Positions 1-64,000 of a DNA stretch of 64,000 bases are shown here, piece by piece. Position numbers and translations under genes: made by a program. The stretch lies in NCBI GenBank assembly GCA_050014495.1, contig JBEKDF010000002.1, forward strand, positions 64,001 through 128,000, read 5' to 3'. The first letter of the stretch is position 1. Every line of letters begins with the position of its first letter. The notes under the pieces were generated by a model. It was not told the origin of the DNA. It was given only the letters and a program-made list of their open reading frames with translations, and did no database searches. The stretch comes from Candidatus Bathyarchaeia archaeon. Lineage in GTDB: Archaea > Thermoproteota > Bathyarchaeia > TCS64.

Positions 1-1
1 C

Positions 2-934
2 CACACGGGGAACAACCTCGCTATGGATGCCTTCGGCCCAATCTCGGACAACGCCGGCGGCATCGCCGAGATGTGCAAGGACGAGTTCGACAGCGAGGAG
101 GGTCAGAGGACCCTCTCCGAGCTCGACGCGACCGGGAACACGACCAAGGCGATCACGAAGGGGATCGCCATCGCCTCCGCCGTTATTGCAGCGGTCAGCC
201 TTTTTGGCTCATACATTGAGACACTTCAGTCCTCTGGGGGTGCCCCTATTGTACTGGATATCGCGGACACACGTGTCTTCGTAGGCATACTGATCGGCGG
301 CGCTTTGCCCTTCCTGTTCAGCTCGGTGCTTCTACGAGCAGTCCAGAGGGCTGCTTCCTTGATAGTTGAGGAGGTACGTAAGCAATTCCACATACCAGGC
401 GTGATGGAGGGTACGGTAAAGCCCGACTACGGCGCCGTGGTCACAATCTGCACACAGGCCGCGCAGAGCGAACTGGTCAGTGTCGCCCTGCTGGCCGTCC
501 TGATGCCGATAGTCGTCGGTCTGCTAATCGGTGATCTGGCGCTGGGCGGCTTCCTCGCTGGGATAATCGTCAGCGGTCAGCTCCTCGCCGTCTTCATGGC
601 GAACGCGGGAGGCGCCTGGGACAATGCCAAGAAGCAGATCGAGGGAGAGCCCAGCGACCCGGCGAACAACACTGGTAAGCGCTCCGAGAGGCATAAAGCG
701 AGCGTCATCGGCGACACGGTTGGAGACCCCCTGAAGGATACAGCGGGACCTGCTCTAAACCCTATGATCAAGGTAGTCAACCTAGTCTCGCTGCTCATTG
801 CCCCGCTGCTGCTAGTCGTCTCCCGCGGAGATGCGAACATGCATATACTCGGTTACGCGATCGGCTTCGTCTTCCTCCTGGTGATCGCCTTCGCGGTCCT
901 CAGGAGCAAGAGGTCTAACCCCCACCAACTATAG
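2..934 (+). CDS. hppA: Membrane H+-translocating pyrophosphatase, C-terminal part (5' truncated by window); K+-independent type
   Basis: DAFGPISDNAGGIAEM, GNTTKA (Lys form of the GNxx[K/A] determinant), GGAWDNAKK, GDTVGDPLKDTAGP; frame open from window start. Confidence 0.95.
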   Translation, partial: HTGNNLAMDAFGPISDNAGGIAEMCKDEFDSEEGQRTLSELDATGNTTKAITKGIAIASAVIAAVSLFGSYIETLQSSGGAPIVLDIADTRVFVGILIGGALPFLFSSVLLRAVQRAASLIVEEVRKQFHIPGVMEGTVKPDYGAVVTICTQAAQSELVSVALLAVLMPIVVGLLIGDLALGGFLAGIIVSGQLLAVFMANAGGAWDNAKKQIEGEPSDPANNTGKRSERHKASVIGDTVGDPLKDTAGPALNPMIKVVNLVSLLIAPLLLVVSRGDANMHILGYAIGFVFLLVIAFAVLRSKRSNPHQL

Positions 935-1087
935 GAAAAACCAAAGGCGGAAATTCGCCTCTGGTATTTTTATTTACACCACCCAGACTCAGCTGGACGA
1001 TTTAGGATTTCTTCTCTTTTTATTAGCGTTTAAACCCATCACTGCGACGAATCAACGTTAAATCCGCATCGGATCCACCTATTCGTC

Positions 1088-2386
1088 ATGTCTAAGGAAT
1101 CCATCAAGAAGAGGGTGCTGGATGTGATAGACACCCGCGCTGACGAGATAATCGAGATCGGTGAGACGATCTGGAGGAACCCGGAGCTCGGCTTCAAGGA
1201 GTGGAAGACGGCTGAGCTCGCAGAGAGGAAGTACGGTGAGATGGGGTGGGCCTACGATTCGAAGATCGGGATCACGGGCTCAAAGGCTTATCTGAAGAAG
1301 AAGGGGAGGGGGCCGGTCATCGGCGTAATCGGTGAGCTGGACGCGATACGCGTACCTGACCACCCGGAGTGCGACCCCATAACTGGGGCGGCCCACTCCT
1401 GCGGCCATAATGCCCAGATGGCGGCTATGCTCGGCGCGGGCTTCGGGCTGAATGAGGTTGTGGGGGAGCTCAATAGCAATGTAGCCCTCCTAGCTGTCCC
1501 CGCAGAGGAGTACCTTGAGATCGACTACAGGAACAGTCTCAGGGAGAAGGGGAAGCTCGAGTTCTTCGGGGGGAAGCAGGAGTTCATCCGCTTAGGCCAC
1601 ATGAAGGATATCACCATCAGTCTCGGGAGCCATACCGACAGCGAGATTACGGAGAAGCTCAGCGTTGGCGGGAGCAACAATGGTTTCGTGGGGAAGATGG
1701 TCCACTACATCGGGCTCGAGGCCCACGCCGGGGGGAGCCCCCATAAGGGTATCAACGCTCTAAACGCAGCGATGCTCGGTCTCATGGGCATTCACGCGCA
1801 GCGGGAGACCTTCAGGGACGAGGATAACATCAGGGTCCACCCCATAATCACGAAGGGCGGGGAGATCGTGAACAATGTCCCAGCTGATGTCCGTATGGAG
1901 AGCTACGTGAGGGGGAAAACTGTTGAGGCGATTAAGGACGCGAACATCAAGGTAAATAGAGCCCTAACAGCGGGGGCGATGACGGTTGGGGCTGAAGTAG
2001 AGATAGACGACCACCCCGGCTACATGCCGTACATCAAGGACGCTGCACTCGATGAGATTCTGAAGGCGAACGCCTCTTCCCTCGTTGGTGAGGGACAGAT
2101 CAAGGTGAAGGGCCATTCAACGGGCTCAACCGACTTGGGCGACGTAAGCTGCATAATGCCAACGACGAGTATCGGCATGGGCGGTTGCACAGGTAGGGGG
2201 CACGGGCGCGACTACAAGATAGTCGACAAGCAGATCGCCTACGTCCTCCCAGCGAAGGTGATGGCGCTAACCTGCATCGATCTCCTCTACGACAAGGCGA
2301 AGCTCGCAAAGGAGATCACGAAGGGGTTCAAGCCAACGATCCCACCTGACGACTATACGGGCTTCATGCAGAGGCTCGTCGCCTAA
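1088..2386 (+). CDS. M20 family amidohydrolase
   Basis: NPELGFKE, GELDA, HSCGHN, PAEE, AHAG, GSTDLGDVS. Confidence 0.9.
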   Translation: MSKESIKKRVLDVIDTRADEIIEIGETIWRNPELGFKEWKTAELAERKYGEMGWAYDSKIGITGSKAYLKKKGRGPVIGVIGELDAIRVPDHPECDPITGAAHSCGHNAQMAAMLGAGFGLNEVVGELNSNVALLAVPAEEYLEIDYRNSLREKGKLEFFGGKQEFIRLGHMKDITISLGSHTDSEITEKLSVGGSNNGFVGKMVHYIGLEAHAGGSPHKGINALNAAMLGLMGIHAQRETFRDEDNIRVHPIITKGGEIVNNVPADVRMESYVRGKTVEAIKDANIKVNRALTAGAMTVGAEVEIDDHPGYMPYIKDAALDEILKANASSLVGEGQIKVKGHSTGSTDLGDVSCIMPTTSIGMGGCTGRGHGRDYKIVDKQIAYVLPAKVMALTCIDLLYDKAKLAKEITKGFKPTIPPDDYTGFMQRLVA

Positions 2387-2434
2387 ACCTCATATCCTCC
2401 CCATTCCCTCCTCCACCAAGGAGGTTGCTTCGAC

Positions 2435-3262
2435 ATGATGGAGTTCAGGGAATTAACAAAGGGCGTAAATATACCCATCCTCGGCCTTGGGACATGGGGC
2501 ATGGGTGGCAGGGAGACCCCTGATAAGGTACGGGATAGCGAGACTGTGACCGCCATAAGGATGGCGGTAGAGCTCGGGTTGACCCACATCGACACCGCCG
2601 AATACTATGGTGCGGGCCACGCTGAAGAGCTAGTCGGTGAGGCGATTGAGGGGATGGACCGTGGGAAGCTCTTCATAACCTCTAAGGTCTGGCACAACCA
2701 CCTACACAGAGATGACCTGCTACGCTCGATTAGGGCGAGCCTCAAACGCCTTGGCAGCGACTATGTTGATCTCTATCTCATCCACTGGCCGAACCCCGAC
2801 GTTTCCCTCAAAGAGACGATGGGCGCGATGGAGGAGTGCCTCCGGGAGGGGCACACCCGTTTTATTGGGGTTAGCAACTTCAGCGCCCAGCTCATGGAGG
2901 AGGCCCAGAATCTCCTCAGGGAGACGAAGCTAGTCGCGAACCAGGTCCAGTACAGTCTCCTCGACCAAAAGCCCCGGATGGAGCTCCTCCCCACATGCCG
3001 GAGGATGGGGGTGAGCCTCATCGCCTACAGGCCACTAGAGAGAGGGGCCATCCTCCAGACACAAAACGTGGTGATGGACGAGATCGCTAAGGCCCATAGC
3101 AAGACCCGCGTTCAAGTCGCTCTAAACTGGCTGATAGCACAAGATAACATATTCACTATTCCCAAGTCGACGAACCCCATCCATATTATGGAGTTCATGG
3201 GGGCCCTCGACTGGCGACTCACCCCGGATGAGTGGAGTCGTTTGGCCGAAGCATACAGGTGA
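2435..3262 (+). CDS. Aldo/keto reductase
   Basis: LGLGTW, IDTAEYYG, DLYLIHWP, IGVSNF, NQVQY, IPKS. Confidence 0.93.
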   Translation: MMEFRELTKGVNIPILGLGTWGMGGRETPDKVRDSETVTAIRMAVELGLTHIDTAEYYGAGHAEELVGEAIEGMDRGKLFITSKVWHNHLHRDDLLRSIRASLKRLGSDYVDLYLIHWPNPDVSLKETMGAMEECLREGHTRFIGVSNFSAQLMEEAQNLLRETKLVANQVQYSLLDQKPRMELLPTCRRMGVSLIAYRPLERGAILQTQNVVMDEIAKAHSKTRVQVALNWLIAQDNIFTIPKSTNPIHIMEFMGALDWRLTPDEWSRLAEAYR

Positions 3263-3263
3263 G

Positions 3264-4157
3264 GTGCCGACGGGCATCCCAGCCGACGCGGTGAGTGTCA
3301 CCGAGTGGCTCATAGAGAGGGGGACGAGCCTCGGATTCCACGTTGAGAGGAACCACGTGAGTCAGGAGGACGGAGCCATCGCGGACGTGGCCTATTTCCT
3401 AAATCCGGGGCAGAAGCCGATCCTCACATTCACGGTCGAGGAGGCGGAATCCATGAGACTTATATCGGGTGCCCTCCAGTGGGCGGGTTTCTCCACGGAG
3501 CCCAAATCGTGGATGCATATCTGTGTCTTCCTCGGCGACCTCGCCAGCATTCCATCGATCCCGAACACTGCTAAACACTACGATGCCCAGAATCTAGATC
3601 GTCTACCCGGTGACCTAGACGAAATCGTGGCACATATGATCAGACTACTCACCCACTACATCGCCCAGGAGGTCATCGATACTGGGGCAGCGATTCGGAG
3701 GATTGCTGCTTCTACCGTCGATTGGCCGAGGGGCAGAAGAAACACACGGCTTGGTTACGTTGCATCTACTAGGTTAACGGGTTATGGGCTGGACTTGTTC
3801 TCCGCCGAGGACAATGAGGATGGCGAGGCAGGTACCATTTTGAAGCCAAGTCGCAAGGTTGTGCCACTGGATTTGGTCAGTGGTGGCTTATCTTTCGAGG
3901 GTGCACTAATGAGGCTCGTTGAGGCCAGAGAGAGGCAACTACTCCTCTCCTCGGAGCATAGGAACTACCCATTCATCTTCTGTCTCAGTACCGGGGAACA
4001 TGGTGGCGAGTCCCGTCTAGAACTTTGGTTCGATGTCGATAAGTCAAACGTCCCCCAGGCCCTGAACTTCTGGGCCCTCGTCGAGGCAGTAGAGGGCTCG
4101 AAGTCAGTCAGCCTGGTCGGCCCATCGGAACGAGTAGCTGAGTTGTTTCTCGCCTAG
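3264..4157 (+). CDS. Hypothetical protein
   Basis: Long ORF; in-frame GTG at 3264 just after the AKR stop is a more plausible start than 3228; no family recognised. Confidence 0.65.
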   Translation: MPTGIPADAVSVTEWLIERGTSLGFHVERNHVSQEDGAIADVAYFLNPGQKPILTFTVEEAESMRLISGALQWAGFSTEPKSWMHICVFLGDLASIPSIPNTAKHYDAQNLDRLPGDLDEIVAHMIRLLTHYIAQEVIDTGAAIRRIAASTVDWPRGRRNTRLGYVASTRLTGYGLDLFSAEDNEDGEAGTILKPSRKVVPLDLVSGGLSFEGALMRLVEARERQLLLSSEHRNYPFIFCLSTGEHGGESRLELWFDVDKSNVPQALNFWALVEAVEGSKSVSLVGPSERVAELFLA

Positions 4158-5434
4158 ATCGGTTCCTCATCCACAGCGCGTCTTGGCTTGAAGTGCCACT
4201 CCAGTAGGCTCGCGGAGCCAAAGAGGGCGATGCTGCTGAAGAGGAAGGTGACCGGGTAGCCGAGGAAGAAGCTGATTGTCCCGCTGAGGAAGCTGCCGAG
4301 GAACAACGCGACGCTGTTTATGGCACTGTAGACTCCGAGGGTGCCCCCCTGCCCCTCTCGGGGGAGGAACCTGTAGAGGAGGGCATTCATGCCTATTGTG
4401 ATGTTCGTGTAGGCCATACCGATGAGGAGGTAGAGGAGGAGCGTCACGTAAAGGACATCGTGACCGAAGAAGTAGAGACTCTCGATAGCCCCGAAGAGGA
4501 AGGCCATCGCCCTGAGGCTGAGGAACTCTACCAACATGCCGGGGTCCCCTTTCCTGCTGAAGCCGCTGAGCCTTTGGGAGGCGGCGAGCCCGTTTATGCA
4601 CGTGATGAAGATGCTTAGCCCCGTAATCTCGAGGTAGGTGAGGTTGTTCGCGTTGAGGAATGGGGTGTAGCTGGTGAAGAATAGGTTGGCGCCGAGGAAG
4701 AAGAGGGCATTCGTTGCCATTATGATTGGGATATCCCTTGTCACCGTGCTCCGGGCCCCGTCGACGAGTCCCTTGAAGTCCTCCAACTTGGGGACCTTTA
4801 GAATGAGCACAGGGAGGTGGGTTAGGCGGGAGATGAGGGCATCGGGGTCGAATGCTATCGCCTGCCTCTCCGTCTTCGTCTTCGAGTCCTTCACGAGTAC
4901 TATGCACGCCACGAGCAGCGCGGTGCTGAATGCGATGGGGAGCAAGGCCACAGCCGTGAGGGGGAGGGACGTCAGGACGAGGAAGCTGAGAGTATTCCCC
5001 GTGAGGCTTCCGTAGATCATGTACTTGAAGCTGAAGGCGCTCCCCTCGCCGAGGTTCTCCTTGGCTACGGTGTCCATGAGGAGAAGGCTGAAGATGGTGG
5101 GGCTGAAGCTGCTGAAGAAGCTGTAGATGGCGTAGAATCCGATTATGAAGTTGATGTCCCCAGATAACGCAATAATGCTAAGAGTGAGCAGTTGCCCGAC
5201 GGCGCTCAGCACAAGGATGGGGCGCCTCTTCCCGATGTAGTCGGCGATCCTTCCACCGATGAATGCTGAGGGTATCAGGGAGATGTTGTAGGCCGAGCTG
5301 GCGAGGCCGACGCTTAGCACGCTCCCACCGAGGTCGAGGATGCGTAGCGTGATGTAGGTCCCTATGCAGCTCTGTATTGCGTAGAAGGGTATGATGATGT
5401 AGAGCCAGGGAGGCTTCACGAACTTCTCCGCCAA
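4154..5434 (-). CDS. MFS transporter
   Basis: About 12 hydrophobic segments; motif A GRIADYIGKRR. Confidence 0.88.
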   Translation of the reverse strand: MAEKFVKPPWLYIIIPFYAIQSCIGTYITLRILDLGGSVLSVGLASSAYNISLIPSAFIGGRIADYIGKRRPILVLSAVGQLLTLSIIALSGDINFIIGFYAIYSFFSSFSPTIFSLLLMDTVAKENLGEGSAFSFKYMIYGSLTGNTLSFLVLTSLPLTAVALLPIAFSTALLVACIVLVKDSKTKTERQAIAFDPDALISRLTHLPVLILKVPKLEDFKGLVDGARSTVTRDIPIIMATNALFFLGANLFFTSYTPFLNANNLTYLEITGLSIFITCINGLAASQRLSGFSRKGDPGMLVEFLSLRAMAFLFGAIESLYFFGHDVLYVTLLLYLLIGMAYTNITIGMNALLYRFLPREGQGGTLGVYSAINSVALFLGSFLSGTISFFLGYPVTFLFSSIALFGSASLLEWHFKPRRAVDEEPI

Positions 5435-5529
5435 GTTTTAATCTACCACGACTCAGATACCTGCGTTAATCTCACAGGATTAATAAGGGTTGATGGCTGA
5501 CGAAGCGCTCAAATTTCTCCTGGTGGCTG

Positions 5530-7164
5530 ATGCCCATCGCAACAGGCGTCGTGGCAGGGGTCGCTGCTTCGGGGATAAACGGAGTCATCTTCTACGCCTG
5601 GGAGATTTTCTATCAGGACGCCTTGAAGACGCCCACCCTCTTCTTCATCTTCCCATTCACGGGCCTTGTGCTTAGCTATTTCCTCGTCCACCTACTCGCT
5701 TGGTACAGGACGCCTAAGAGCAGCTTCCACATGATCCTAGAGGTCTTCCATCTGACGCCGAGCGGTATGATGCCGAGGGAGGCGATCGTGAAGACGGCGT
5801 CGGGGGTCGCCACCTCGATCTTCGGTGGCTCCGCCGGCCCTGAGGGGCCCTCCATGGTAATCTCTGGGGGTTTCTCCAGCTGGCTGAACAAGATACTTCG
5901 ACTACGGATGGACTCGGGGAAGGCGCTCATGATAGGCGTCGCCGCGGGCTTCTCCGCCAGTTTCAAGACACCTCTAACGGGACTCCTCTTCGCGCTTGAG
6001 CTCCCATACAGGAGGGATCTCGAGAAGGAGTCATTCATCGAGGCAGCGATAGCGAGCTCCACGGCTTACCTAGTTTCAGTCGCCTTAGGGGCACCGAGTC
6101 TCGTTCCCAATCTCCAGCTCGACATCCCTGCGCTTCCGCTTATCTGGCTGCCAATAGCTATGGGCTTCGGACTCGCCACGGGTGGAATAGTGTTCGTCTT
6201 CACAAGCGCCTACGCGGCTTGTGAGAGGCTCGCCAAACAGATTATAGTTATGGGAGGCTACCCGCTGATGCTGCTCGTTGGCGGCTTCGTCTTGGGCACG
6301 ATCGGGTACTTCGTGCCTGAGGCAGTGGGGCCCGGGTTCCAGATGGTCCCGCTCCTCACTGGGGGTTCACTGATAGCGTTGGGTGTGGTGCTTTTGCTGA
6401 GGACGGTCGCCACGGGCGTGACGATGAACTTTGGGGGGACGGGTGGACTTTTTCTCCCCACGCTTCTCCTCGGAGGCGCGTGGGGAGCCATAGTTGGCAC
6501 GGTGCTGTTGCCTGCGATGACCCCCGTCTTCATACTCATGGGGATGGCGGCGTTCTCCGCGGGCGTCCATAAGATGATGCTGACCCCCATCATATTCATG
6601 GCCGAGGTATTTGGCGCCCATACCATCATCCCCATTATACTAGCCACCGTCGTCTGCTTCTTCGTCTCAGGTGCCTACAGCTTCTACCCCATCCAGCCCA
6701 CGAATAAGGTCAGCCATGAGGAGCTTGCGCTGGAGAGGTTCTACTATAAGGTGATGAGGAGTAAGCCGAAGGAGCTGGAGAAGCTGACGGCTGAGGACAT
6801 CTCAACTAAGAACCCGTTAGAGCTCGAGGCGGGCTTAAGCGTTAGGGAGGCTATGGACGCCTTTGGGAAAACTAGCTTCCGGGTCATGCCAGTCGTCGAC
6901 CCGGAAGAGCACGTCATCGGCTACGTCACTCTCGAGGACCTAGCATTTCTCTCCAAAACGATGCTGGATACTCCGTTGAGCACGATCGAACTACACCCCC
7001 CGATTGTGTTCCGTGAGGAGGAGAGTGTAATGAAGGTGATTGAGGAGATGATCGAGAGAAAGGAGGACCATTGCTTTGTCGTCGATGGCGATAAGAAACT
7101 CACCGGGATCATCTCAACCATAGATGTGACGCGATTGCTTATGCGCTACTATACTCAAATCTAG
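5530..7164 (+). CDS. ClC-family chloride channel/transporter with C-terminal CBS pair
   Basis: GGSAGPEGP, FKTPLTGLLFALE, GGTGGLFLP, two CBS repeats; start may lie a few codons upstream. Confidence 0.9.
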   Translation: MPIATGVVAGVAASGINGVIFYAWEIFYQDALKTPTLFFIFPFTGLVLSYFLVHLLAWYRTPKSSFHMILEVFHLTPSGMMPREAIVKTASGVATSIFGGSAGPEGPSMVISGGFSSWLNKILRLRMDSGKALMIGVAAGFSASFKTPLTGLLFALELPYRRDLEKESFIEAAIASSTAYLVSVALGAPSLVPNLQLDIPALPLIWLPIAMGFGLATGGIVFVFTSAYAACERLAKQIIVMGGYPLMLLVGGFVLGTIGYFVPEAVGPGFQMVPLLTGGSLIALGVVLLLRTVATGVTMNFGGTGGLFLPTLLLGGAWGAIVGTVLLPAMTPVFILMGMAAFSAGVHKMMLTPIIFMAEVFGAHTIIPIILATVVCFFVSGAYSFYPIQPTNKVSHEELALERFYYKVMRSKPKELEKLTAEDISTKNPLELEAGLSVREAMDAFGKTSFRVMPVVDPEEHVIGYVTLEDLAFLSKTMLDTPLSTIELHPPIVFREEESVMKVIEEMIERKEDHCFVVDGDKKLTGIISTIDVTRLLMRYYTQI

Positions 7165-8138
7165 GTCCTTCTATTCCCTATTCTCAGGGTCTCGTAAGTA
7201 CCATATCCATCCTTCACGCCGTCAAGCTCGTACTCACCGAAGCTCTGAGCGAGGATGGATACCTCACCGTGCTCGTCGATGAATGGAATCGGTACAACGG
7301 GCCCCGCCTTCCCCTTGAGAACATGCTTCGCATCGTCGGCGTCGGTCAGCTCCAAGACAGAGCTCACGGGTATGACGCCATTCTTGAACTGCTGATTGAG
7401 TATATGTATGCCCACGATTGGGATGTTCCTTCCCTCCTTCCAGAGGAACCCTCCGACGCTTAGCCTCCCATCGTCGAGGGCTATCGCTGCGGGGTTCACA
7501 GCCAACCCCTCATTGAACCAGACGACGTAGTAGAGCCAATCTCCGACGCCCGTCCAGTCGCGGACTCCGTGCGTGTGGTCCCGCTGACCTATGACATCGG
7601 TGAGTCTATACACATCTCCCCCGACTCGTACCTCGCCGCTGATCTTCGCGACCTGCTCCCAGTGCTCATCCCCGCTCTTCTTACCGATTTCCCGAGACTC
7701 CGGCGTCATATGATCGCTGTACTCGTAGGTCTCGTTGATGGGGTCAAAGTGAAGGTCGAGAAATACGGGGGCCAGCCGCGTGATAAGGGCTGGGTCATCC
7801 CTTATCCTGGGAAAGTCAGCGGGGTCACTGATGATTGCGGCTCCGCCGTTGAACCTGTAACTCCAGGAGCCATCCAGCTGCCTTGCGTGTGTCATTCCAC
7901 AGGCTTTGAGGGCTTCAGGGTAGGAACTAATCTTCTCGGCTCCTTGGAAGGTGGCTACGGAACCGTCTGGGAGGAAGAGTAGGAGGAAGATTGAGCCCTC
8001 TCCCTTATTTGGCTTGAAGCCCAGGCGCGTCATCCCACTTAGCCGGCTTCGCCTGTCGCTGAAGCAGAGATAGTAGCTCTCATTCCACTCACGGTGGGTT
8101 CCCGGCGTGTGGGTTAGCGGCTCCATTCCCCTATTCAA
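7161..8138 (-). CDS. Uncharacterised beta-rich protein (tocopherol-cyclase/AttH-like), overlapping the PEP-utilising enzyme gene
   Basis: WNESYY, HWEQ...G.V...G, GQRDHTHGVRDW motifs. Confidence 0.6.
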   Translation of the reverse strand: MNRGMEPLTHTPGTHREWNESYYLCFSDRRSRLSGMTRLGFKPNKGEGSIFLLLFLPDGSVATFQGAEKISSYPEALKACGMTHARQLDGSWSYRFNGGAAIISDPADFPRIRDDPALITRLAPVFLDLHFDPINETYEYSDHMTPESREIGKKSGDEHWEQVAKISGEVRVGGDVYRLTDVIGQRDHTHGVRDWTGVGDWLYYVVWFNEGLAVNPAAIALDDGRLSVGGFLWKEGRNIPIVGIHILNQQFKNGVIPVSSVLELTDADDAKHVLKGKAGPVVPIPFIDEHGEVSILAQSFGEYELDGVKDGYGTYETLRIGNRRT

Positions 8139-10848
8139 GCGTCACAATCCCCCTCACGCCATCTATGGTAACTCTCTGCCCAGTCTTGAAGAGGCTACAC
8201 GCGGCGTGCACGTTTGTCACCGCGGGTATACCGTACTCTCGGCTCACAACAGCGCCGTGGCTGAGTACTCCACCCATCTCGGTGACGAGGCCACCTATCT
8301 TACTGAAGACCGGCGTCCACCCCGGGTCCGTCCTCGGCACAACGAGTATCTCACCCGTCTGCACCTGCCAGATGTCGTCGATGCTTCCAAGCACCCGCAC
8401 GGGGGCGGTGAGCACACCCTGACTGGCTGGTATCCCCCTGAATGTGCTAGACTCGTCTGGCGGTGGGTCGTTAAACTCCCTCTCACCCTGCAGGAACTTT
8501 GGGGGCGTTGAGTTCTCGTATCGGAGGAACTCGGCCCTTCTCGACTCAATGTAAGAGCGGATCGTTTCTGCTGTTTCTTTAGAATCTCTCAGTGCAAGGC
8601 TTCTAACCTCCGACTTGGTTAGGAAGAAAATATCCGAGGGTTGGCTGATTATCCCCTTTTCTACAAGCCTCGCGCCTAGGGCAAGGTGGAGCTGCCTACT
8701 CATGGTAATCCACTTGTCGAGGGTGAAGCGCTGCTGCTCCCTGAAGACAATATATCGCCTTGCGTTGCCAAGGATGCCCGAGAGGAGGCTCCACTTTGCG
8801 AAGCCAAAGATTTGCCCATCAATGGCTGTCTTAACATTCGCCTCTGTCTCGAGCCTGAGTTTTCCACTCCTTTCCTCCGCTGCTGCGACATCGATGGCGT
8901 CCCCGGAGACCAGGGATTTGAGTATGTCAAATACGTACTTCGGCTCGTCCCCCCATCGCGGATAGTAGACCTCGCGGGTGAAGCCCCTGACCCCGTACTC
9001 GGTTAGGAAGGCATCGAAATCGGTCTTGAACTCAGCCACCTCTTTTAGGTTTGATGTTGAGAGTAGATCGTAGAGATTTATCGAGGGCTTCTCGAGTATC
9101 ATTCTTCTCAACTCCGGGGATGCCCTTATTTTCACTGATAGTTCTTCGATCTCTGCGTTCGTCTCACTCGTCTTATGTTTAAGACCGGAGACGAGTATAG
9201 GGTACACCCTCCTCCCCTCCTCAGCGCCGAGGAACCTCACCAAAAGGTACTGGGTGATAAGATTCATGCCAATGTTGTGAACTGGGATGCCGTATCGAAC
9301 CAAGCGATAGTGGCCGATCATCAGCTCGTGGATCTCGTCTGCGAGTTCAATGTATCCACTGAGGGTGGCACCATCGACAGCCCTAAGCCTCTCATCGAAG
9401 CTGAGGAAGAATGGGTCGAACTCCCTCAGCACCCACTCCTCATAAGCCTTGTCGGTCTTGCCTCCCGAACCGTTAGGGTCCTTGAAGGTGACACGTACTT
9501 CCGCCCATATGCGCCCGATAGTGTTGAAGCGGAGTCTTCTCATAGTCTCCTTTCCATAGGGGCCTGAGCCCTCGGGGAAGTAGTTGAGGACGTCGTTGTT
9601 CCTCAGGAAGGGAGGTATCTCGTTCTCCACCTTCCTCTTTAGGACCTCGAGGTTGAAGTAGGCATGCGCCTTGTGGAGTCGGAGTAGCTGTCTAGTCTTC
9701 TCAGAGTCTAGCGACTTGTACCCCATTATGTCGTTGAGCTCGATGTTAACGTACTGGGTCAGGTGGTCACCGAGCAGCTCAAAGTAGAGGGGTGTCACCG
9801 GGTCGTTCCAGTAGTCATCACTATAACCCCGGGTCCATAGAATCTCGTCGGCTGCCTCAATGCGTAAAGTCGTGATGGGGCGACTCTGTAGGATGTATAA
9901 CTTTTCCTCTTCCCCTATGCTCCATTCGATGTCCTGGGGGGAGCCCAACACCGCTTCAATCTTCGCTCCGACCTGTGCTAGCTCCAGAGCTTTCTCATCG
10001 GTTAAGCTAGGTTTCGAGCCTTGAGTTTCTTCGAGGTCGATGTACTCGACCCCATCTCTCGATGCCTGAGCGATCGTGGTCTTTGTCCCTATTTCCTTTG
10101 CTAGTACCCTGAAGCCTTCTCTATCTCTGCCGAGGACATACTTGTCGGGTGTTGCCCTGCCGCTGACGAGGGCCTCCCCGAGTCCGAAGGTGGACTCGAT
10201 GAGGAACTCGGAGCCGTCGGTTGTTAAGGGGCTTACCGTGAACATGACGCCACTGCTGCGGGAGGGCACCATTTCCTGGATTAGAACGGCCATCTTCGCG
10301 TCCTCGTAGCTCACGCTGTTCCTGTGCATGTATGAGAGTGCTCGCCCCGTCCAGAGGGAGGCGTAGCAGCCTTTCACAGATTCGATGACGGAATCTGCAC
10401 CTCGAACGTTGAGGAAGGTTTCCAGCTGGCCAGCGAAGCTGGCTGTACCGAGGTCCTCGGATGTTGCGGATGAGCGGACGGCGACTGGTTTCCCGCCCAT
10501 TCCTTTGAGCCTTTCCCTGATCTCCGACGCGAGTTCCATGGGGAAACTCGACCCCTCGATCGCCTCCCTAATCTTCCTCGCGTATTCCTCGACCGACCTC
10601 GGGTCATTATAGTCTATGCCCGCGAGCTCACTCTCGATTTGGCTTTGCAGTCCCTTATTCTCGTTTACGAATAGAGTGTAAGCCGCGGTGGTAACAACGA
10701 AGCCATCGGGGACGGGGAAACCTTTGTCTATAAGGTCATTGAGGTTGGCTGCTTTACTGCCTACCTTACTTACGTCACCTCGGGAGGCATCAGAGAGGCT
10801 GACTATAAGCTCTGACTCGGGCATGGAAAAGGCTTCTTTGTATTTCAT
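8131..10848 (-). CDS. PEP-synthase-like dikinase with rifampin-phosphotransferase/PigC domain order (ATP-grasp, substrate domain, phospho-His swivel domain)
   Basis: VGSKAANL, AVRSSATSED, QDIEW, LQSRPIT; C-terminal TDPGWTP...GGVLSHGAVVSREYGIPAV; no C-terminal PEP/pyruvate barrel. Confidence 0.88.
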   Translation of the reverse strand: MKYKEAFSMPESELIVSLSDASRGDVSKVGSKAANLNDLIDKGFPVPDGFVVTTAAYTLFVNENKGLQSQIESELAGIDYNDPRSVEEYARKIREAIEGSSFPMELASEIRERLKGMGGKPVAVRSSATSEDLGTASFAGQLETFLNVRGADSVIESVKGCYASLWTGRALSYMHRNSVSYEDAKMAVLIQEMVPSRSSGVMFTVSPLTTDGSEFLIESTFGLGEALVSGRATPDKYVLGRDREGFRVLAKEIGTKTTIAQASRDGVEYIDLEETQGSKPSLTDEKALELAQVGAKIEAVLGSPQDIEWSIGEEEKLYILQSRPITTLRIEAADEILWTRGYSDDYWNDPVTPLYFELLGDHLTQYVNIELNDIMGYKSLDSEKTRQLLRLHKAHAYFNLEVLKRKVENEIPPFLRNNDVLNYFPEGSGPYGKETMRRLRFNTIGRIWAEVRVTFKDPNGSGGKTDKAYEEWVLREFDPFFLSFDERLRAVDGATLSGYIELADEIHELMIGHYRLVRYGIPVHNIGMNLITQYLLVRFLGAEEGRRVYPILVSGLKHKTSETNAEIEELSVKIRASPELRRMILEKPSINLYDLLSTSNLKEVAEFKTDFDAFLTEYGVRGFTREVYYPRWGDEPKYVFDILKSLVSGDAIDVAAAEERSGKLRLETEANVKTAIDGQIFGFAKWSLLSGILGNARRYIVFREQQRFTLDKWITMSRQLHLALGARLVEKGIISQPSDIFFLTKSEVRSLALRDSKETAETIRSYIESRRAEFLRYENSTPPKFLQGEREFNDPPPDESSTFRGIPASQGVLTAPVRVLGSIDDIWQVQTGEILVVPRTDPGWTPVFSKIGGLVTEMGGVLSHGAVVSREYGIPAVTNVHAACSLFKTGQRVTIDGVRGIVTLE

Positions 10849-10938
10849 ATTTAACTGTGGCTTGTTTCGCAGCGGCTTAGTCCCGGGTCTTGCTTAACTG
10901 TTAAATCTTCTTCGGCCCGATTAGTCTCAGAACCAACC

Positions 10939-11808
10939 TTGTGTCAGTGGTGTATGAAGCACGGCGCCGGTGGGAAGTGGTACCTCAACGCCCGCAACTA
11001 CTCGAACGAGCTAGCCGAGGAGATGCAGATGGAGGCATACCTAACTGAGCAGTGGATGAACTTCGAGCAGGTCTACATCAGGAAAATGATGGGCATAAGC
11101 AGCATTGGCCTTGGCTACAAGCTCAAGATGCCCATAGTTGGTAGGCTCCTACGATGGCAGGCCGAAAACATGATCCACAGCGAGAGCAGACACAGGAACC
11201 CCGTCAGGGCGGATGGCCACTTCGGCCAAGTGATCCCCCTTGAGGAGGCGAAGACTATTATGCTCAACTTGGCCGCGGAGCCCATCATCCAGAACTACTG
11301 CATGTGCCGCTGGATGCAGAAGGGGTGCAAGGATGTCTGCTGCATAAACTTCGGCGCTCTCAGTGGGGTGATCGAAAAGTTACCGCGCTTTATACCAAAG
11401 GATACTAAGGTCCGCTTAGGGCGTGAAGAGGCAGTAGCGGCTCTCGAGGAGCAGAACAGGAAGGGGCGAGTCTCCACGGTCTGGTTCCAACCAGTCCCAT
11501 ATATCAATGCCATCTGCAGTTGTGAGGTCCCCCAGTGTGGCGGCCTCCGCCTCCGCAACGACTTCGGGATATACACCGTCTACAAGGCTGAGTACGTGGC
11601 AGAGGTTAACCCTGACCTTTGCCAAGGCTGTATGAGGTGCGTAGCCCGATGTCAGTTTGGGGCGATACACTATAATGCGACAATAAAGCGAGTGATAATA
11701 GACCAAAACAAGTGCTTTGGATGCGGCCTCTGCCGCGACACTTGTAACTTCGACGCTCTCGGACTTATCCCACGTGACGACATCCCCGGACTCAAGGGTC
11801 AGTACTAG
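10939..11808 (+). CDS. Multi-Cys Fe-S protein with C-terminal 2[4Fe-4S] ferredoxin domain
   Basis: MCQWC..HG, CMCR, ICSC, CQGCMRCVARC, CFGCGLCRDTC. Confidence 0.85.
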   Translation: MCQWCMKHGAGGKWYLNARNYSNELAEEMQMEAYLTEQWMNFEQVYIRKMMGISSIGLGYKLKMPIVGRLLRWQAENMIHSESRHRNPVRADGHFGQVIPLEEAKTIMLNLAAEPIIQNYCMCRWMQKGCKDVCCINFGALSGVIEKLPRFIPKDTKVRLGREEAVAALEEQNRKGRVSTVWFQPVPYINAICSCEVPQCGGLRLRNDFGIYTVYKAEYVAEVNPDLCQGCMRCVARCQFGAIHYNATIKRVIIDQNKCFGCGLCRDTCNFDALGLIPRDDIPGLKGQY

Positions 11809-11816
11809 GAGGCATT

Positions 11817-12077
11817 TTGGTGAGTAGGACAAAGATAATAGTGGATCAGAAGAAGTGCGGGAATGCCTCAGGTGGCATTGACCCACGCGAGTGCGGTGAG
11901 TGCCTCAAATCCTGCGACCCTACAGTCTTCATCCGCCATGAGACCCTCGGTACCAAGCAGAGCAACCCCTATGACCCCGAGTTCTGGCAGGTGACCGCTG
12001 TCTGGACCGACCTCTGCACACGCTGTGGCAAATGCGTCAAGGCATGTCCACAAAAGGCCATCACCGTCGCTTGGTGA
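11817..12077 (+). CDS. Ferredoxin-like 4Fe-4S protein
   Basis: CGECLKSC and CTRCGKCVKACP. Confidence 0.85.
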   Translation: MVSRTKIIVDQKKCGNASGGIDPRECGECLKSCDPTVFIRHETLGTKQSNPYDPEFWQVTAVWTDLCTRCGKCVKACPQKAITVAW

Positions 12078-12083
12078 CCACCG

Positions 12084-12851
12084 TTGGAGCGAATAGTTGT
12101 ATTGGGTAGAGGTGGCACAGGGAAGACGAGCTTCACAGCCATCCTCGCCAAGCACTTCATCGAGAAGGGGGAAACGCCCATTCTGCTCGTCGACCTCGAC
12201 CCCGACATGAACCTCGCAGAGATGGTCGGCGTGGACCTCGAGGAGGCGGGAAAGTCCACGATCTCTGAACTCCTCCTCGACACGATGGAGAGGGAGAGCG
12301 ATGGTACAGACGCCCCACAGCCTTTCCCGTTGGAGAAACTGGAGGCCCGAATCTGGGAGGAGGGACTCTACGAGGGTGAGGGGTTCGACCTCCTCAGCCT
12401 AGGCGTCAAGTGGGGTGAGGGCTGTTACTGCACGCCTAACAAGGCCATGAGGATGGCACTCGAGGGGATGCTCCGAAGCTACAGCCACGTCATAATCGAC
12501 TCCCCCGCAGGCCTCGAGCAGCTCAACCGTCGCGTCACCCCCCAGGTGGATGACGTCATCGACATAATAGACCCGTCCAATAAGGCGTTCGAGCACGTCA
12601 AGAGAACCCGAAGGCTTCTGGATGAGCTGGGCCTCAACTACAAGCGCTTCTATGTCGTCGGGAACTATCGATTCCCAGAGGACTGGGAAGGCGACATCGA
12701 GGGGAAGACTGGCGAAAAGTACATTGGCAAGATTGCCTCAGACTCATCGCTGGCGGATAAGGTCCTCAGAGGCGATTCCTTGCTGAGTCTCGCCAATGAC
12801 TCTCCCGCTAACCGATCTGCTGCCATGATATTCAGTAAAATCGGTTACTGA
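12084..12851 (+). CDS. CooC/AcsF-type metal-insertion ATPase
   Basis: GRGGTGKT, LVDLDPDMNL, GEGCYC metal motif, DSPAGLE. Confidence 0.85.
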   Translation: MERIVVLGRGGTGKTSFTAILAKHFIEKGETPILLVDLDPDMNLAEMVGVDLEEAGKSTISELLLDTMERESDGTDAPQPFPLEKLEARIWEEGLYEGEGFDLLSLGVKWGEGCYCTPNKAMRMALEGMLRSYSHVIIDSPAGLEQLNRRVTPQVDDVIDIIDPSNKAFEHVKRTRRLLDELGLNYKRFYVVGNYRFPEDWEGDIEGKTGEKYIGKIASDSSLADKVLRGDSLLSLANDSPANRSAAMIFSKIGY

Positions 12852-12916
12852 TTTACGCGACTGTGTGCCTCCAATATTATATAACCGGAGATGTGGATGG
12901 TGAAGGGTAAGCTGCC

Positions 12917-13783
12917 TTGGATCTCAGTGGCGTCCCCCCGATGCTCTTTATTGTTTCGGGGATCGTCACGATTACTGGCATCAACATCACTAACCGTTTT
13001 GCTATTGGATTCATCAAGACCCGCTGGGGTGTCATAGCCGCGAACTACTGCACAGCGCTCGCCTTAAGCGCAGCCATGTTCCTTATCAACGGGCTCCACC
13101 CAGCCTCGGTCCTCACACTTTGCCTCGGCTTCGTGACTGGGTTCCTCTATATCGGTGGCATGTACCTAGGCATGACGACTATCGGCAGACGCGGGGCCTC
13201 GATTGCCGTGTCCGCTAGTCAGCTGTCTGTGTTCATCCCTGTTAGCCTATCCGTCATAGTCTTCAGCGAGAGCCTTAGGATCAACCAAATAGTTGGCGTC
13301 GCTGTGGCACTCATCTCCCTCCCCCTCCTAGCAGCTAAGATAGGCGGGGGGCTGAATGGCTCTCTTGATAGGGAGACTCTACTGCTAATAATGACGCAGG
13401 TCTTCGTCCAGGGCTTCGCCCAATTCTCATCCAAGGTCCTAGTCGCCTCCGGCCTTAGCCCTGAGAGGGATGTCTTCTTCCTAGCCGTCTTCACATCAGC
13501 GACCCTCATCACAGTCCCCGTCGCCCTCAGGCACCGCGCCGAGATAACGAGGAAGGACTACGCCTACGGAGGCGTTGTCGGGGCCTTCAATATCGGCGGG
13601 AACCTATCAACCCTCCTCGCCCTCGTAGCCCTGCCTGGTGCGATAGTTTTCCCTCTCGTCAACTCGGGTGGCCTCCTGCTCGTCACTGTCATCGCTTGGC
13701 TCCTCTTCAAGGAGCGGATAAACTGGGTCAACGCCCTCGGTATCGCCCTGACCCTCGCCGCGGTCCTGCTCATCAACATCTAG
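12917..13783 (+). CDS. EamA/DMT family transporter
   Basis: About 10 TM segments in two repeats; FSESL and FKERI loop motifs. Confidence 0.82.
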   Translation: MDLSGVPPMLFIVSGIVTITGINITNRFAIGFIKTRWGVIAANYCTALALSAAMFLINGLHPASVLTLCLGFVTGFLYIGGMYLGMTTIGRRGASIAVSASQLSVFIPVSLSVIVFSESLRINQIVGVAVALISLPLLAAKIGGGLNGSLDRETLLLIMTQVFVQGFAQFSSKVLVASGLSPERDVFFLAVFTSATLITVPVALRHRAEITRKDYAYGGVVGAFNIGGNLSTLLALVALPGAIVFPLVNSGGLLLVTVIAWLLFKERINWVNALGIALTLAAVLLINI

Positions 13784-13798
13784 CCCCGCTTAACGCTC

Positions 13799-13999
13799 GT
13801 GCGCGCATTCCTCGGACACAAGAATATCAAGAACATACTGGTCTACGTTCAACTCGAGGAAGCAATCTACGATAAGCAGAATGAAGGCTTCATCAGCAAG
13901 GCGGCAACGAAGGTCGATGAAGTCTGTAAACTGGTCGAGTCTGGCTTCGACTACGTATGCGATGTCGGTGATGCTAAGGTATTCAGGAAGCGCAAGTGA
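13799..13999 (+). pseudogene. C-terminal remnant of a tyrosine integrase next to the tRNA-Leu 3' end
   Basis: LGHKNIKNILVY (box II His and catalytic Tyr) plus LVESGFDYVC...VFRKRK tail; the rest of the catalytic domain is absent. Confidence 0.8.
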
Positions 14000-14028
14000 C
14001 CTCCGAAAAGTGCGGAGGATGTATGAAA

Positions 14029-14116
14029 TGGTGCGGAGGATGGGATTCGAACCCATGAACCCCTTCGGGATAGGAGCCTCAGTCCTACGCCTTTGGCCTA
14101 GCTGGGCGACCTCCGC
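14029..14116 (-). tRNA. tRNA-Leu(GAG), CCA encoded, no intron
   Basis: GCGGAGG/CCTCCGC acceptor stem, TAGGA-CT-GAG-GC-TCCTA anticodon arm, long variable arm, GGTTCGAATCC, ACCA end. Confidence 0.97.
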
Positions 14117-14167
14117 CCACCACTGTTAGCCGACATCGCCCATTTATAGGTTTGCCGACGCGCGGGA

Positions 14168-14242
14168 TGGGGCCTCAGCTGGGAGTCGAACCCAGGTCAA
14201 GGGATCCACAGTCCCGTATGCTACCGTTACACCACAGAGGCC
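14168..14242 (-). tRNA. tRNA-His(GUG), G-1 and CCA encoded
   Basis: G-GCCTCTG...CTGAGGC-C-CCA; anticodon loop CT-GTG-GA; GGTTCGACTCC. Confidence 0.96.
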
Positions 14243-14354
14243 GCGCGAAAAGAGGGATACAGGGGATACATTAAAAGGGTTTCGCGGAAAATCCAAACCA
14301 AAAAGAGTCGATTCTCCGACACCCCTTATCTTTCGAGACTATGAAGGTAATTAA

Positions 14355-15023
14355 TTAGACGAGACTCTTTTCTTTCAGGTAGTCGGGTAGCTCCCTGACG
14401 CTAGGGAGGATGGCATTTGGCTTCACTGCCTCGAGTTTCTCTCTCCTCTGTGTGCCGGTGAGGACCGCTACCGTATGAGCCTTCGCGTTATGCCCCTCCT
14501 CAATGCCAATAGCGGTGTCGTCCACCTTGACCACCTCCGCTGGGTCCCTGATGTGGCAGTGGCGCATGGTACGCCTGATCATGGCGGGGCTGGGCCTCTC
14601 CTCGTCCACGATCTCGCTGCACGTCCAGTAGTCGATGAGTCCCGACTCCTCCCATCGAAGGTGCTTGACTATGTCGTGTGTTACGACCGCTGGGAAGCCG
14701 CTCTCAACGCCTACCGCTACTCCATGTTCCCTAAGCCAGGTGAACGTCTTCGAAGTGCCCTCAATCTCCCTCACCCTCCCAATATTATCTTGGAGCATCT
14801 CGACGAAGTCCCTGTAGATGGCCTGTGCCTTGTCCCCGCCGAGCATGTTTATGACCTCCCGCTTGTCGCGGCCACGCATGTCGTTCAGGGTCTCCATAGG
14901 GACCTCCACTCCGTGGCGCCGGAACGCGTCGTCGTAGCTGCGGAGGACGAGCGGCATACCATCGATCACGTCGTCGACGGTTGTGCCCGCCATGTCGAAG
15001 ACTACTAAGCGAATCCTCGCCAC
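14355..15023 (-). CDS. HAD hydrolase, phosphonatase-like
   Basis: VFDMAGTTVD, RPSP, VVKVDDT. Confidence 0.85.
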   Translation of the reverse strand: MARIRLVVFDMAGTTVDDVIDGMPLVLRSYDDAFRRHGVEVPMETLNDMRGRDKREVINMLGGDKAQAIYRDFVEMLQDNIGRVREIEGTSKTFTWLREHGVAVGVESGFPAVVTHDIVKHLRWEESGLIDYWTCSEIVDEERPSPAMIRRTMRHCHIRDPAEVVKVDDTAIGIEEGHNAKAHTVAVLTGTQRREKLEAVKPNAILPSVRELPDYLKEKSLV

Positions 15024-15026
15024 TCA

Positions 15027-15548
15027 TCACCACTCGTCCACGGAGACTATCTCACTGATCTCCTTACGCCTCCCTGGGAATGTCCACGTAGGGTCCTTCG
15101 GATAGCCGAGGGGCGTCACGGCGGTGACGTTCCACCCAGGCGGGATCTCCAGGAACTCCTTGATAGATTCGTTATCGAAGAGACCTATCCAGCAGGTGCC
15201 GAGTCCCTCCTCACGTGCAGCGAGAATGAGGTGGGTGAGGCCAATCGCCGAGTCTATGAGGAAGCTCATCTCACCCATGTAGCCGCCACGGTCATACTTT
15301 ATGTCGTTCCCGCAAGCCACGACGACTATCGGGGCCTCCGCTATCCAGGGCTGACCCCCGCTAAGTGTGGCGATCTTCTTCCTCAGCTCTGAGTCTTTGA
15401 TGAGGATGTACTTCCAGGGCTGCCTGTTGCTCCCCGAGGGGGCGACCCTCGCTGCCTCGAGAACCCTGCCGAGGACGTCCTCAGGTATCTCCGTTGACTT
15501 GTAGCTGCGGATGCTCCGCCTCGTCTTAATGACGTCATAGAACTCCAT
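15027..15548 (-). CDS. Nitroreductase family protein
   Basis: RRSIRSY, APSGSNRQPW, GLGTCWIG, LGYP. Confidence 0.92.
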   Translation of the reverse strand: MEFYDVIKTRRSIRSYKSTEIPEDVLGRVLEAARVAPSGSNRQPWKYILIKDSELRKKIATLSGGQPWIAEAPIVVVACGNDIKYDRGGYMGEMSFLIDSAIGLTHLILAAREEGLGTCWIGLFDNESIKEFLEIPPGWNVTAVTPLGYPKDPTWTFPGRRKEISEIVSVDEW

Positions 15549-15635
15549 GGTTATCGTCTGTCCTTGTTGTGCCGCATAATTTAAACAGGTGGCCGCTGAT
15601 GTGAGTGCATCGCAGCGTTATGGCATGTTTTATCT

Positions 15636-16475
15636 ATGAGTAGCATCCATCTCGACCCGATTTATATGCAGAACATCAAACTCGCTGGCTTGAAGGTGAG
15701 TCGGCTCTGCTTCGGGACCGAGCCCCTCGCGATCAAAAAGGGCCCAGACGATCATATGACGCAGGGGGACAAGACACCCGTTGAGGGAGGCGAGATACTA
15801 GCGGAGGCCTCCCGCCTCGGCGTCTACATGTGGGACACCTCAGACGACTACGGCACCCACCCTCACGTACGAGAGGCGCTGAAGAGGGTGAAGAGGAGCA
15901 CCGTCGTGGTCTCAGATAAGTCAAACGCCGCTACCTATGAGCAAGGCGTCAAGGCCGTTGATTTCGCATTAAAGGACCTCGGAACAGAGTACATCGACAT
16001 CATGTTCCTCCACATAGTGCCCCCGAGACCGATAGAGAGGAAGGATGCCAACGACAGACCCTACACGAGCCAGGACCTCAAGGGCCGAAAAGGTACCCTG
16101 GAGGCGTACATGGAGGCGAGGGACTCCGGCCTCATCAAGAAGATTGCCCTCTCAACCCACAGCACCGAGACCCTCCTCCAGGTCCTAAACTACCCCGACA
16201 TCGACGTCGTCTGTGCCCCTCTTAACAAGGTTGGGACATACCTGGAGGACGGGAACCAGCAGGAGCGTCTCGATGCCCTGAAGGTGCTCCACGACGCTGG
16301 GAAGGGTGTCTACGTCATAAAGACCCTCGCTGCCGGGAGGTACAAGGATGATGCAGAGGTATGTATAAGGTATGTCCTCGGGTTCCACGACTTCATCGAC
16401 GCCTGGAACATCGGCATGTACGACGTCGCAGATGTGAGGAGGAACATCGCTCTATTCGCCGGCGCCCTCGGGTAG
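15636..16475 (+). CDS. Aldo/keto reductase family protein
   Basis: VSRLCFGT, WDTSDDYG, LGTEYIDIMFLH, IALSTH. Confidence 0.85.
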   Translation: MSSIHLDPIYMQNIKLAGLKVSRLCFGTEPLAIKKGPDDHMTQGDKTPVEGGEILAEASRLGVYMWDTSDDYGTHPHVREALKRVKRSTVVVSDKSNAATYEQGVKAVDFALKDLGTEYIDIMFLHIVPPRPIERKDANDRPYTSQDLKGRKGTLEAYMEARDSGLIKKIALSTHSTETLLQVLNYPDIDVVCAPLNKVGTYLEDGNQQERLDALKVLHDAGKGVYVIKTLAAGRYKDDAEVCIRYVLGFHDFIDAWNIGMYDVADVRRNIALFAGALG

Positions 16476-16536
16476 TCGGGACCCACCGTCTTTTTAATCT
16501 AACCCGCTTTCCTCTTCCTTAACGGGTCGTGCCTCG

Positions 16537-17733
16537 GTGCCTTCGATCAGCAAATACCTAGCCCTAGAGGGAAACATACGGGTCCTCGCCCTACAGATCC
16601 TGATCTCCCAGCTGGGCTTCGGGATGCTCATTGTCGTTTGGCAACCCTATATACTCTCCCTCGGGTTATCCATGGTCGACCTCGGAATAATCCAGAGCCT
16701 GATCAACTTCAGCACCGCGGCCGGACTCTTCATATGGGGACCCCTCTCGGACATGTTTGGGAGGAAAAGAGTCATACTCCTCGGCCACGCGTCGAGGGTT
16801 GTCGCCGTCCTAGCCCTCATCATCTCGGGCAACCCCTTCTTCCTCTACGTCTTCGCCTTCTTCATCGGATTCAGCACTCTGTGGTACCAGATGAACCCGG
16901 CGCAAACGGCGCTGCTCGCGGAGTCTGTGCCCAACGAGAAAAGGGCTACCGCCTACGGGACACTGATGGCTATCAGTCAGGGGACGAGCATGGTGATGGC
17001 ATCGATTGGTGGCTACCTAGCCATCGTGACAGGGTACTGGTGGATATTCGCGATAACCATAGTCGGCGAGATTATTGGCATCGCCATCATGGCGTTATTC
17101 TTAAAAGAGACCCATAACGTCGGCGGCGCCAACAGCCGGGAGGTAGGAAACCGAATCATCGCGAACCTAAGACCAGAGAGGGAGCTGATGCCCATGTACC
17201 TGATGATGGTCGTAATGGGCATCGGCTACGGCGTTGGCTACTCACTCTTCTACGGCGCCCTGACGGACACATACAAGTTCACGACGCTGGAGCTGGGCTT
17301 GATGTCGACGGTGTCGAGCCTCGCTTGGGCGCTCGGCTCCATACCCACTGGGAAGCTGTCGGAGAGGTTCGGGGCCCGCATAGGGATCATGTTTTCAACG
17401 GCGTCAGCACTCATCACGGTAGTCGGCTTCATCCTGTTCAGGAGCTTCACTGCCTTCCTCGTCTTCAGCGTCTTCAACGGATTCGACCCCTGTTTCTGGA
17501 TACCTAACTGGACGAGCATCATCGCTGAGAGGACACCGATCAAGAAACGGGCCTCCATCTTTGGTAAGCTGGACGCCTATAACCGATTCGCAAGCATACC
17601 CGCTCCCTTCATCGGCGGCCTTATCTACGTCGGGTATGGATTCACAGCGCCACTGCTCATCCACCTAGCATGCCTGCTAGTTTGGGGTTATATGTTGATT
17701 AGGATCACGGCTAAGCCGAAGTCGGCTACTTGA
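16537..17733 (+). CDS. MFS transporter
   Basis: GPLSDMFGRK and GKLSERFG motif A repeats; about 12 TM segments. Confidence 0.9.
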   Translation: MPSISKYLALEGNIRVLALQILISQLGFGMLIVVWQPYILSLGLSMVDLGIIQSLINFSTAAGLFIWGPLSDMFGRKRVILLGHASRVVAVLALIISGNPFFLYVFAFFIGFSTLWYQMNPAQTALLAESVPNEKRATAYGTLMAISQGTSMVMASIGGYLAIVTGYWWIFAITIVGEIIGIAIMALFLKETHNVGGANSREVGNRIIANLRPERELMPMYLMMVVMGIGYGVGYSLFYGALTDTYKFTTLELGLMSTVSSLAWALGSIPTGKLSERFGARIGIMFSTASALITVVGFILFRSFTAFLVFSVFNGFDPCFWIPNWTSIIAERTPIKKRASIFGKLDAYNRFASIPAPFIGGLIYVGYGFTAPLLIHLACLLVWGYMLIRITAKPKSAT

Positions 17734-18298
17734 CACCTATTACTCTGAGAATATCCTCGTTTATCTCAGGGATCGATCGGTTTCCGTCGAGTATTACCCA
17801 TTTACCGTAGGAAACGAGGTCCAGTGCCTTGTCCAATGTCTTGCTAAGCTCGTCTATCGTCTCGAACCTCTCGGTCTTGACCCTATTGTTGACAATACGT
17901 CGGAACGCCTCGTTGGGGGAGACATTTAGGAAGATGAGGCTACCCCTCGTTGGGACAATCTTGGCGAAGAAGTTGTAGGCGAGCTTGTGGGCGGGGGCAG
18001 GAAGGTACGCTGTCCCCATAAGGTATCGTACGAATATGACGTAGTCGACTCTTCTCCATGCGTACAGGGTTATGCTCCTGATCACGTCAGCTAGGTAGAA
18101 GAGACTCGCAGCCATGTGCGCCTTCTTCCCCTCGACGAAGAGGTACTCACGCCCCTTTACGCCAAAGAAGTTGTCCTCGCTGGGGTGGCTCCTGAGGACG
18201 TAGGTCTTCCCCCTACTCCTCAGGTGCTTAGCGAGCATCTCAGCCTGCGTGCTCTTTCCCGAGGCGTCGAGTCCATCGATGACTACGAGCATGGACAT
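17726..18298 (-). CDS. Thymidylate-kinase-like P-loop kinase
   Basis: IDGLDASGKST P-loop, VRY in place of the DR[Y/F] motif, ERFE. Confidence 0.8.
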   Translation of the reverse strand: MSMLVVIDGLDASGKSTQAEMLAKHLRSRGKTYVLRSHPSEDNFFGVKGREYLFVEGKKAHMAASLFYLADVIRSITLYAWRRVDYVIFVRYLMGTAYLPAPAHKLAYNFFAKIVPTRGSLIFLNVSPNEAFRRIVNNRVKTERFETIDELSKTLDKALDLVSYGKWVILDGNRSIPEINEDILRVIGVK

Positions 18299-18996
18299 CA
18301 GAGGCCTCCTATGAGGAGAATGAACGTCAGTGCCCCAACAAGAGGAACAGCGACGTTATCGAGCCCCTTTGGTGACGCACCCTCTACGACCGTGACGAGG
18401 CAGGCTATGGCGAATGCGGGTACGATGGGGTTGAAGGTGAAGGGGTAGAGAAGGCCGAAGTAGATGAAGGCGAAGGTGAGGCTGACGAAGCTCCCGAGGA
18501 ACATGCCGATGCTCCCCTCGAGGCTCTTCGTCTCAAAAATCTTGTATTTGTGTCTCCCAAAGTACTCGCCGAAGATGGCTGCGAGGCTGTCACCGTAGGC
18601 CATGGGGAATATACCCGCTGCAACAATGTATGGCTTGACGCCGAAGAGATAAGCGAGGGCACTATAGCTCATAGCGTAGAGGACGAGGCCCCAATGGTGT
18701 CCCTCCTCGGTCAGGTTGCTGAGTCCCTTCATCTTCTCCCCCAGCTTGATGGGCGAGTTCGGGGTGGCGAGGAGAGTTACGAGTATGAACGGGCTGGCGA
18801 CCAGGAAGGGGTAGATGCTCGCTGTGAAGAAGGGCATGATGAGTGGGAGGTTCCCAATCATGGCGTGCAGGACCTTACGGCTTACCTTCCTTGGCATGCG
18901 GAGACGTGGGGAGACGACGATGAGCGCTACAATATAGGCGTAGCACACCGCCATCACCGCCAGGTTCCACGTGAACTCATCCAATGCCCGTACCAC
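18298..18996 (-). CDS. SEC59/VTE5-like CTP-dependent isoprenoid-alcohol kinase (membrane)
   Basis: SRKVLH, YGDSLAAIFG, KSLEGS, GLDN. Confidence 0.85.
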   Translation of the reverse strand: MVRALDEFTWNLAVMAVCYAYIVALIVVSPRLRMPRKVSRKVLHAMIGNLPLIMPFFTASIYPFLVASPFILVTLLATPNSPIKLGEKMKGLSNLTEEGHHWGLVLYAMSYSALAYLFGVKPYIVAAGIFPMAYGDSLAAIFGEYFGRHKYKIFETKSLEGSIGMFLGSFVSLTFAFIYFGLLYPFTFNPIVPAFAIACLVTVVEGASPKGLDNVAVPLVGALTFILLIGGL

Positions 18997-19101
18997 CGGA
19001 GACAGATAGACCTCCTAACCCGACGCCTTTATCAGCGTTCTGGGAGCCCAAGGTTTATTTTAACGGGTCACGAAAGATCAACTGTTTCTGGAGTTGAAAG
19101 A

Positions 19102-19704
19102 ATGAAAGAATATGTTCTACCTAAACTACCCTACGCCTACGAAGCGCTTGAGCCCGTCATCGACGCTGCGACGGTCACTCTCCACCACGATAAGCACCAT
19201 AACGCCTACGTGGCCGGGTTCAATGGAACCCTGAAGAAGGTCGTCGAGGCCAGGGAGAAGGGCGACTACGCGACGATCAAGGCACTGGATAAGGATCTCG
19301 CTTTCCATGGGAGCGGGGTCGTCCTCCACAACATGTACTGGGAGAACCTCTGCCCCAAAGCGGAGTGCAAGGAGCCGATATCTGGTCCCTTCATGGAACA
19401 GGTGAAGGCTGACTTCAGCGACCTCGCCAAGCTGAAGGCGGAGATGAGTGCAGCTGCGAAGGCGGTGGAGGGCTCCGGTTGGGCCATCCTTGTATGGGAG
19501 CCCGCGTCTAAGCAACTCCTAGTGCTTCAGGCGGAGAATCACCAGAAGTTGACCATCTGGGGCGTCGTCCCACTCCTCGTCATAGACGTCTGGGAGCACG
19601 CCTACTACCTCAAGTACCAGAACAACCGCGCAGGTTACGTCGATGCCCTCTGGGGCATCGTGAACTGGGCCACGGTTGAGAAGCGGTTCAAGGCGGTCAA
19701 GTAG
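19102..19704 (+). CDS. sod: Fe/Mn superoxide dismutase
   Basis: LPYAYEALEP, HHDKHHNAYV, DVWEHAYY; start at ATG 19102. Confidence 0.96.
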   Translation: MKEYVLPKLPYAYEALEPVIDAATVTLHHDKHHNAYVAGFNGTLKKVVEAREKGDYATIKALDKDLAFHGSGVVLHNMYWENLCPKAECKEPISGPFMEQVKADFSDLAKLKAEMSAAAKAVEGSGWAILVWEPASKQLLVLQAENHQKLTIWGVVPLLVIDVWEHAYYLKYQNNRAGYVDALWGIVNWATVEKRFKAVK

Positions 19705-19717
19705 CCACCACCGTTTT

Positions 19718-20680
19718 TTAGAAGGTCACGTTCTTCTGCTCGGGTACCGTGAAGGGTGGCCTTTTGCCTTCTAGGAATGCCTTTATGCTCTCAGCGCAGC
19801 GCTCCGCCATCTTACGACGCGTTTCCCAAGTGGCGGAGGCCATGTGTGGGGTGACTATGACATTGTCCAGCTTGAATAGCTCCTCGGTGAGTGGGGCTGG
19901 TTCGATCTCAAAGACGTCAAGGGCCGCGCCCGCGATATTCCCAGACTTAAGCGCCTCGGTAAGCGCTTTCTGGTCGATGACGGGGCCGCGGCTCGTGTTG
20001 ATGACTATTGCACTCTTCTTCATCATCTGGAACTGCTTTGTGCTGAGTATCCCCTTCGTGGTGGAGATGAGAGGGACGTGGACACTGATGATATCAGAAG
20101 TCCTGAGGAGTTCATCGAAGGTGACGTACGTGATGTTATACTGCGCCTCGATGTCCTGACGGCGCACGACGTCATAGTAGATCATCTTGACGCCAAAGCC
20201 CCTGCCCCGCTTCGTCACCTCGACCCCAATCCTGCCGAGGCCGAGGAGACCGAGGGTCTTCCCACCCATGTCCCAGCCAAATGGGAAACCCTTCCGTTTC
20301 TTCGCCCACTCCACGCGGGTGTACCTGTCGGCCTCGGGTATACGGCGCATCCAGCCGAGGATGAGCGCCCAGGTGAGGTCTGCAACAGCGTCGCTGAGTA
20401 CATCCGGTGTGTGACAGACGTAGACGCCATGACGGGTGCAGGCGTCGACGTCGACAGAGTCGTAGCCCACGCCAAAGCGTGAGACTAGCTTGAGCTTTGG
20501 TGCCTTGGCGAGGAAGTCCTCGTTGACGTTCTCACCAGCGGCGAGGAGGACAACGGTATCACTTAGCTGTCCCGAGTAGTCGCCAGAGACGCGCACGACA
20601 TCGGCGAGGGGACGGAGCCCATCAGCTACATCCTCCGGGAAGTTGTCACTTTTATAACCGACGAGTACCTTCGGCTTCAT
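19718..20680 (-). CDS. D-2-hydroxyacid dehydrogenase (glyoxylate reductase-like)
   Basis: GVGYD, GLGRIG, INTSRG, LDVFE.EP, TPHMAS. Confidence 0.92.
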   Translation of the reverse strand: MKPKVLVGYKSDNFPEDVADGLRPLADVVRVSGDYSGQLSDTVVLLAAGENVNEDFLAKAPKLKLVSRFGVGYDSVDVDACTRHGVYVCHTPDVLSDAVADLTWALILGWMRRIPEADRYTRVEWAKKRKGFPFGWDMGGKTLGLLGLGRIGVEVTKRGRGFGVKMIYYDVVRRQDIEAQYNITYVTFDELLRTSDIISVHVPLISTTKGILSTKQFQMMKKSAIVINTSRGPVIDQKALTEALKSGNIAGAALDVFEIEPAPLTEELFKLDNVIVTPHMASATWETRRKMAERCAESIKAFLEGKRPPFTVPEQKNVTF

Positions 20681-20727
20681 AACAATCGTGTAATTGTTAG
20701 GTGTACCCGGTTAAAAGTGTCGAGGGA

Positions 20728-20997
20728 CTACCTCTTACGGTATACGCGGAACTTTACGTCGTTCCACCTGTCAGGACACTCATACTTGAACTCCTCCGGG
20801 TCGACCCATGGTATCTTGCCGCCGTAGCAGCAGTTCATCAGCGTCGGGAAGAGGTCGTGGTAGCAATATCCACAGATCCCGCCAGTCTTGTGTGTGTTCA
20901 CCTCGAACCTGTCCCCTACTTTGTGGCTAGCGTTGCACTCTTTCGCGACGTGTGTAACCTCGGCTACGTAGACTGGTTCGTCCGACAATTCCTTCAC
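20728..20997 (-). CDS. Small Cys-containing protein (TIGR04076-like)
   Basis: C..HKVGD.F, GIC, CPD...VKF pattern. Confidence 0.7.
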   Translation of the reverse strand: MKELSDEPVYVAEVTHVAKECNASHKVGDRFEVNTHKTGGICGYCYHDLFPTLMNCCYGGKIPWVDPEEFKYECPDRWNDVKFRVYRKR

Positions 20998-21073
20998 CGG
21001 ATGAACCTATATGGGGAGTGTACTAAAGCGATTCGGGGGAGGGGTTTTAGCCACCGGACCCTGTTCAATACTC

Positions 21074-21964
21074 ATGACGCTTTACAACGAGATAGTCAAG
21101 GAAACGAAGGGATTCGAGAAGGTGCTGGGCGTCGCTGTGAAGCACCTAGGGACTGGTGAGGAGGCGGGCTTCAATGGGGACGAGCTGTTCCCGACTGCGA
21201 GCGTCTTCAAGGTCCCAGTCATCGTTGAGCTGTACAGACAGGTTGAGGCGGGGAGGCTAAGCCTCGACGACAAGCTGGTGTTGAAGGACTCGGTTAAGGT
21301 CCCTGGCTCTGGCATCCTGAAGGAACTCAGCGAGGGACTTGAGGTCACCGTCAGGGATCTGAGCCAGCTGATGATGATCCTGAGCGATAATACAGCAACC
21401 GACATTATAGTGGAGAGGGTTGGGAAGGAGAACGTCACCGCGGCGATGCGGAGGCTGGGGCTAAGGAACACCTTGGTAGTTGCCGACTGCAGGGACATGC
21501 TCTTCGACCTCGTGGGGGAGAACGGTCTGCCAGATGAAGAAAAGACCTTGGACCTCTACCTCAAGTTGGCGAAGTTGGGGACGAATAAGGGGTCTTGGAG
21601 CCTCGGGACGGAGAGGAACAACATTACGACACCCGTGGAGATGAATCGACTTCTGGGCTTCATCGTAGATGCTACAGCGGCGGGGAGAGCGAGCTGCGAT
21701 GCGATCCTAGCCACGATGGGGAAGTGCCAGACAGGGGAGTATAGGGTGCCAAAATACCTCCCATCAGAGAAGGTGAGAATGCAGAGGAAGACTGGAAGCC
21801 TACCGGGGATCAGAAATGACGTGGGTGTCATTACGATCCTTGCGACTGGGGAGAAGTATTGCTTCAGCTGCTTCACAAAGGGAGCGTTGGATGTCTACGC
21901 GGTGGAGGAGGCAATAGCCAGGGTCAGCAGGAACGTCTACCAGTACTTCACCAGTGGGAAGTAG
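21074..21964 (+). CDS. Class A beta-lactamase-like serine hydrolase, no signal peptide
   Basis: ASVFK (SxxK), SDN, KTG, RNDVG. Confidence 0.88.
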   Translation: MTLYNEIVKETKGFEKVLGVAVKHLGTGEEAGFNGDELFPTASVFKVPVIVELYRQVEAGRLSLDDKLVLKDSVKVPGSGILKELSEGLEVTVRDLSQLMMILSDNTATDIIVERVGKENVTAAMRRLGLRNTLVVADCRDMLFDLVGENGLPDEEKTLDLYLKLAKLGTNKGSWSLGTERNNITTPVEMNRLLGFIVDATAAGRASCDAILATMGKCQTGEYRVPKYLPSEKVRMQRKTGSLPGIRNDVGVITILATGEKYCFSCFTKGALDVYAVEEAIARVSRNVYQYFTSGK

Positions 21965-22262
21965 CGATACATTGCGGACTACTATTTATCACGAATTTGG
22001 GTTTATTTCGGCACTCAACTCGACCTTTTTTCTGCGTCGGGCTTAAATTTTTGGGAAAAATGATTTACAAGCACCAACCTAAAACATGTTTACACACTTA
22101 TGTGCTTAAGCACCTAAATACATGTCCTTATAAGTGGGTATGTGCATATGTGTATTTGCGGGTAAGCAAGGAGAGTTAAGTGAGCCGCAGAATCCTGTGG
22201 GTGACTTGCTTGCCAGAAGACCGTTTAGCGCGGTGCAGGAAAAAGGATAGTTGAGATAGAAG

Positions 22263-22412
22263 ATGGGTCGAATAAACGTGGAACTCTCGGACGATATTGA
22301 GAAGAAGCTCCGGTTTAAGACGATCGAGGAGTTCGGCGGGAAAAAGGGGGACCTCTCACGGGCGATAGAGGAAGCCGTGAAGAAGTGGGTCACCCCAGAA
22401 CAGGACGCATAA
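22263..22412 (+). CDS. Small ribbon-helix-helix (CopG-like) protein, 49 aa; not in ORF track
   Basis: MGRINVELSDDIEKKLRFKTIEEFGGKKGDLSRAIEEAVKKWVTPEQDA: alternating beta strand followed by two helices. Confidence 0.78.
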   Translation: MGRINVELSDDIEKKLRFKTIEEFGGKKGDLSRAIEEAVKKWVTPEQDA

Positions 22413-22564
22413 AGGGACACGTCGGTAGCTAACCCGAATAAGGTAATCGGCCCCCTCCGCGGGCGCGGTGCAAAATGAGTGCACTATTAGAAGCGCACGC
22501 GGGGGATAGATAGGCACCCGGTTTCTATGGGAAGAATAGCAAGTGAAGGAAGAAGAAAAAAACA

Positions 22565-23026
22565 ATGACAATTCAAAACATGAACGCGGATGAACGCAGA
22601 TTGATGATACTCAGGGGAATAGGGCAGGACCACACAACCATAGAGATCGCCGCCGAGATGGGTGTCAGGAAATGGATGGTGCTAAACGACCTAAGAGCGA
22701 TGAACTACAGTAGAGACCCTGAGCTCAAACAGGCCTACCTCGATAAGGAGACACGAGCACACGCCGGTAAACTGTCGCTGGTCAACATAAGGGATGAGAG
22801 GTTCCACAATATGACTGGGATGACCTTCCAAGAGAAGAACTTCGAGAACATGATTAATTACTACAAGGCGGAGCTAGATTTGATATACAAGTCGAAAGAC
22901 GAGTTCACCGCTATCACGGGTCTATCTGGTGATATTCGTAAGACACTGAAGCGCAACGATATCCTAACAGGGCACAGAGGCAAGATCCAGCTTACAGCGA
23001 AGGCACGCGACTATCTCAGAAACTAG
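22565..23026 (+). CDS. Hypothetical protein with N-terminal HTH-like segment
   Basis: TTIEIAAEMGVRKWMVLNDL. Confidence 0.65.
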   Translation: MTIQNMNADERRLMILRGIGQDHTTIEIAAEMGVRKWMVLNDLRAMNYSRDPELKQAYLDKETRAHAGKLSLVNIRDERFHNMTGMTFQEKNFENMINYYKAELDLIYKSKDEFTAITGLSGDIRKTLKRNDILTGHRGKIQLTAKARDYLRN

Positions 23027-23036
23027 GTGAGACTAA

Positions 23037-23321
23037 TTGAGTTTCGAACAAGTGGAACGCATATCATACAACAAGAATCCCCAAGGGAGACCCGACTCTA
23101 AGACCGTCTTCTCTGATGTAATAAAATATCTGCCAAACGATCTCCTCATAGGGATCACGATTCTGCTACAGGACACGGGCTACATTACTATTAGGCCTAT
23201 AAAATTGGCGAGGATGGATTGGTCCCGGCTCGATAGAAGTGTGAAGAAGATGGGTGGTATATGGGTTTCCAGCACAAGCCTAAGTCACTGGAGCATCCCG
23301 CTGACACGTCTCAACCAGTAA
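23037..23321 (+). CDS. Hypothetical protein
   Basis: AGGTGA SD before TTG start; follows the previous gene directly. Confidence 0.6.
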   Translation: MSFEQVERISYNKNPQGRPDSKTVFSDVIKYLPNDLLIGITILLQDTGYITIRPIKLARMDWSRLDRSVKKMGGIWVSSTSLSHWSIPLTRLNQ

Positions 23322-23482
23322 TAATAACACTTTTCTTAATTATTCGAGTGACATAGGGATAGTGTAGCGCGCCCTTGACCCGATGAAGCGCTAATTGGTC
23401 CCGTTTCATTAGCGATTCAGCAGAACCGGACAGGGACGGGACCCACTTCAGCTATTGAAAAGGATATCCACTATCCCTTTAC

Positions 23483-23809
23483 TCATTTGTCCTTCTCCTC
23501 GTCTTCCCCGCGCTCTTCCTCCTCCTTCTCCTCAGGAGTCTCTATGGCAAATTCTTCTTCGTTTTCCCATTCTTCCCTATCTTCTTTCTCATCCTCTTGG
23601 TCCTCCTCATCTTCTTTTTCGGTTTCTTCCTCGTCGTGTTCTTTTTCCTGTTCTTCCTCGTGCTCGGCCTCACGGTTTTCGTTATCCTTCTCTGAACAGG
23701 TGATGATCATCTTATCATCGGGTGAGTCTTCATCATCGTGGAACAGCACCTTGATTGTCCCGCACGGATACAATTCTTTCACTACTTCGTAGACGCCGCA
23801 TTCTTGCAT
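23483..23809 (-). CDS. Very acidic low-complexity protein
   Basis: ATG start, short Cys-containing head, then an E/D-rich tail. Confidence 0.55.
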   Translation of the reverse strand: MQECGVYEVVKELYPCGTIKVLFHDDEDSPDDKMIITCSEKDNENREAEHEEEQEKEHDEEETEKEDEEDQEDEKEDREEWENEEEFAIETPEEKEEEERGEDEEKDK

Positions 23810-23924
23810 GGTTAGTCAGTGGAAATTCCCAAACTTTAATCCTCCTGATCCCAAGCGCGCGCTTGCTAGTAGTTCGTCCTAGCTTTCAGGGATTATACGC
23901 ACGGAAGAATGAGAAAATTGTGTT

Positions 23925-25115
23925 CTAGGGTGTGCTATCCGGGCTTTGGTCTCGTTGGGACTGTTCCCTGTTATTTTCTCCGCGTCGGGCAGTGTGGGGG
24001 CCACTTTTTGTCTTCATCATCTCTTTCTCGAGTGTGTTGAGCATGTCTTCGAATGTTTGCAGCATATCGAACCCTTCTCCGTGGGCGTTTATCTGCTCGG
24101 TGGCGCTGATGACCCTCGCCGACATCTCGTACCTGTTTCGCTCCCCTCCTTCGTTCGTCTTCTTGATGACTATCGAGACCTCACTTATATTCGGGTGGAC
24201 CCTCATCCCCTTCTTAATGACTCGGTCGACCTTAGCCTCGGCTTCAGCTCGGTCGAAAAAGTCCTCTTTACTGAGTCCAACTATTTGGATGGGTAACTCC
24301 TTGGTTAGGGGGCGTCTTGCTATGAGAGCAAGTAGCTCACGAGGGGTGATTATGCCTTGGATCATACCCTGGTCTATTAACAAGCAGGCGCTCTTCGTCC
24401 TGTCCCTAAAGCCGCGAGCGACTTCGAGGGCTGAGGCGTCGACGCCAACCGTCAGCGGCTGCTCGTCCATTATCCCGCCCAGCTCACCCCTATACTTGGC
24501 TGTGTTCTCACTGGGCTTCTCACCCAGCTTGCTGCGCCCCTGAGGTTTGAGGAATATCTGAATGAGGTCCTGCGCTGTAACCATGCCGACGAGCTTTCCG
24601 TCACGGGTTACGGGGATGTGGCTGAATCCCTTATCGAGCATGGTGCTCCGCGCCTTCGAGATCGCCTCCTTGGCATCCATGCTAGTCACCGGCGTCTTAG
24701 CCAGGTCCTTCGCTGGGAATGCCTCCAGTTCGGGGCTGTCGGCCATAGCCTTTACTATATCGAGTTGGGAAATGATTCCCACGGGTTTGGCCCCCTCAAC
24801 AACGGGGAGAGCCCTCTCGTTTATCCTGACTAGCTCAGCCGCTACGCCGGTCACGATACTATCCGGTGTGACCTGCGTTAGGGGCTTCCATAGATGCACA
24901 AGCTTTGTGCTCTCGGGCCGAGAGACGTTGAGTAGGTGTCTGAGGGTAATCAGGCCGACCTTGTCTCCCGCTTGTACCGCTGCCTCGTAGCGGCCCGTCC
25001 TCTCAAGTTCACCGAGGACCCTGCTAACGGATTCTTCGGGTGAGAAGAGTACAAGACGCTTGTCGAGAAGTGTGGAGATCTCTGTTCGGCCCAATTCATC
25101 GAGGCTCTTTGTCAT
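23925..25115 (-). CDS. Four-CBS protein with C-terminal HPF/RaiA-like domain (candidate ribosome hibernation factor)
   Basis: Four CBS repeats (GLIT, GIIS, GMVT, GIIT); C-terminal LPIQIVG...ISEVSIVIKK...YEMSARV...AHGEGFDMLQTFEDMLNTLEKEM. Confidence 0.75.
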   Translation of the reverse strand: MTKSLDELGRTEISTLLDKRLVLFSPEESVSRVLGELERTGRYEAAVQAGDKVGLITLRHLLNVSRPESTKLVHLWKPLTQVTPDSIVTGVAAELVRINERALPVVEGAKPVGIISQLDIVKAMADSPELEAFPAKDLAKTPVTSMDAKEAISKARSTMLDKGFSHIPVTRDGKLVGMVTAQDLIQIFLKPQGRSKLGEKPSENTAKYRGELGGIMDEQPLTVGVDASALEVARGFRDRTKSACLLIDQGMIQGIITPRELLALIARRPLTKELPIQIVGLSKEDFFDRAEAEAKVDRVIKKGMRVHPNISEVSIVIKKTNEGGERNRYEMSARVISATEQINAHGEGFDMLQTFEDMLNTLEKEMMKTKSGPHTARRGENNREQSQRDQSPDSTP

Positions 25116-25277
25116 GGTGAAAACACTGATCGATCTGAGGAATTGAAGGATTTATACCCTCCCCGACGACGTGAAACAATTTCTTCGTTGAATTGATTTC
25201 CTCTTTTTCCAATCCTCGAGCAGTCTACGCCTCGGTATCCTTTTAGTCGATACCTCCTCTACTCTCTTGATATTTAC

Positions 25278-26015
25278 ATGTCACAGGTTGAGGGGCGTAA
25301 CCCGGTTCTTGAGACGCTGAAGCGTGGCGGGGTTCGTAAACTGCTCGTAGTCGAGGGGACGACGAGCGATCCCAAGGTGAAGGAGATCGTTGAGTTAGCT
25401 AAGAGGCGTGGAGCGCCGATCGAGTTCGTAGAGAAGCTTGTGTTGGATAAGATGACTGAGACGAATCACCACCAGGGGGTTATCGCCCTCGTTGAGGCCC
25501 CTGGATACGTCGCACTCAACCGCGTCATAGAGAAGGCGGGGAGGGAGCCCTGCGTGATCATCCTCGACGGTGTGCAGGACCCCCAGAACTTTGGCAGCAT
25601 ACTCCGCACAGCGGACGCGACTGGGGTTGATGTGATTCTCATCCCCAAGAAGGAGGGGGTCGGCCTAACCCCGACTGTTCTCCGCGTGAGCATGGGGGGA
25701 GGCGCTTATGTGCCAGTGGCAAAAGAGAACATCTACCCAGCCGTCAAATTCCTCAAGGACGAGGGCTTCAAGATAGTCGCTGTGGATACTTCCGGGGACA
25801 AGGACCTCTGGGAGGAGGACCTATCAAGTGCGGTTGCCTTCGTCTTCGGCAGTGAAGGGGAGGGGATAAGCCCCACCCTACGAGACAAGTGCGACTCAAT
25901 CGTCAAGATACCGATGAAAGGCCACGTCTCCAGCCTCAACGTCGGCGTCTCAGCAGCCGTGGTACTATATGAGCGGCTTCGCCAGCGCCAGGCTAAGCAG
26001 CAACGACATGCATGA
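25278..26015 (+). CDS. rlmB: SPOUT rRNA 2'-O-methyltransferase (RlmB/TrmH family)
   Basis: EGRNPV, HQGVIA, DPQNFGSILR, GSEGEG, IPMKG..SSLNV. Confidence 0.88.
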   Translation: MSQVEGRNPVLETLKRGGVRKLLVVEGTTSDPKVKEIVELAKRRGAPIEFVEKLVLDKMTETNHHQGVIALVEAPGYVALNRVIEKAGREPCVIILDGVQDPQNFGSILRTADATGVDVILIPKKEGVGLTPTVLRVSMGGGAYVPVAKENIYPAVKFLKDEGFKIVAVDTSGDKDLWEEDLSSAVAFVFGSEGEGISPTLRDKCDSIVKIPMKGHVSSLNVGVSAAVVLYERLRQRQAKQQRHA

Positions 26016-26038
26016 GGACCGCTTTTACCAGGTTTTGA

Positions 26039-27118
26039 TTAATCTTGCAGCGCCCCCTCTACTTCGAGTAGACGCTTCTTCCTCTCAATACCCCACCTGT
26101 AGCCACTGAGGCCTCCCCCCTTCCTGACGACGCGGTGGCATGGGATTATGAGTGAGACAGGGTTCGTGGCGCAGGCCCTGCTTACGGCTCGGGCAGCAGT
26201 TGGCTGTCCTATCGAGCGGGCCACATCCTCGTAGCTGCGTGTCGAGCCTCGGGGGATGGCTTGGAGCTCCCTCCAGACTCTGTTCTGGAAGTCCGTCCCG
26301 GCCACGTCGAGGGGGATGTCACCTAGCTGGGTCGCCCTCCCCGCGAGGTAGTCGAGGACCTCCATGGTCCAAGGGTCGGGTTTTCCTTCATCTCTCAATA
26401 TCTCCGCCGCTGAGTACTCATTTCGCAGTGCCTCCTCCTGCACCGCGTCCCCGTCGCCGAGACTCAGGTGGCAGACACCGTGGCTCGTCCGGGCGACGAG
26501 GAGCCTCCCGAGGGGGGAGTCAACGACCCTGTACTTGATCTTCATGCCCTCCCCGGCCCGCCGGTAGGCGCCGGGTGTCATCCCGAGCTTCGCATTAGCG
26601 TCCTTGTACAACCAGCTAGTAGAACCGTAGCCAACGCCATAAACTGCCTGGGTGATGGGCTCCCCCTGCTTCAGCTTCTGCTTCAGGTGCTCTACCCTGC
26701 AGGCCTCATGGTACTGGTGTGGGCTGAGTCCCATCACCTTCTTGAAGGTCCTCTGGAGGTGTGGCACGCTTATGCCGACCTCCGATGCGAGGTCCTCGAG
26801 GGTTATCCTGTCCTCCTGGTTCCTGCGGATGTATTCGCACGCCTTCTTCACCCAGGCCAGCTGGGGGGAATCGTGTTCACGTGGATTGCATCTTAGGCAT
26901 GGGCGGTAACCTGCGGCCTCGGCTGCCTCCGGGGTCGGATAGAAGGCTACGTTTTCCCTCTTAGGATGCCTGCTGGGGCAGGAGGGGCGGCAGTAGATGC
27001 CAGTCGTCCGTACGGCGACCACGAACATCCCATCAAACAAGGCATCCCTATTCTCTACTGCACTCCACATTTCAGCTTCACCAATCATTTTATTCCTCTC
27101 CGCCGCCATCCTCGCCAC
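26039..27118 (-). CDS. ada: Bifunctional Ada (Zn/AraC domain plus O6-methylguanine methyltransferase)
   Basis: TTGIYCRPSC, RPCLRC, AraC-type HTH, PCHRV. Confidence 0.95.
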   Translation of the reverse strand: MARMAAERNKMIGEAEMWSAVENRDALFDGMFVVAVRTTGIYCRPSCPSRHPKRENVAFYPTPEAAEAAGYRPCLRCNPREHDSPQLAWVKKACEYIRRNQEDRITLEDLASEVGISVPHLQRTFKKVMGLSPHQYHEACRVEHLKQKLKQGEPITQAVYGVGYGSTSWLYKDANAKLGMTPGAYRRAGEGMKIKYRVVDSPLGRLLVARTSHGVCHLSLGDGDAVQEEALRNEYSAAEILRDEGKPDPWTMEVLDYLAGRATQLGDIPLDVAGTDFQNRVWRELQAIPRGSTRSYEDVARSIGQPTAARAVSRACATNPVSLIIPCHRVVRKGGGLSGYRWGIERKKRLLEVEGALQD

Positions 27119-27216
27119 CTCAGAGGTGGGGCTCTTTTAATGCTTTGAGTCTGAATCTTGCGGTCAAAGCCGACGGGGAACGTTTTTAATTTGGTCTCTC
27201 CGGTTTGAATTCGGGT

Positions 27217-27408
27217 ATGTCCAAGGGACCGCGGCCCAGCTGCATAGGGATGCTCAGTGTGGACGAGGAGTGTCAGGAGTGCGAGTGGAAGCCCGAGTGC
27301 GAGGCCCTCTTAAAGCAGGTGGAAGCGGACGTTTACCGCGCAGGGACACATATTCGAATAACGGGGAAGTACAAGGAGCGGAAGTACAAGCCAAAGAAGA
27401 TGCCCTAA
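27217..27408 (+). CDS. Small Cys4 metal-binding hypothetical protein
   Basis: C-x8-C-x2-C-x5-C; TATA-like TTTTTAAT upstream. Confidence 0.6.
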   Translation: MSKGPRPSCIGMLSVDEECQECEWKPECEALLKQVEADVYRAGTHIRITGKYKERKYKPKKMP

Positions 27409-28164
27409 CTACTTCCTTCTGATAACCAGATAGTTGAAGTTATTCGACCCCACGAGTGGCTCCCCGGTTTCATGGTCAAACCAACCAATCACCTTAAGCC
27501 TATTTCCCTCCAGCAAGCTGGTGAGCTCCTCCCCCGGGATGATCACGGTCTCGGACTCATCCGTTATCACCCTCCTCTCCCCCTTTTCCTCAACCTCCAT
27601 CGTTATCCTCTCAACAAGGGTCCTGGATTCGGCATCCCTTAGTCGCGGCTCGTAGGTGGTCTTGACCCTAACGCCACCCCGCTCCATCTCCCAGTGCTGA
27701 GGATGAATAGCCTCCTCATAGGTCCACCCCAGCCGGTAGTTCTCGACTATGTAGAGGCCACCCTGCCTAAGTGCTGAGGCTATTGAGGCCAGGTGTTTCC
27801 ACATATTCTCCTTAGAGCCTACGAGGGAGATAGTGCCCATGAGGTTGATAACGAGGTCTACCTTATCCCCAACCCTGAAGTCAACCATGTCTCCCTCAAA
27901 AGTCTCCACGATCACGCATTCCTCGAGAGCCCTTTTTCGGAGGTGGGCAAGCATCATTGGATTGATGTCCAAGCCGATCGCGTCGTAACCACGCTTCGCT
28001 AGCTCCCTGAGCTGCGGGCTAGGGCCACACCCTACGTCAAGCACCCTACTGAGACCTACACCCGAGTACCTCTTCACAAACTCCAGCAGAAGGTCCACTT
28101 GCTTACAAATGTCTACGAAGCAGAAGGCTACCTCGTAAATGTTTGGGTCGTCGTAGGCACCCAT
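27409..28164 (-). CDS. Class I SAM-dependent methyltransferase
   Basis: VLDVGCG, GLDIN, GDM, LRQGG. Confidence 0.88.
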   Translation of the reverse strand: MGAYDDPNIYEVAFCFVDICKQVDLLLEFVKRYSGVGLSRVLDVGCGPSPQLRELAKRGYDAIGLDINPMMLAHLRKRALEECVIVETFEGDMVDFRVGDKVDLVINLMGTISLVGSKENMWKHLASIASALRQGGLYIVENYRLGWTYEEAIHPQHWEMERGGVRVKTTYEPRLRDAESRTLVERITMEVEEKGERRVITDESETVIIPGEELTSLLEGNRLKVIGWFDHETGEPLVGSNNFNYLVIRRK

Positions 28165-28202
28165 GGGTGGGTTGAGACAGGCGAGTGTTTAAAGATCAAG
28201 GG

Positions 28203-30263
28203 TCAGCCGTAGGCGAGCTCCTGACTCACCCTGCTTTCCCCGTCAGACTTCGTGACCCTTATGAGGTTGACTCCCTCCTCCTCCCCCTGCCCGTGGTGGG
28301 TGACTAGCAGGACCTGCCCGATCTCCCTGCTCCCCTGCGCGATGTACTCTAACAGGTGTGGGACGTTCTCCGAGTCGACAGCGTCCGTTGGCTCGTCGAG
28401 GATCAGCAGGTATGGGAAGTTCCTGACCCTGAGGAGTGCGAGGCGCTCCGCCAATGCGAAGAGGCTCTGGTGGCCACCCCCAGCACGCCACGCTGGTAGG
28501 GGTCTCGGGCTACCCTTCGGTTGAACCTCAAGGGTGTACCTCTCCCTATCGATCCTGCAAGCTGAGTAGAGCTGCTGGTCCGTGAGTCGGCGGAAGTACT
28601 CGAAGGTCTGGTACTCGAGTAGACGCAGGGTGTTCTCGCGGAGGTCCATCTCATACGCCGCGTAGCGCTCCACGACACCGTCTAATGCCCTTATCTTCGC
28701 CTCGTACTCCGCCACCCTCTCCAGTTTCAATCTCGACTCCTTGAGTGTCTGCTCGACCCCCGCGAGCTGAGCACGCAACCTCTTCTCCGCTTGCTCCGCC
28801 TCTTGGAACCGGGCCTCCCTGTCCCTCACTATGCCGACTAGCTCCCTCTCCGCGGTGCGCAGGGTTTTGAGCTTCTCCTCGACACGTCTCTTTGCGTCAT
28901 CAAGTCCCTTCACGGGGCCAAACTCCTTCTCCACGAGCTCGAGGACGCCCTCGCTCCCAACCTCAAGCCTCTCGCTGAGTTTGCCTCCTGTCTCATCGTA
29001 CCTCTGGATGGCCCTCTTACCCTCATCGAGGCGTGCCCGCAGGTTGAGGAAACGGTCGACCGCCTTCTCCACTTCGACGCGCCTATTCGTTGCAACCTTC
29101 GCCTGCTTCCTCAGCTCCTCTATCTCAGCAGCATTAGCTGCTTCCTGCTTCTTTGCCGATTCGCGCTCTGCTACCCACTGGATGATGTCCTTCTCGATTG
29201 CTGCTGGATCGATTGGCTGCCCACACTTAGGGCAGACGGTGAGTCCCTTCGCAACGAGGTCCCTGTGCTCACTGATCTGGTGGTTGAGTCGGTCAACCGT
29301 CGCAGCCGCTACCCTGCGGCGCTGCTCCACATCCGCGTCACTGAGCTGTCGTAACCTTTCCTCCGTTGCCTTCGCCGTTGAGGCTCTGCTTTCCAGCTCC
29401 CGGAGGCGGAAGTCGGGGCTCTCCCCCATCTCCGAGGCGATGCCCTCCAGCTCTTCCTCCTTAGCCTCGCGTAGGCTCCTGTTCCTCTCGACCTCCTGCC
29501 TGATGCCGTCGAGTTCTTTAAAGTTGGTTTCGTAGCTTTCAAAGCGTTCAACGGCGTCCTTCGCGTTCTGGAGCTCAAAGCGACGCACCCCTAGCTCGGA
29601 GACTAGGGTGGCTTTCCTCCCCGTGATCTCGGTCAATTGAGCGCCACCCTCTTCTAGAGTCCTCTCCGCATTCCTAATCCTCTCCTCGTATGTGGGCTTA
29701 TTGTCGATGTCTCCACGCTGGCGGAGCTGCGCCTTGACCTCCCTGAGCTGCTCCCGTATCTCACTCGGGGCGGTGAGGCCGAGTATAGCATTCATCCTAC
29801 CCCTGTCCGGGTTGAGAATATCCACGAACTCCTTCTGCCTCGCGTAAACGACGTTGAAGAAGGTGCCACTGCTTATGCCGAGTAGCTCCCTGAGCCTGTC
29901 CTGCGCGTCACGCTCACGAGTAATAGGCGCCTTATCCCCATCAACAAACATTAGGAACTCCTTAGTCTTGAAGGTTTCATCCATCCCCTTCTTAGCGAGT
30001 GTCGCCTCCCTATGGATGGTGACCTTAATCCCCTTCGGCGTCCTGAAGATGAGTTCAACAAATAGGTCACCGCCCCCAACGGGGAGCAGATCCCTCTTCT
30101 CGACGCCGGGCACCTCGCCAAATAGGCTGAAGAGCACCGCCTCAAGGATCGTGGTCTTCCCCGAGGCGTTTCGCCCACTTATCTTATTCACTCCCCTCGT
30201 GAAGCGGATAGTTTGCTGGCTACGGTAGCTCTTGAAGCCACGGAGGGTTAGGGACTCGATCAA
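28203..30263 (-). CDS. rad50: Rad50-like SMC ATPase (short; atypical signature motif)
   Basis: GRNASGKTT, Q-loop YARQ, zinc hook CPKCG, LILDEPT, VTHH; operon context. Confidence 0.88.
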   Translation of the reverse strand: MIESLTLRGFKSYRSQQTIRFTRGVNKISGRNASGKTTILEAVLFSLFGEVPGVEKRDLLPVGGGDLFVELIFRTPKGIKVTIHREATLAKKGMDETFKTKEFLMFVDGDKAPITRERDAQDRLRELLGISSGTFFNVVYARQKEFVDILNPDRGRMNAILGLTAPSEIREQLREVKAQLRQRGDIDNKPTYEERIRNAERTLEEGGAQLTEITGRKATLVSELGVRRFELQNAKDAVERFESYETNFKELDGIRQEVERNRSLREAKEEELEGIASEMGESPDFRLRELESRASTAKATEERLRQLSDADVEQRRRVAAATVDRLNHQISEHRDLVAKGLTVCPKCGQPIDPAAIEKDIIQWVAERESAKKQEAANAAEIEELRKQAKVATNRRVEVEKAVDRFLNLRARLDEGKRAIQRYDETGGKLSERLEVGSEGVLELVEKEFGPVKGLDDAKRRVEEKLKTLRTAERELVGIVRDREARFQEAEQAEKRLRAQLAGVEQTLKESRLKLERVAEYEAKIRALDGVVERYAAYEMDLRENTLRLLEYQTFEYFRRLTDQQLYSACRIDRERYTLEVQPKGSPRPLPAWRAGGGHQSLFALAERLALLRVRNFPYLLILDEPTDAVDSENVPHLLEYIAQGSREIGQVLLVTHHGQGEEEGVNLIRVTKSDGESRVSQELAYG

Positions 30264-31504
30264 CTCTTTCCCTCCCTGAAGGTCCTCGCCTCGAATCGAC
30301 GGACCCAGTCGACTAAGAACTGCTCCCGCTGAGTGGCGGTGAGGAGCCCCGTCCTAGTGCTCGCCTCCTCTTCCAACGCCTCCCTGACCCGCCCATGAAT
30401 CTCCCTTATCTCCTCGGCGAAGCCTCCGAAGTCTCGGAAATACTCTACGACGTCCGTGTTCTCAGCCATGGGGCGGGCGACGCTCGGGGGTAGGTTCAAT
30501 TCGAGAGTGTCAACATCGACCCAGAGGAGGAGCGGATCCTGCGTCACCTCCCTAATCCTGTCCTCGCTAACGTCGCTGGGCCATCCGTCGCTCAGGGTGC
30601 CCTCAAGCTTGATCCTGATGTAGCCCTGCTTGTGCTGAGCGTGTAGCTCGTCTACGAAGCTGCGTAGAGTCTCAACTGCTTTCTCCTCGTACCACTTCGG
30701 GTCAGCGCCGCGCTCGTTGCCGATCTTCACCTGCCTCATCACGTGGAGGGGCTCGATGGGAACCCAGTTGAACTTGGGCCCCTCGGTGTCCACTAGATAG
30801 AAGCCCTTCTCGGGCTCCTCGGCGAAGTCGTAGATCTCGGTACTCCCGGGGGTCAAGACCCAGCCGGAGCCATTTAGTTTCCTCGGTTCACATCTCCTGT
30901 GGTAGTGGCCGGTGAAGACGTAGTCGGCACCAGAAGCTGCGAGTTGGTCGAGGCTGAGGCTGCTGTCGCCGGGTGGGACATCGTTGTAGTTGGCGACGAA
31001 GCCGTGGATCATGAGGACTCTGACGCCCTTGCCTTCTTTGAGAGCGGGCTTCGCCAGCCTATCGTAGGCGATGTCTATCTGGTCGTAGTAGTTTAGTCCC
31101 ACAACGTGTATACGATCGTCTTCGTACACTATGTCCTCGTCCCCAAAGACGTGCAGGTATCCGGCTAGTGGGTGTCTTATGTAGTCGAGAGCGTCGCTCT
31201 GGCTCCTACCGTCGTGGTTGCCCCTTATGACGAGGATTCGTATGCTTTTGCCATGCTTTGTTTCCGTCTCCTTCACGAGGCGAAAAAGTTCCCTCTGTGT
31301 GAACTCTACCATGTGGGGGCGGAGGGTGCGCCTCTCGAAGAGGTCACCGCAGAGGAAGACGTAGTCAACACCCGCTGCAACGATCGCGTCCACGGCCTTT
31401 GTTAGTGCCCTCTCGAACGCGGCTCGCCTATGCTCCGCTATTGCGAGGGGGATGCTCCGCCCGATGTGGAGGTCGGCGAGGACAGCGAAGCGCATGTAGG
31501 CCAC
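30260..31504 (-). CDS. mre11: Mre11/SbcD nuclease
   Basis: DLH, GDLF, GNHD, IHG, GHYH. Confidence 0.92.
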   Translation of the reverse strand: MAYMRFAVLADLHIGRSIPLAIAEHRRAAFERALTKAVDAIVAAGVDYVFLCGDLFERRTLRPHMVEFTQRELFRLVKETETKHGKSIRILVIRGNHDGRSQSDALDYIRHPLAGYLHVFGDEDIVYEDDRIHVVGLNYYDQIDIAYDRLAKPALKEGKGVRVLMIHGFVANYNDVPPGDSSLSLDQLAASGADYVFTGHYHRRCEPRKLNGSGWVLTPGSTEIYDFAEEPEKGFYLVDTEGPKFNWVPIEPLHVMRQVKIGNERGADPKWYEEKAVETLRSFVDELHAQHKQGYIRIKLEGTLSDGWPSDVSEDRIREVTQDPLLLWVDVDTLELNLPPSVARPMAENTDVVEYFRDFGGFAEEIREIHGRVREALEEEASTRTGLLTATQREQFLVDWVRRFEARTFREGKS

Positions 31505-33124
31505 CTAGTGTAGGGGGAAGGCATCCCTTCTCCTCTTAATTTCAGCGTCCTCGCGGGCCTGCCTTAGGAGGTCCGCTATCTCAGGCGTTCTGCCCCCGTG
31601 GCGGGTCTCGCGCTTCGCAGTCCTGATCATCACTGGCACGGGGACGAATGGGCCGACGAGCACCGCTTCCCCCTGTTCGAGAGCTGGGAGGTCTGCGAGC
31701 AGGTCCTCGCTGAAGGACTCAGAAGCCGCCTGTATCGTGTTCTGGTCCTGGCTGTTAACTACGCGTAGTATGGCAAGGTTGCTGCAGTTGCTAAGGATGT
31801 CGGGGTCGATTCTCCTCGGCCTCTGGCTGATCACAGTGAGGAAGACGCCGAACTTGGCCCCTTCCGCTGCGATCCTTGCAAGAATGTCCCTGCTGAACCT
31901 TCCCCCACCCTCATCTGGTGGAGCCGCGAACCTGTGAGCCTCCTCAACGAAGACGAAGAGGGGGAGCTTCTCCTCGTGCCTGTACTTGATCTGGAAGACC
32001 CTGCGCAGGATCATCCCCACGATCACATCCTGCTCATCATCAGATATCCCGCTGAGGAAGATGTCGCTCATGTGCTGGGGGGCGAAGAACTCCCTGACTG
32101 GAAGCTCCCCCTCACTGAAGATGTTTCGCTCAGCGAGGCCCTCAAGGTACTCTATAAGTCGGGCGACGCGTGTCGCATCCTGCTTCGCACCACTCCTTTT
32201 CTTCTTAACCTCCAGCTCCTCCTCTTCCTCACCCTCGTCGAGTTGTTCGTAGAGGACATCGACGATGTCCTCTAGTCCGTAGAACTTCTTATGCGCCTTA
32301 GCCTCCTTCACCGCCTTGCCGAGTATTATCCTCTGGAGGCTGCCCGTGACGTGGGCTAGCCTGCACAGCTCCCCTGTGGTGCACTCGCTGACGCTTATGT
32401 GGAGTGGCTTAACCTGTGGGGCGTCGAATGCCTCTGCCGTCTCGGGGCGGTAGACCGTGACCTTATCGCGGAAGTACTCATGCTCGGCACCGCCAGGGTC
32501 CTGCGTCATATTAGCGTAGTCCCCATGGGCATCTATGACGAGGATGGAGGCACCCTGACGGAGAAGCTGCTCCATGATGCGCCCCGCGAAGTAGCTCTTC
32601 CCATACCGAGTCATCGCGAGTATCGCGGTGTGCCTGTGAAGCTCCTTGCCGCTGACGGGGACCCTTATCCCCTCCCTATACAACAGGCTGCCCACCATCA
32701 GCGGTATCTCTCCCTCACCCAGGGTAAAGAGCCTCTGGAGTAACTCGTCACTGGCCCTGTATACGGGGCTCCCCGGCATAGGTGGGCTCCTTGGCCTGTG
32801 TACCTCACTTCTCCCATCCTCCTCGTGGAGGTAACCGAGGACTTTGGCGTGGGCGAAGACCTGTATGAGGTCATCGTCGATGCCTAACTCACTCATCTTC
32901 CTGGCAGCGTCTGGGGTAGTCCTCTCATCGTAGAAGGGGTGGCGGCTCGTGATCGTCTTCACCTGCCCCAGAACCCTGATGCTCCTCATGGAGCCGTCTG
33001 GCTGGGGCTCCTCAACCTCTACCTCGACGTACTCGTAGCTCACTGGCCTGTTCTTCGTGTCGACTATGTTGAACTCGAACCACGTCGGGTCGCTCTGCCC
33101 AATGATGCTGCCGTACTCCTTCAT
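31505..33124 (-). CDS. herA: HerA helicase
   Basis: HAS-barrel N-terminus, HTAILAMTRYGKS, IDAHGDY, VEEAH, ISQRP. Confidence 0.92.
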   Translation of the reverse strand: MKEYGSIIGQSDPTWFEFNIVDTKNRPVSYEYVEVEVEEPQPDGSMRSIRVLGQVKTITSRHPFYDERTTPDAARKMSELGIDDDLIQVFAHAKVLGYLHEEDGRSEVHRPRSPPMPGSPVYRASDELLQRLFTLGEGEIPLMVGSLLYREGIRVPVSGKELHRHTAILAMTRYGKSYFAGRIMEQLLRQGASILVIDAHGDYANMTQDPGGAEHEYFRDKVTVYRPETAEAFDAPQVKPLHISVSECTTGELCRLAHVTGSLQRIILGKAVKEAKAHKKFYGLEDIVDVLYEQLDEGEEEEELEVKKKRSGAKQDATRVARLIEYLEGLAERNIFSEGELPVREFFAPQHMSDIFLSGISDDEQDVIVGMILRRVFQIKYRHEEKLPLFVFVEEAHRFAAPPDEGGGRFSRDILARIAAEGAKFGVFLTVISQRPRRIDPDILSNCSNLAILRVVNSQDQNTIQAASESFSEDLLADLPALEQGEAVLVGPFVPVPVMIRTAKRETRHGGRTPEIADLLRQAREDAEIKRRRDAFPLH

Positions 33125-34407
33125 CCAAACTCCCTCTTCGACCTGCGCTTGCCCTCCACATCGAGACCCGCCTCCTCGAGGCGGTGGATTATGAAGGGCT
33201 CATACTTCCTATGGTATAAGTCCCTGTCGAAGCGGGCGAGCATATCCGCCTGCTTCAGCGGGATGTTGTACTCGACCTCATTACAGAACCAGTGTCCGAG
33301 GTGGTTTAATACCTTCTCAAGGTTTGGGTTAGGGTCGAGGAACATGTTACGAGTGTGTCTGTTCCACGCCTCTGGGCGCCCGAGGAGGTTCGCGAGGACG
33401 TCGACTCGGAAGGGGCGCGCATCAGGGCCTGGCTTCCAGTAGATGGCTGCAACACCTGGTGCAGTGAAAAACCCCTTCATAGCCTCCTTGACGCGTGTCG
33501 CTATTCCGGGTTCAAGGTGCTTGTCCACCTGCCTGTATAGATTTGGGGCATCGTTATCCGTGTAGTAGATTGATGGTGAGAGGTAAAGTGGAGTCGTGTA
33601 GCCCGCAGTCTCCGTGGATTCCCTGACGAGGAGTGGGTCGCAGAGGGGCCGAGCCTCGATCCATGGCTCGATCTGCCTACACTCCTCCTCGCTCCAATTC
33701 TCCATCTTCCCCCTGAGGTCTAGGGGAGACGAAGCCTCATCAAGCTTCTTGACTAGGCTCCCGAGCCCCGCTCGGGTGACCGCGGTCTTAAGCAGCTGCA
33801 TGTATAAGAAGAAGACACTGGAGTCCTTCGCGACCCCTACTAGAGGGAACCCGTTATCCCTGGCGAGCGTGCGTAGCCGTGCTATTGATTCGAAGAAATC
33901 TGCAAGCAGCTTGGGGTGGTGTCGATACTCCCTGATGGCGTAAGGGAGCCTACCGATGTAGAGACTCCCATCCATAAGGACGATGGGGGCTCCCCCCTCG
34001 TCTAGAACCCTATTCGCCGCCGCGTAGGCGGCGTCGTATTCACAAATGGTGCGCACATAGCCGGGGATGAAGCTCTTATCCCTGTCCTCGTAGACCTGGC
34101 CAACGTAGAGGCGTACACGCTTCTCCATGCGCCTCCCTTCACCGGGCTTGTGGATGAGGGCGATGGCACGCCCCGCTGCTACGAAGTCGCCGTATGCGAA
34201 TTCGCTCCGTTGGATGCCCCCATCGACGCTGATTAGAGTACCCTCCCTCTCGTCGGAGTCATGTGTGTATGGAACCCACTTGGCCCTCACCTCATCCGCG
34301 AGGATCGACTGCCTTGACTCCTCCTCATCCTTCGCTGCAATCTCCCCCGCAACCCTCTCCAGCTCCGAGTAGAAGTCATCGAAGAAGAGGTCCTTTACCC
34401 CACTCAA
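33121..34407 (-). CDS. nurA: NurA nuclease
   Basis: SVDGG, LMDGS, GVAKDS, IPLKQAD; operon context. Confidence 0.88.
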   Translation of the reverse strand: MSGVKDLFFDDFYSELERVAGEIAAKDEEESRQSILADEVRAKWVPYTHDSDEREGTLISVDGGIQRSEFAYGDFVAAGRAIALIHKPGEGRRMEKRVRLYVGQVYEDRDKSFIPGYVRTICEYDAAYAAANRVLDEGGAPIVLMDGSLYIGRLPYAIREYRHHPKLLADFFESIARLRTLARDNGFPLVGVAKDSSVFFLYMQLLKTAVTRAGLGSLVKKLDEASSPLDLRGKMENWSEEECRQIEPWIEARPLCDPLLVRESTETAGYTTPLYLSPSIYYTDNDAPNLYRQVDKHLEPGIATRVKEAMKGFFTAPGVAAIYWKPGPDARPFRVDVLANLLGRPEAWNRHTRNMFLDPNPNLEKVLNHLGHWFCNEVEYNIPLKQADMLARFDRDLYHRKYEPFIIHRLEEAGLDVEGKRRSKREFG

Positions 34408-34483
34408 ACCCCGTCAGAGAAGATTAGCCTCGTCAACATATATGTTGAAGAGGTGGGAGAAAGTGGGTGCAGCGGTGGCTCCT

Positions 34484-34782
34484 ATGGGCAATCGGGCTGG
34501 CGTGACGCAGGTCCGCGTCACCCCCCTCCGTCCCGAATTCCCGCGAGCGCCCAACGTTCAGACTTAGGTTGCTCCCTCCCGGGCCTGGCCAGGTTCGCCC
34601 GTCGAATGCACACGCGCCCCCCTACGAGGGCGTGCCTTGCAACCGCCGGCCCCGCGGGGCAGGACATCTCCGGAGGGCTCCGCGCCTTACGCCACGCTTC
34701 CTCCGGCCACCCAAGAGGTTACTGACCCCCCTTGTAGCCCATTAGAGGTGCGGGGCAGGGCTGGCTCCCCGATCCTACCCAC
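34484..34782 (-). ncRNA. ffs: Archaeal SRP (7S) RNA
   Basis: Helix 8 CAGGCCC-GGGA-GGGAGCA; helix 6 with GTAG loop; Alu hairpin loops AGCCC/GGGCT complementary; helix 1 GTGGGTA/TGCCCAT. Confidence 0.95.
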
Positions 34783-34922
34783 CACTGCATCCTAACTCAC
34801 GGAGCCTCGCTGTAAAAGCATTATGCACACCGCGATGATTTCAATAAAACGTATAAAAAGATGAATACGGAGGGTTCACAGATCTTCGCGCGAAAGGAAT
34901 ATATTCTATCAGGTAGCCGGAG

Positions 34923-36170
34923 TTGAGCTATATGCCCTCTGAGATTACTCCACAAATGCGGAAGAACTTCAACATAACTATCGCTTGCACCATAGTGATG
35001 CAGATAACTTCATCAACAATCTACATGGTTCTACCGCTATTCTTCGAAAGCGTTGGACTGAATAACGCTGATAATGGTGTACTTATCTCAATAGGCACCT
35101 TTGCAGGAATCATAAGTGGTCTGGTTGCTGGTGCCCTATCAAACAGGTATGGAAGGAAAAATATACTTATTTTAAGCGGATTCATCTATTCTTCAACCTT
35201 CTTCATGCTTGTCTTCATGGGGCATGATTTCACATCCCTTATGATCTCGAGATTCATCGCGGGTATTGGCTTCTACATGATGCCTGTTGCAGTGACGACG
35301 ATGGCAGCTGACATTTTCCCAACGAGAGAACGTGGAAGGGCCATGGCACTTTACGGAGTAGCCGGTGGTATCGGGGCGTTAATCGGTCCCCTGATAACCC
35401 CCTTCTTGGTTTTTGGAACCGATTATACCTGGTATTTCCTCTTCTCGGCTATCTCGATTTTTCTAAGCTCAATTGCAATGATATTTTTGGTAAAGGAGAC
35501 GCTCCCTGATGACATAAGGTCAATAACAATAGCTTCTACGGGGAAGAGAATAGATGTCCGGGGTTTCCTGATCTCGGTGAAGGGTCTTGGCGCTGTCGTT
35601 GCGATATTTCTCATCGCTGTTCTCATTTACCGTGCCGGTTACACGATGATTGATCCATTCCTCAGTCTTTACCTGAATGAGGTTCTCCATCTTGACCTCG
35701 GATCAGTTAGTTACATCTTTGCCCTCAGGGCATTCTGTACGATCATCTTTTCCCAAATCTCTGGGTGGCTCACCGATAAGTATGGTAGGAAGTCAATGTT
35801 CATGATCGGGCTCGGAATGACCGTTCTTACCACCTTTAGTTACACGATCACATCGACGTTTGTTCAGATGCTGTTTTTAAGGGCTTTCGATGCAGCTGGC
35901 TCCGCGATTACCCTTACAGCTGTCAGGACTATGGTAGCAGATCTTCTCAGCCCCGAGATGCGTGCCTTCGGAATGGGTCTTTACTCCGCACTCACTCAAC
36001 AGAGCTCCACCGTTGGCTCCATCTTCAGCGGCTTCATAATCGACGCATTCGGCTTCAACGCAACTTTCTACTCAGCAACCTTCCTGTGTGCAATCGCCTT
36101 CATCATAGTTGTAATCTGGGTTCCAGAGCCTGTAAACTTGATGGATAAAATAAATCCTAAGAAAGCTTAG
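34923..36170 (+). CDS. MFS transporter (visibly more AT-rich than neighbours)
   Basis: GALSNRYGRK, GWLTDKYGRK, ERGRAMA. Confidence 0.9.
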   Translation: MSYMPSEITPQMRKNFNITIACTIVMQITSSTIYMVLPLFFESVGLNNADNGVLISIGTFAGIISGLVAGALSNRYGRKNILILSGFIYSSTFFMLVFMGHDFTSLMISRFIAGIGFYMMPVAVTTMAADIFPTRERGRAMALYGVAGGIGALIGPLITPFLVFGTDYTWYFLFSAISIFLSSIAMIFLVKETLPDDIRSITIASTGKRIDVRGFLISVKGLGAVVAIFLIAVLIYRAGYTMIDPFLSLYLNEVLHLDLGSVSYIFALRAFCTIIFSQISGWLTDKYGRKSMFMIGLGMTVLTTFSYTITSTFVQMLFLRAFDAAGSAITLTAVRTMVADLLSPEMRAFGMGLYSALTQQSSTVGSIFSGFIIDAFGFNATFYSATFLCAIAFIIVVIWVPEPVNLMDKINPKKA

Positions 36171-36435
36171 AGATAGACAGGGTACGCTCAATATTTCGCG
36201 CGCATCCTCAGCACTGAGAAGCAGCTTTGATATGAGGATTCGAGCCACAATTAAACTAAGCTCAATGATAGATCTCTATTCAGCAGTTTCCTCTTCGATA
36301 TCTTACAATTAGGATTTTATCTTCTAGATTGCCCCTCTGTTTTTGTAGTTTTAGCCTAGTTGAAGTTGCGAATACCAATGCTAGGAAAGTAACTAAATTG
36401 AGTCGCGGACTATGCCTTAGAACTGTATTATATGA

Positions 36436-37293
36436 TTATAGCGGTTTGAGCCCAAACATACTAAAGCTAAAGATGATGTTCCCAATTATTAGGGCAAGGA
36501 AACCGTAGGTCGCGGCCGTCTGCAATAACTTGCCACCTGATTTCATCCCCGTTGCAGCCTTCCACATCTGTCCACCGTCAAGTGGGCCTATAGGGAGCAT
36601 GTTCATTATTGCGAGGTTTATCGAGACGAAGTAGAGCCAACTAAGGAATATGGCCAAGGCCCCTGGCATGATACCCCCAAACGCAATCATTAGTGGGATT
36701 ATTAAAAGTCCTGTTATGAGGTTAACTATGCTACCTGAGGCGAAGACTCTCATCCTACTGAGGAGCGACGCCTTCTGGAGATCTTCTTCATCAGGCTCAA
36801 CGGCACCACCAAAAGTAATGACGGCAACCAAAACCGCTGCGGATTTCACTTTAATCCCCCCTATTACGCACTGAATGCCATGACTGAGTTCGTGCGTGAG
36901 AATGACAATGCCAGCCGCAAGCATGAACCATGGTAGACTTGATGCCCCTATGGTGACTCCTGGGATGAGTGGCTGGACCGGGGTCGCTTGCTCTGGTACG
37001 AAGAAGAACTTGAAGAGGTTATTGATAAGGAGCCAGGAGGCAAAGGCACCTTGCCCCACGGATGCGACTACGCCCACATTACCGAGTATGCGCCACATCT
37101 CGGGGTGCCACCCCGCGAGTCTGGATATGAAGCCATTGAGCCTAGTCGACTTGTATAAGACATAGATAGGGCTTACCTCGAGGTCGTCCCTCTTCACCTT
37201 GAATAGAGTAATGACAGCGTAGAAGGTGAACCATACGGCGACAATTATCCCAAGCGTTGTGAGGGAGTCCAACCTCTTAACCTCCATTTCCAC
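36436..37293 (-). CDS. Site-2 protease (M50)
   Basis: HELSH and NMLPIGPLDGG. Confidence 0.92.
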   Translation of the reverse strand: MEMEVKRLDSLTTLGIIVAVWFTFYAVITLFKVKRDDLEVSPIYVLYKSTRLNGFISRLAGWHPEMWRILGNVGVVASVGQGAFASWLLINNLFKFFFVPEQATPVQPLIPGVTIGASSLPWFMLAAGIVILTHELSHGIQCVIGGIKVKSAAVLVAVITFGGAVEPDEEDLQKASLLSRMRVFASGSIVNLITGLLIIPLMIAFGGIMPGALAIFLSWLYFVSINLAIMNMLPIGPLDGGQMWKAATGMKSGGKLLQTAATYGFLALIIGNIIFSFSMFGLKPL

Positions 37294-37340
37294 GTGTAGG
37301 CTGTAGATATAAGGAGAACGCTATTCTATCCTTTTGGTGA

Positions 37341-38027
37341 ATCGGGGCGTCGGATCGAGTCGAGGTTAGCTACAGGGAGGAGAGGTGGATCCTCCTAAGG
37401 TCGCTCAGAGGTGAGGCATCCTCCCTAATTCGCCCCCTTAGTAATGCACACATAAACTGCTTCGCTTATGGTAGCCTTGCGAGGGGTGACGTTAAGTCAA
37501 CGAGCGATGTCGACATCTTCATCCCTAATCCTCCAGCCCCTGAGCTCATCGAAGCAGCCCTCGAAAGAACGGGGATACGCGCTTCTGAGAGGGAAATAAT
37601 ACAGGCGACCCCCGGGTACGCCGCGAAGGGATACATATATGTTGCTGAGAGAAGGGGCTACAGTTTCCCCTTAGTTCCCCTCTTAGCTGCAGAACGCGAC
37701 TTCTACTCATTCGCCGGCTCCATAGACCTGAGTCAGCTGGAGGTAGGTACTCGGGTATCTGGAGTTGACAAGAGGTTGATGCTCATCGAGCCTACCTTGA
37801 AGGGACACATCGAGTCCCCCGTGGCTGGCAGAGAGGGGGAAGTCGCCCGCCTACTCGGTGTGAACTCCAGAATAGTGATGGAGAGAGTGAGAACACTGGA
37901 ACGCAGACGCGCAGTTGGTCGCACCGGGGTCTACCTGAAGCATATTCTTGAGCCCGATGAGGGATTTGGCGAGGCTCTACATAGGCTCAGCCTTAATAGG
38001 CCTGCCCTAAGAAAAAGGCTTGTTTAA
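37341..38027 (+). CDS. Pol-beta-like nucleotidyltransferase (COG2413-type); start uncertain
   Basis: Frame open from 37341 with YGSLARGDVKSTSDVDIF, QATP, SFPL, GVDKRL, GRTGVY; the ORF track shows only the last 83 aa. Confidence 0.82.
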   Translation: MGASDRVEVSYREERWILLRSLRGEASSLIRPLSNAHINCFAYGSLARGDVKSTSDVDIFIPNPPAPELIEAALERTGIRASEREIIQATPGYAAKGYIYVAERRGYSFPLVPLLAAERDFYSFAGSIDLSQLEVGTRVSGVDKRLMLIEPTLKGHIESPVAGREGEVARLLGVNSRIVMERVRTLERRRAVGRTGVYLKHILEPDEGFGEALHRLSLNRPALRKRLV

Positions 38028-38037
38028 AAAAGGTTGG

Positions 38038-39309
38038 TTACTGAGTAAGGTCCTTGAAGGCCTTGATCTCCATCCCCTGCGGGATTTTGACTCCCTCAGC
38101 GATCCTGTCACCGACGACCGCCTTCACTCCCTTCGATGCTGCTGCGTCTATCAGGCGTCCTGTCACAATACCGTCGAAGATCACGGCCTTAACCGCTTCA
38201 GCTGCCTTGAGTTTCTCGACGAGTTCAGCGACTGGGAATCTATCCAACTGGGCGTCGTCCTTCCCTATTAGGACGGCCTCGAGGGTTCCCTTTAGCCCAT
38301 CGGTGAGTTTGGCGTACTCGTTCGCGAGACTTGGGGGTTGGACCACTACGGGTGGTGGTGGCCTCTGGCGTTGGACGCGCGGGGGTCTCGCGTGTGGTCT
38401 TTGACGCTCTGGCACGATCTCAGGTAAACGCTCTGGAGGACGTTCCTCAACTTGTGGTGGGGCCTCTACCTGTGTCTGTAGCGCTGCGAAGGCTTCTTCG
38501 ACCGGCATCTTCGCCTCAAGAGCTGCCTTTATCTGATCGGGGTCGAGTTCCTCGACCTCTGAGCCACGAGGAGCACGCGCCACATACTTCGGTTTCGCAA
38601 CCTGCATTAACTCTCTCAGGATGAGGTCGCCGCCACGATCACCGTCCAAGAAGGCTGTTACTTCCTTCTTCCTTGCGAGTTCGCGGATCGTGTTTGGTAT
38701 CTTAACGCCCTCGACCGCTATGGAGCCGCTTATCCCCGCTCTGAGGAGGTTGATTACGTCTGCCCTCCCTTCGACGAGTATTATGTCGTTGCGTTGGCTG
38801 ATATCGGGGGTGGCAGTGAGCCTCTCGCGCCCGTAGTGAACGGGTTCAATCTTCTTGCCTTCCTGACCCACCTGTTCGAGCATGACTTCGATGTCGTGGT
38901 GCTCCTTGACATGCCAGTCACGCATCAACTCCTTAGCGCGTTCTTGTATGCGCTTGAGTTTGTCGGCACGGACGTCGTGTATGCTCTCGATGTTTATCTT
39001 AGCATCGCATGGGCCTACCCTATCGACAGTTTCCATGGCCGCTGCTATTATGGCGGTCTCGGGTCTATCTAGACTCGATGGGACAACGAGGGTACCCGTC
39101 GTCTTGTCGTTTGCGGACTTAAGTTCAATGTCGATCCTGCCGATCTTGCCTGTGCGTTGTAACTCGCGAAGCTCGAAGTCTTTTGGGAATAATCCCTCTG
39201 TCTGTCCAAAGATGGCTCCGATCACGTCGTGTCGCTCAACTACGCCCTCAATTGAGAAGCGTGCCTGTATCGTGTACTTTACGCCTGTGTAGATTTCCTT
39301 ATCTCCCAT
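38038..39309 (-). CDS. dnaG: Archaeal DnaG (exosome-associated)
   Basis: DVIGAIFGQTEGL, LRELQRTGKIGRI, VEGRADV, DGDRGG. Confidence 0.97.
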   Translation of the reverse strand: MGDKEIYTGVKYTIQARFSIEGVVERHDVIGAIFGQTEGLFPKDFELRELQRTGKIGRIDIELKSANDKTTGTLVVPSSLDRPETAIIAAAMETVDRVGPCDAKINIESIHDVRADKLKRIQERAKELMRDWHVKEHHDIEVMLEQVGQEGKKIEPVHYGRERLTATPDISQRNDIILVEGRADVINLLRAGISGSIAVEGVKIPNTIRELARKKEVTAFLDGDRGGDLILRELMQVAKPKYVARAPRGSEVEELDPDQIKAALEAKMPVEEAFAALQTQVEAPPQVEERPPERLPEIVPERQRPHARPPRVQRQRPPPPVVVQPPSLANEYAKLTDGLKGTLEAVLIGKDDAQLDRFPVAELVEKLKAAEAVKAVIFDGIVTGRLIDAAASKGVKAVVGDRIAEGVKIPQGMEIKAFKDLTQ

Positions 39310-39340
39310 TGCTTATTTCAACTCTGTTTGTTGTTTTCTT

Positions 39341-39500
39341 GATTCACTCTGCCCGCGGGGCGGCTCCTCTTTTCCGCTTGGGGCTTTAGCCTGGGTCCGA
39401 GAACTCGTACCCTGGGGTTAGCTTCCATCCGGTGATAGCGGGGCTCTTGTCGTCTTCGACCTTTACACCCGCGGTGATTGTGAATCACGCCTTATTGGCG
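39341..39500 (-). ncRNA. Structured 5' leader of dnaG (unknown family)
   Basis: Nested helices 39341-47/39480-86, 39353-59/39468-74, 39374-78/39437-41, plus internal hairpins. Confidence 0.6.
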
Positions 39501-39608
39501 CGTCTAGGATACTTTCATCTAGGAATAAAAACGTTGTCGATCGCCAGTCTTTAGGCAGCGTCGTAGTTTTAAGAGGGTTTCACCGACACTTATCTGAGGT
39601 TCGTCCCC

Positions 39609-40610
39609 ATGGTTAAGGTCGCAATTAATGGATTCGGTAGGACGGGCCGCCTCGCGCTTAGGGCGGCGTTAGAGAGGGGCTCAGAGCTCGAGTTCGTCGC
39701 GGTTAATCGTGGCGACGCTAAGCTTTTGGGGCATCTGCTGAAGTATGATAGCATCCATGGGAGGACACCCTTCCCCGTTGAGGTGGATGGGGACACCATA
39801 GTGGCCGCGGGGAAGAGGATCAAAGTCCTGAATGAGTCGGATGCTGAAAAGCTTCCATGGAGGGACCTGGGTGTCTGGCTGGTCATCGATGCATCGGACA
39901 AGTATAGGGATAGGGACGGCGCTAGCAAGCACCTGAAGGCCGGTGCTAGTAAGGTCCTCGTTGGCGCGCCTGGGAAGAAACTTGATGCCACTATAGTCCT
40001 CGGAGTCAATGATGACACATACGATTCATCGAAGCATAACCTCGTCAGTAACGCGAGCTGCACCACAAACTGCGTCGCGCCCGTTGTCAAGGTACTCAAC
40101 GACCGCTTCGGTATCGAGTCAGCGATGGTCTCAACTATCCACGCTTACACAGGGAGCCAGATGCTCCTCGACCGTGCGGATAAGGATCTCCGAAGAGCGC
40201 GCGCAGCAGCGATGAGTATAATCCCAACAACCACGGGCATGACTAGCGCTATCGGGGAAGTTCTCCCAGAGTTGAAGGGGAAAATTGACGGCACGGCCTT
40301 CCGTGTTCCGACCCCGGATGTGAGCTTAATCGATGTCTCTGCTGTCCTTAAGTCAAAGCAAAGCGTTGAAGATATCAATGCCGCCTTCAAGGAGGCTGCA
40401 ACTGGCAATATGAAGGGCATACTCGCATACGACACCGAGCCCCTCGTATCAGTCGACTATATTCACACCCCATACAGTGCAATAGTTGACGGCACTTCTA
40501 CGATCTCGAACGGTAGCATGGTCAAGGTTGTGGCTTGGTATGATAACGAGTACGGGTATAGCTGCAGGATGATAGAGCTGGCCGAGAAGATGGCCAGTTA
40601 CGCCAAGTAG
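39609..40610 (+). CDS. gap: Class I (bacterial-type) GAPDH
   Basis: INGFGR, NASCTTNC, DLRRARAA, WYDNEYGY. Confidence 0.95.
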   Translation: MVKVAINGFGRTGRLALRAALERGSELEFVAVNRGDAKLLGHLLKYDSIHGRTPFPVEVDGDTIVAAGKRIKVLNESDAEKLPWRDLGVWLVIDASDKYRDRDGASKHLKAGASKVLVGAPGKKLDATIVLGVNDDTYDSSKHNLVSNASCTTNCVAPVVKVLNDRFGIESAMVSTIHAYTGSQMLLDRADKDLRRARAAAMSIIPTTTGMTSAIGEVLPELKGKIDGTAFRVPTPDVSLIDVSAVLKSKQSVEDINAAFKEAATGNMKGILAYDTEPLVSVDYIHTPYSAIVDGTSTISNGSMVKVVAWYDNEYGYSCRMIELAEKMASYAK

Positions 40611-40613
40611 TAT

Positions 40614-41696
40614 TTATCGTGTGATCCTAAGCCTCTTCATTTTCTCGAGGTTTTCGGGTTTCTTCTCGAAATATGTTCTTACTGGTTCAAGGAGTTTGAC
40701 CATAGCCTCTGCAGTAGCGGTTTTGAGGTCCATAGGATGTAATTTTCCCTCGGAGTAAGTCTTGGCGAGTTCTTCATAGCTACCGAATGAGATGTCTCCG
40801 CCGAACTTAGCTGGGCGTATAACCTCTAGTTTCCCGAGTTGGGGAAAGACTATCATTCGGGTATGCTCGAGGACTGGGTTGCCCTCAACCTGCTTCGGTG
40901 GGCAGAATGCCTCCTTATACTTGGCTCTTATGTCTGCAGGTTCGTCGTTCACCCAGATGGCACCCTTGGCAACGCTCTTTGACATCTTCATGGAGATCGT
41001 TTTGTTAATTTCCTCGTCCTCATCGAAAGCACCCTTGATTGTAGTGTCCTGGAGTCCGGGGAGTAGCGAATTGTGGAGGCATACGGGGACTTTGAAGCCT
41101 AGTTTTGGCGCAATCTCCCTAGCAAGCATGTGAACTTTCCGTTGGTCCATTCCTGAGCAAGCAGCGTCGAGATTCATTTGGAATATATCACTCGTCTGGA
41201 GAGCAGGGTAGAGAACCCAACTCGACTCAACATCATCTGCATCGGCGCTCCGCCCCATTATGGGCATCGCTCTTAGAGCCCTCTTCATGGTCGTAGCCTT
41301 CATGACGCGGACAACCTTTTCCCAGTAGTCCTTATGGCTCACTATGTCAGAGGCCCAAAGATACTCGACCTTACCTGGGGGAAGTCCGAGAGCAGTGAAG
41401 CAGTCCTTGAAGTACTCAGCACCAGCACGTATGTTGTCAAGGTCGCCGCCAAGTTTGTTGTTGATCCAGCCATGCCACTCAGCGAGATAGATTATAAAGT
41501 GAAAACCCGCGTCGGCGTAGTCCTTCATCTTTTTCCCCACGATGAGGCCTGTGCCTGCATGCATCATACCACTCGGTTCGAATCCAACGTATCCGCGGGG
41601 GTGATCATTAGTCTCAAGAAGGGTTCGTAACTCCGCGGGAGTGATAATCTCCTGCAGGTTCTGGGTAACTAGCCTGAAGCGGGTCTCGGTGTCCAT
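40614..41696 (-). CDS. tyrS: Tyrosyl-tRNA synthetase (archaeal type)
   Basis: YVGFEPSG, HAG, GMDQRK, KMSKS, LHPMDLK; start at MDTETRF. Confidence 0.96.
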   Translation of the reverse strand: MDTETRFRLVTQNLQEIITPAELRTLLETNDHPRGYVGFEPSGMMHAGTGLIVGKKMKDYADAGFHFIIYLAEWHGWINNKLGGDLDNIRAGAEYFKDCFTALGLPPGKVEYLWASDIVSHKDYWEKVVRVMKATTMKRALRAMPIMGRSADADDVESSWVLYPALQTSDIFQMNLDAACSGMDQRKVHMLAREIAPKLGFKVPVCLHNSLLPGLQDTTIKGAFDEDEEINKTISMKMSKSVAKGAIWVNDEPADIRAKYKEAFCPPKQVEGNPVLEHTRMIVFPQLGKLEVIRPAKFGGDISFGSYEELAKTYSEGKLHPMDLKTATAEAMVKLLEPVRTYFEKKPENLEKMKRLRITR

Positions 41697-41803
41697 CTTC
41701 TCGCCTTTGGAATCTCTCCGAGGCTCTGCTATTAAGGTTTGAGGGCAGCAGCCGATACCCACTCGGGTAAAGAGATAAGTGACATTGGTAGAGCATCAAT
41801 GAG

Positions 41804-43291
41804 TTGTCTAGGAGAACATCCGGCAAAAAGATGCTAGATCCAGCCTCCCTAGTATATGCACCCGCATCAGTCATGGCTAAAGCCATCGCGAAGGGTAGTA
41901 TCACATCGCTTGCAATAACCAAGGAAATTTTGCATCGGGTCGATGTTTACAACCCAAGGCTCAACGCGATAGTCACCCTTCGAACAGAAGATGCTCTAAG
42001 GGAAGCGAATGAAGCCGATGAGGTCTTCAAGACAGGTGGTCCAATCGGTCCTCTCCAGGGGGTACCAATCACAATCAAGGACTGCTTCGAGATGAAAGGG
42101 GTTAGGACCACTGCAGGAACTAAGACCCTCGCGGACTACATCCCCGATAGAGACGCTGCAGTGGTCGAAAGAATGAAGACAACGGGTGCCATTATCATAG
42201 GCCACACGAACGTTCCAGAGTTAGCTGCAGACTGGCAGACATACAATTCAGTGTTCGGAACAACCAACAATCCGTGGGATCTGATGCGAACTCCCGGTGG
42301 ATCAACGGGGGGAGGTGCTGCCGCCCTCGCTGCTGGAATGACCTTCCTCGAGATTGGCAGCGACATCGGTGGTTCGATTAGGGTTCCCTCCCATTTCTGT
42401 GGCCTTTACGGACATAAACCAAGTCTAGATGTGGTCTCAACCAGAGGACATATACCACCATTACCTGGTGCATCTTCGAGCTACCCTGCTTTCAGCGTCG
42501 CTGGTCCACTTGCGAGGAGCGCATGTGACCTAAGGCTCGCTCTGGAAGTTTTGGGCGGACCAGACTATGGTCTCGAGAAGGCCCTAAAATGGAGACTCCC
42601 GCCTCAGAGGAAGCACACACTCAGGGAGTATCGCCTTGGATGCGTGATAGATGACCCATTGTGTCGTACCTCATCTGAGGTTAGGGGGCCCTTGGAGAAG
42701 TTAGTGAGAGGGTTAAAGGAGGAGGGAATCGATATCGCGACTGGTTGGCCTGAAGGCATCGAACCTAAGCGTCTCTTCGATGATTATCGATATATGCGCT
42801 ACGCCTCTGGGGCAGGGGGACTCAGTAGCGACCAGATAAACGAGCGCCTTAAGGCGGAGCCAATAAATGATGGCTCTGACGAGTATGCGGCGGCACAAGC
42901 CTACGCGTCGACGGTAAAGGAGTTCCAAGATGTGATGGCGAGGACAGCGCAGGCAAAGGATGCTTGGCGCGACTACTTCAAGGGAGTGGATGCCCTTCTC
43001 GTCCCCGTAGCGTTCGTCCCAGCCTTCCCCCACGATCACAGAATGCCCCTGAAGAATAGGGTCCTCCAGCTATCCGAAGGTCCGAGGAGGTATCAAGAGC
43101 TGCGTTTCTGGATTTGCTTCGCTACACTCTGCGGACTGCCGTCGACAGTAGCTCCAATAGGCTTAACGAGCACTGGATTGCCTGTTGGGATACAGATTAT
43201 AGGGCCCTTCATGGAGGACGCTACATCTATCGATATAGCTGAGAAGCTCGGGGATATCGTAGGTGGATTCAGACCGCCTCCTGGCTTCTAA
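41804..43291 (+). CDS. Amidase-signature enzyme
   Basis: GVPITIKD, PGGSTGG, GSDIGGSIRVP. Confidence 0.93.
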   Translation: MSRRTSGKKMLDPASLVYAPASVMAKAIAKGSITSLAITKEILHRVDVYNPRLNAIVTLRTEDALREANEADEVFKTGGPIGPLQGVPITIKDCFEMKGVRTTAGTKTLADYIPDRDAAVVERMKTTGAIIIGHTNVPELAADWQTYNSVFGTTNNPWDLMRTPGGSTGGGAAALAAGMTFLEIGSDIGGSIRVPSHFCGLYGHKPSLDVVSTRGHIPPLPGASSSYPAFSVAGPLARSACDLRLALEVLGGPDYGLEKALKWRLPPQRKHTLREYRLGCVIDDPLCRTSSEVRGPLEKLVRGLKEEGIDIATGWPEGIEPKRLFDDYRYMRYASGAGGLSSDQINERLKAEPINDGSDEYAAAQAYASTVKEFQDVMARTAQAKDAWRDYFKGVDALLVPVAFVPAFPHDHRMPLKNRVLQLSEGPRRYQELRFWICFATLCGLPSTVAPIGLTSTGLPVGIQIIGPFMEDATSIDIAEKLGDIVGGFRPPPGF

Positions 43292-43379
43292 CGAATAATT
43301 AGCTGAACAGCGATTTTGGTTCCTTTTTTCTTAGCACATTTTGATGTTGTCTTATAATTTAATGGCGTGATGGTGGGCG

Positions 43380-43571
43380 GGGCGTCCCTGTCCCTCACGA
43401 CAAACACACAGCATCACGGCATGGAGCCAACGCTCCGCTCAGCTGAGCTCTCTCAAATCGTGAGGAGTCCGACGCCCGAGCCCTGCCCGCCTGTCCCATG
43501 ACTGGGTAACCCCGTCTTCACAGGTGACCCTCCGCGGAGTCCGTCTGCATGGTGCGTCGTCTCTGCGGGCA
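43380..43571 (-). ncRNA. Candidate two-hairpin box H/ACA guide RNA
   Basis: Two hairpins each followed by ACA; K-turn in hairpin 2; pocket of hairpin 1 complementary to the archaeal 23S H69 consensus; TATA-like ATATAAG upstream. Confidence 0.72.
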
Positions 43572-43759
43572 ACCACTACTCGATCCCGGGGGCTTATATC
43601 CTTACATATTCTCCGAAGCTGGGTGTTACAACTTTGTAAGCACCCCTGTTAATTGAAAAAGAAGTGGAAAAATGGATTTTTTGATTTTTATGTCGATTAT
43701 TGACCTATTTTATAGGTTTAAAGCAATTATTTTTAATATAAAAACGGTATTTTTAACTC

Positions 43760-46291
43760 ATGTCTACTAAGATTCCTTCTCCTGAGGAGTTTTTCGGTCA
43801 TGAAGTAGGTGCTGATAGAAAACTCCTGCGTTGGGATCGGATTGTTGAGTACTTCAACGCACTCGGAAAATCACCTTGTGTGCGGGTAACGGAGCTAGGA
43901 AAATCTACTGAGGGAAACCCGTTCATCCTCGTAGTAATCACCGCTCAGGAGAACCTGAAAAGGCTCGAAAAGATTAGGGAGATGAGCTGGCGGGTCGCAC
44001 ACCCAAGGGGCGTCCCCGCAGAGGAAATCGCTGGCATCATCACTGAGGGAAAATCCGTTGTGGCGATGACGATGAGTATACACGCCACGGAGGTGGGCGG
44101 CACCCAGATGGCTCCCGAGCTCGCTTACGAGGTTGCTACAAGCCCAACTTTCGAGGAGGTGCGCCAAAACGTCGTACTTCTCCTATTCCCCTGCTTCAAC
44201 CCAGATGGGCAGATCATGGTCACGGACTGGTACAACAAGTACCTCGATACGGAGTACGAGGGGAGTAGTCCGCCTTGGCTCTACCACAAATATGCTGGTC
44301 ACGACAACAATCGAGACGCAATCAACCTCAGCATGGTGGAGAGTCAAATGGTGGCCCGTGTCCTCTACGGAGATTGGTACCCACAGGCATACATAGACTA
44401 TCACCACATGGGGAGCTACGGTGCTAGGTTCTATATTCCTCCCTTCAGCAACCCCATCGACGATCAGGTTGACCCCCTGGTATGGACGGAGCAGGAACTC
44501 TATGGGGGAATCATGCACGTAATGCTGGAGGTCGCTGGAAAGACGGGAGTAGAGTCCGCAGCCACTTACCCTGGAGAATTCATGCCCACATTCAACTACG
44601 TCCCCTGTTGGCATAACATCTGCGGCATGCTCACCGAGTCCGCGAGCGCTGGAATAGCAACTCCCATTTGGATCCATTACCACCAACTCAAGCCAAGTAG
44701 TCGTGGGCGACCAGAATATAGGACTCAGATGGGCTTCCCACACCCCTGGCCTGGAGGATGGTGGAGGCTCCGTGACGTGGTCGAGCAGCAGAAGATAAGT
44801 GCATTTGCTACTCTGATTGCAGCCTCCAGGTTCAGAGAGACCCTCCTAAGGGACATGCATATGAAGTCGACCCACGCTTTGGAAAGGGGACTCAGCGAGG
44901 CACCATACGCATTTATCGTTAAGACCGAGCAGCACGACGAGCTGACAACTTACAAGCTACTCAAGACTCTTATGGACATGGGGGTAGAGGTCCAGAGGAG
45001 CCAGAGGGAGTTCAACGCCGACGGCGTCACCTACCCCCGTGGCACCCACGTCGTCTTCGCATCTCAGTCCTGCAGACCATATATAATCAGCCTACTGAAG
45101 AGAACCTTTTATCACTTAGGTCCTTGGACGCGGAAGCCCGATGGGACCCCACTAACACCATATGACCTCGCCACCTATACTATACCCGAGTTCATGGGTG
45201 TGAGGCTTCACGAAGTTGAGAAGCCCTTTGATGGTGCATTCGAGGCTGTACCGAGCCTCAGGTTCCCACGGGGTGATGTCGCCATCCAGGCTCCTAATGG
45301 CTGGCTACTCGATACACGGATCAACGATGGCTACGCTGCCGTGAACAGGTTGCTAAGGCGCGGCGTGAATGTTAGGAGGCTAACTGCTGACGTGCAAATA
45401 GGGGAGCGCATGCATCCGGCTGGGACGTGGCATATAGTGGGTGAGGATGCACGCGAGGAGCTGGAGAAGATATCGAAGCGTTACCACTTAGTCTTCGAAG
45501 CTGCCCCAGAGATCGAGTTGAATGAGAGGCCCATACACCAGCTCAGGATAGGGATCTATCAGCGATTCTATGGCGGAAACACAGATGAGGGATGGACACG
45601 GTGGCTTCTAGAGCAGTACAGGTTCCCGTACAAAACTCTGATTGACAAGGACATCAAGAGGGGTAGACTAGCAGACAAGTTCGACGTCATCATCCTTCCC
45701 TCCGACCACAAGAGTATGATAACGGGCGACGGCATAGAGGAGTTCTACGAGAAGAGGTGGCAGGGCTTCATGACAATGCCGAAGTACCCACCTGAGTATA
45801 GGAGCGGAATCGGGAAGGATGGGGTTGAGAAGCTAAGGGACTTCGCTGAAGCTGGAGGAACCCTCCTGTGTCTAGGGGAATCGAGCGACTTTGCCATAGA
45901 GGAGTTGAAGGTCCCCGTAAAGAACGTGCTCGCAGACATCAAGCTCACCGACTTCGTCTGCCCCGGCTCGACGCTTCACGTCAATGTCGATTCTACCAAC
46001 TCATTAGCATGGGGTGTGCAGGAAGACCTACTCATCATCTTCCGTAGCCATGGCGCCTTTGAGGTGAAGCCTGGGAGCCGAAACGATGAGTACGGCGTAG
46101 TACTCAGTTACCCCGAAGATCATATAATGGAAAGCGGATGGCTGCAAGGGGAAGATAGGCTTTCGCGGAAAGCCGCGATGGTGGAAGCGAAGATGGGTAG
46201 GGGGCGCGTCATTCTGTATGGATTTGCCCCCCAGTACAGGGCGCAGACTGATGCAGCCTTCAAGCTCTTCTTCAACCCCCTTGTCGGCTGA
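43760..46291 (+). CDS. M14 zinc carboxypeptidase family protein with C-terminal GATase-like domain
   Basis: IHATE, NPDG, DNNRD, DYHHMG, DEGWTRW. Confidence 0.9.
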   Translation: MSTKIPSPEEFFGHEVGADRKLLRWDRIVEYFNALGKSPCVRVTELGKSTEGNPFILVVITAQENLKRLEKIREMSWRVAHPRGVPAEEIAGIITEGKSVVAMTMSIHATEVGGTQMAPELAYEVATSPTFEEVRQNVVLLLFPCFNPDGQIMVTDWYNKYLDTEYEGSSPPWLYHKYAGHDNNRDAINLSMVESQMVARVLYGDWYPQAYIDYHHMGSYGARFYIPPFSNPIDDQVDPLVWTEQELYGGIMHVMLEVAGKTGVESAATYPGEFMPTFNYVPCWHNICGMLTESASAGIATPIWIHYHQLKPSSRGRPEYRTQMGFPHPWPGGWWRLRDVVEQQKISAFATLIAASRFRETLLRDMHMKSTHALERGLSEAPYAFIVKTEQHDELTTYKLLKTLMDMGVEVQRSQREFNADGVTYPRGTHVVFASQSCRPYIISLLKRTFYHLGPWTRKPDGTPLTPYDLATYTIPEFMGVRLHEVEKPFDGAFEAVPSLRFPRGDVAIQAPNGWLLDTRINDGYAAVNRLLRRGVNVRRLTADVQIGERMHPAGTWHIVGEDAREELEKISKRYHLVFEAAPEIELNERPIHQLRIGIYQRFYGGNTDEGWTRWLLEQYRFPYKTLIDKDIKRGRLADKFDVIILPSDHKSMITGDGIEEFYEKRWQGFMTMPKYPPEYRSGIGKDGVEKLRDFAEAGGTLLCLGESSDFAIEELKVPVKNVLADIKLTDFVCPGSTLHVNVDSTNSLAWGVQEDLLIIFRSHGAFEVKPGSRNDEYGVVLSYPEDHIMESGWLQGEDRLSRKAAMVEAKMGRGRVILYGFAPQYRAQTDAAFKLFFNPLVG

Positions 46292-46394
46292 TCACTATAT
46301 ACCTCAATACATTTTCTCCAATCATCATAACTTTCATTCGCATCGAAGACGTTTTATAGGAATACCCTCTTTGCTTCAAGGATAAGTGGTTAAT

Positions 46395-47564
46395 ATGAAT
46401 GTAAACAAATTCGCGAAGAAGGAGTTGCTCGCAATGGCAGCCGGCTCCTCTACTCGTGTGAACGTCGCCTTTGATCCTAAACTCATAAATCTTGGTGCCG
46501 GTGACCCCGACTTCAACCAGCCCAACATAATCAACAAGGCTGTATTCAATGCGATGAAGGAGGGTCACACTCACTACGAGTTCACTGGTGTCCCCGAGTT
46601 CAAGAAGGCTATCGCCAAGTACTATGGGAAGTATGGAGTGAAGATCGACCCTGATACCCAGCTCTGTATCGAGTCAGGTGGTAGCCAGGCTATCTTCCGC
46701 GCCTTCGGAGCCCTCCTCAACCCCGGTGACGAGATAATACTTCTCGACCCAGCGTATCAGGGATACTTCTCCCCCGCCTCCTACTTCGGCGCTACGATGG
46801 TTCGTGCTCCTATGAAGAAGGATAAGAAGGGCATCTTCAGGCCAGATGTCAACGCCATTGCCAAGGCGTGCACACCCAAGACGAAGGCGGTGATGATATG
46901 CAGTCCTGATAACCCGACTGGCGCAGTTTACACGGAGAAGGAACTCAAGGCTCTCGCAGAGGTCTGCGTCCAAAAGGACATCATTTGCATCAGCGACGAG
47001 ATCTACACCGAGTTCATCTGGGGTAGAAAGCCCTTCATCCCGACGATGAAGATCCCCGGCATGGAAGACAGGACCCTCGCACTCATGAGCTTCAGCAAGA
47101 CCTTCGCATGGACTGGCTGCAGGGCTGGCTACATCATCGCGAGCCCGGAGCTCATGAAGTTGATACAGGAGGTACCGATTGGTATCATCGGTATGCCGGT
47201 TCCTTTCCAATATGCTGGTGCTGTTGCCCTTGAGAAAGGTTGGGGCTTCGTCAAGAAGATGAGGAAGGAGTACAAGAAGAGGATTGACTTCAGCGTAAAG
47301 AGGCTGAACGAGATCAAGGGTATTACGTGTCCATATCCTGAGGGTACCTTCTACGTCTTCCCAGACATCAGTGCCATCGGTATGCCCAGTGTAAAGTTCG
47401 GTCAGGAGCTCTTCCTACAGGAGAAGCTCCGTGGCGCACCTGGTACTGGTTACGGACAAGCCGCTGAGGGACACATAAGATTCGCCCTCGTTGACAATAT
47501 GGAGCGCCTAGAGGACGCTTGGAACAGGGTAGAGCACTTCGTCAAGAAGAACGGGAAGAAGTAA
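46395..47564 (+). CDS. Class I/II PLP aminotransferase
   Basis: GDPDF, PDNPTG, SDEIY, SFSKTFAWTGCRAG. Confidence 0.93.
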   Translation: MNVNKFAKKELLAMAAGSSTRVNVAFDPKLINLGAGDPDFNQPNIINKAVFNAMKEGHTHYEFTGVPEFKKAIAKYYGKYGVKIDPDTQLCIESGGSQAIFRAFGALLNPGDEIILLDPAYQGYFSPASYFGATMVRAPMKKDKKGIFRPDVNAIAKACTPKTKAVMICSPDNPTGAVYTEKELKALAEVCVQKDIICISDEIYTEFIWGRKPFIPTMKIPGMEDRTLALMSFSKTFAWTGCRAGYIIASPELMKLIQEVPIGIIGMPVPFQYAGAVALEKGWGFVKKMRKEYKKRIDFSVKRLNEIKGITCPYPEGTFYVFPDISAIGMPSVKFGQELFLQEKLRGAPGTGYGQAAEGHIRFALVDNMERLEDAWNRVEHFVKKNGKK

Positions 47565-47648
47565 TCTTCCCATCCTCATTTAATTGGATTCTAAGTACGG
47601 ATCTTAGGTTTGGTAAGGTATTTATTTTCATTTATTAATCTATCAAAG

Positions 47649-47897
47649 ATGGATCCGAATCCGCCGAGACCTGCTTTTCAAATATTAATTTTACTTCTAA
47701 TTTCCATAGAAGTTTTTGCGGTAGCTTTAGGGAACGATGTTCTGCTGGTAGCTGTTTTAGTGCTGATTATTATCGTGGCCTTCTATTGGTTTAGATATAC
47801 TAGATCTCATTCGCTCAAGTCTAAATATCGTCCTAAGAATGCGACTCCCAAGGAGGATTGGAGGGGGACGACGGATAAGAATAATAATCCCCTTTGA
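47649..47897 (+). CDS. Small two-TM membrane protein
   Basis: Two hydrophobic helices followed by a basic tail. Confidence 0.5.
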   Translation: MDPNPPRPAFQILILLLISIEVFAVALGNDVLLVAVLVLIIIVAFYWFRYTRSHSLKSKYRPKNATPKEDWRGTTDKNNNPL

Positions 47898-47936
47898 GGC
47901 CTTCGTAATGGTTTTTAGGAAAAACTAGCTCGCGGG

Positions 47937-49385
47937 CTAGTCCTTGCCCCTGTTCTTTTCAGCGTAGGCCTTCGCTAACTCGAGTGGGGGCTGAATCTCG
48001 TTAGGGATGGGGGAAATGTATTTCTTCCCTGTTAAGCGTTTAGCGTGTTCCTCATTCGCCTTTTTCACAATCTCGGGTTTAGTGAGAAGATCGAGTACTG
48101 TACCAGCAGTTACCTTACTGCCGAAGATGAGGCTCTTATGGCCAAGGCCCATGGCGCCACAGGCGACCCACTGCCAGCTGTGAGCGGGACTACCTAGAGG
48201 GTATGCAGCAGTGTTGTACTCGACGGCGGGAACGACCCAACTCACGTCGCCTACGTCAGTTGAGCCAGCGCTACAGTAGTCCTCGCCGTAGGGGTCGAGG
48301 ACGTCGTCCGCCATCTCCATGTCGGCATATCTTTCCCAGGTCGGTACCTTCTGCCTCTTCATGTCGTCGATCTTAACCTGTCTGTCTAGGTCGGCGTTGA
48401 TCTTCTTGGCGAATGCAAGCTCCTCAGCAGTGTGCTGGGGAGCTCCAATCTCCTTCATGTTCGCCGTGATAGTCTCGGCTACCGTCTTGTTTGGAATGAG
48501 GTTGTAGAGGCCCATTATGAACTCGACCTTTAGAGTGGTTTCGGTCATCAGCGCGGCTCCCTCGGCGATCTTTATTATCCTCTTGTAGATCGAGTCCAGC
48601 TGATCTCTCTGAGGGGCGCGGATGTAATACCAGCTCCGCGCGTAGTCTGGGACGACGTTTGGCTGACCTCCCCCCTCTTCGATGACGTAGTGGAATCGGG
48701 CTTCCTGGATGACGTGCTCGCGGAGGTAGTTGACGCCTACGTTCATCAGCTCGATTGCGTCGAGAGCGCTCCTACCTTGCTCGGGTGAACCGGCAGCGTG
48801 GCTGGTCTTCCCGTAGTAGTGGAACTTGACTCCGTTGACTGCGGTACTGCTGCCAATCGTCGCTGCATTGATTGAGTCTGGGTGGTGGCTGATGACAGCG
48901 TCGACGCCATCGAATAGTCCGGCACGGACCATGTAGACCTTGCCGACGAAGTTCTCTTCAGCGGGGGTACCATAGAACTTGATTGTGCCATTGATATTGG
49001 CCTTTTCCATCGCGTAGCGCGTGGCAATCGCCCCAGCTACACCGCTAGTTCCATGGATGTGGTGCCCACAGCCATGCCCCGGAGCCCCCTCTATTAGAGG
49101 CACCTTCTCGGGGACGACCTTGTTGCTGATCCCCGGTAGCGCGTCGAATTCACCCATTATGCCGATTACGGGTTTTCCGCTCCCCCAGGTGGCTATGAAG
49201 GCGGTGGGCATACCCGCCACACCTGACTCAACCTTGAAGCCGTGCCTCCTCAGCTCATCCTGGAGTAGCTTAGAACTATTCGTCTCGGTTAGCCCGAGCT
49301 CCGCGTAACCCCAAATCGTGTCTGCTACCTCTATTATCCTCTTCTGGTTCTGGTCTATCCAGTTCCACGCAGTTTCCTTGACCAT
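47937..49385 (-). CDS. M20 amidohydrolase, AbgB-like
   Basis: GEFDALPG, HGCGH, PAEE, GSTDVGDVSW. Confidence 0.92.
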   Translation of the reverse strand: MVKETAWNWIDQNQKRIIEVADTIWGYAELGLTETNSSKLLQDELRRHGFKVESGVAGMPTAFIATWGSGKPVIGIMGEFDALPGISNKVVPEKVPLIEGAPGHGCGHHIHGTSGVAGAIATRYAMEKANINGTIKFYGTPAEENFVGKVYMVRAGLFDGVDAVISHHPDSINAATIGSSTAVNGVKFHYYGKTSHAAGSPEQGRSALDAIELMNVGVNYLREHVIQEARFHYVIEEGGGQPNVVPDYARSWYYIRAPQRDQLDSIYKRIIKIAEGAALMTETTLKVEFIMGLYNLIPNKTVAETITANMKEIGAPQHTAEELAFAKKINADLDRQVKIDDMKRQKVPTWERYADMEMADDVLDPYGEDYCSAGSTDVGDVSWVVPAVEYNTAAYPLGSPAHSWQWVACGAMGLGHKSLIFGSKVTAGTVLDLLTKPEIVKKANEEHAKRLTGKKYISPIPNEIQPPLELAKAYAEKNRGKD

Positions 49386-49626
49386 GGGTGAAAGGAAAGG
49401 GCATCGAATCTATAAGATCAACTAATCGAAAGCGCTGTCGACGGTAAGGGTTTCACCAAATCGAAACGAATAAGCTTCTGGTACTTCCCAGGGTGCCATC
49501 CATTCACGTTTGAGGTTTTTAAATACTGGATTTTATTAACCAAGTTTCGCAGCAGCGTTCTTAGCGCGCGCGCAATTTTGAGTCATCGGAAAAGGCTTAA
49601 GTTCGGCTATCTATGTGCTGGGCTAA

Positions 49627-50196
49627 GTGAGCCAATTGGGTGAGGTGGACCTCGTTTCACTGCTGCTCCTCTCTGTTGGGCTTTCTATGGATGTGCTCTC
49701 GGTATCGGCAGTTACGGGTTTTGGGATGGGGCGGATGAACCGGGATCAGATGCTTCGTCTCGCAGGTGCATTCGGGGTCTTCCATGTCTTCATGCCCATT
49801 TTGGGGTGGTTAGCCGGGGGTACGATAGAGAGCCTCATCTCGGGGTACGGCCATTGGATAGCATTTATCCTACTAGCATTCGTGGGAGGTAGAATTCTAA
49901 TCGAAGGTGTGCGTGAAGGAGGGAATGCGGATCCATCGAATATTCTAGAACTGAGAAGTCTACTTCTCTTCAGCATAGCTGTCAGTGTAGACAGCATTGT
50001 AGTGGGGGTGAGCTTCGGCCTCAACGGGGTCCCCATAGTCTTCCCCGCTTTGATGATTGGGTCGATGGCTTTTCTCTTCACTCTCATCGGGGTTGCCGTC
50101 GGGAGTAACACTGGGCATTGGTTGGGGCGGTGGTCTCAGATTGCTGGTGGGTTGATTCTCATCCTAATTGGGTTGAGGGTTTTATTCAGTCAGTGA
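49627..50196 (+). CDS. mntP: Manganese efflux pump MntP-like
   Basis: GLSMD, F..FMP.LG, AVSVDS, GGLILILIG. Confidence 0.85.
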   Translation: MSQLGEVDLVSLLLLSVGLSMDVLSVSAVTGFGMGRMNRDQMLRLAGAFGVFHVFMPILGWLAGGTIESLISGYGHWIAFILLAFVGGRILIEGVREGGNADPSNILELRSLLLFSIAVSVDSIVVGVSFGLNGVPIVFPALMIGSMAFLFTLIGVAVGSNTGHWLGRWSQIAGGLILILIGLRVLFSQ

Positions 50197-50213
50197 TTTG
50201 GGGTCTGACTCGG

Positions 50214-51653
50214 CTACACTTGGGCTCTGTCGGCCGCGACCTTTGCTGTCTCCAGTGGAGGAACACAATCCACTGGAATGGGGGTCTTATAGATCCTACC
50301 CTTGAGGCGATCTGTGTACTCGGCTTTAGCCTTCTTGAGGAGTTCTGGCTGGGTGATGAGGTCGAGGGCGGTGCCAGCGATAGTCTTAGCCGCGAATACT
50401 AGACTCTTATGGGCTACTGTGCTTCCACTCATGGCTACGAACTGCCAACTGTGACCTGGGGCGCCTAGGACATTTAATGTTGTGCCAAACTCGACGGTTG
50501 GGCATTTCCAGCTGACATCGCCGACGTCGCTGCTCCCAGCCATGACCTCTCCCTCGCCTGTTGGGTCGAGGATGTCAGTTAGAAGGTCGATGTCGACGTA
50601 CTTCTCCCAGCCGGGTATCTTGGATTTGCGCAGGCTGTCTACCTTCTGCTCCTTTGGGGTACTCTTAGCAATCTCTGCAGCGAATTCTAACTCCTTCTCG
50701 CTGTAAGTTGGTGAACCGACTTCACGCATGTTCTTGACGACCGTTTCAGCGACCACCTTGTTGGGGATAATATTGTAGAGGCCGTCGATGAACTCGACTT
50801 TGAGCGTTGTCTCTGTCATGAGGGCTGCGCCTTCGGCGATTTTGAGGATTCTGGAGTAGATTGGTTCTAGTTGGTCGCGTTCGGGTGCGCGTATGTAGTA
50901 CCAGCTTCGAGCATAGTCTGGGACGACGTTGGGTTGTCCTCCTCCGGCCTCGATGATGTAGTGGAACCTAGCCTCCTGAATCACGTGTTCGCGGAGGTAG
51001 TTTACTCCGATGTTCATGAGTTCTATGGCGTCGAGGGCGCTTCTTCCCTGCTCTGGGTTTGCGGCAGCGTGGCTCGTTTTCCCGTAGTAGTGGAACTTGA
51101 CGCCGTTAACTGCGGTGCTACTGGTCAAGCGTGCTGTGTTCATGCTGCCGGGGTGATGGCTGAGGCAGGCATCCACATCGTCGTAGTGGCCTTCCTTTAC
51201 CATGAAGACCTTGCCCGCGTAGTTCTCCTCGGCGGGGGTTCCGAAGAACTTGATACGCGCATTGATGTTGTCAGCTTCTAACTCGTAGCGTAAGGCTATG
51301 GCACCAGCCATGCCACTGACGCCATGAACATTGTGACCACAGCCGTGGCCAGCGTGGCCAGGTGTGAGTGGCTCCTTCTGTGTGGTTACCTTCTGACTTA
51401 TGCCGGGCAGGGCGTCGAATTCACCCTGTATACCTATGCATGTTTGGCCCTTGCCGTATTCGGCGACGAATGCGGTTGGCATGCCTGCAACGCCGCGTTT
51501 GACTTTGAAGGCGTTTTTCTCGAGCTCGTCTGCTATTAGCTTAGATGATCTGGTCTCCCAGAGACCGAGTTCAGCGTAGCCCCAGATCTTGTCGCTCATC
51601 TCGGCAAGGTGCTCTCTATTTTCGTCTATCCACTTCCATGCAGTCTGTTTCAT
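50214..51653 (-). CDS. M20 amidohydrolase, AbgB-like (close paralog of 47937-49385)
   Basis: Same motifs; long identical peptides such as NGVKFHYYGKTSHAA and GGGQPNVVPDYARSWYYIRAP. Confidence 0.92.
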   Translation of the reverse strand: MKQTAWKWIDENREHLAEMSDKIWGYAELGLWETRSSKLIADELEKNAFKVKRGVAGMPTAFVAEYGKGQTCIGIQGEFDALPGISQKVTTQKEPLTPGHAGHGCGHNVHGVSGMAGAIALRYELEADNINARIKFFGTPAEENYAGKVFMVKEGHYDDVDACLSHHPGSMNTARLTSSTAVNGVKFHYYGKTSHAAANPEQGRSALDAIELMNIGVNYLREHVIQEARFHYIIEAGGGQPNVVPDYARSWYYIRAPERDQLEPIYSRILKIAEGAALMTETTLKVEFIDGLYNIIPNKVVAETVVKNMREVGSPTYSEKELEFAAEIAKSTPKEQKVDSLRKSKIPGWEKYVDIDLLTDILDPTGEGEVMAGSSDVGDVSWKCPTVEFGTTLNVLGAPGHSWQFVAMSGSTVAHKSLVFAAKTIAGTALDLITQPELLKKAKAEYTDRLKGRIYKTPIPVDCVPPLETAKVAADRAQV

Positions 51654-51745
51654 GGTTACAATTGATATGATATTGTTGGTTAAGTTTTGGGTGGACGAGA
51701 CTATAGAGGAACTGCTTTAGTGGGAGAAAAATGCCCCTTTTGGAA

Positions 51746-51970
51746 TCACTGGCTGGAGTGTTTTGTCCACTTCTCGTAGTGTTTACGTATAACTTCCATG
51801 ACCTTTTCGGTCTCTTCCTTAGTGTGGACCTTTTGGAATGTGATGCTGTGTTCCCAAGATTTTGTCTTCGGATCCACCTTGTTGATCTTGAAGTAGACCT
51901 GTATGCCTAGTTTTCTGAGTTCTGCTACTATCTCAGTCTCTTGCTGCTTTACCTCTCCGGGCAGTGACGT
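51746..51970 (-). CDS. Hypothetical 74-aa protein with ACG (or CTG) start; not in ORF track
   Basis: AGGTGA SD 6 nt before ACG; open frame SLPGEVKQQETEIVAELRKLGIQVYFKINKVD...KWTKHSSQ. Confidence 0.5.
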   Translation of the reverse strand, partial: TSLPGEVKQQETEIVAELRKLGIQVYFKINKVDPKTKSWEHSITFQKVHTKEETEKVMEVIRKHYEKWTKHSSQ

Positions 51971-52019
51971 TTTGCTTCACCTGTGTGTATTGAGTGGCTG
52001 AGGTGTTATTAATGGTGGT

Positions 52020-52154
52020 CTATTTCTTGTGTTTGTAGCCCGCCGGTAGTGTGACCGCTTTCCGTTCCTTGGTGGCCTTCTTCTTGGCTCTGACTAGTTC
52101 GTTGTGTTTCTTGACGCCTTCGATCTTCTCTGCTTTGCTCTTGCTTGTTGGCAC
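52020..52154 (-). CDS. Small basic 44-aa protein; not in ORF track
   Basis: GTG start after AGGTGG; MPTSKSKAEKIEGVKKHNELVRAKKKATKERKAVTLPAGYKHKK. Confidence 0.5.
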   Translation of the reverse strand: MPTSKSKAEKIEGVKKHNELVRAKKKATKERKAVTLPAGYKHKK

Positions 52155-52314
52155 GTTGAGAACTTCCACCTAACATGTGATGTTGGTGCGCCTTATAGCT
52201 ATGTATTTTTAATAAAAATATTCGTCACGCGCAAATGGGGCCATAGTCTTATCCCCAAAACCCAACTGCTTATACTTACTACGTACTAACCCTAACATTC
52301 CCTACTCCCACACG

Positions 52315-52731
52315 CTATTCAGAAATCAGAATGTTATTTTCTTTAGCTAACCGATAAGCGTCGACTATAATTTCTTCAGGGGGCATTCCAGCGAGATTTG
52401 CTAAAAAACCCAAATTCACTGCATTTGTGCGACTATCTTTTAGATCCTTAAATATTTTCTCTAATAAGGTGGTCTTACTTTCATAGTTCCAAAGAGCGTA
52501 TTTTCCGTCGATTATCTTTATAACATTCTCATCTAATAATGTTGGCTCATCACGAGAGAATGTTGAGGGGCTAATGCTAGCTTCCTTAATTAGTTGATTC
52601 TTTTCTAATGGCTGTTCCTTGATTAGCGCTACTATAATAGCTGCATCGGAGCTTAAGCCGTGTTTTTGACTGATTCTCTTCCGAGGATCCTTATGTTTCA
52701 TTTTTGCAAACTCACTATAACGTCTTTGCAT
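52315..52731 (-). CDS. Winged-HTH hypothetical protein in AT-rich island
   Basis: LEKNQLIKEASISPSTFSR...LLDENVI. Confidence 0.6.
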   Translation of the reverse strand: MQRRYSEFAKMKHKDPRKRISQKHGLSSDAAIIVALIKEQPLEKNQLIKEASISPSTFSRDEPTLLDENVIKIIDGKYALWNYESKTTLLEKIFKDLKDSRTNAVNLGFLANLAGMPPEEIIVDAYRLAKENNILISE

Positions 52732-52783
52732 TTTTGCATAATAAATGTTTTTTGAAATTTTAACTTCATATTAGGTGAAGAAA

Positions 52784-53221
52784 ATGTCTAGAAAACGTAC
52801 ACAAAAAAGTATAGGACTAGATGAACTTCCCCAAAAAGTACGAAGCTGTCTCATCAAGTTGATGACCGAGTTTCATATCGATGATGTCGAGGAAGCACTG
52901 GTGAAGATGGCTGCGCTCGCTGATAGTAACAGTCACGAGTTTTGGAGTATGGTGGGGGATCAGGGTGAGATGAAATATAAGTCTCGACACTTTAAGGAAA
53001 TGAATCGAACAGTGGCTACCATTAAGAAGACCGCTGAGGAAAAGACTAAAACGGAATATGAAAGGGGATGGGGTGTCGCCTATCAGAGCTATGCAATAAT
53101 GTACCCATGTAGTATCTGTGGGGGCATGATTCCCCTTACACCCAACAGCGAGGCGCATAAGGCAATCGTTAACTATCTTCAAGAGAAGGGTTGGGCACAT
53201 TTTGAGTGTATGAACAGGTAG
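52784..53221 (+). CDS. Hypothetical protein with C-terminal CxxC...HxxC zinc site
   Basis: AGGTGA SD; YPCSICG...GWAHFEC. Confidence 0.65.
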   Translation: MSRKRTQKSIGLDELPQKVRSCLIKLMTEFHIDDVEEALVKMAALADSNSHEFWSMVGDQGEMKYKSRHFKEMNRTVATIKKTAEEKTKTEYERGWGVAYQSYAIMYPCSICGGMIPLTPNSEAHKAIVNYLQEKGWAHFECMNR

Positions 53222-53874
53222 TATCGATAGAGTTATGGAGATCTGACAATTATGCTTCGAGGGTCTTAAGATAAAACAACGAATTATCCACGGTCTTATG
53301 TCGGTGAAGTCACGGGGTTTATAGGTGGTAATAATGAGATTTATTGATGGGATTACGGAGGAGAAATAGGCATCTTCGATTTTTTCAGTTAATGAGTCTT
53401 CCTGACATCTCTATGAATGGCTATAGTATTTCTGGAGAAGTAGAATGTTTAAGACAGGAGTGTGGATGTTTGTGTTCGTACAATCGCGCGTGTAATCTAT
53501 TGTATAGCGTCTCGCGTGCGCCGATGTGTGTGGGGCGCATGGGATTTTGAGTTCATTTATTTGTGGTTTTCTGCTTGCGTGACTTGGGCTTGTCGCGATG
53601 TTCATTTTGGCAGTCTGTTCATTTTGGACAACTATGATGCTATAGTGTGTTCATCATGATGCGTAGTTGGAGTTTTGGAGTTATTGGTTGTCTCTAGTGT
53701 TTTTTTTATTGGGCTTAATTTTCACCTGTTTTTTTTTGATTTTTGTTTGCAGAATCGCAAAAGATGCTCTCTTAGCTTTTTCTCCACCTTAGTTTTTGTC
53801 TCTGGTTAGGTTTCCTTCGTAACAAGTTTTTTGAGGAAGGTGTGTGTGCGCGCAGTTTACCTTAGTGGAAGTGT

Positions 53875-54765
53875 CTAGAAGATCCTGACCCCGCTGCGCC
53901 TAGCATCTTTGAGCTCCTCCTCATCCCAGCCCCCAAATATAGACGCGGCTAACTTGAGGTAACCAATCTTGTTAGGGTCTTTTCCCTCGAGGGTCGCTAC
54001 GAAGGCGTCCAGCCTCACCGAGTCCTCGCATCCGAGGAGTAGCCCCTGGTTCTTCGCAGTGTTCGGCTTGATCGCCTCCTCCGCGGTTTTCCCGATGGAG
54101 GCCGTCAGCACTCCGTCCACCATTCCCTTCACGTCGAAGATGGAGTGGTACACCTTGTTGATGTCAATGATGCACTGATCCAGCTTACAATCAAGCTCTC
54201 CGTGATACTTGCTTCGCCCTGGCCCAGGTATCATACCGAACAGGTTCTTCAGTGTGAGGCTTAACACGATGGGCTCGTGGTTCAGCCTGTACTTGGCTAG
54301 GCTCAGGAAGGTGCCTCCCCTCATCTCGAAGAGGCACGTTGGGACCTGCGCGTACATCTCATCGAAGAGTACCGGTGGGTATTTGTCCGCCATCTTTTTG
54401 ATCACCCCCGGCTCCACGACGCGTTTCGCCCAAACCTCCTCAGTCACGTTCAGATACTCCACATCGTGCTTCTTCAGCACGTCGCCGACACCCGAGTACT
54501 TGAGGAACCACTCGTCACTCTTCTTCAGGTCACTCCTCTTCTGGGATCCAATTCCCTTCCCATTCAGAGCGTCCTCCGTCCTCGCCCACCCGTAGCTCTC
54601 AACGACCAGCGCCTCCCCGCCGATCTCAGACAGCACGCCGTCTAGCACAGCCGCTTCCGTGAAGTTGTTGATGGTCCCCCAATTCGGTTTGATGATAACG
54701 GGTGGCCTCAGATTCAGCTCAGAGACAATGTTATGGTATATCGAAGGATCCGTTGACTGCTCCAT
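53875..54765 (-). CDS. DUF362 family protein
   Basis: IIKPNW, VVES, SLTLKNLFGMIP, VDG. Confidence 0.8.
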   Translation of the reverse strand: MEQSTDPSIYHNIVSELNLRPPVIIKPNWGTINNFTEAAVLDGVLSEIGGEALVVESYGWARTEDALNGKGIGSQKRSDLKKSDEWFLKYSGVGDVLKKHDVEYLNVTEEVWAKRVVEPGVIKKMADKYPPVLFDEMYAQVPTCLFEMRGGTFLSLAKYRLNHEPIVLSLTLKNLFGMIPGPGRSKYHGELDCKLDQCIIDINKVYHSIFDVKGMVDGVLTASIGKTAEEAIKPNTAKNQGLLLGCEDSVRLDAFVATLEGKDPNKIGYLKLAASIFGGWDEEELKDARRSGVRIF

Positions 54766-54824
54766 AATGACTTTACCATATCTCAACAACTCTTCCCCCG
54801 AAAATAGGATCTCAGGTTAGGGGA

Positions 54825-55991
54825 CTACGCGAAGACTTCCTCAAACCTCTTCACGAGCTCCTTCTCCTGGCCGGGTAGCAGCATCAGAGTGTTGACTATG
54901 AAGTTGTTGCTGTCCCCCCAATAGCGGACCCAGACCTCCGGGTCTCCCTCCCTAAGCTTCTTCACGATCACCCCAACCTCGTCGATCCCCTTGTCGAGGA
55001 AGTGCACATCGAGGCCCAGGGTGTTGTACGCTGTCCCTGTACCGCTCTTGGGAATGAAGTTGATACGCGCCTCCTTGAGGCCGGGGAGCTTCCTGATCCT
55101 CTTCTCGATGTAGCGAGCCCTCTCCCACGCCGGTGCTATCCTCTCCGCCTCGTGGTCGAGCGCCATCCACCTCTTGAATGCCACAACTAGTCCAACTATC
55201 TCCTGCCGGTCGAGTTTGTAACCCCGACCGATGCCGCGCCACTTCCCCGGCGTCTCATCCGGCCCTGACTCTACCCCGATGAAGCTATGTAGAGCCATCG
55301 CCTCCATGAGGTCCCTCCGCCCGATGGCGAAGCCGGTGCTATTCGGCCCATGCACGTACTTCCCACCGAAGGCAATAATATCCGCCTTCATGTCCGTGAA
55401 CATCTTGAAGTTGCTAGTCGGATAAGTCATGCCCGCCGCGTCGACGATGACTGGCACACCATGATTATGAGCCATCTTGAGCAGATCCTTCAACTGGGGC
55501 ACCCCCCTCTTCGGCACTATTGGGTAAGCGTAGTGGATCGCCGCAGTCCTATCCGTTATCGCGGCCTCGAACTCATCCACACCACAGCCCCAGTTCTCGT
55601 CCCCAACGAAGACGAACTTGCCGCCTGCCACCTCCATGGCGCGGTCATAGACGTAGAGCCTATTGTTTCTCCCGATGATGAACTCATTCCTCATCCCCGT
55701 CGAGTCGGGGAGGCGCCTCATCTTCTCGGGGTCCTTCCCAGCCATGCATGCGGCAGCGCCTAGGACGAGGGCCGCGAATCCCCCGCTAGTTATCCAGGCG
55801 GCTTCCGCGCCAGTCCCCTTAGCAATGATTGCGCTCCCCTTCTCAAGCAGCTCCCACATGTTACAGTAGCTCTCATTCGCCCTATCCATCGCCTCTTGCA
55901 CCTCCCTTGGTACGGTGCTACCACCCAATCGAGTAAGGGCGAAAGCCGCATTCACCACTCTCTTGCAACCAAGCTCAGAATAAACACTCAT
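54825..55991 (-). CDS. SelA/DgaE-like PLP-dependent enzyme
   Basis: VVNA...TRLGGS, VIVDAA, FGGKYVHGP.STG, GIGRGYK. Confidence 0.85.
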   Translation of the reverse strand: MSVYSELGCKRVVNAAFALTRLGGSTVPREVQEAMDRANESYCNMWELLEKGSAIIAKGTGAEAAWITSGGFAALVLGAAACMAGKDPEKMRRLPDSTGMRNEFIIGRNNRLYVYDRAMEVAGGKFVFVGDENWGCGVDEFEAAITDRTAAIHYAYPIVPKRGVPQLKDLLKMAHNHGVPVIVDAAGMTYPTSNFKMFTDMKADIIAFGGKYVHGPNSTGFAIGRRDLMEAMALHSFIGVESGPDETPGKWRGIGRGYKLDRQEIVGLVVAFKRWMALDHEAERIAPAWERARYIEKRIRKLPGLKEARINFIPKSGTGTAYNTLGLDVHFLDKGIDEVGVIVKKLREGDPEVWVRYWGDSNNFIVNTLMLLPGQEKELVKRFEEVFA

Positions 55992-56033
55992 GGAAGGGAA
56001 GAAAGCCACGACGCGATAAAACAGTTTGCAGAA

Positions 56034-56501
56034 TCAGCGGTACTCCTCGATCCCCCGCTCCCTGCGGAGAAAGTCGCCCAGATCGAAGACATTCTTGAGC
56101 ATCATCTTCTCGTCACTAATCTCAATCTTCCCATAGCCGAGGCAGTCCCCCCCGAGCATCACGAGGAAACATGCACCCTCAACGAAATCGCCCTCAGACT
56201 TTAGTATGCTCTCTGCGAAGACGTCTCTTCCACAGGCGAAGAGCCACCCAACCCGCTCATCCACCCACACCTTGTTGGGTCCCTCCAACCTACCCAGCTC
56301 ACGGAGCAGTATGGCGCTTGGAATGAAATCCCCTCTGGTTCTCCCGAGGAGTTTCCCAGCGTAGACCATCCTACCCCTGTCAAAGATCTCTGCTGCGACA
56401 TCCGACCCCGCGGCGAAGCGCCTATCGTTGAGGTTTACACGCGCCCCAGCGGGCTCGTAGACGGCACCAATAGCCACTAGGAAATCCTTGAGTTCCCTCA
56501 T
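56034..56501 (-). CDS. Nip7-like/PUA-domain protein
   Basis: YAGKLLG, KVWV, LFACGRDVF, LGYG, DLGDFLRRE; overlaps the m5C methyltransferase gene. Confidence 0.7.
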   Translation of the reverse strand: MRELKDFLVAIGAVYEPAGARVNLNDRRFAAGSDVAAEIFDRGRMVYAGKLLGRTRGDFIPSAILLRELGRLEGPNKVWVDERVGWLFACGRDVFAESILKSEGDFVEGACFLVMLGGDCLGYGKIEISDEKMMLKNVFDLGDFLRRERGIEEYR

Positions 56502-57382
56502 GGCTTCACCACCTTCGCGACGAAGAATCCCTGAGTCCCAGTCTCATCTGGCCAGAACCTCCTGCACCTCGCCAACTCTGAGCTCAGGCTCCTGCCCAGA
56601 ACCTCCGTCAACGCGTGGCTACCTGGTCCTACTACCTCCTCCAGCATGATGTCATGATTATCCATGAGCCACTGCACGTTTAGCTCATCCTCCTCAGGCT
56701 CGAGGCTACACGTGGTGTAGACGAGAGTTCCCCCATGCCTGAGCTGCCCCACAGCGGCCCCTAGTAGCCTCCTCTGCTCCGCCGCGTTACCCTCAACATC
56801 TCCTATGCTACGTTTGCTGAACCAAGATCTATCTGTCACGTAATTCCCGGAGCAGGGTGCGTCGAGTAGAATCTTGTCGAAGAGGGTGCCCCCGTAGTCG
56901 AGCCCCACCGCATCGGCATGGTATGCGACGCAGTTCTCCACCCCTGTACGCTCAAGGTTGTTCTCCAGGGCGTATAGGCGGTCCCTGCGTACATCGACGG
57001 CGACTATGGCTCCCCTGTTCTCCATCCACGCTGCCATCTGCGTCGTCTTACCCCCTGGGGCTGCACACATGTCTAGCACCACCTCTCCTTCACCAGGCCT
57101 GAGCACCTCCACGGGGAACTGAGCCGCCGCCTCCTGGATCGAGTATAGGCCTAGGAGGTACTCGAAGCTCGCGCCGAAGCTCGCCTCACCCCCCTCGACA
57201 TAGAATCCATTCCTCAGCCACGGTATACCTGTAAGCCTCGCCCCCCGCGCCTCGAGTCTACCCACGACCTCCTCCCTACCAGATAGGAGAGTGTTGACCC
57301 TTATCGCCCTCTTCGTCCTCTCGTCGCCCCTAAGCTCATGTCCCATCGCGCTGTAGCGTTCGAGGAAGAAGCCGGCGCCCAT
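56498..57382 (-). CDS. RsmB/Nop2-family RNA m5C methyltransferase
   Basis: DMCAAPGGKT, DAPCSG, YTTCS. Confidence 0.93.
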   Translation of the reverse strand: MGAGFFLERYSAMGHELRGDERTKRAIRVNTLLSGREEVVGRLEARGARLTGIPWLRNGFYVEGGEASFGASFEYLLGLYSIQEAAAQFPVEVLRPGEGEVVLDMCAAPGGKTTQMAAWMENRGAIVAVDVRRDRLYALENNLERTGVENCVAYHADAVGLDYGGTLFDKILLDAPCSGNYVTDRSWFSKRSIGDVEGNAAEQRRLLGAAVGQLRHGGTLVYTTCSLEPEEDELNVQWLMDNHDIMLEEVVGPGSHALTEVLGRSLSSELARCRRFWPDETGTQGFFVAKVVKP

Positions 57383-57474
57383 GGGACGCTTCTACTCAGG
57401 AAGCGATTTAACCATTCCCACGGACCTACCCAGGTTTATAGCCTCGACGCAGACTCATTTTCAAGGTGAGCTAA

Positions 57475-58512
57475 TTGGCTAGACCTAGGGCAAGGGAATT
57501 TGGCATCCAGCTGGGCTCGATGGAGGCTGGTAAGCTGAACACTATCACAGATGTCGAAGGCGTCGGAGTCGGTCACTCAACCCTCATCGAGGGTGACTCA
57601 ATCAGGACCGGCGTCACCGCCATAACACCCCACTCTGGGGACCTCACCGAGGATAAGGTCGTAGCCGCCGTCGACCTATTCAATGCTTACGGGAAATCCA
57701 CCGGCCTACCCCAGATAATCTACGAGGGAGTCCTTGAAACACCAATAATGCTCACTGAGACCCTGAACACGTGGAGGGTCGCTGATGCAGTAATCGACTA
57801 CCACCGAGACAAGATGGGACTCGAACTCGGCTCTCTAAACGTCGTCGTTGGGGAGACGAACGGTGGCTACCTCACCGACAACCTCGGCAGGCAAGTAGGC
57901 GTAGAGAATGTTTTCGCAGCCCTTGATCTTGCCAGAAGCTACAAGGGCAGAAGTAAGGTTCCCGAGGGCAACGTCGGTGGGGGCACCCCGATGACCGGCT
58001 ATGGCTTCAAGGGAGGTATAGGCACCGCCAGCCGACTCAGCGACGGCTTCACAGTCGGAGTACTCGTCCAGCTCAACTGCGGCAGCAAGGAGGACCTCAC
58101 CATCGCCGGTGTCCCCGTCGGAAGTGAGGTCAAACTGCCGAGCAAGCCAGTTGCAAGCCCAGGAAACAGCATAATGATGATAGTCGCGACAGACCTCGCC
58201 CTGGATTCGAGGCAGCTCTGGAAGGTAGCGAAGAGGGCAGCCCTCGGCCTGGCACGCACCGGCACCTACAGTGGCAATGGAAGCGGCGACTTCACAATAG
58301 CTTTCACCACTGGGAAGATGCCTCCCACTGTCCACGGGGACGAGTCACTAAACCCCGTTTACAAGGCAACTGTGGAGGCGACGGAGGAGGCGGTCGTCAA
58401 CGCCCTATTCGCAGCGGAGACCATGACTGGCTACAAAGGCCATATGAGGTACGCCCTCCCCCTCGACCAGGTCAGGGAGATATTCGCCCATTACGGGCGT
58501 GACCTACCCTAG
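57475..58512 (+). CDS. DmpA-like P1 aminopeptidase
   Basis: NTITDV.GV.VGH, GFKGGIGTASR, GNSI, GSGDF, EATEEA. Confidence 0.92.
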   Translation: MARPRAREFGIQLGSMEAGKLNTITDVEGVGVGHSTLIEGDSIRTGVTAITPHSGDLTEDKVVAAVDLFNAYGKSTGLPQIIYEGVLETPIMLTETLNTWRVADAVIDYHRDKMGLELGSLNVVVGETNGGYLTDNLGRQVGVENVFAALDLARSYKGRSKVPEGNVGGGTPMTGYGFKGGIGTASRLSDGFTVGVLVQLNCGSKEDLTIAGVPVGSEVKLPSKPVASPGNSIMMIVATDLALDSRQLWKVAKRAALGLARTGTYSGNGSGDFTIAFTTGKMPPTVHGDESLNPVYKATVEATEEAVVNALFAAETMTGYKGHMRYALPLDQVREIFAHYGRDLP

Positions 58513-58561
58513 CTGGTAAACGTTAAACCCCCTCGAGCGCCAAATATCTCGGTGCATCTTC

Positions 58562-59893
58562 TTGCCTAGCCTCCAAGGTCCAAAAATAGTCGCGGGACCA
58601 CCAGGCCCACGAGTCACCAAGCTCCTCACCGACTCTGGCTTGGACCCATCCTCTTACTCGAGCCCCATAGTCGACGAGGCGAGGGGCATCTACGTCAAGG
58701 ACCTCGACGGGAACATCTTCTTAGACCTCATCTCGGGGCGCTGCGTCGCCAACACTGGCTACAACCATCCCAGGGTCGTTGAGGCTGTGAAGGCACAAGT
58801 CGAAAGGAGCATTCACTGGCAGACTGAACAGTCCTACACACTCATCTCTAGACTCGAGGCGATGTTAGCCTCGGGACCGAAGCAGGTCTACTGGAGCCAA
58901 TCAGGGAGCCTCGCCAACGACCACGCAATCAAGGCCGTTCGAAGAGCCACGGGGAGGCCACTGATCCTGAGCTTCACGGGGAGCTACCACGGGAGCAGCA
59001 TGGGAGCCATCAGCCTCAGCGGCTACGACCCAAGCATGAAGAGGCACTACGGTCCCCTCCTCCCTGGCATCATCCACGTCCCATACGCCTCATGCTACAG
59101 GTGTCCCCTGAAGATGAAGCACCCCGATTGTAGTCTCGCATGCCTCAGCTACATAGAGGACGTAGCCTTCAAGAGCTACATACCCTCAGACGAAGTCGCG
59201 GCCATCTTCGTTGAGCCAGTCCAGGGGGACGCCGGATGGCATGTCCCCCCACCTGGGTGGCACGATGGATTAAAGAGACTCTGCGAAAGGCATGGTATCC
59301 TCCACGTGGCGGATGAGGTTCAGACTGGCTTTGGAAGAACGGGGACATGGCTAGGGATGGACCACTGGGGCGTCAAACCCGACGTCGTGATACTTGGGAA
59401 GGCGATGGGGAGCGGCGTTCCAATCAGCGCAGTCGTCCTCGGCAGGGACTTACTCGAGTCGACAGACCCCGAGCCAATCCCCATACACGCCCAGAGCTTC
59501 AGCGCCACACCCCTCGGCACCGCCGCGGCACACGCCACAATGGATGTAATCCGTGACGAGAAACTCTGTGAAAACTCGGAGAAGATTGGGGTATACATGA
59601 GAAAGAGACTAATCGAGCTCATGGATGAGCACCCGAGCATCGGCGACGTAAGGGGAATAGGCCTGCTGATAGGCATAGAGATAGTCAAAGACAGGGAGAA
59701 AAAAATCCCAGACCCCGGAACCGCCAACGCGATCTGCTCGGAGGCATTCAAGAGGGGCGTATACACACTCAACATGGGTAGCTACGGTGGCAGAGCCATC
59801 CGAGTCGCCCCACCCCTAATAATCGACGAGGCACAGGCTGACACCGCCATAGATCTACTCGAGGAATCCATAGGAAAGGCGGAGACTGGTTAG
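58562..59893 (+). CDS. Class III PLP aminotransferase
   Basis: GSYHG, EPVQG, DEVQTGFGRTG, GKA. Confidence 0.92.
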   Translation: MPSLQGPKIVAGPPGPRVTKLLTDSGLDPSSYSSPIVDEARGIYVKDLDGNIFLDLISGRCVANTGYNHPRVVEAVKAQVERSIHWQTEQSYTLISRLEAMLASGPKQVYWSQSGSLANDHAIKAVRRATGRPLILSFTGSYHGSSMGAISLSGYDPSMKRHYGPLLPGIIHVPYASCYRCPLKMKHPDCSLACLSYIEDVAFKSYIPSDEVAAIFVEPVQGDAGWHVPPPGWHDGLKRLCERHGILHVADEVQTGFGRTGTWLGMDHWGVKPDVVILGKAMGSGVPISAVVLGRDLLESTDPEPIPIHAQSFSATPLGTAAAHATMDVIRDEKLCENSEKIGVYMRKRLIELMDEHPSIGDVRGIGLLIGIEIVKDREKKIPDPGTANAICSEAFKRGVYTLNMGSYGGRAIRVAPPLIIDEAQADTAIDLLEESIGKAETG

Positions 59894-61188
59894 GGTCTGT
59901 AGCTCCTCACGAAGTCCTCGGTCGCGAATAGGTAATTGTCGACATCCTCAGTTGTGTGGGGGCTGCTTATCCAGCAGTGGCTCACGTTCGGGTTGAGGAA
60001 GACTATACCCTTATCAAGCATGTTTGTGAAGTACGCCTTCGTGGCGGCCAAATCGTTTTTGGATGTGTCCGAGGCGTTGCGGGGGATCTTCGCCTGGAAG
60101 TGGATGGCGAAGGTTGAGCCGACGCCTGTAACCGTTGCGGGCAGCTTTCCTCTCTCAAAGACGTCTTCGAGTCCGTCTCTCATTCGCCTCCCCAGCTTGT
60201 CGATGCTGATGTAGATCTTCCCATCCTTGAGGAGATCTAGAGTCATACAGCCCGCGATCATGCTCACGGGATTGCCCGTGAATGTGCCACCGTGGGCGAC
60301 GCGTTCCTCCGTCTTCGGATACTTTCTCTGGTCTATGAGTTCCATTATATCGGCTGGGCCGCAGAAGGCTCCGATGGGGAAACCCCCCCCTATGATCTTG
60401 CCGAGGATGGTCAGATCGGGTTTGACTCCGTAGAGCTCCTGGGCTCCCCCCGGGGCTAGGCGGAACCCCGTCACCACCTCGTCGAAGACTAGTAGGGTCC
60501 CGGTCTCGTCGCAGACTTCCCGTAACCCCTGTAGGTAGCCTGGCTCTGGTGTGATGAAGCCCGCGGCTGCCATCACCGGCTCTAGAATAATGCATGCATA
60601 TTCCCTGGTTCTGATGCGTTTTTTAGCTGCCTCTAGGTCGTTGAAGGGAACCGCATCTGTATCCTCGGTCGTCTTCGGGTTCAACCCCGCTGACTCCGAT
60701 TTCGTGTATGGATAGGTCACCGCTTTGTGGAGGCTATCATATCCCCCATGCCATCCCCCCTCTACCTTGAGCATCTTCATCCTGTTAGCGTATGCTCGGG
60801 CAAGGCGGGTCCCATACATGTTAGCCTCAGTCCCGCTCGTGCAGTATCTCACCATCTCCGCCGAGGGGACGTTTCTCACGATCCTCTCCGCCAGCTCGAT
60901 CTCAAGCTCGTGGCTGAATCCTATGTGGGTCCCTTTGGGTAGCTGCTTCTTCACGGCGTCCATCACCCTCCGTGGGCTGTGACCCAGGATCAGCGCGCCG
61001 TGGCCCACCCAGTAGTCCGTGTACTCGTTCCCATCCACGTCTCTGAGCTTTACGCCCTGGGCTTCCTCAACGAAGAATGGGTATGGAGGAAGTGCACGTA
61101 TCCCATAGCTAACACCGGAAGGTAGAACCTTGCAGGCCCTATCAAACAACTCCTTTGACTTCAGTGTCTTCCTAGCGAAACCGCTCAT
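59890..61188 (-). CDS. Glutamate-1-semialdehyde aminomutase-like class III aminotransferase
   Basis: SGTEA, GGWHG, DEVVTGFR, GKIIGGGFP, GTF.GNP; no hem genes nearby. Confidence 0.85.
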   Translation of the reverse strand: MSGFARKTLKSKELFDRACKVLPSGVSYGIRALPPYPFFVEEAQGVKLRDVDGNEYTDYWVGHGALILGHSPRRVMDAVKKQLPKGTHIGFSHELEIELAERIVRNVPSAEMVRYCTSGTEANMYGTRLARAYANRMKMLKVEGGWHGGYDSLHKAVTYPYTKSESAGLNPKTTEDTDAVPFNDLEAAKKRIRTREYACIILEPVMAAAGFITPEPGYLQGLREVCDETGTLLVFDEVVTGFRLAPGGAQELYGVKPDLTILGKIIGGGFPIGAFCGPADIMELIDQRKYPKTEERVAHGGTFTGNPVSMIAGCMTLDLLKDGKIYISIDKLGRRMRDGLEDVFERGKLPATVTGVGSTFAIHFQAKIPRNASDTSKNDLAATKAYFTNMLDKGIVFLNPNVSHCWISSPHTTEDVDNYLFATEDFVRSYRP

Positions 61189-61599
61189 CAGGTACCCCAG
61201 CCATGGGATACGGGTCTCACGTATTAATTATTTTTAACGGGATTTTTAATTGATTTAATGGGGAATGACTTTCGGGGTCGTTTATAAACGTCATTATGTT
61301 TGGTGATGTGGTTTTCACCTTTTGATCTTAGAAATTTTTAAACTATTACGAATGAAAGCAAAGCTAATGATTTCGTCACAAGCTGTGCGTGTATAATGAC
61401 CAAATTACCCTTCAACACCGATACTATCGGTAGTTATAATCTATTTACCTAAACCAACCGATATTTCTGCCGGATTGGATACTGATATACTGATCATGCA
61501 AGGATCGAAGGCGACATAGAGCTGTTCTAAATACTAGCATTCGCGCACTCGAGATTAGATGTGTATACTATCAAATAACTGAGAATCGTTAGGGTATAA

Positions 61600-62490
61600 G
61601 TGGTGACTACCCTGCAATTGAGCTCCAAGATAGCTGTCGTCGCCGCTCTCTCTCTCGGCGCAATCATGCTAGCCGCCCTAACCATAATGCAGACACCAAA
61701 CTTCAACACAAGAACAATCCAAGTTGAATACGTCGGGTACAAAGATTTCAAGGAACTAGCCGAATCCGCCAAAGTGATCGTGACGGGAACCGTCGAATCG
61801 ATCAAGTCCACAAGCAACGCCAGCGCCCAGATCCCGTCCACAACCTTCGAGGTGAAGATCGAGAGAATATCCAAGCTCTCCCCAGACGGGGGAATGGGAA
61901 CAGTCATGGTTCAACAGTTCGGCTCCAAGAGTGGAAGATTCACGGTGGAGGAAGCCGATAACCCCTTGATGAAGATGGGCGACGAGTACGTGTTCTTCCT
62001 CGTAGGCGGAGAGGATAATGGCTGGCAAGTTCCCTACGGAACAACCGGGCCATACGGGAAATTCCAAGTCATCTCAGGCACCATTTACCCACTCAGCCAA
62101 AGCTGGTCACGGTATCAGGGGATGAGCCTGTATCAGTTCCTCGGCGAGGTGGATTCCGCACTCGGAGTCAAGACGACCTACTCGTCCCTCTGGGAGGCCA
62201 AACCTGAGATAGTGAATCAGACCGAATGGAAGATCCTACCTCCATCGGAGTATCCCGCCCCCGTTTGGCTTCTGGAGACGTGGATCGGGAAGATCGGTCT
62301 CCATTGGGATGAGCTGTCGAAGAAGGGTGTCATCCTCTGGTCCTGTGGTCGTGTGGGGAATGGGAAGCTACTGGTAAGCATGGATGTTGTCTCAAATGAG
62401 ACCGTGAGTACCTTCATGGAAACGATTCAGGGCGAGGTCCCACCCGGAATACTTATGATAGCAAAGGGTTCGCCAGCTATAGCGGTCTAG
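61600..62490 (+). CDS. Secreted or membrane-anchored hypothetical protein
   Basis: N-terminal hydrophobic helix; IVTGTVES and GDEYVFFL segments. Confidence 0.7.
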   Translation: MVTTLQLSSKIAVVAALSLGAIMLAALTIMQTPNFNTRTIQVEYVGYKDFKELAESAKVIVTGTVESIKSTSNASAQIPSTTFEVKIERISKLSPDGGMGTVMVQQFGSKSGRFTVEEADNPLMKMGDEYVFFLVGGEDNGWQVPYGTTGPYGKFQVISGTIYPLSQSWSRYQGMSLYQFLGEVDSALGVKTTYSSLWEAKPEIVNQTEWKILPPSEYPAPVWLLETWIGKIGLHWDELSKKGVILWSCGRVGNGKLLVSMDVVSNETVSTFMETIQGEVPPGILMIAKGSPAIAV

Positions 62491-62505
62491 ATTACATTCT
62501 ATGCT

Positions 62506-62910
62506 TTAGTTGAAGACATTCGTGTGCAGTGCGCGAGATATGTTGAGATAAGTTGGATTGCTAGATGCGACTTCAATTATTAACGCGTCGTAGCCCGCGT
62601 TTCTTATTCCGTCTGCGAACCAACCTGAACAGTTACCCTCACCCCATATTTGGGTCAGTGGCGATTTGCCGGCCACTACGAATCTCGTGTCTCCTGGTAT
62701 CCCCGTTTTATTGATGGGGCCCAGGGCGAAGACGAGTTTATTTTTTGGGCCAAGTGGATCTATCCTTGGTTTCAACTCTTTATAGAGTAGATCGATGGCT
62801 AGTCCTTTTCCGCCGACGAAGAATCTTGCATCTTTTTCATTAAATTTTTCGTTAATAGTCTTCCCATTTGTTAGGTTAACTCTCAAAATTTTCCCATGCA
62901 TTCCAAACAT
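62506..62910 (-). pseudogene. N-terminal fragment of aldehyde:ferredoxin oxidoreductase
   Basis: GKILRVNL, DPLGPKN, KSPLT, AGYDALIIE; only 134 aa, family similarity stops near 62535. Confidence 0.85.
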
Positions 62911-63043
62911 TTATCTGCCAAACTTTTCATCCCAAAAATGATTATTTAACATTATGCGCCAGTTCTTGTTTTAATGTTCTGAGCTGTAACCCTGAATGGC
63001 TTGCGCATGAGAAAAAACCTGCGCGCGCGAAAAAATGAGTAAT

Positions 63044-64000
63044 TTATGCCTTATATACGACTAACCCGTCAAGGATCGTTATCCAGGCCTTGCTCCGCTT
63101 CATCATTCTCTCCATCTTCTCAACCGTCTCAGGCTTAGTGTCTTTGAGCTTGAACCAATCACCGGTAATATCCCCATCAAAGATCGCGATATCCGCCAAC
63201 TTCCCACGTTCAATCGTGCCCCTTATGGCCTCCTCACGCGCGACGTAAGCACCCTCGTACGTGAAGCAGCGAACAGCCTCCTCAACGGATATTCTGCTGC
63301 CGGGCTGGGGATGGTTAACTGCGGACCAGATCCCATAAAGCGGGTGGAATGGCATCCCATCTGAGCCAAATGGCATATGAAAGCCTAGGTCAAGGAGACA
63401 CCTGTATGGGTTTCCCCTCGCCAGCCTCTTCCTACCGATCCTCATTTCATACATCCCACCAGGCCAGCCCCACTCACCAACGAAGTTGGGCTGCATCGAC
63501 GCGACGACCCCGAGACGCTGCGCCCTCTCAATGTCATCATCGGTTGGGTACTCGAAGTGCTCTATCCGGTACCGATGATCTGGGCGTGGGTCAAACTTTA
63601 GTGCTTCCTCTATCCTATCGATAGCCTCAGTGCAAGCGCGGTCGCCAATCGCGTGAATCGCCACTTCACCTTTCTTTGCGTGCTGCTCAAGGACCACCCT
63701 CTTATTCCTCTCCTGGTCGCCCACGTATACTCCGCAGGTCGAGGGGTTGTCGGCGTATGGCTCATACATCAGAGCAGTTTGGGCCCCAGCTGAACCATCG
63801 ATGCCTATCTTCAGGGTGCCAAATGTGAGCCACTGATCACCCGACCACTCACGAGGGTACCATGTCATGACGTGGCAGCGGAGGTGAAGGTCATTCTCCT
63901 TTCGCGCATCAACGTAGGGCTTAGTGGAGAGATGAGGCGCAGATTCATCGGGTCGGCTGCAGTCGGTGATACCCGTGCAGCCTAAGCTGTGAGCGAGGGC
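63044..64000 (-). CDS. Amidohydrolase-3 (YtcJ-like), 5' truncated by window
   Basis: K..IDGS, HAIGDRA, RIEH, FGSD, GKLAD; frame open to window end. Confidence 0.9.
   Translation of the reverse strand, partial: ALAHSLGCTGITDCSRPDESAPHLSTKPYVDARKENDLHLRCHVMTWYPREWSGDQWLTFGTLKIGIDGSAGAQTALMYEPYADNPSTCGVYVGDQERNKRVVLEQHAKKGEVAIHAIGDRACTEAIDRIEEALKFDPRPDHRYRIEHFEYPTDDDIERAQRLGVVASMQPNFVGEWGWPGGMYEMRIGRKRLARGNPYRCLLDLGFHMPFGSDGMPFHPLYGIWSAVNHPQPGSRISVEEAVRCFTYEGAYVAREEAIRGTIERGKLADIAIFDGDITGDWFKLKDTKPETVEKMERMMKRSKAWITILDGLVVYKA

Follow-up and report, generated by a model that had tools for sequence, protein, structure and literature searches.

Short tracts of alternating C and G recur far above background in the intergenic DNA of a Bathyarchaeia genome, lie at deletion joints and gene truncation points, and are mostly absent from the parental DNA, so that they are probably fillers laid down during the end joining of broken DNA. 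The tracts would then be patches left by DNA repair, and jumping genes likely insert into these patches afterwards. We describe them in a window of 64,000 nucleotides, genome-wide, and among related genomes. End joining that uses no homologous template is an open question in archaea, and a fixed, countable scar would log every such event in lineages that resist culture. Because sister genomes with and without the scar exist, profiling should be able to find the responsible gene. If real, an enzyme that attaches a self-pairing linker to whatever end it meets would be chemically new and of use in cloning. Insertion sequences (ISs) sitting in the scars form a separate lead on target choice.

Enrichment and length

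The tract GCGCGCGC is the top intergenic 8-mer genome-wide, 209-fold above background, intergenic DNA being defined by gene calls made for the present analysis. Intergenic tracts of 6, 7, 8, 9, 10, and 11 or more bp number 253, 144, 170, 119, 90, and 6, against expectations of 58, 9, 3, 0, 0, and 0. Tracts of 5 bases (457 versus 288) are weak evidence taken singly, and dinucleotide repeats other than GC show a slight excess at most. A preliminary description of the window had proposed such tracts as a signature of DNA junctions, and all 15 motifs that it cited are present. The suspected excess over background is borne out by the intergenic count in the window (10 tracts of at least 6 bp versus 1.5 expected, with 0 of 200 simulations reaching 10), and coding DNA is depleted (8 versus 21.6). 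The A/T-rich setting attributed to most of the tracts holds only roughly, the local GC fraction being 0.41–0.54, and 0.62 at 14159.

Tract length almost ceases at 10 bp: there are five 11-mers, against the approximately 25–40 that we estimate from chance extension, a scarcity for which the filler explanation has no account. Palindromic flanks around the tracts are in no excess over expectation, which rules out a hairpin or P-nucleotide origin. A flank bias exists, limited to two bases and specific to lineages (AT at 159 of 577 ends in genome G000, versus 11% expected; TA at 85 of 180 ends in G079). Changes in mismatched tracts are mostly transitions.

Alternatively, selection might maintain the tracts as sites where a regulator or chromatin protein binds, or as terminators; they are intergenic, palindromic, and confined to about one helical turn. 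They are denser in convergent spacers (0.98 per kb versus 0.56–0.61 per kb) and peak mildly 10–30 bp downstream of stop codons, and a few are conserved (the two beside tRNA-His and the one at 22463). We nevertheless give this reading very little credence: the tracts keep no fixed distance to gene starts, they sit at gene truncation points, sister genomes G001 and G010 lack them, and none of 20 collinear orthologous sites retains an intergenic tract of at least 8 bp. The last result also makes a conserved chromatin or regulatory site unlikely.

Tracts at joints and truncation points

The features of the window on which the argument draws are as follows.

13801..13806: 6-bp tract where a putative tyrosine-integrase C-terminal remnant starts (0–3 codons off)
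14159-64 and 14242-47: tracts at tRNA-His, kept in the three of three relatives aligning there; not joints
22228: first copy of GCGCGGTGCA
22463: second copy of GCGCGGTGCA, conserved in G012
23367..23372: 6-bp intergenic tract; no homologue aligned
23855..23862: 8-bp tract that G012 lacks in its collinear stretch (weak, 73% identity)
34887..34892: 6-bp tract upstream of a major facilitator superfamily (MFS) gene; likely joint, with one-sided or weak support
36197..36203: 7-bp tract in a gap where relatives have one or two further MFS paralogues; break not located exactly
49564..49573: (GC)5 tract, a deletion joint at which a third tandem M20 peptidase gene (approximately 1.6–1.7 kb) is absent
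52228..52232: 5-bp tract, then 3 bp, then 30 bp belonging to a multicopy repeat; one-sided or weak joint support
53485..53490: 6-bp tract within an A/T-rich island; no homologue aligned; island uncovered by runs X12, X17, and X19
53848..53853: 6-bp tract close to the island's right edge; relatives' homology begins 20–24 bp beyond
55016..55964: intact parent DNA within PLP-enzyme ORF 54825-56009 (minus strand), lost in a sister strain, which has GCGCGCGC instead
62506..62910, minus strand: N-terminal gene fragment of aldehyde:ferredoxin oxidoreductase (AOR); Pfam AFOR_N, residues 6–125, E 5e-38
62531..62535: 5-bp tract where the AOR fragment breaks off on its 3' side
63021..63029: 9-bp tract separating the AOR fragment from an amidohydrolase gene; presumed other fragment edge

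The tracts at 22228, 23367, 36197, 53485, 53848, and 63021 are those at which no parent aligns.

The clearest joint comes from a sister strain, in which 949 bp inside an intact gene of the window are deleted and the gap is closed by exactly GCGCGCGC. In runs X12 and X17, from two studies, the joint links 55015 to 55965 with 8 letters between and 0 shared letters, at depths of 41.3 and 10.2. The parent ends (...GAGGC/CC and TT/GCAAC...) have GCGC or CGCG at neither side, and no IS remnant is present at the deletion. The ORF affected has a family match related to DgaE/SelA that falls under the cut-off.

Within the window, the tract at 49564-73 is also seen from both sides in the sister strain (run X12): left homology extends to 49566 and right homology starts from 49573, with paralogue DNA between. 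G002 homology picks up again at 49576, and six of the eight relatives fetched carry the extra M20 paralogue. Homology of the AOR fragment to five intact paralogues stops at residues 138–143, and tract 62531-35 begins at codon 142, one codon past the homology end; beyond the fragment, G015 homology to the amidohydrolase stops at 63040, the tract at 63021-29 being itself unaligned. At 13801-06, EamA homology with G012 stops 16 bp ahead of the tract, and integrase-like homology begins, according to which homologue is compared, at 13790 or 13811; the remnant was named from motifs of its homologues, Pfam giving no match. A match to DNA upstream of a G002 MFS paralogue (84%, 201 bp) begins at the last base of tract 34887-92, where G012 and G016 carry different letters. 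The gap at 36197-203 measures 0.3 kb in the window versus 2.9 kb in G002 and 1.4 kb in G012, with nothing aligned at the tract, and a 96.7% match to contig C79 begins 3 bp past tract 52228-32. Comparison with relatives supports breaks at 13801, 49564-73, and 62531 but not at the tRNA-His pair, whose tracts are conserved flanks. Tracts in gap and other genes, to which the preliminary description had drawn attention, fall at variable codon positions of collinear orthologues; those in gap are ordinary codons and not joints.

The proposed junction signature holds. Tracts occur at homology ends (74 of 355, versus 0–14 for shifted controls), and 43 of 425 tracts coincide with protein truncation points, versus 8 of 1,275 controls. 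Seven more independent two-sided deletions (79–512 bp; parents 73–94% identical) each have an 8–10 bp tract at the joint, with approximately 5–9 new letters; GCGC or CGCG is found at a parental breakpoint in two of the seven. One of these deletions falls within an IS copy. Fragments of 160–330 bp have a tract at both ends, the partner having neither. At one-sided joints, a set biased to the side having a paralogue, the tract is missing from the partner in 49 of 68 cases, and the parent has GCGC or CGCG at the breakpoint in only 4 of those 49. Overlaps of 0, 1, 2, 4, and 5 bases number 19, 20, 8, 1, and 1 (n = 49), versus 27.9, 14.5, 4.6, 0.4, and 0.2 by chance, and 12, 19, 9, 1, and 1 under another filter (n = 42); an in-phase overlap of 1–2 bases with the filler is seen in 28 of 49 joints (19 expected) or, with the other filter, 28 of 42. 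High-identity junction clusters contain a tract in 33 of 78 cases, versus 4.3% per random intergenic 34-mer. Counted against the filler explanation are the 44 of 78 clusters with no tract, and the fact that parent identity exceeds 93% at only one two-sided joint.

Could the tracts have been there first, as fragile spots or points of cleavage (runs prone to Z-DNA, targets of a GCGC/CGCG nuclease, or a recombinase core) at which rearrangements start or end? Alternating CG is the classic Z-forming sequence, the fall-off beyond 10 bp could mean that longer runs are unstable, and ISs clearly select such sites. Excerpts of one source report a GCGm4C methylation motif in wetland Atabeyarchaeia and Freyarchaeia (PMC11529989). 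Cleavage at CGCG/GCGCGC or at a recombinase core, as the preliminary description had it, needs the site in the parent, however, and neither parental end has the tract in the sister-strain deletion or in five of the seven other two-sided cases. This reading, which we hold to be improbable, is largely refuted for joints with known parents; it also leaves the origin of some 700 excess tracts unexplained, and methylases do not follow the trait.

It is scarcely credible that the tracts are chimeras which arose at self-complementary words during library preparation or assembly, although many contig breaks adjoin tract-flanked IS ends. Runs from other studies give identical sequence across 23367, 23855, 34887, and 36197 (X7) and across 52228 and 62531 (X9), so these six window tracts are not chimeric joins; one deletion joint stands at full depth in two studies, tracts show mutational decay, and the trait goes with lineage rather than assembly.

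Insertion sequences and distribution among genomes

Within genera, the trait is patchily distributed. Its label requires 7–10 changes on a tree built from PriS of 41 genomes, and sister genomes differ (G007 and G000 versus G001 and G010; G199 versus G132; G227 versus G140). Given this patchiness, the determinant is probably an accessory gene, often lost or moved.

Tracts flank IS5/IS1182-like elements of 1.1–1.3 kb, which have terminal inverted repeats and a single transposase carrying DDE_Tnp_1 and DUF772. In G000, 60 of 67 strict IS-end matches have 5–10 alternating bases outside the end; the same flanking occurs in G016, G012, G002, G109, and tract-poor genomes. All IS subfamilies lie in alternating-CG tracts, and near-identical copies differ in their flanks. 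The transposase matches Pfam DDE_Tnp_1 but lies under every NCBIfam family cut-off (IS5, 44–64 bits versus 140; IS1182, 74–78 versus 270). Among complete elements of the genus, a target duplication of 8 bp fits 4 of 10 and one of 4 bp fits 10 of 10; no empty site was seen among them. HIP1 of cyanobacteria is a repeated short palindrome, also found in genes and tied to a methylase, and the REP elements of enterobacteria are IS targets with longer stem-loops; both resemble the tracts as highly repeated palindromes, but we know of neither as new sequence at deletion joints. The ISH1 group of IS5 makes an 8-bp target duplication, according to a table in PMC6352166. The elements described here share transposase domains, inverted repeats, and size with that group and with IS1182, and differ in the family scores, the inconstant duplication, and the alternating-CG sites.

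Such elements could have made the tracts, by inserting at CG-alternating sites, lengthening them by target duplication, and leaving a tract upon excision with adjacent DNA. We consider this unlikely, but transposon scars stay the main rival to fillers because IS presence tracks tract load: the clade occurs in 14 of 26 tract-rich versus 29 of 275 other genomes, in assemblies that are mostly fragmented (as are most of the 12 tract-rich genomes in which it was not found). A mobile element would fit the patchy trait, and the parental GCGC or CGCG at two of seven two-sided breaks is consistent with it. Against it, the sister-strain deletion has neither a target at either end nor an IS remnant, parents have GCGC or CGCG at few new one-sided joints in that biased set, and no simple expansion of GCGC to (GC)4-5 was seen at collinear sites. 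G015 (20 contigs, no N in 117 kb read) has 53–64 nine-mers but no DDE_Tnp_1 match, G297 and G192 have the IS but only 1–3 nine-mers, and approximately 60 IS ends compare with approximately 700 excess tracts. The elements probably use the tracts as targets, entering them secondarily, and would be users of the tracts rather than their makers. Many contigs end beside tract-flanked IS ends.

A possible joining route and its enzyme

If the tracts are fillers, joining would set approximately 5–9 new bases, alternating G and C, between two broken ends. Because (GC)n is self-complementary, the filler would link any pair of ends, whichever way they face. GC repeats might be tailed onto each 3' end, the tails then pairing; alternatively, a short (GC)4-5 oligomer might splint both ends. 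There seems to be some preference for ends that already terminate in G, C, or GC. Selection would remove scars from DNA that the cell needs and leave them in intergenic and decaying DNA, where they would age through C-to-T changes. More tentatively, we envisage a mobile repair module in scattered Bathyarchaeia, with a polymerase that needs no nucleic-acid template to put a self-complementary (GC)4-5 patch on broken ends. This patch would be a universal sticky end through which DNA is deleted, captured, and shuffled, and one clade of ISs would have specialised on the scars as safe landing sites.

The N-nucleotides added by TdT are random, and Pol theta-mediated insertions are copied from nearby flanks. 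Both place new bases between two parental ends, as here, but one self-complementary repeat, not flank-copied, recurs hundreds of times in this genome. N-addition by TdT or PolX, from which varied inserts are expected, was rejected on this ground. PolX is also no candidate determinant: it is present in tract-free G001, G010, G024, G058, and G088, and among 12 tract-rich genomes outside this order it was matched in 4 and not found in 8.

In Ku/LigD NHEJ, unrelated ends are brought together while some bases are lost and others added; the added bases are not known to form a fixed repeat. G000 has a cluster of Ku, ligase, and Prim-Pol, and new bases at joints of unrelated ends are a further likeness. 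Ku and the LigD polymerase were rejected as determinants, being present in G000, G016, and tract-free G001; among the five genomes searched, tract-rich G021, which is a gapped scaffold, yielded neither (G021 and G079 are N-joined). Excerpts of PMC12019639 place this pathway in bacteria and some archaea.

Archaeal PriSL carries out microhomology-mediated end joining, with terminal transfer, annealing via as few as 2–4 G-C pairs, and G/C-biased insertions (excerpts of PMC12019639 and PMC3333859). Archaeal break repair and the insertion bias are shared with the tracts, but its products, in the excerpted accounts, are mostly 1–2 bp indels and runs of G or C, rather than an alternating patch of 6–10 bp. 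Joining of this type was rejected on the sister-strain joint, with 0 shared and 8 new letters, and the approximately 5–9 new letters of the seven two-sided joints. PriS and PriL occur in tract-rich and tract-free genomes alike, comparison of their columns yielded no diagnostic residue, and primase copy number does not follow the trait.

The restriction-modification genes suggested earlier fared no better: no C5 methylase was found in any of the five genomes searched, and the occurrence of N4/N6 methylases, which tract-free G001 has but which gave no match in G016 or G079, does not follow the trait. A z-alpha profile had 0 matches in five genomes, but its control search likewise matched nowhere, so that this negative carries no information. 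No enzyme has thus been found among the candidates, which comprised Ku/LigD, PolX, extra primases, reverse transcriptase, and methylases. A precedent for an enzyme making alternating dinucleotide DNA does exist: excerpts on DRT3 (PMC13314766) describe protein-directed synthesis of dinucleotide repeats without a nucleic-acid template. There the product is free poly(GT/AC), made by reverse transcriptases in phage defence, whereas RVT_1 had no match in the five genomes searched here.

Abundance and distribution of alternating CG tracts

The archaeal assembly that holds the window (G000) comprises 3.1 Mb in 92 contigs. Homologues of its DnaG-like gene all carry a Bathyarchaeota or Bathyarchaeia label, and the sequencing runs that contain window DNA are mostly peat metagenomes. 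All 15 motifs cited in the preliminary description were found at their coordinates, and an enrichment of runs of alternating C and G (tracts) was borne out against background: intergenic tracts of at least 6 bp number 10 in the window versus 1.5 expected, and coding tracts 8 versus 21.6, gene boundaries being our own gene calls, so that a few small genes are counted as intergenic. In the 560 kb of intergenic DNA of G000, GCGCGCGC ranks first among 65,440 eight-mers (844 occurrences versus 4.0 expected under a first-order model, and a 26-fold excess under a second-order model); the remaining dinucleotide repeats show a slight excess at most. Tracts of 6, 7, 8, 9, and 10 bp occur 253, 144, 170, 119, and 90 times, respectively, and only 6 are longer, 11-mers being nearly absent; in G021 and G016 this upper bound is less sharp. 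Tracts are depleted in the 40 bp before starts, show a mild peak 10–30 bp past stops, and have an otherwise even profile. Clustering of tracts was rejected, with 70 close pairs versus 61 ± 6. Since variants with one mismatch are predominantly transitions, the tracts are inherited and decaying.

The trait is patchy across the 301 genomes of the class Bathyarchaeia that were compared: 26, spread over several families, carry at least 40 copies of GCGCGCGCG, so confinement to a single family can be rejected, and two members of the same genus as G000 (G001 and G010) carry 0 and 1. Phase preference depends on lineage (G007, G013, and G023 versus G000, G005, and G012), with a predominance of CG-first tracts in some genomes and of GC-first tracts in others.

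Tracts at joints and the parent sequences

The tracts are a genuine feature and mark joints, points where DNA was deleted or joined, as the proposal of a junction signature had held; tracts coincide with homology ends and with protein truncation points. In self-alignment, 74 of 355 homology ends bear a tract (35 of the 74 are ends of insertion sequences), versus 0–14 in six shifted controls. At the protein level, with truncation placed where homology to an intact protein ends, 43 of 425 tracts of at least 8 bp lie within 15 bp of such a stop, versus 8 of 1275 intergenic controls. Among high-identity junction clusters (n = 78), a tract is present in 33 and absent from 44, and many of the tract-less clusters belong to one multicopy gene family.

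Two window tracts, at 49564 and 62531, are well supported as joints. In a sister strain, read from contigs of two sequencing runs (X12 and X17), homology extends to 49566 on the left of the (GC)5 at 49564–73 and resumes from 49573 on the right; because an extra M20 peptidase paralogue, likewise present in six of the eight relatives compared, lies between these flanking homologies, the (GC)5 is a joint. The tract at 62531 starts at codon 142, and homology to aldehyde:ferredoxin oxidoreductase stops at residues 138–143. Joints at 13801, 34887, 52228, and 23855 are plausible, and the tracts at 22228, 23367, 36197, 53485, 53848, and 63021, to which no parent sequence aligned, are possible joints. 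The coding tracts, the second copy of GCGCGGTGCA, and the CGCGCG at 14159–64 and 14242–47 are not joints. The last two flank tRNA-His, are conserved in G012, G016, and G009, and may, we infer, pair as leader and trailer; the acceptor stem of the tRNA-His precursor (14159–14247) might be lengthened by leader and trailer. The direct repeat GCGCGGTGCA (22228–22237 and 22463–22472) brackets a ribbon-helix-helix gene (22263–22412), and its second copy may be an operator, since it is conserved in G012.

Chimeric assembly was a further concern; runs from other studies proved identical across six window tracts, and a metagenome contig, which may share the window's source, is identical over 46501–63492. 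Tandem paralogue arrays of M20 peptidase (47937–51653) and MFS (34923–36170) genes vary in copy number among relatives, and both arrays have lost members in the window. A 28-bp repeat, present in 134 copies across G000 (at most four mismatches) with a piece at 52236–52265, resembles the coding end of a small-gene family, and tracts truncate several of its copies.

The sister strain (approximately 93–97% identical) skips window positions 55016–55964 in contigs from both runs, which come from two studies. Its joint, at a depth equal to that of the whole contig, links the two sides by GCGCGCGC and nothing else, and the sides share no letters. The intact window sequence has GCGC or CGCG at neither end, the left side finishing with GC and the right side opening with GC. 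Over 19001–39000 the sister strain is collinear, and no tract-sealed joint was found there. Pooled DNA totalling 5.1 Mb yielded seven further independent two-sided deletions of 79–512 bp with an 8–10-bp tract at the joint (nine hits less one coding substitution and one duplicate of the same event); the parent, meaning a relative's unbroken sequence, has GCGC or CGCG at a breakpoint in two of the seven. All seven cases are weakened by a parental identity of just 73–94%. Among 49 one-sided joints (68 rows less 19 inherited tracts, insertion sequence ends, and duplicate loci), parental GCGC or CGCG lies at the break in four, and the overlap between parent and tract is nil in 19 (27.9 by chance), one base in 20 (14.5 by chance), and two bases in 8 (4.6 by chance). 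In most cases the parent is without the tract, and the cut-site mechanisms put forward in the preliminary description are unsupported.

Read from the retained fragment, the added part fits a start on G nearly always. The two bases outside the tract show a lineage-specific bias (AT in G000, TA in G079), with none further out; as flank information stops there, a longer fixed template was rejected. Palindromic extension of the flanks shows no excess over chance.

Insertion sequences in alternating CG sites

An IS5/IS1182-like element of 1.1–1.3 kb is repeatedly found between tracts. Its transposase (DDE_Tnp_1 plus DUF772) scores below every NCBIfam cut-off, the nearest families being IS1182 and IS5; sizes and duplications of such families are given in a published account (PMC6352166). 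Copies examined were as follows:

G000, contig C5, 82611–83894: insertion sequence
G000, contig C43, 15781–17065: insertion sequence
G000, contig C61, 6043–7308: insertion sequence
G000, approximately 40 contig ends: insertion sequence
G109, loci L223–L241: insertion sequences

Tracts flank the element on both sides in fixed phase, with 5–10 alternating bases at 60 of 67 strict end matches. Near-identical copies in G109 differ in their flanks, so that, apart from one base at most, the flank belongs to the target. All ten complete elements compared in the genus are compatible with a 4-bp duplication, which however implies 12–14-bp targets in four, and an 8-bp duplication fits only four of the ten; no empty site was found. 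Several subfamilies exist, all in alternating CG tracts of 6–11 bp or more, even where tracts are rare, and the clade occupies such sites in tract-poor genomes too. In four copies (L043, L070, L055, and L064, from G000, G012, and G016) the same extra stretch of approximately 60 bp follows one end in place of a tract, possibly making a composite element.

The element might itself make the tracts, and its clade is indeed present in 14 of 26 tract-rich versus 29 of 275 other genomes; this association is expected also if the element thrives on tracts made otherwise. Its making them is opposed by the joint in the sister strain, the scarcity of target sequences among parents, a copy of the element that itself contains a tract-sealed deletion, and G015, a 20-contig assembly that has tracts and no DDE_Tnp_1 match. 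Failure to find the element or Ku in G079 and G021 is weak evidence, because both, given as single contigs, are N-joined scaffolds (60 gaps in L243–L262 and 23 in L114–L133, 400 kb each). Two short elements with the same ends have no internal tract. Since other repeat families at contig ends are without tract flanks, host filler at every insertion is unsupported.

Proposed end joining with insertion and candidate enzymes

We favor, with moderate confidence, the reading that the tract is filler put in during end joining. A (GC)n tail or splint would pair with itself, making any two ends joinable; we infer both the pairing step and the enzyme. The process works like end joining with insertion and belongs to none of the known routes tested. 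HIP1, REP, TdT, Pol theta, and Z-DNA instability serve as comparison systems. The nearest chemistry is that of PriSL, which extends DNA ends by extra bases and lets strands anneal via 2–4 G-C pairs, but with reported scars mostly of 1–2 bp (PMC3333859, PMC12019639). A GCGm4C motif is mentioned in Asgard archaea (PMC11529989), and DRT3 has been described (PMC13314766). No report of alternating CG fillers at archaeal joints was found in a search of literature mostly outside subscription journals.

Ku with LigD Prim-Pol (five genomes), PolX (301 genomes), and extra AEP primases (301 genomes; one copy in G079, G287, G099, G021, G227, and G199) do not track the trait. Neither do reverse transcriptase (five genomes), Y-family polymerase, the C5 (five genomes) and N4/N6 methylases, or copies of PolB, PriL, and NurA. 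A second PriS-like protein was likewise rejected, being full length in five of 41 genomes, all of one genus, plus one short piece. No PriS or PriL residue separates 21 tract-rich from 20 tract-free genomes (hand-picked); the columns with the strongest contrast lie close to the shuffle limit and are carried by one clade. The label changes 7–10 times on a quick PriS tree, which suggests that the determinant is an accessory gene. The loci concerned in G000 are:

Contig C20, 26047–27366: second PriS-like protein, 439 amino acids
Contig C3, 64206–67463: cluster of Prim-Pol, Ku, and ATP-dependent ligase-like genes

In G016 and G001, too, Ku and Prim-Pol are neighbors.
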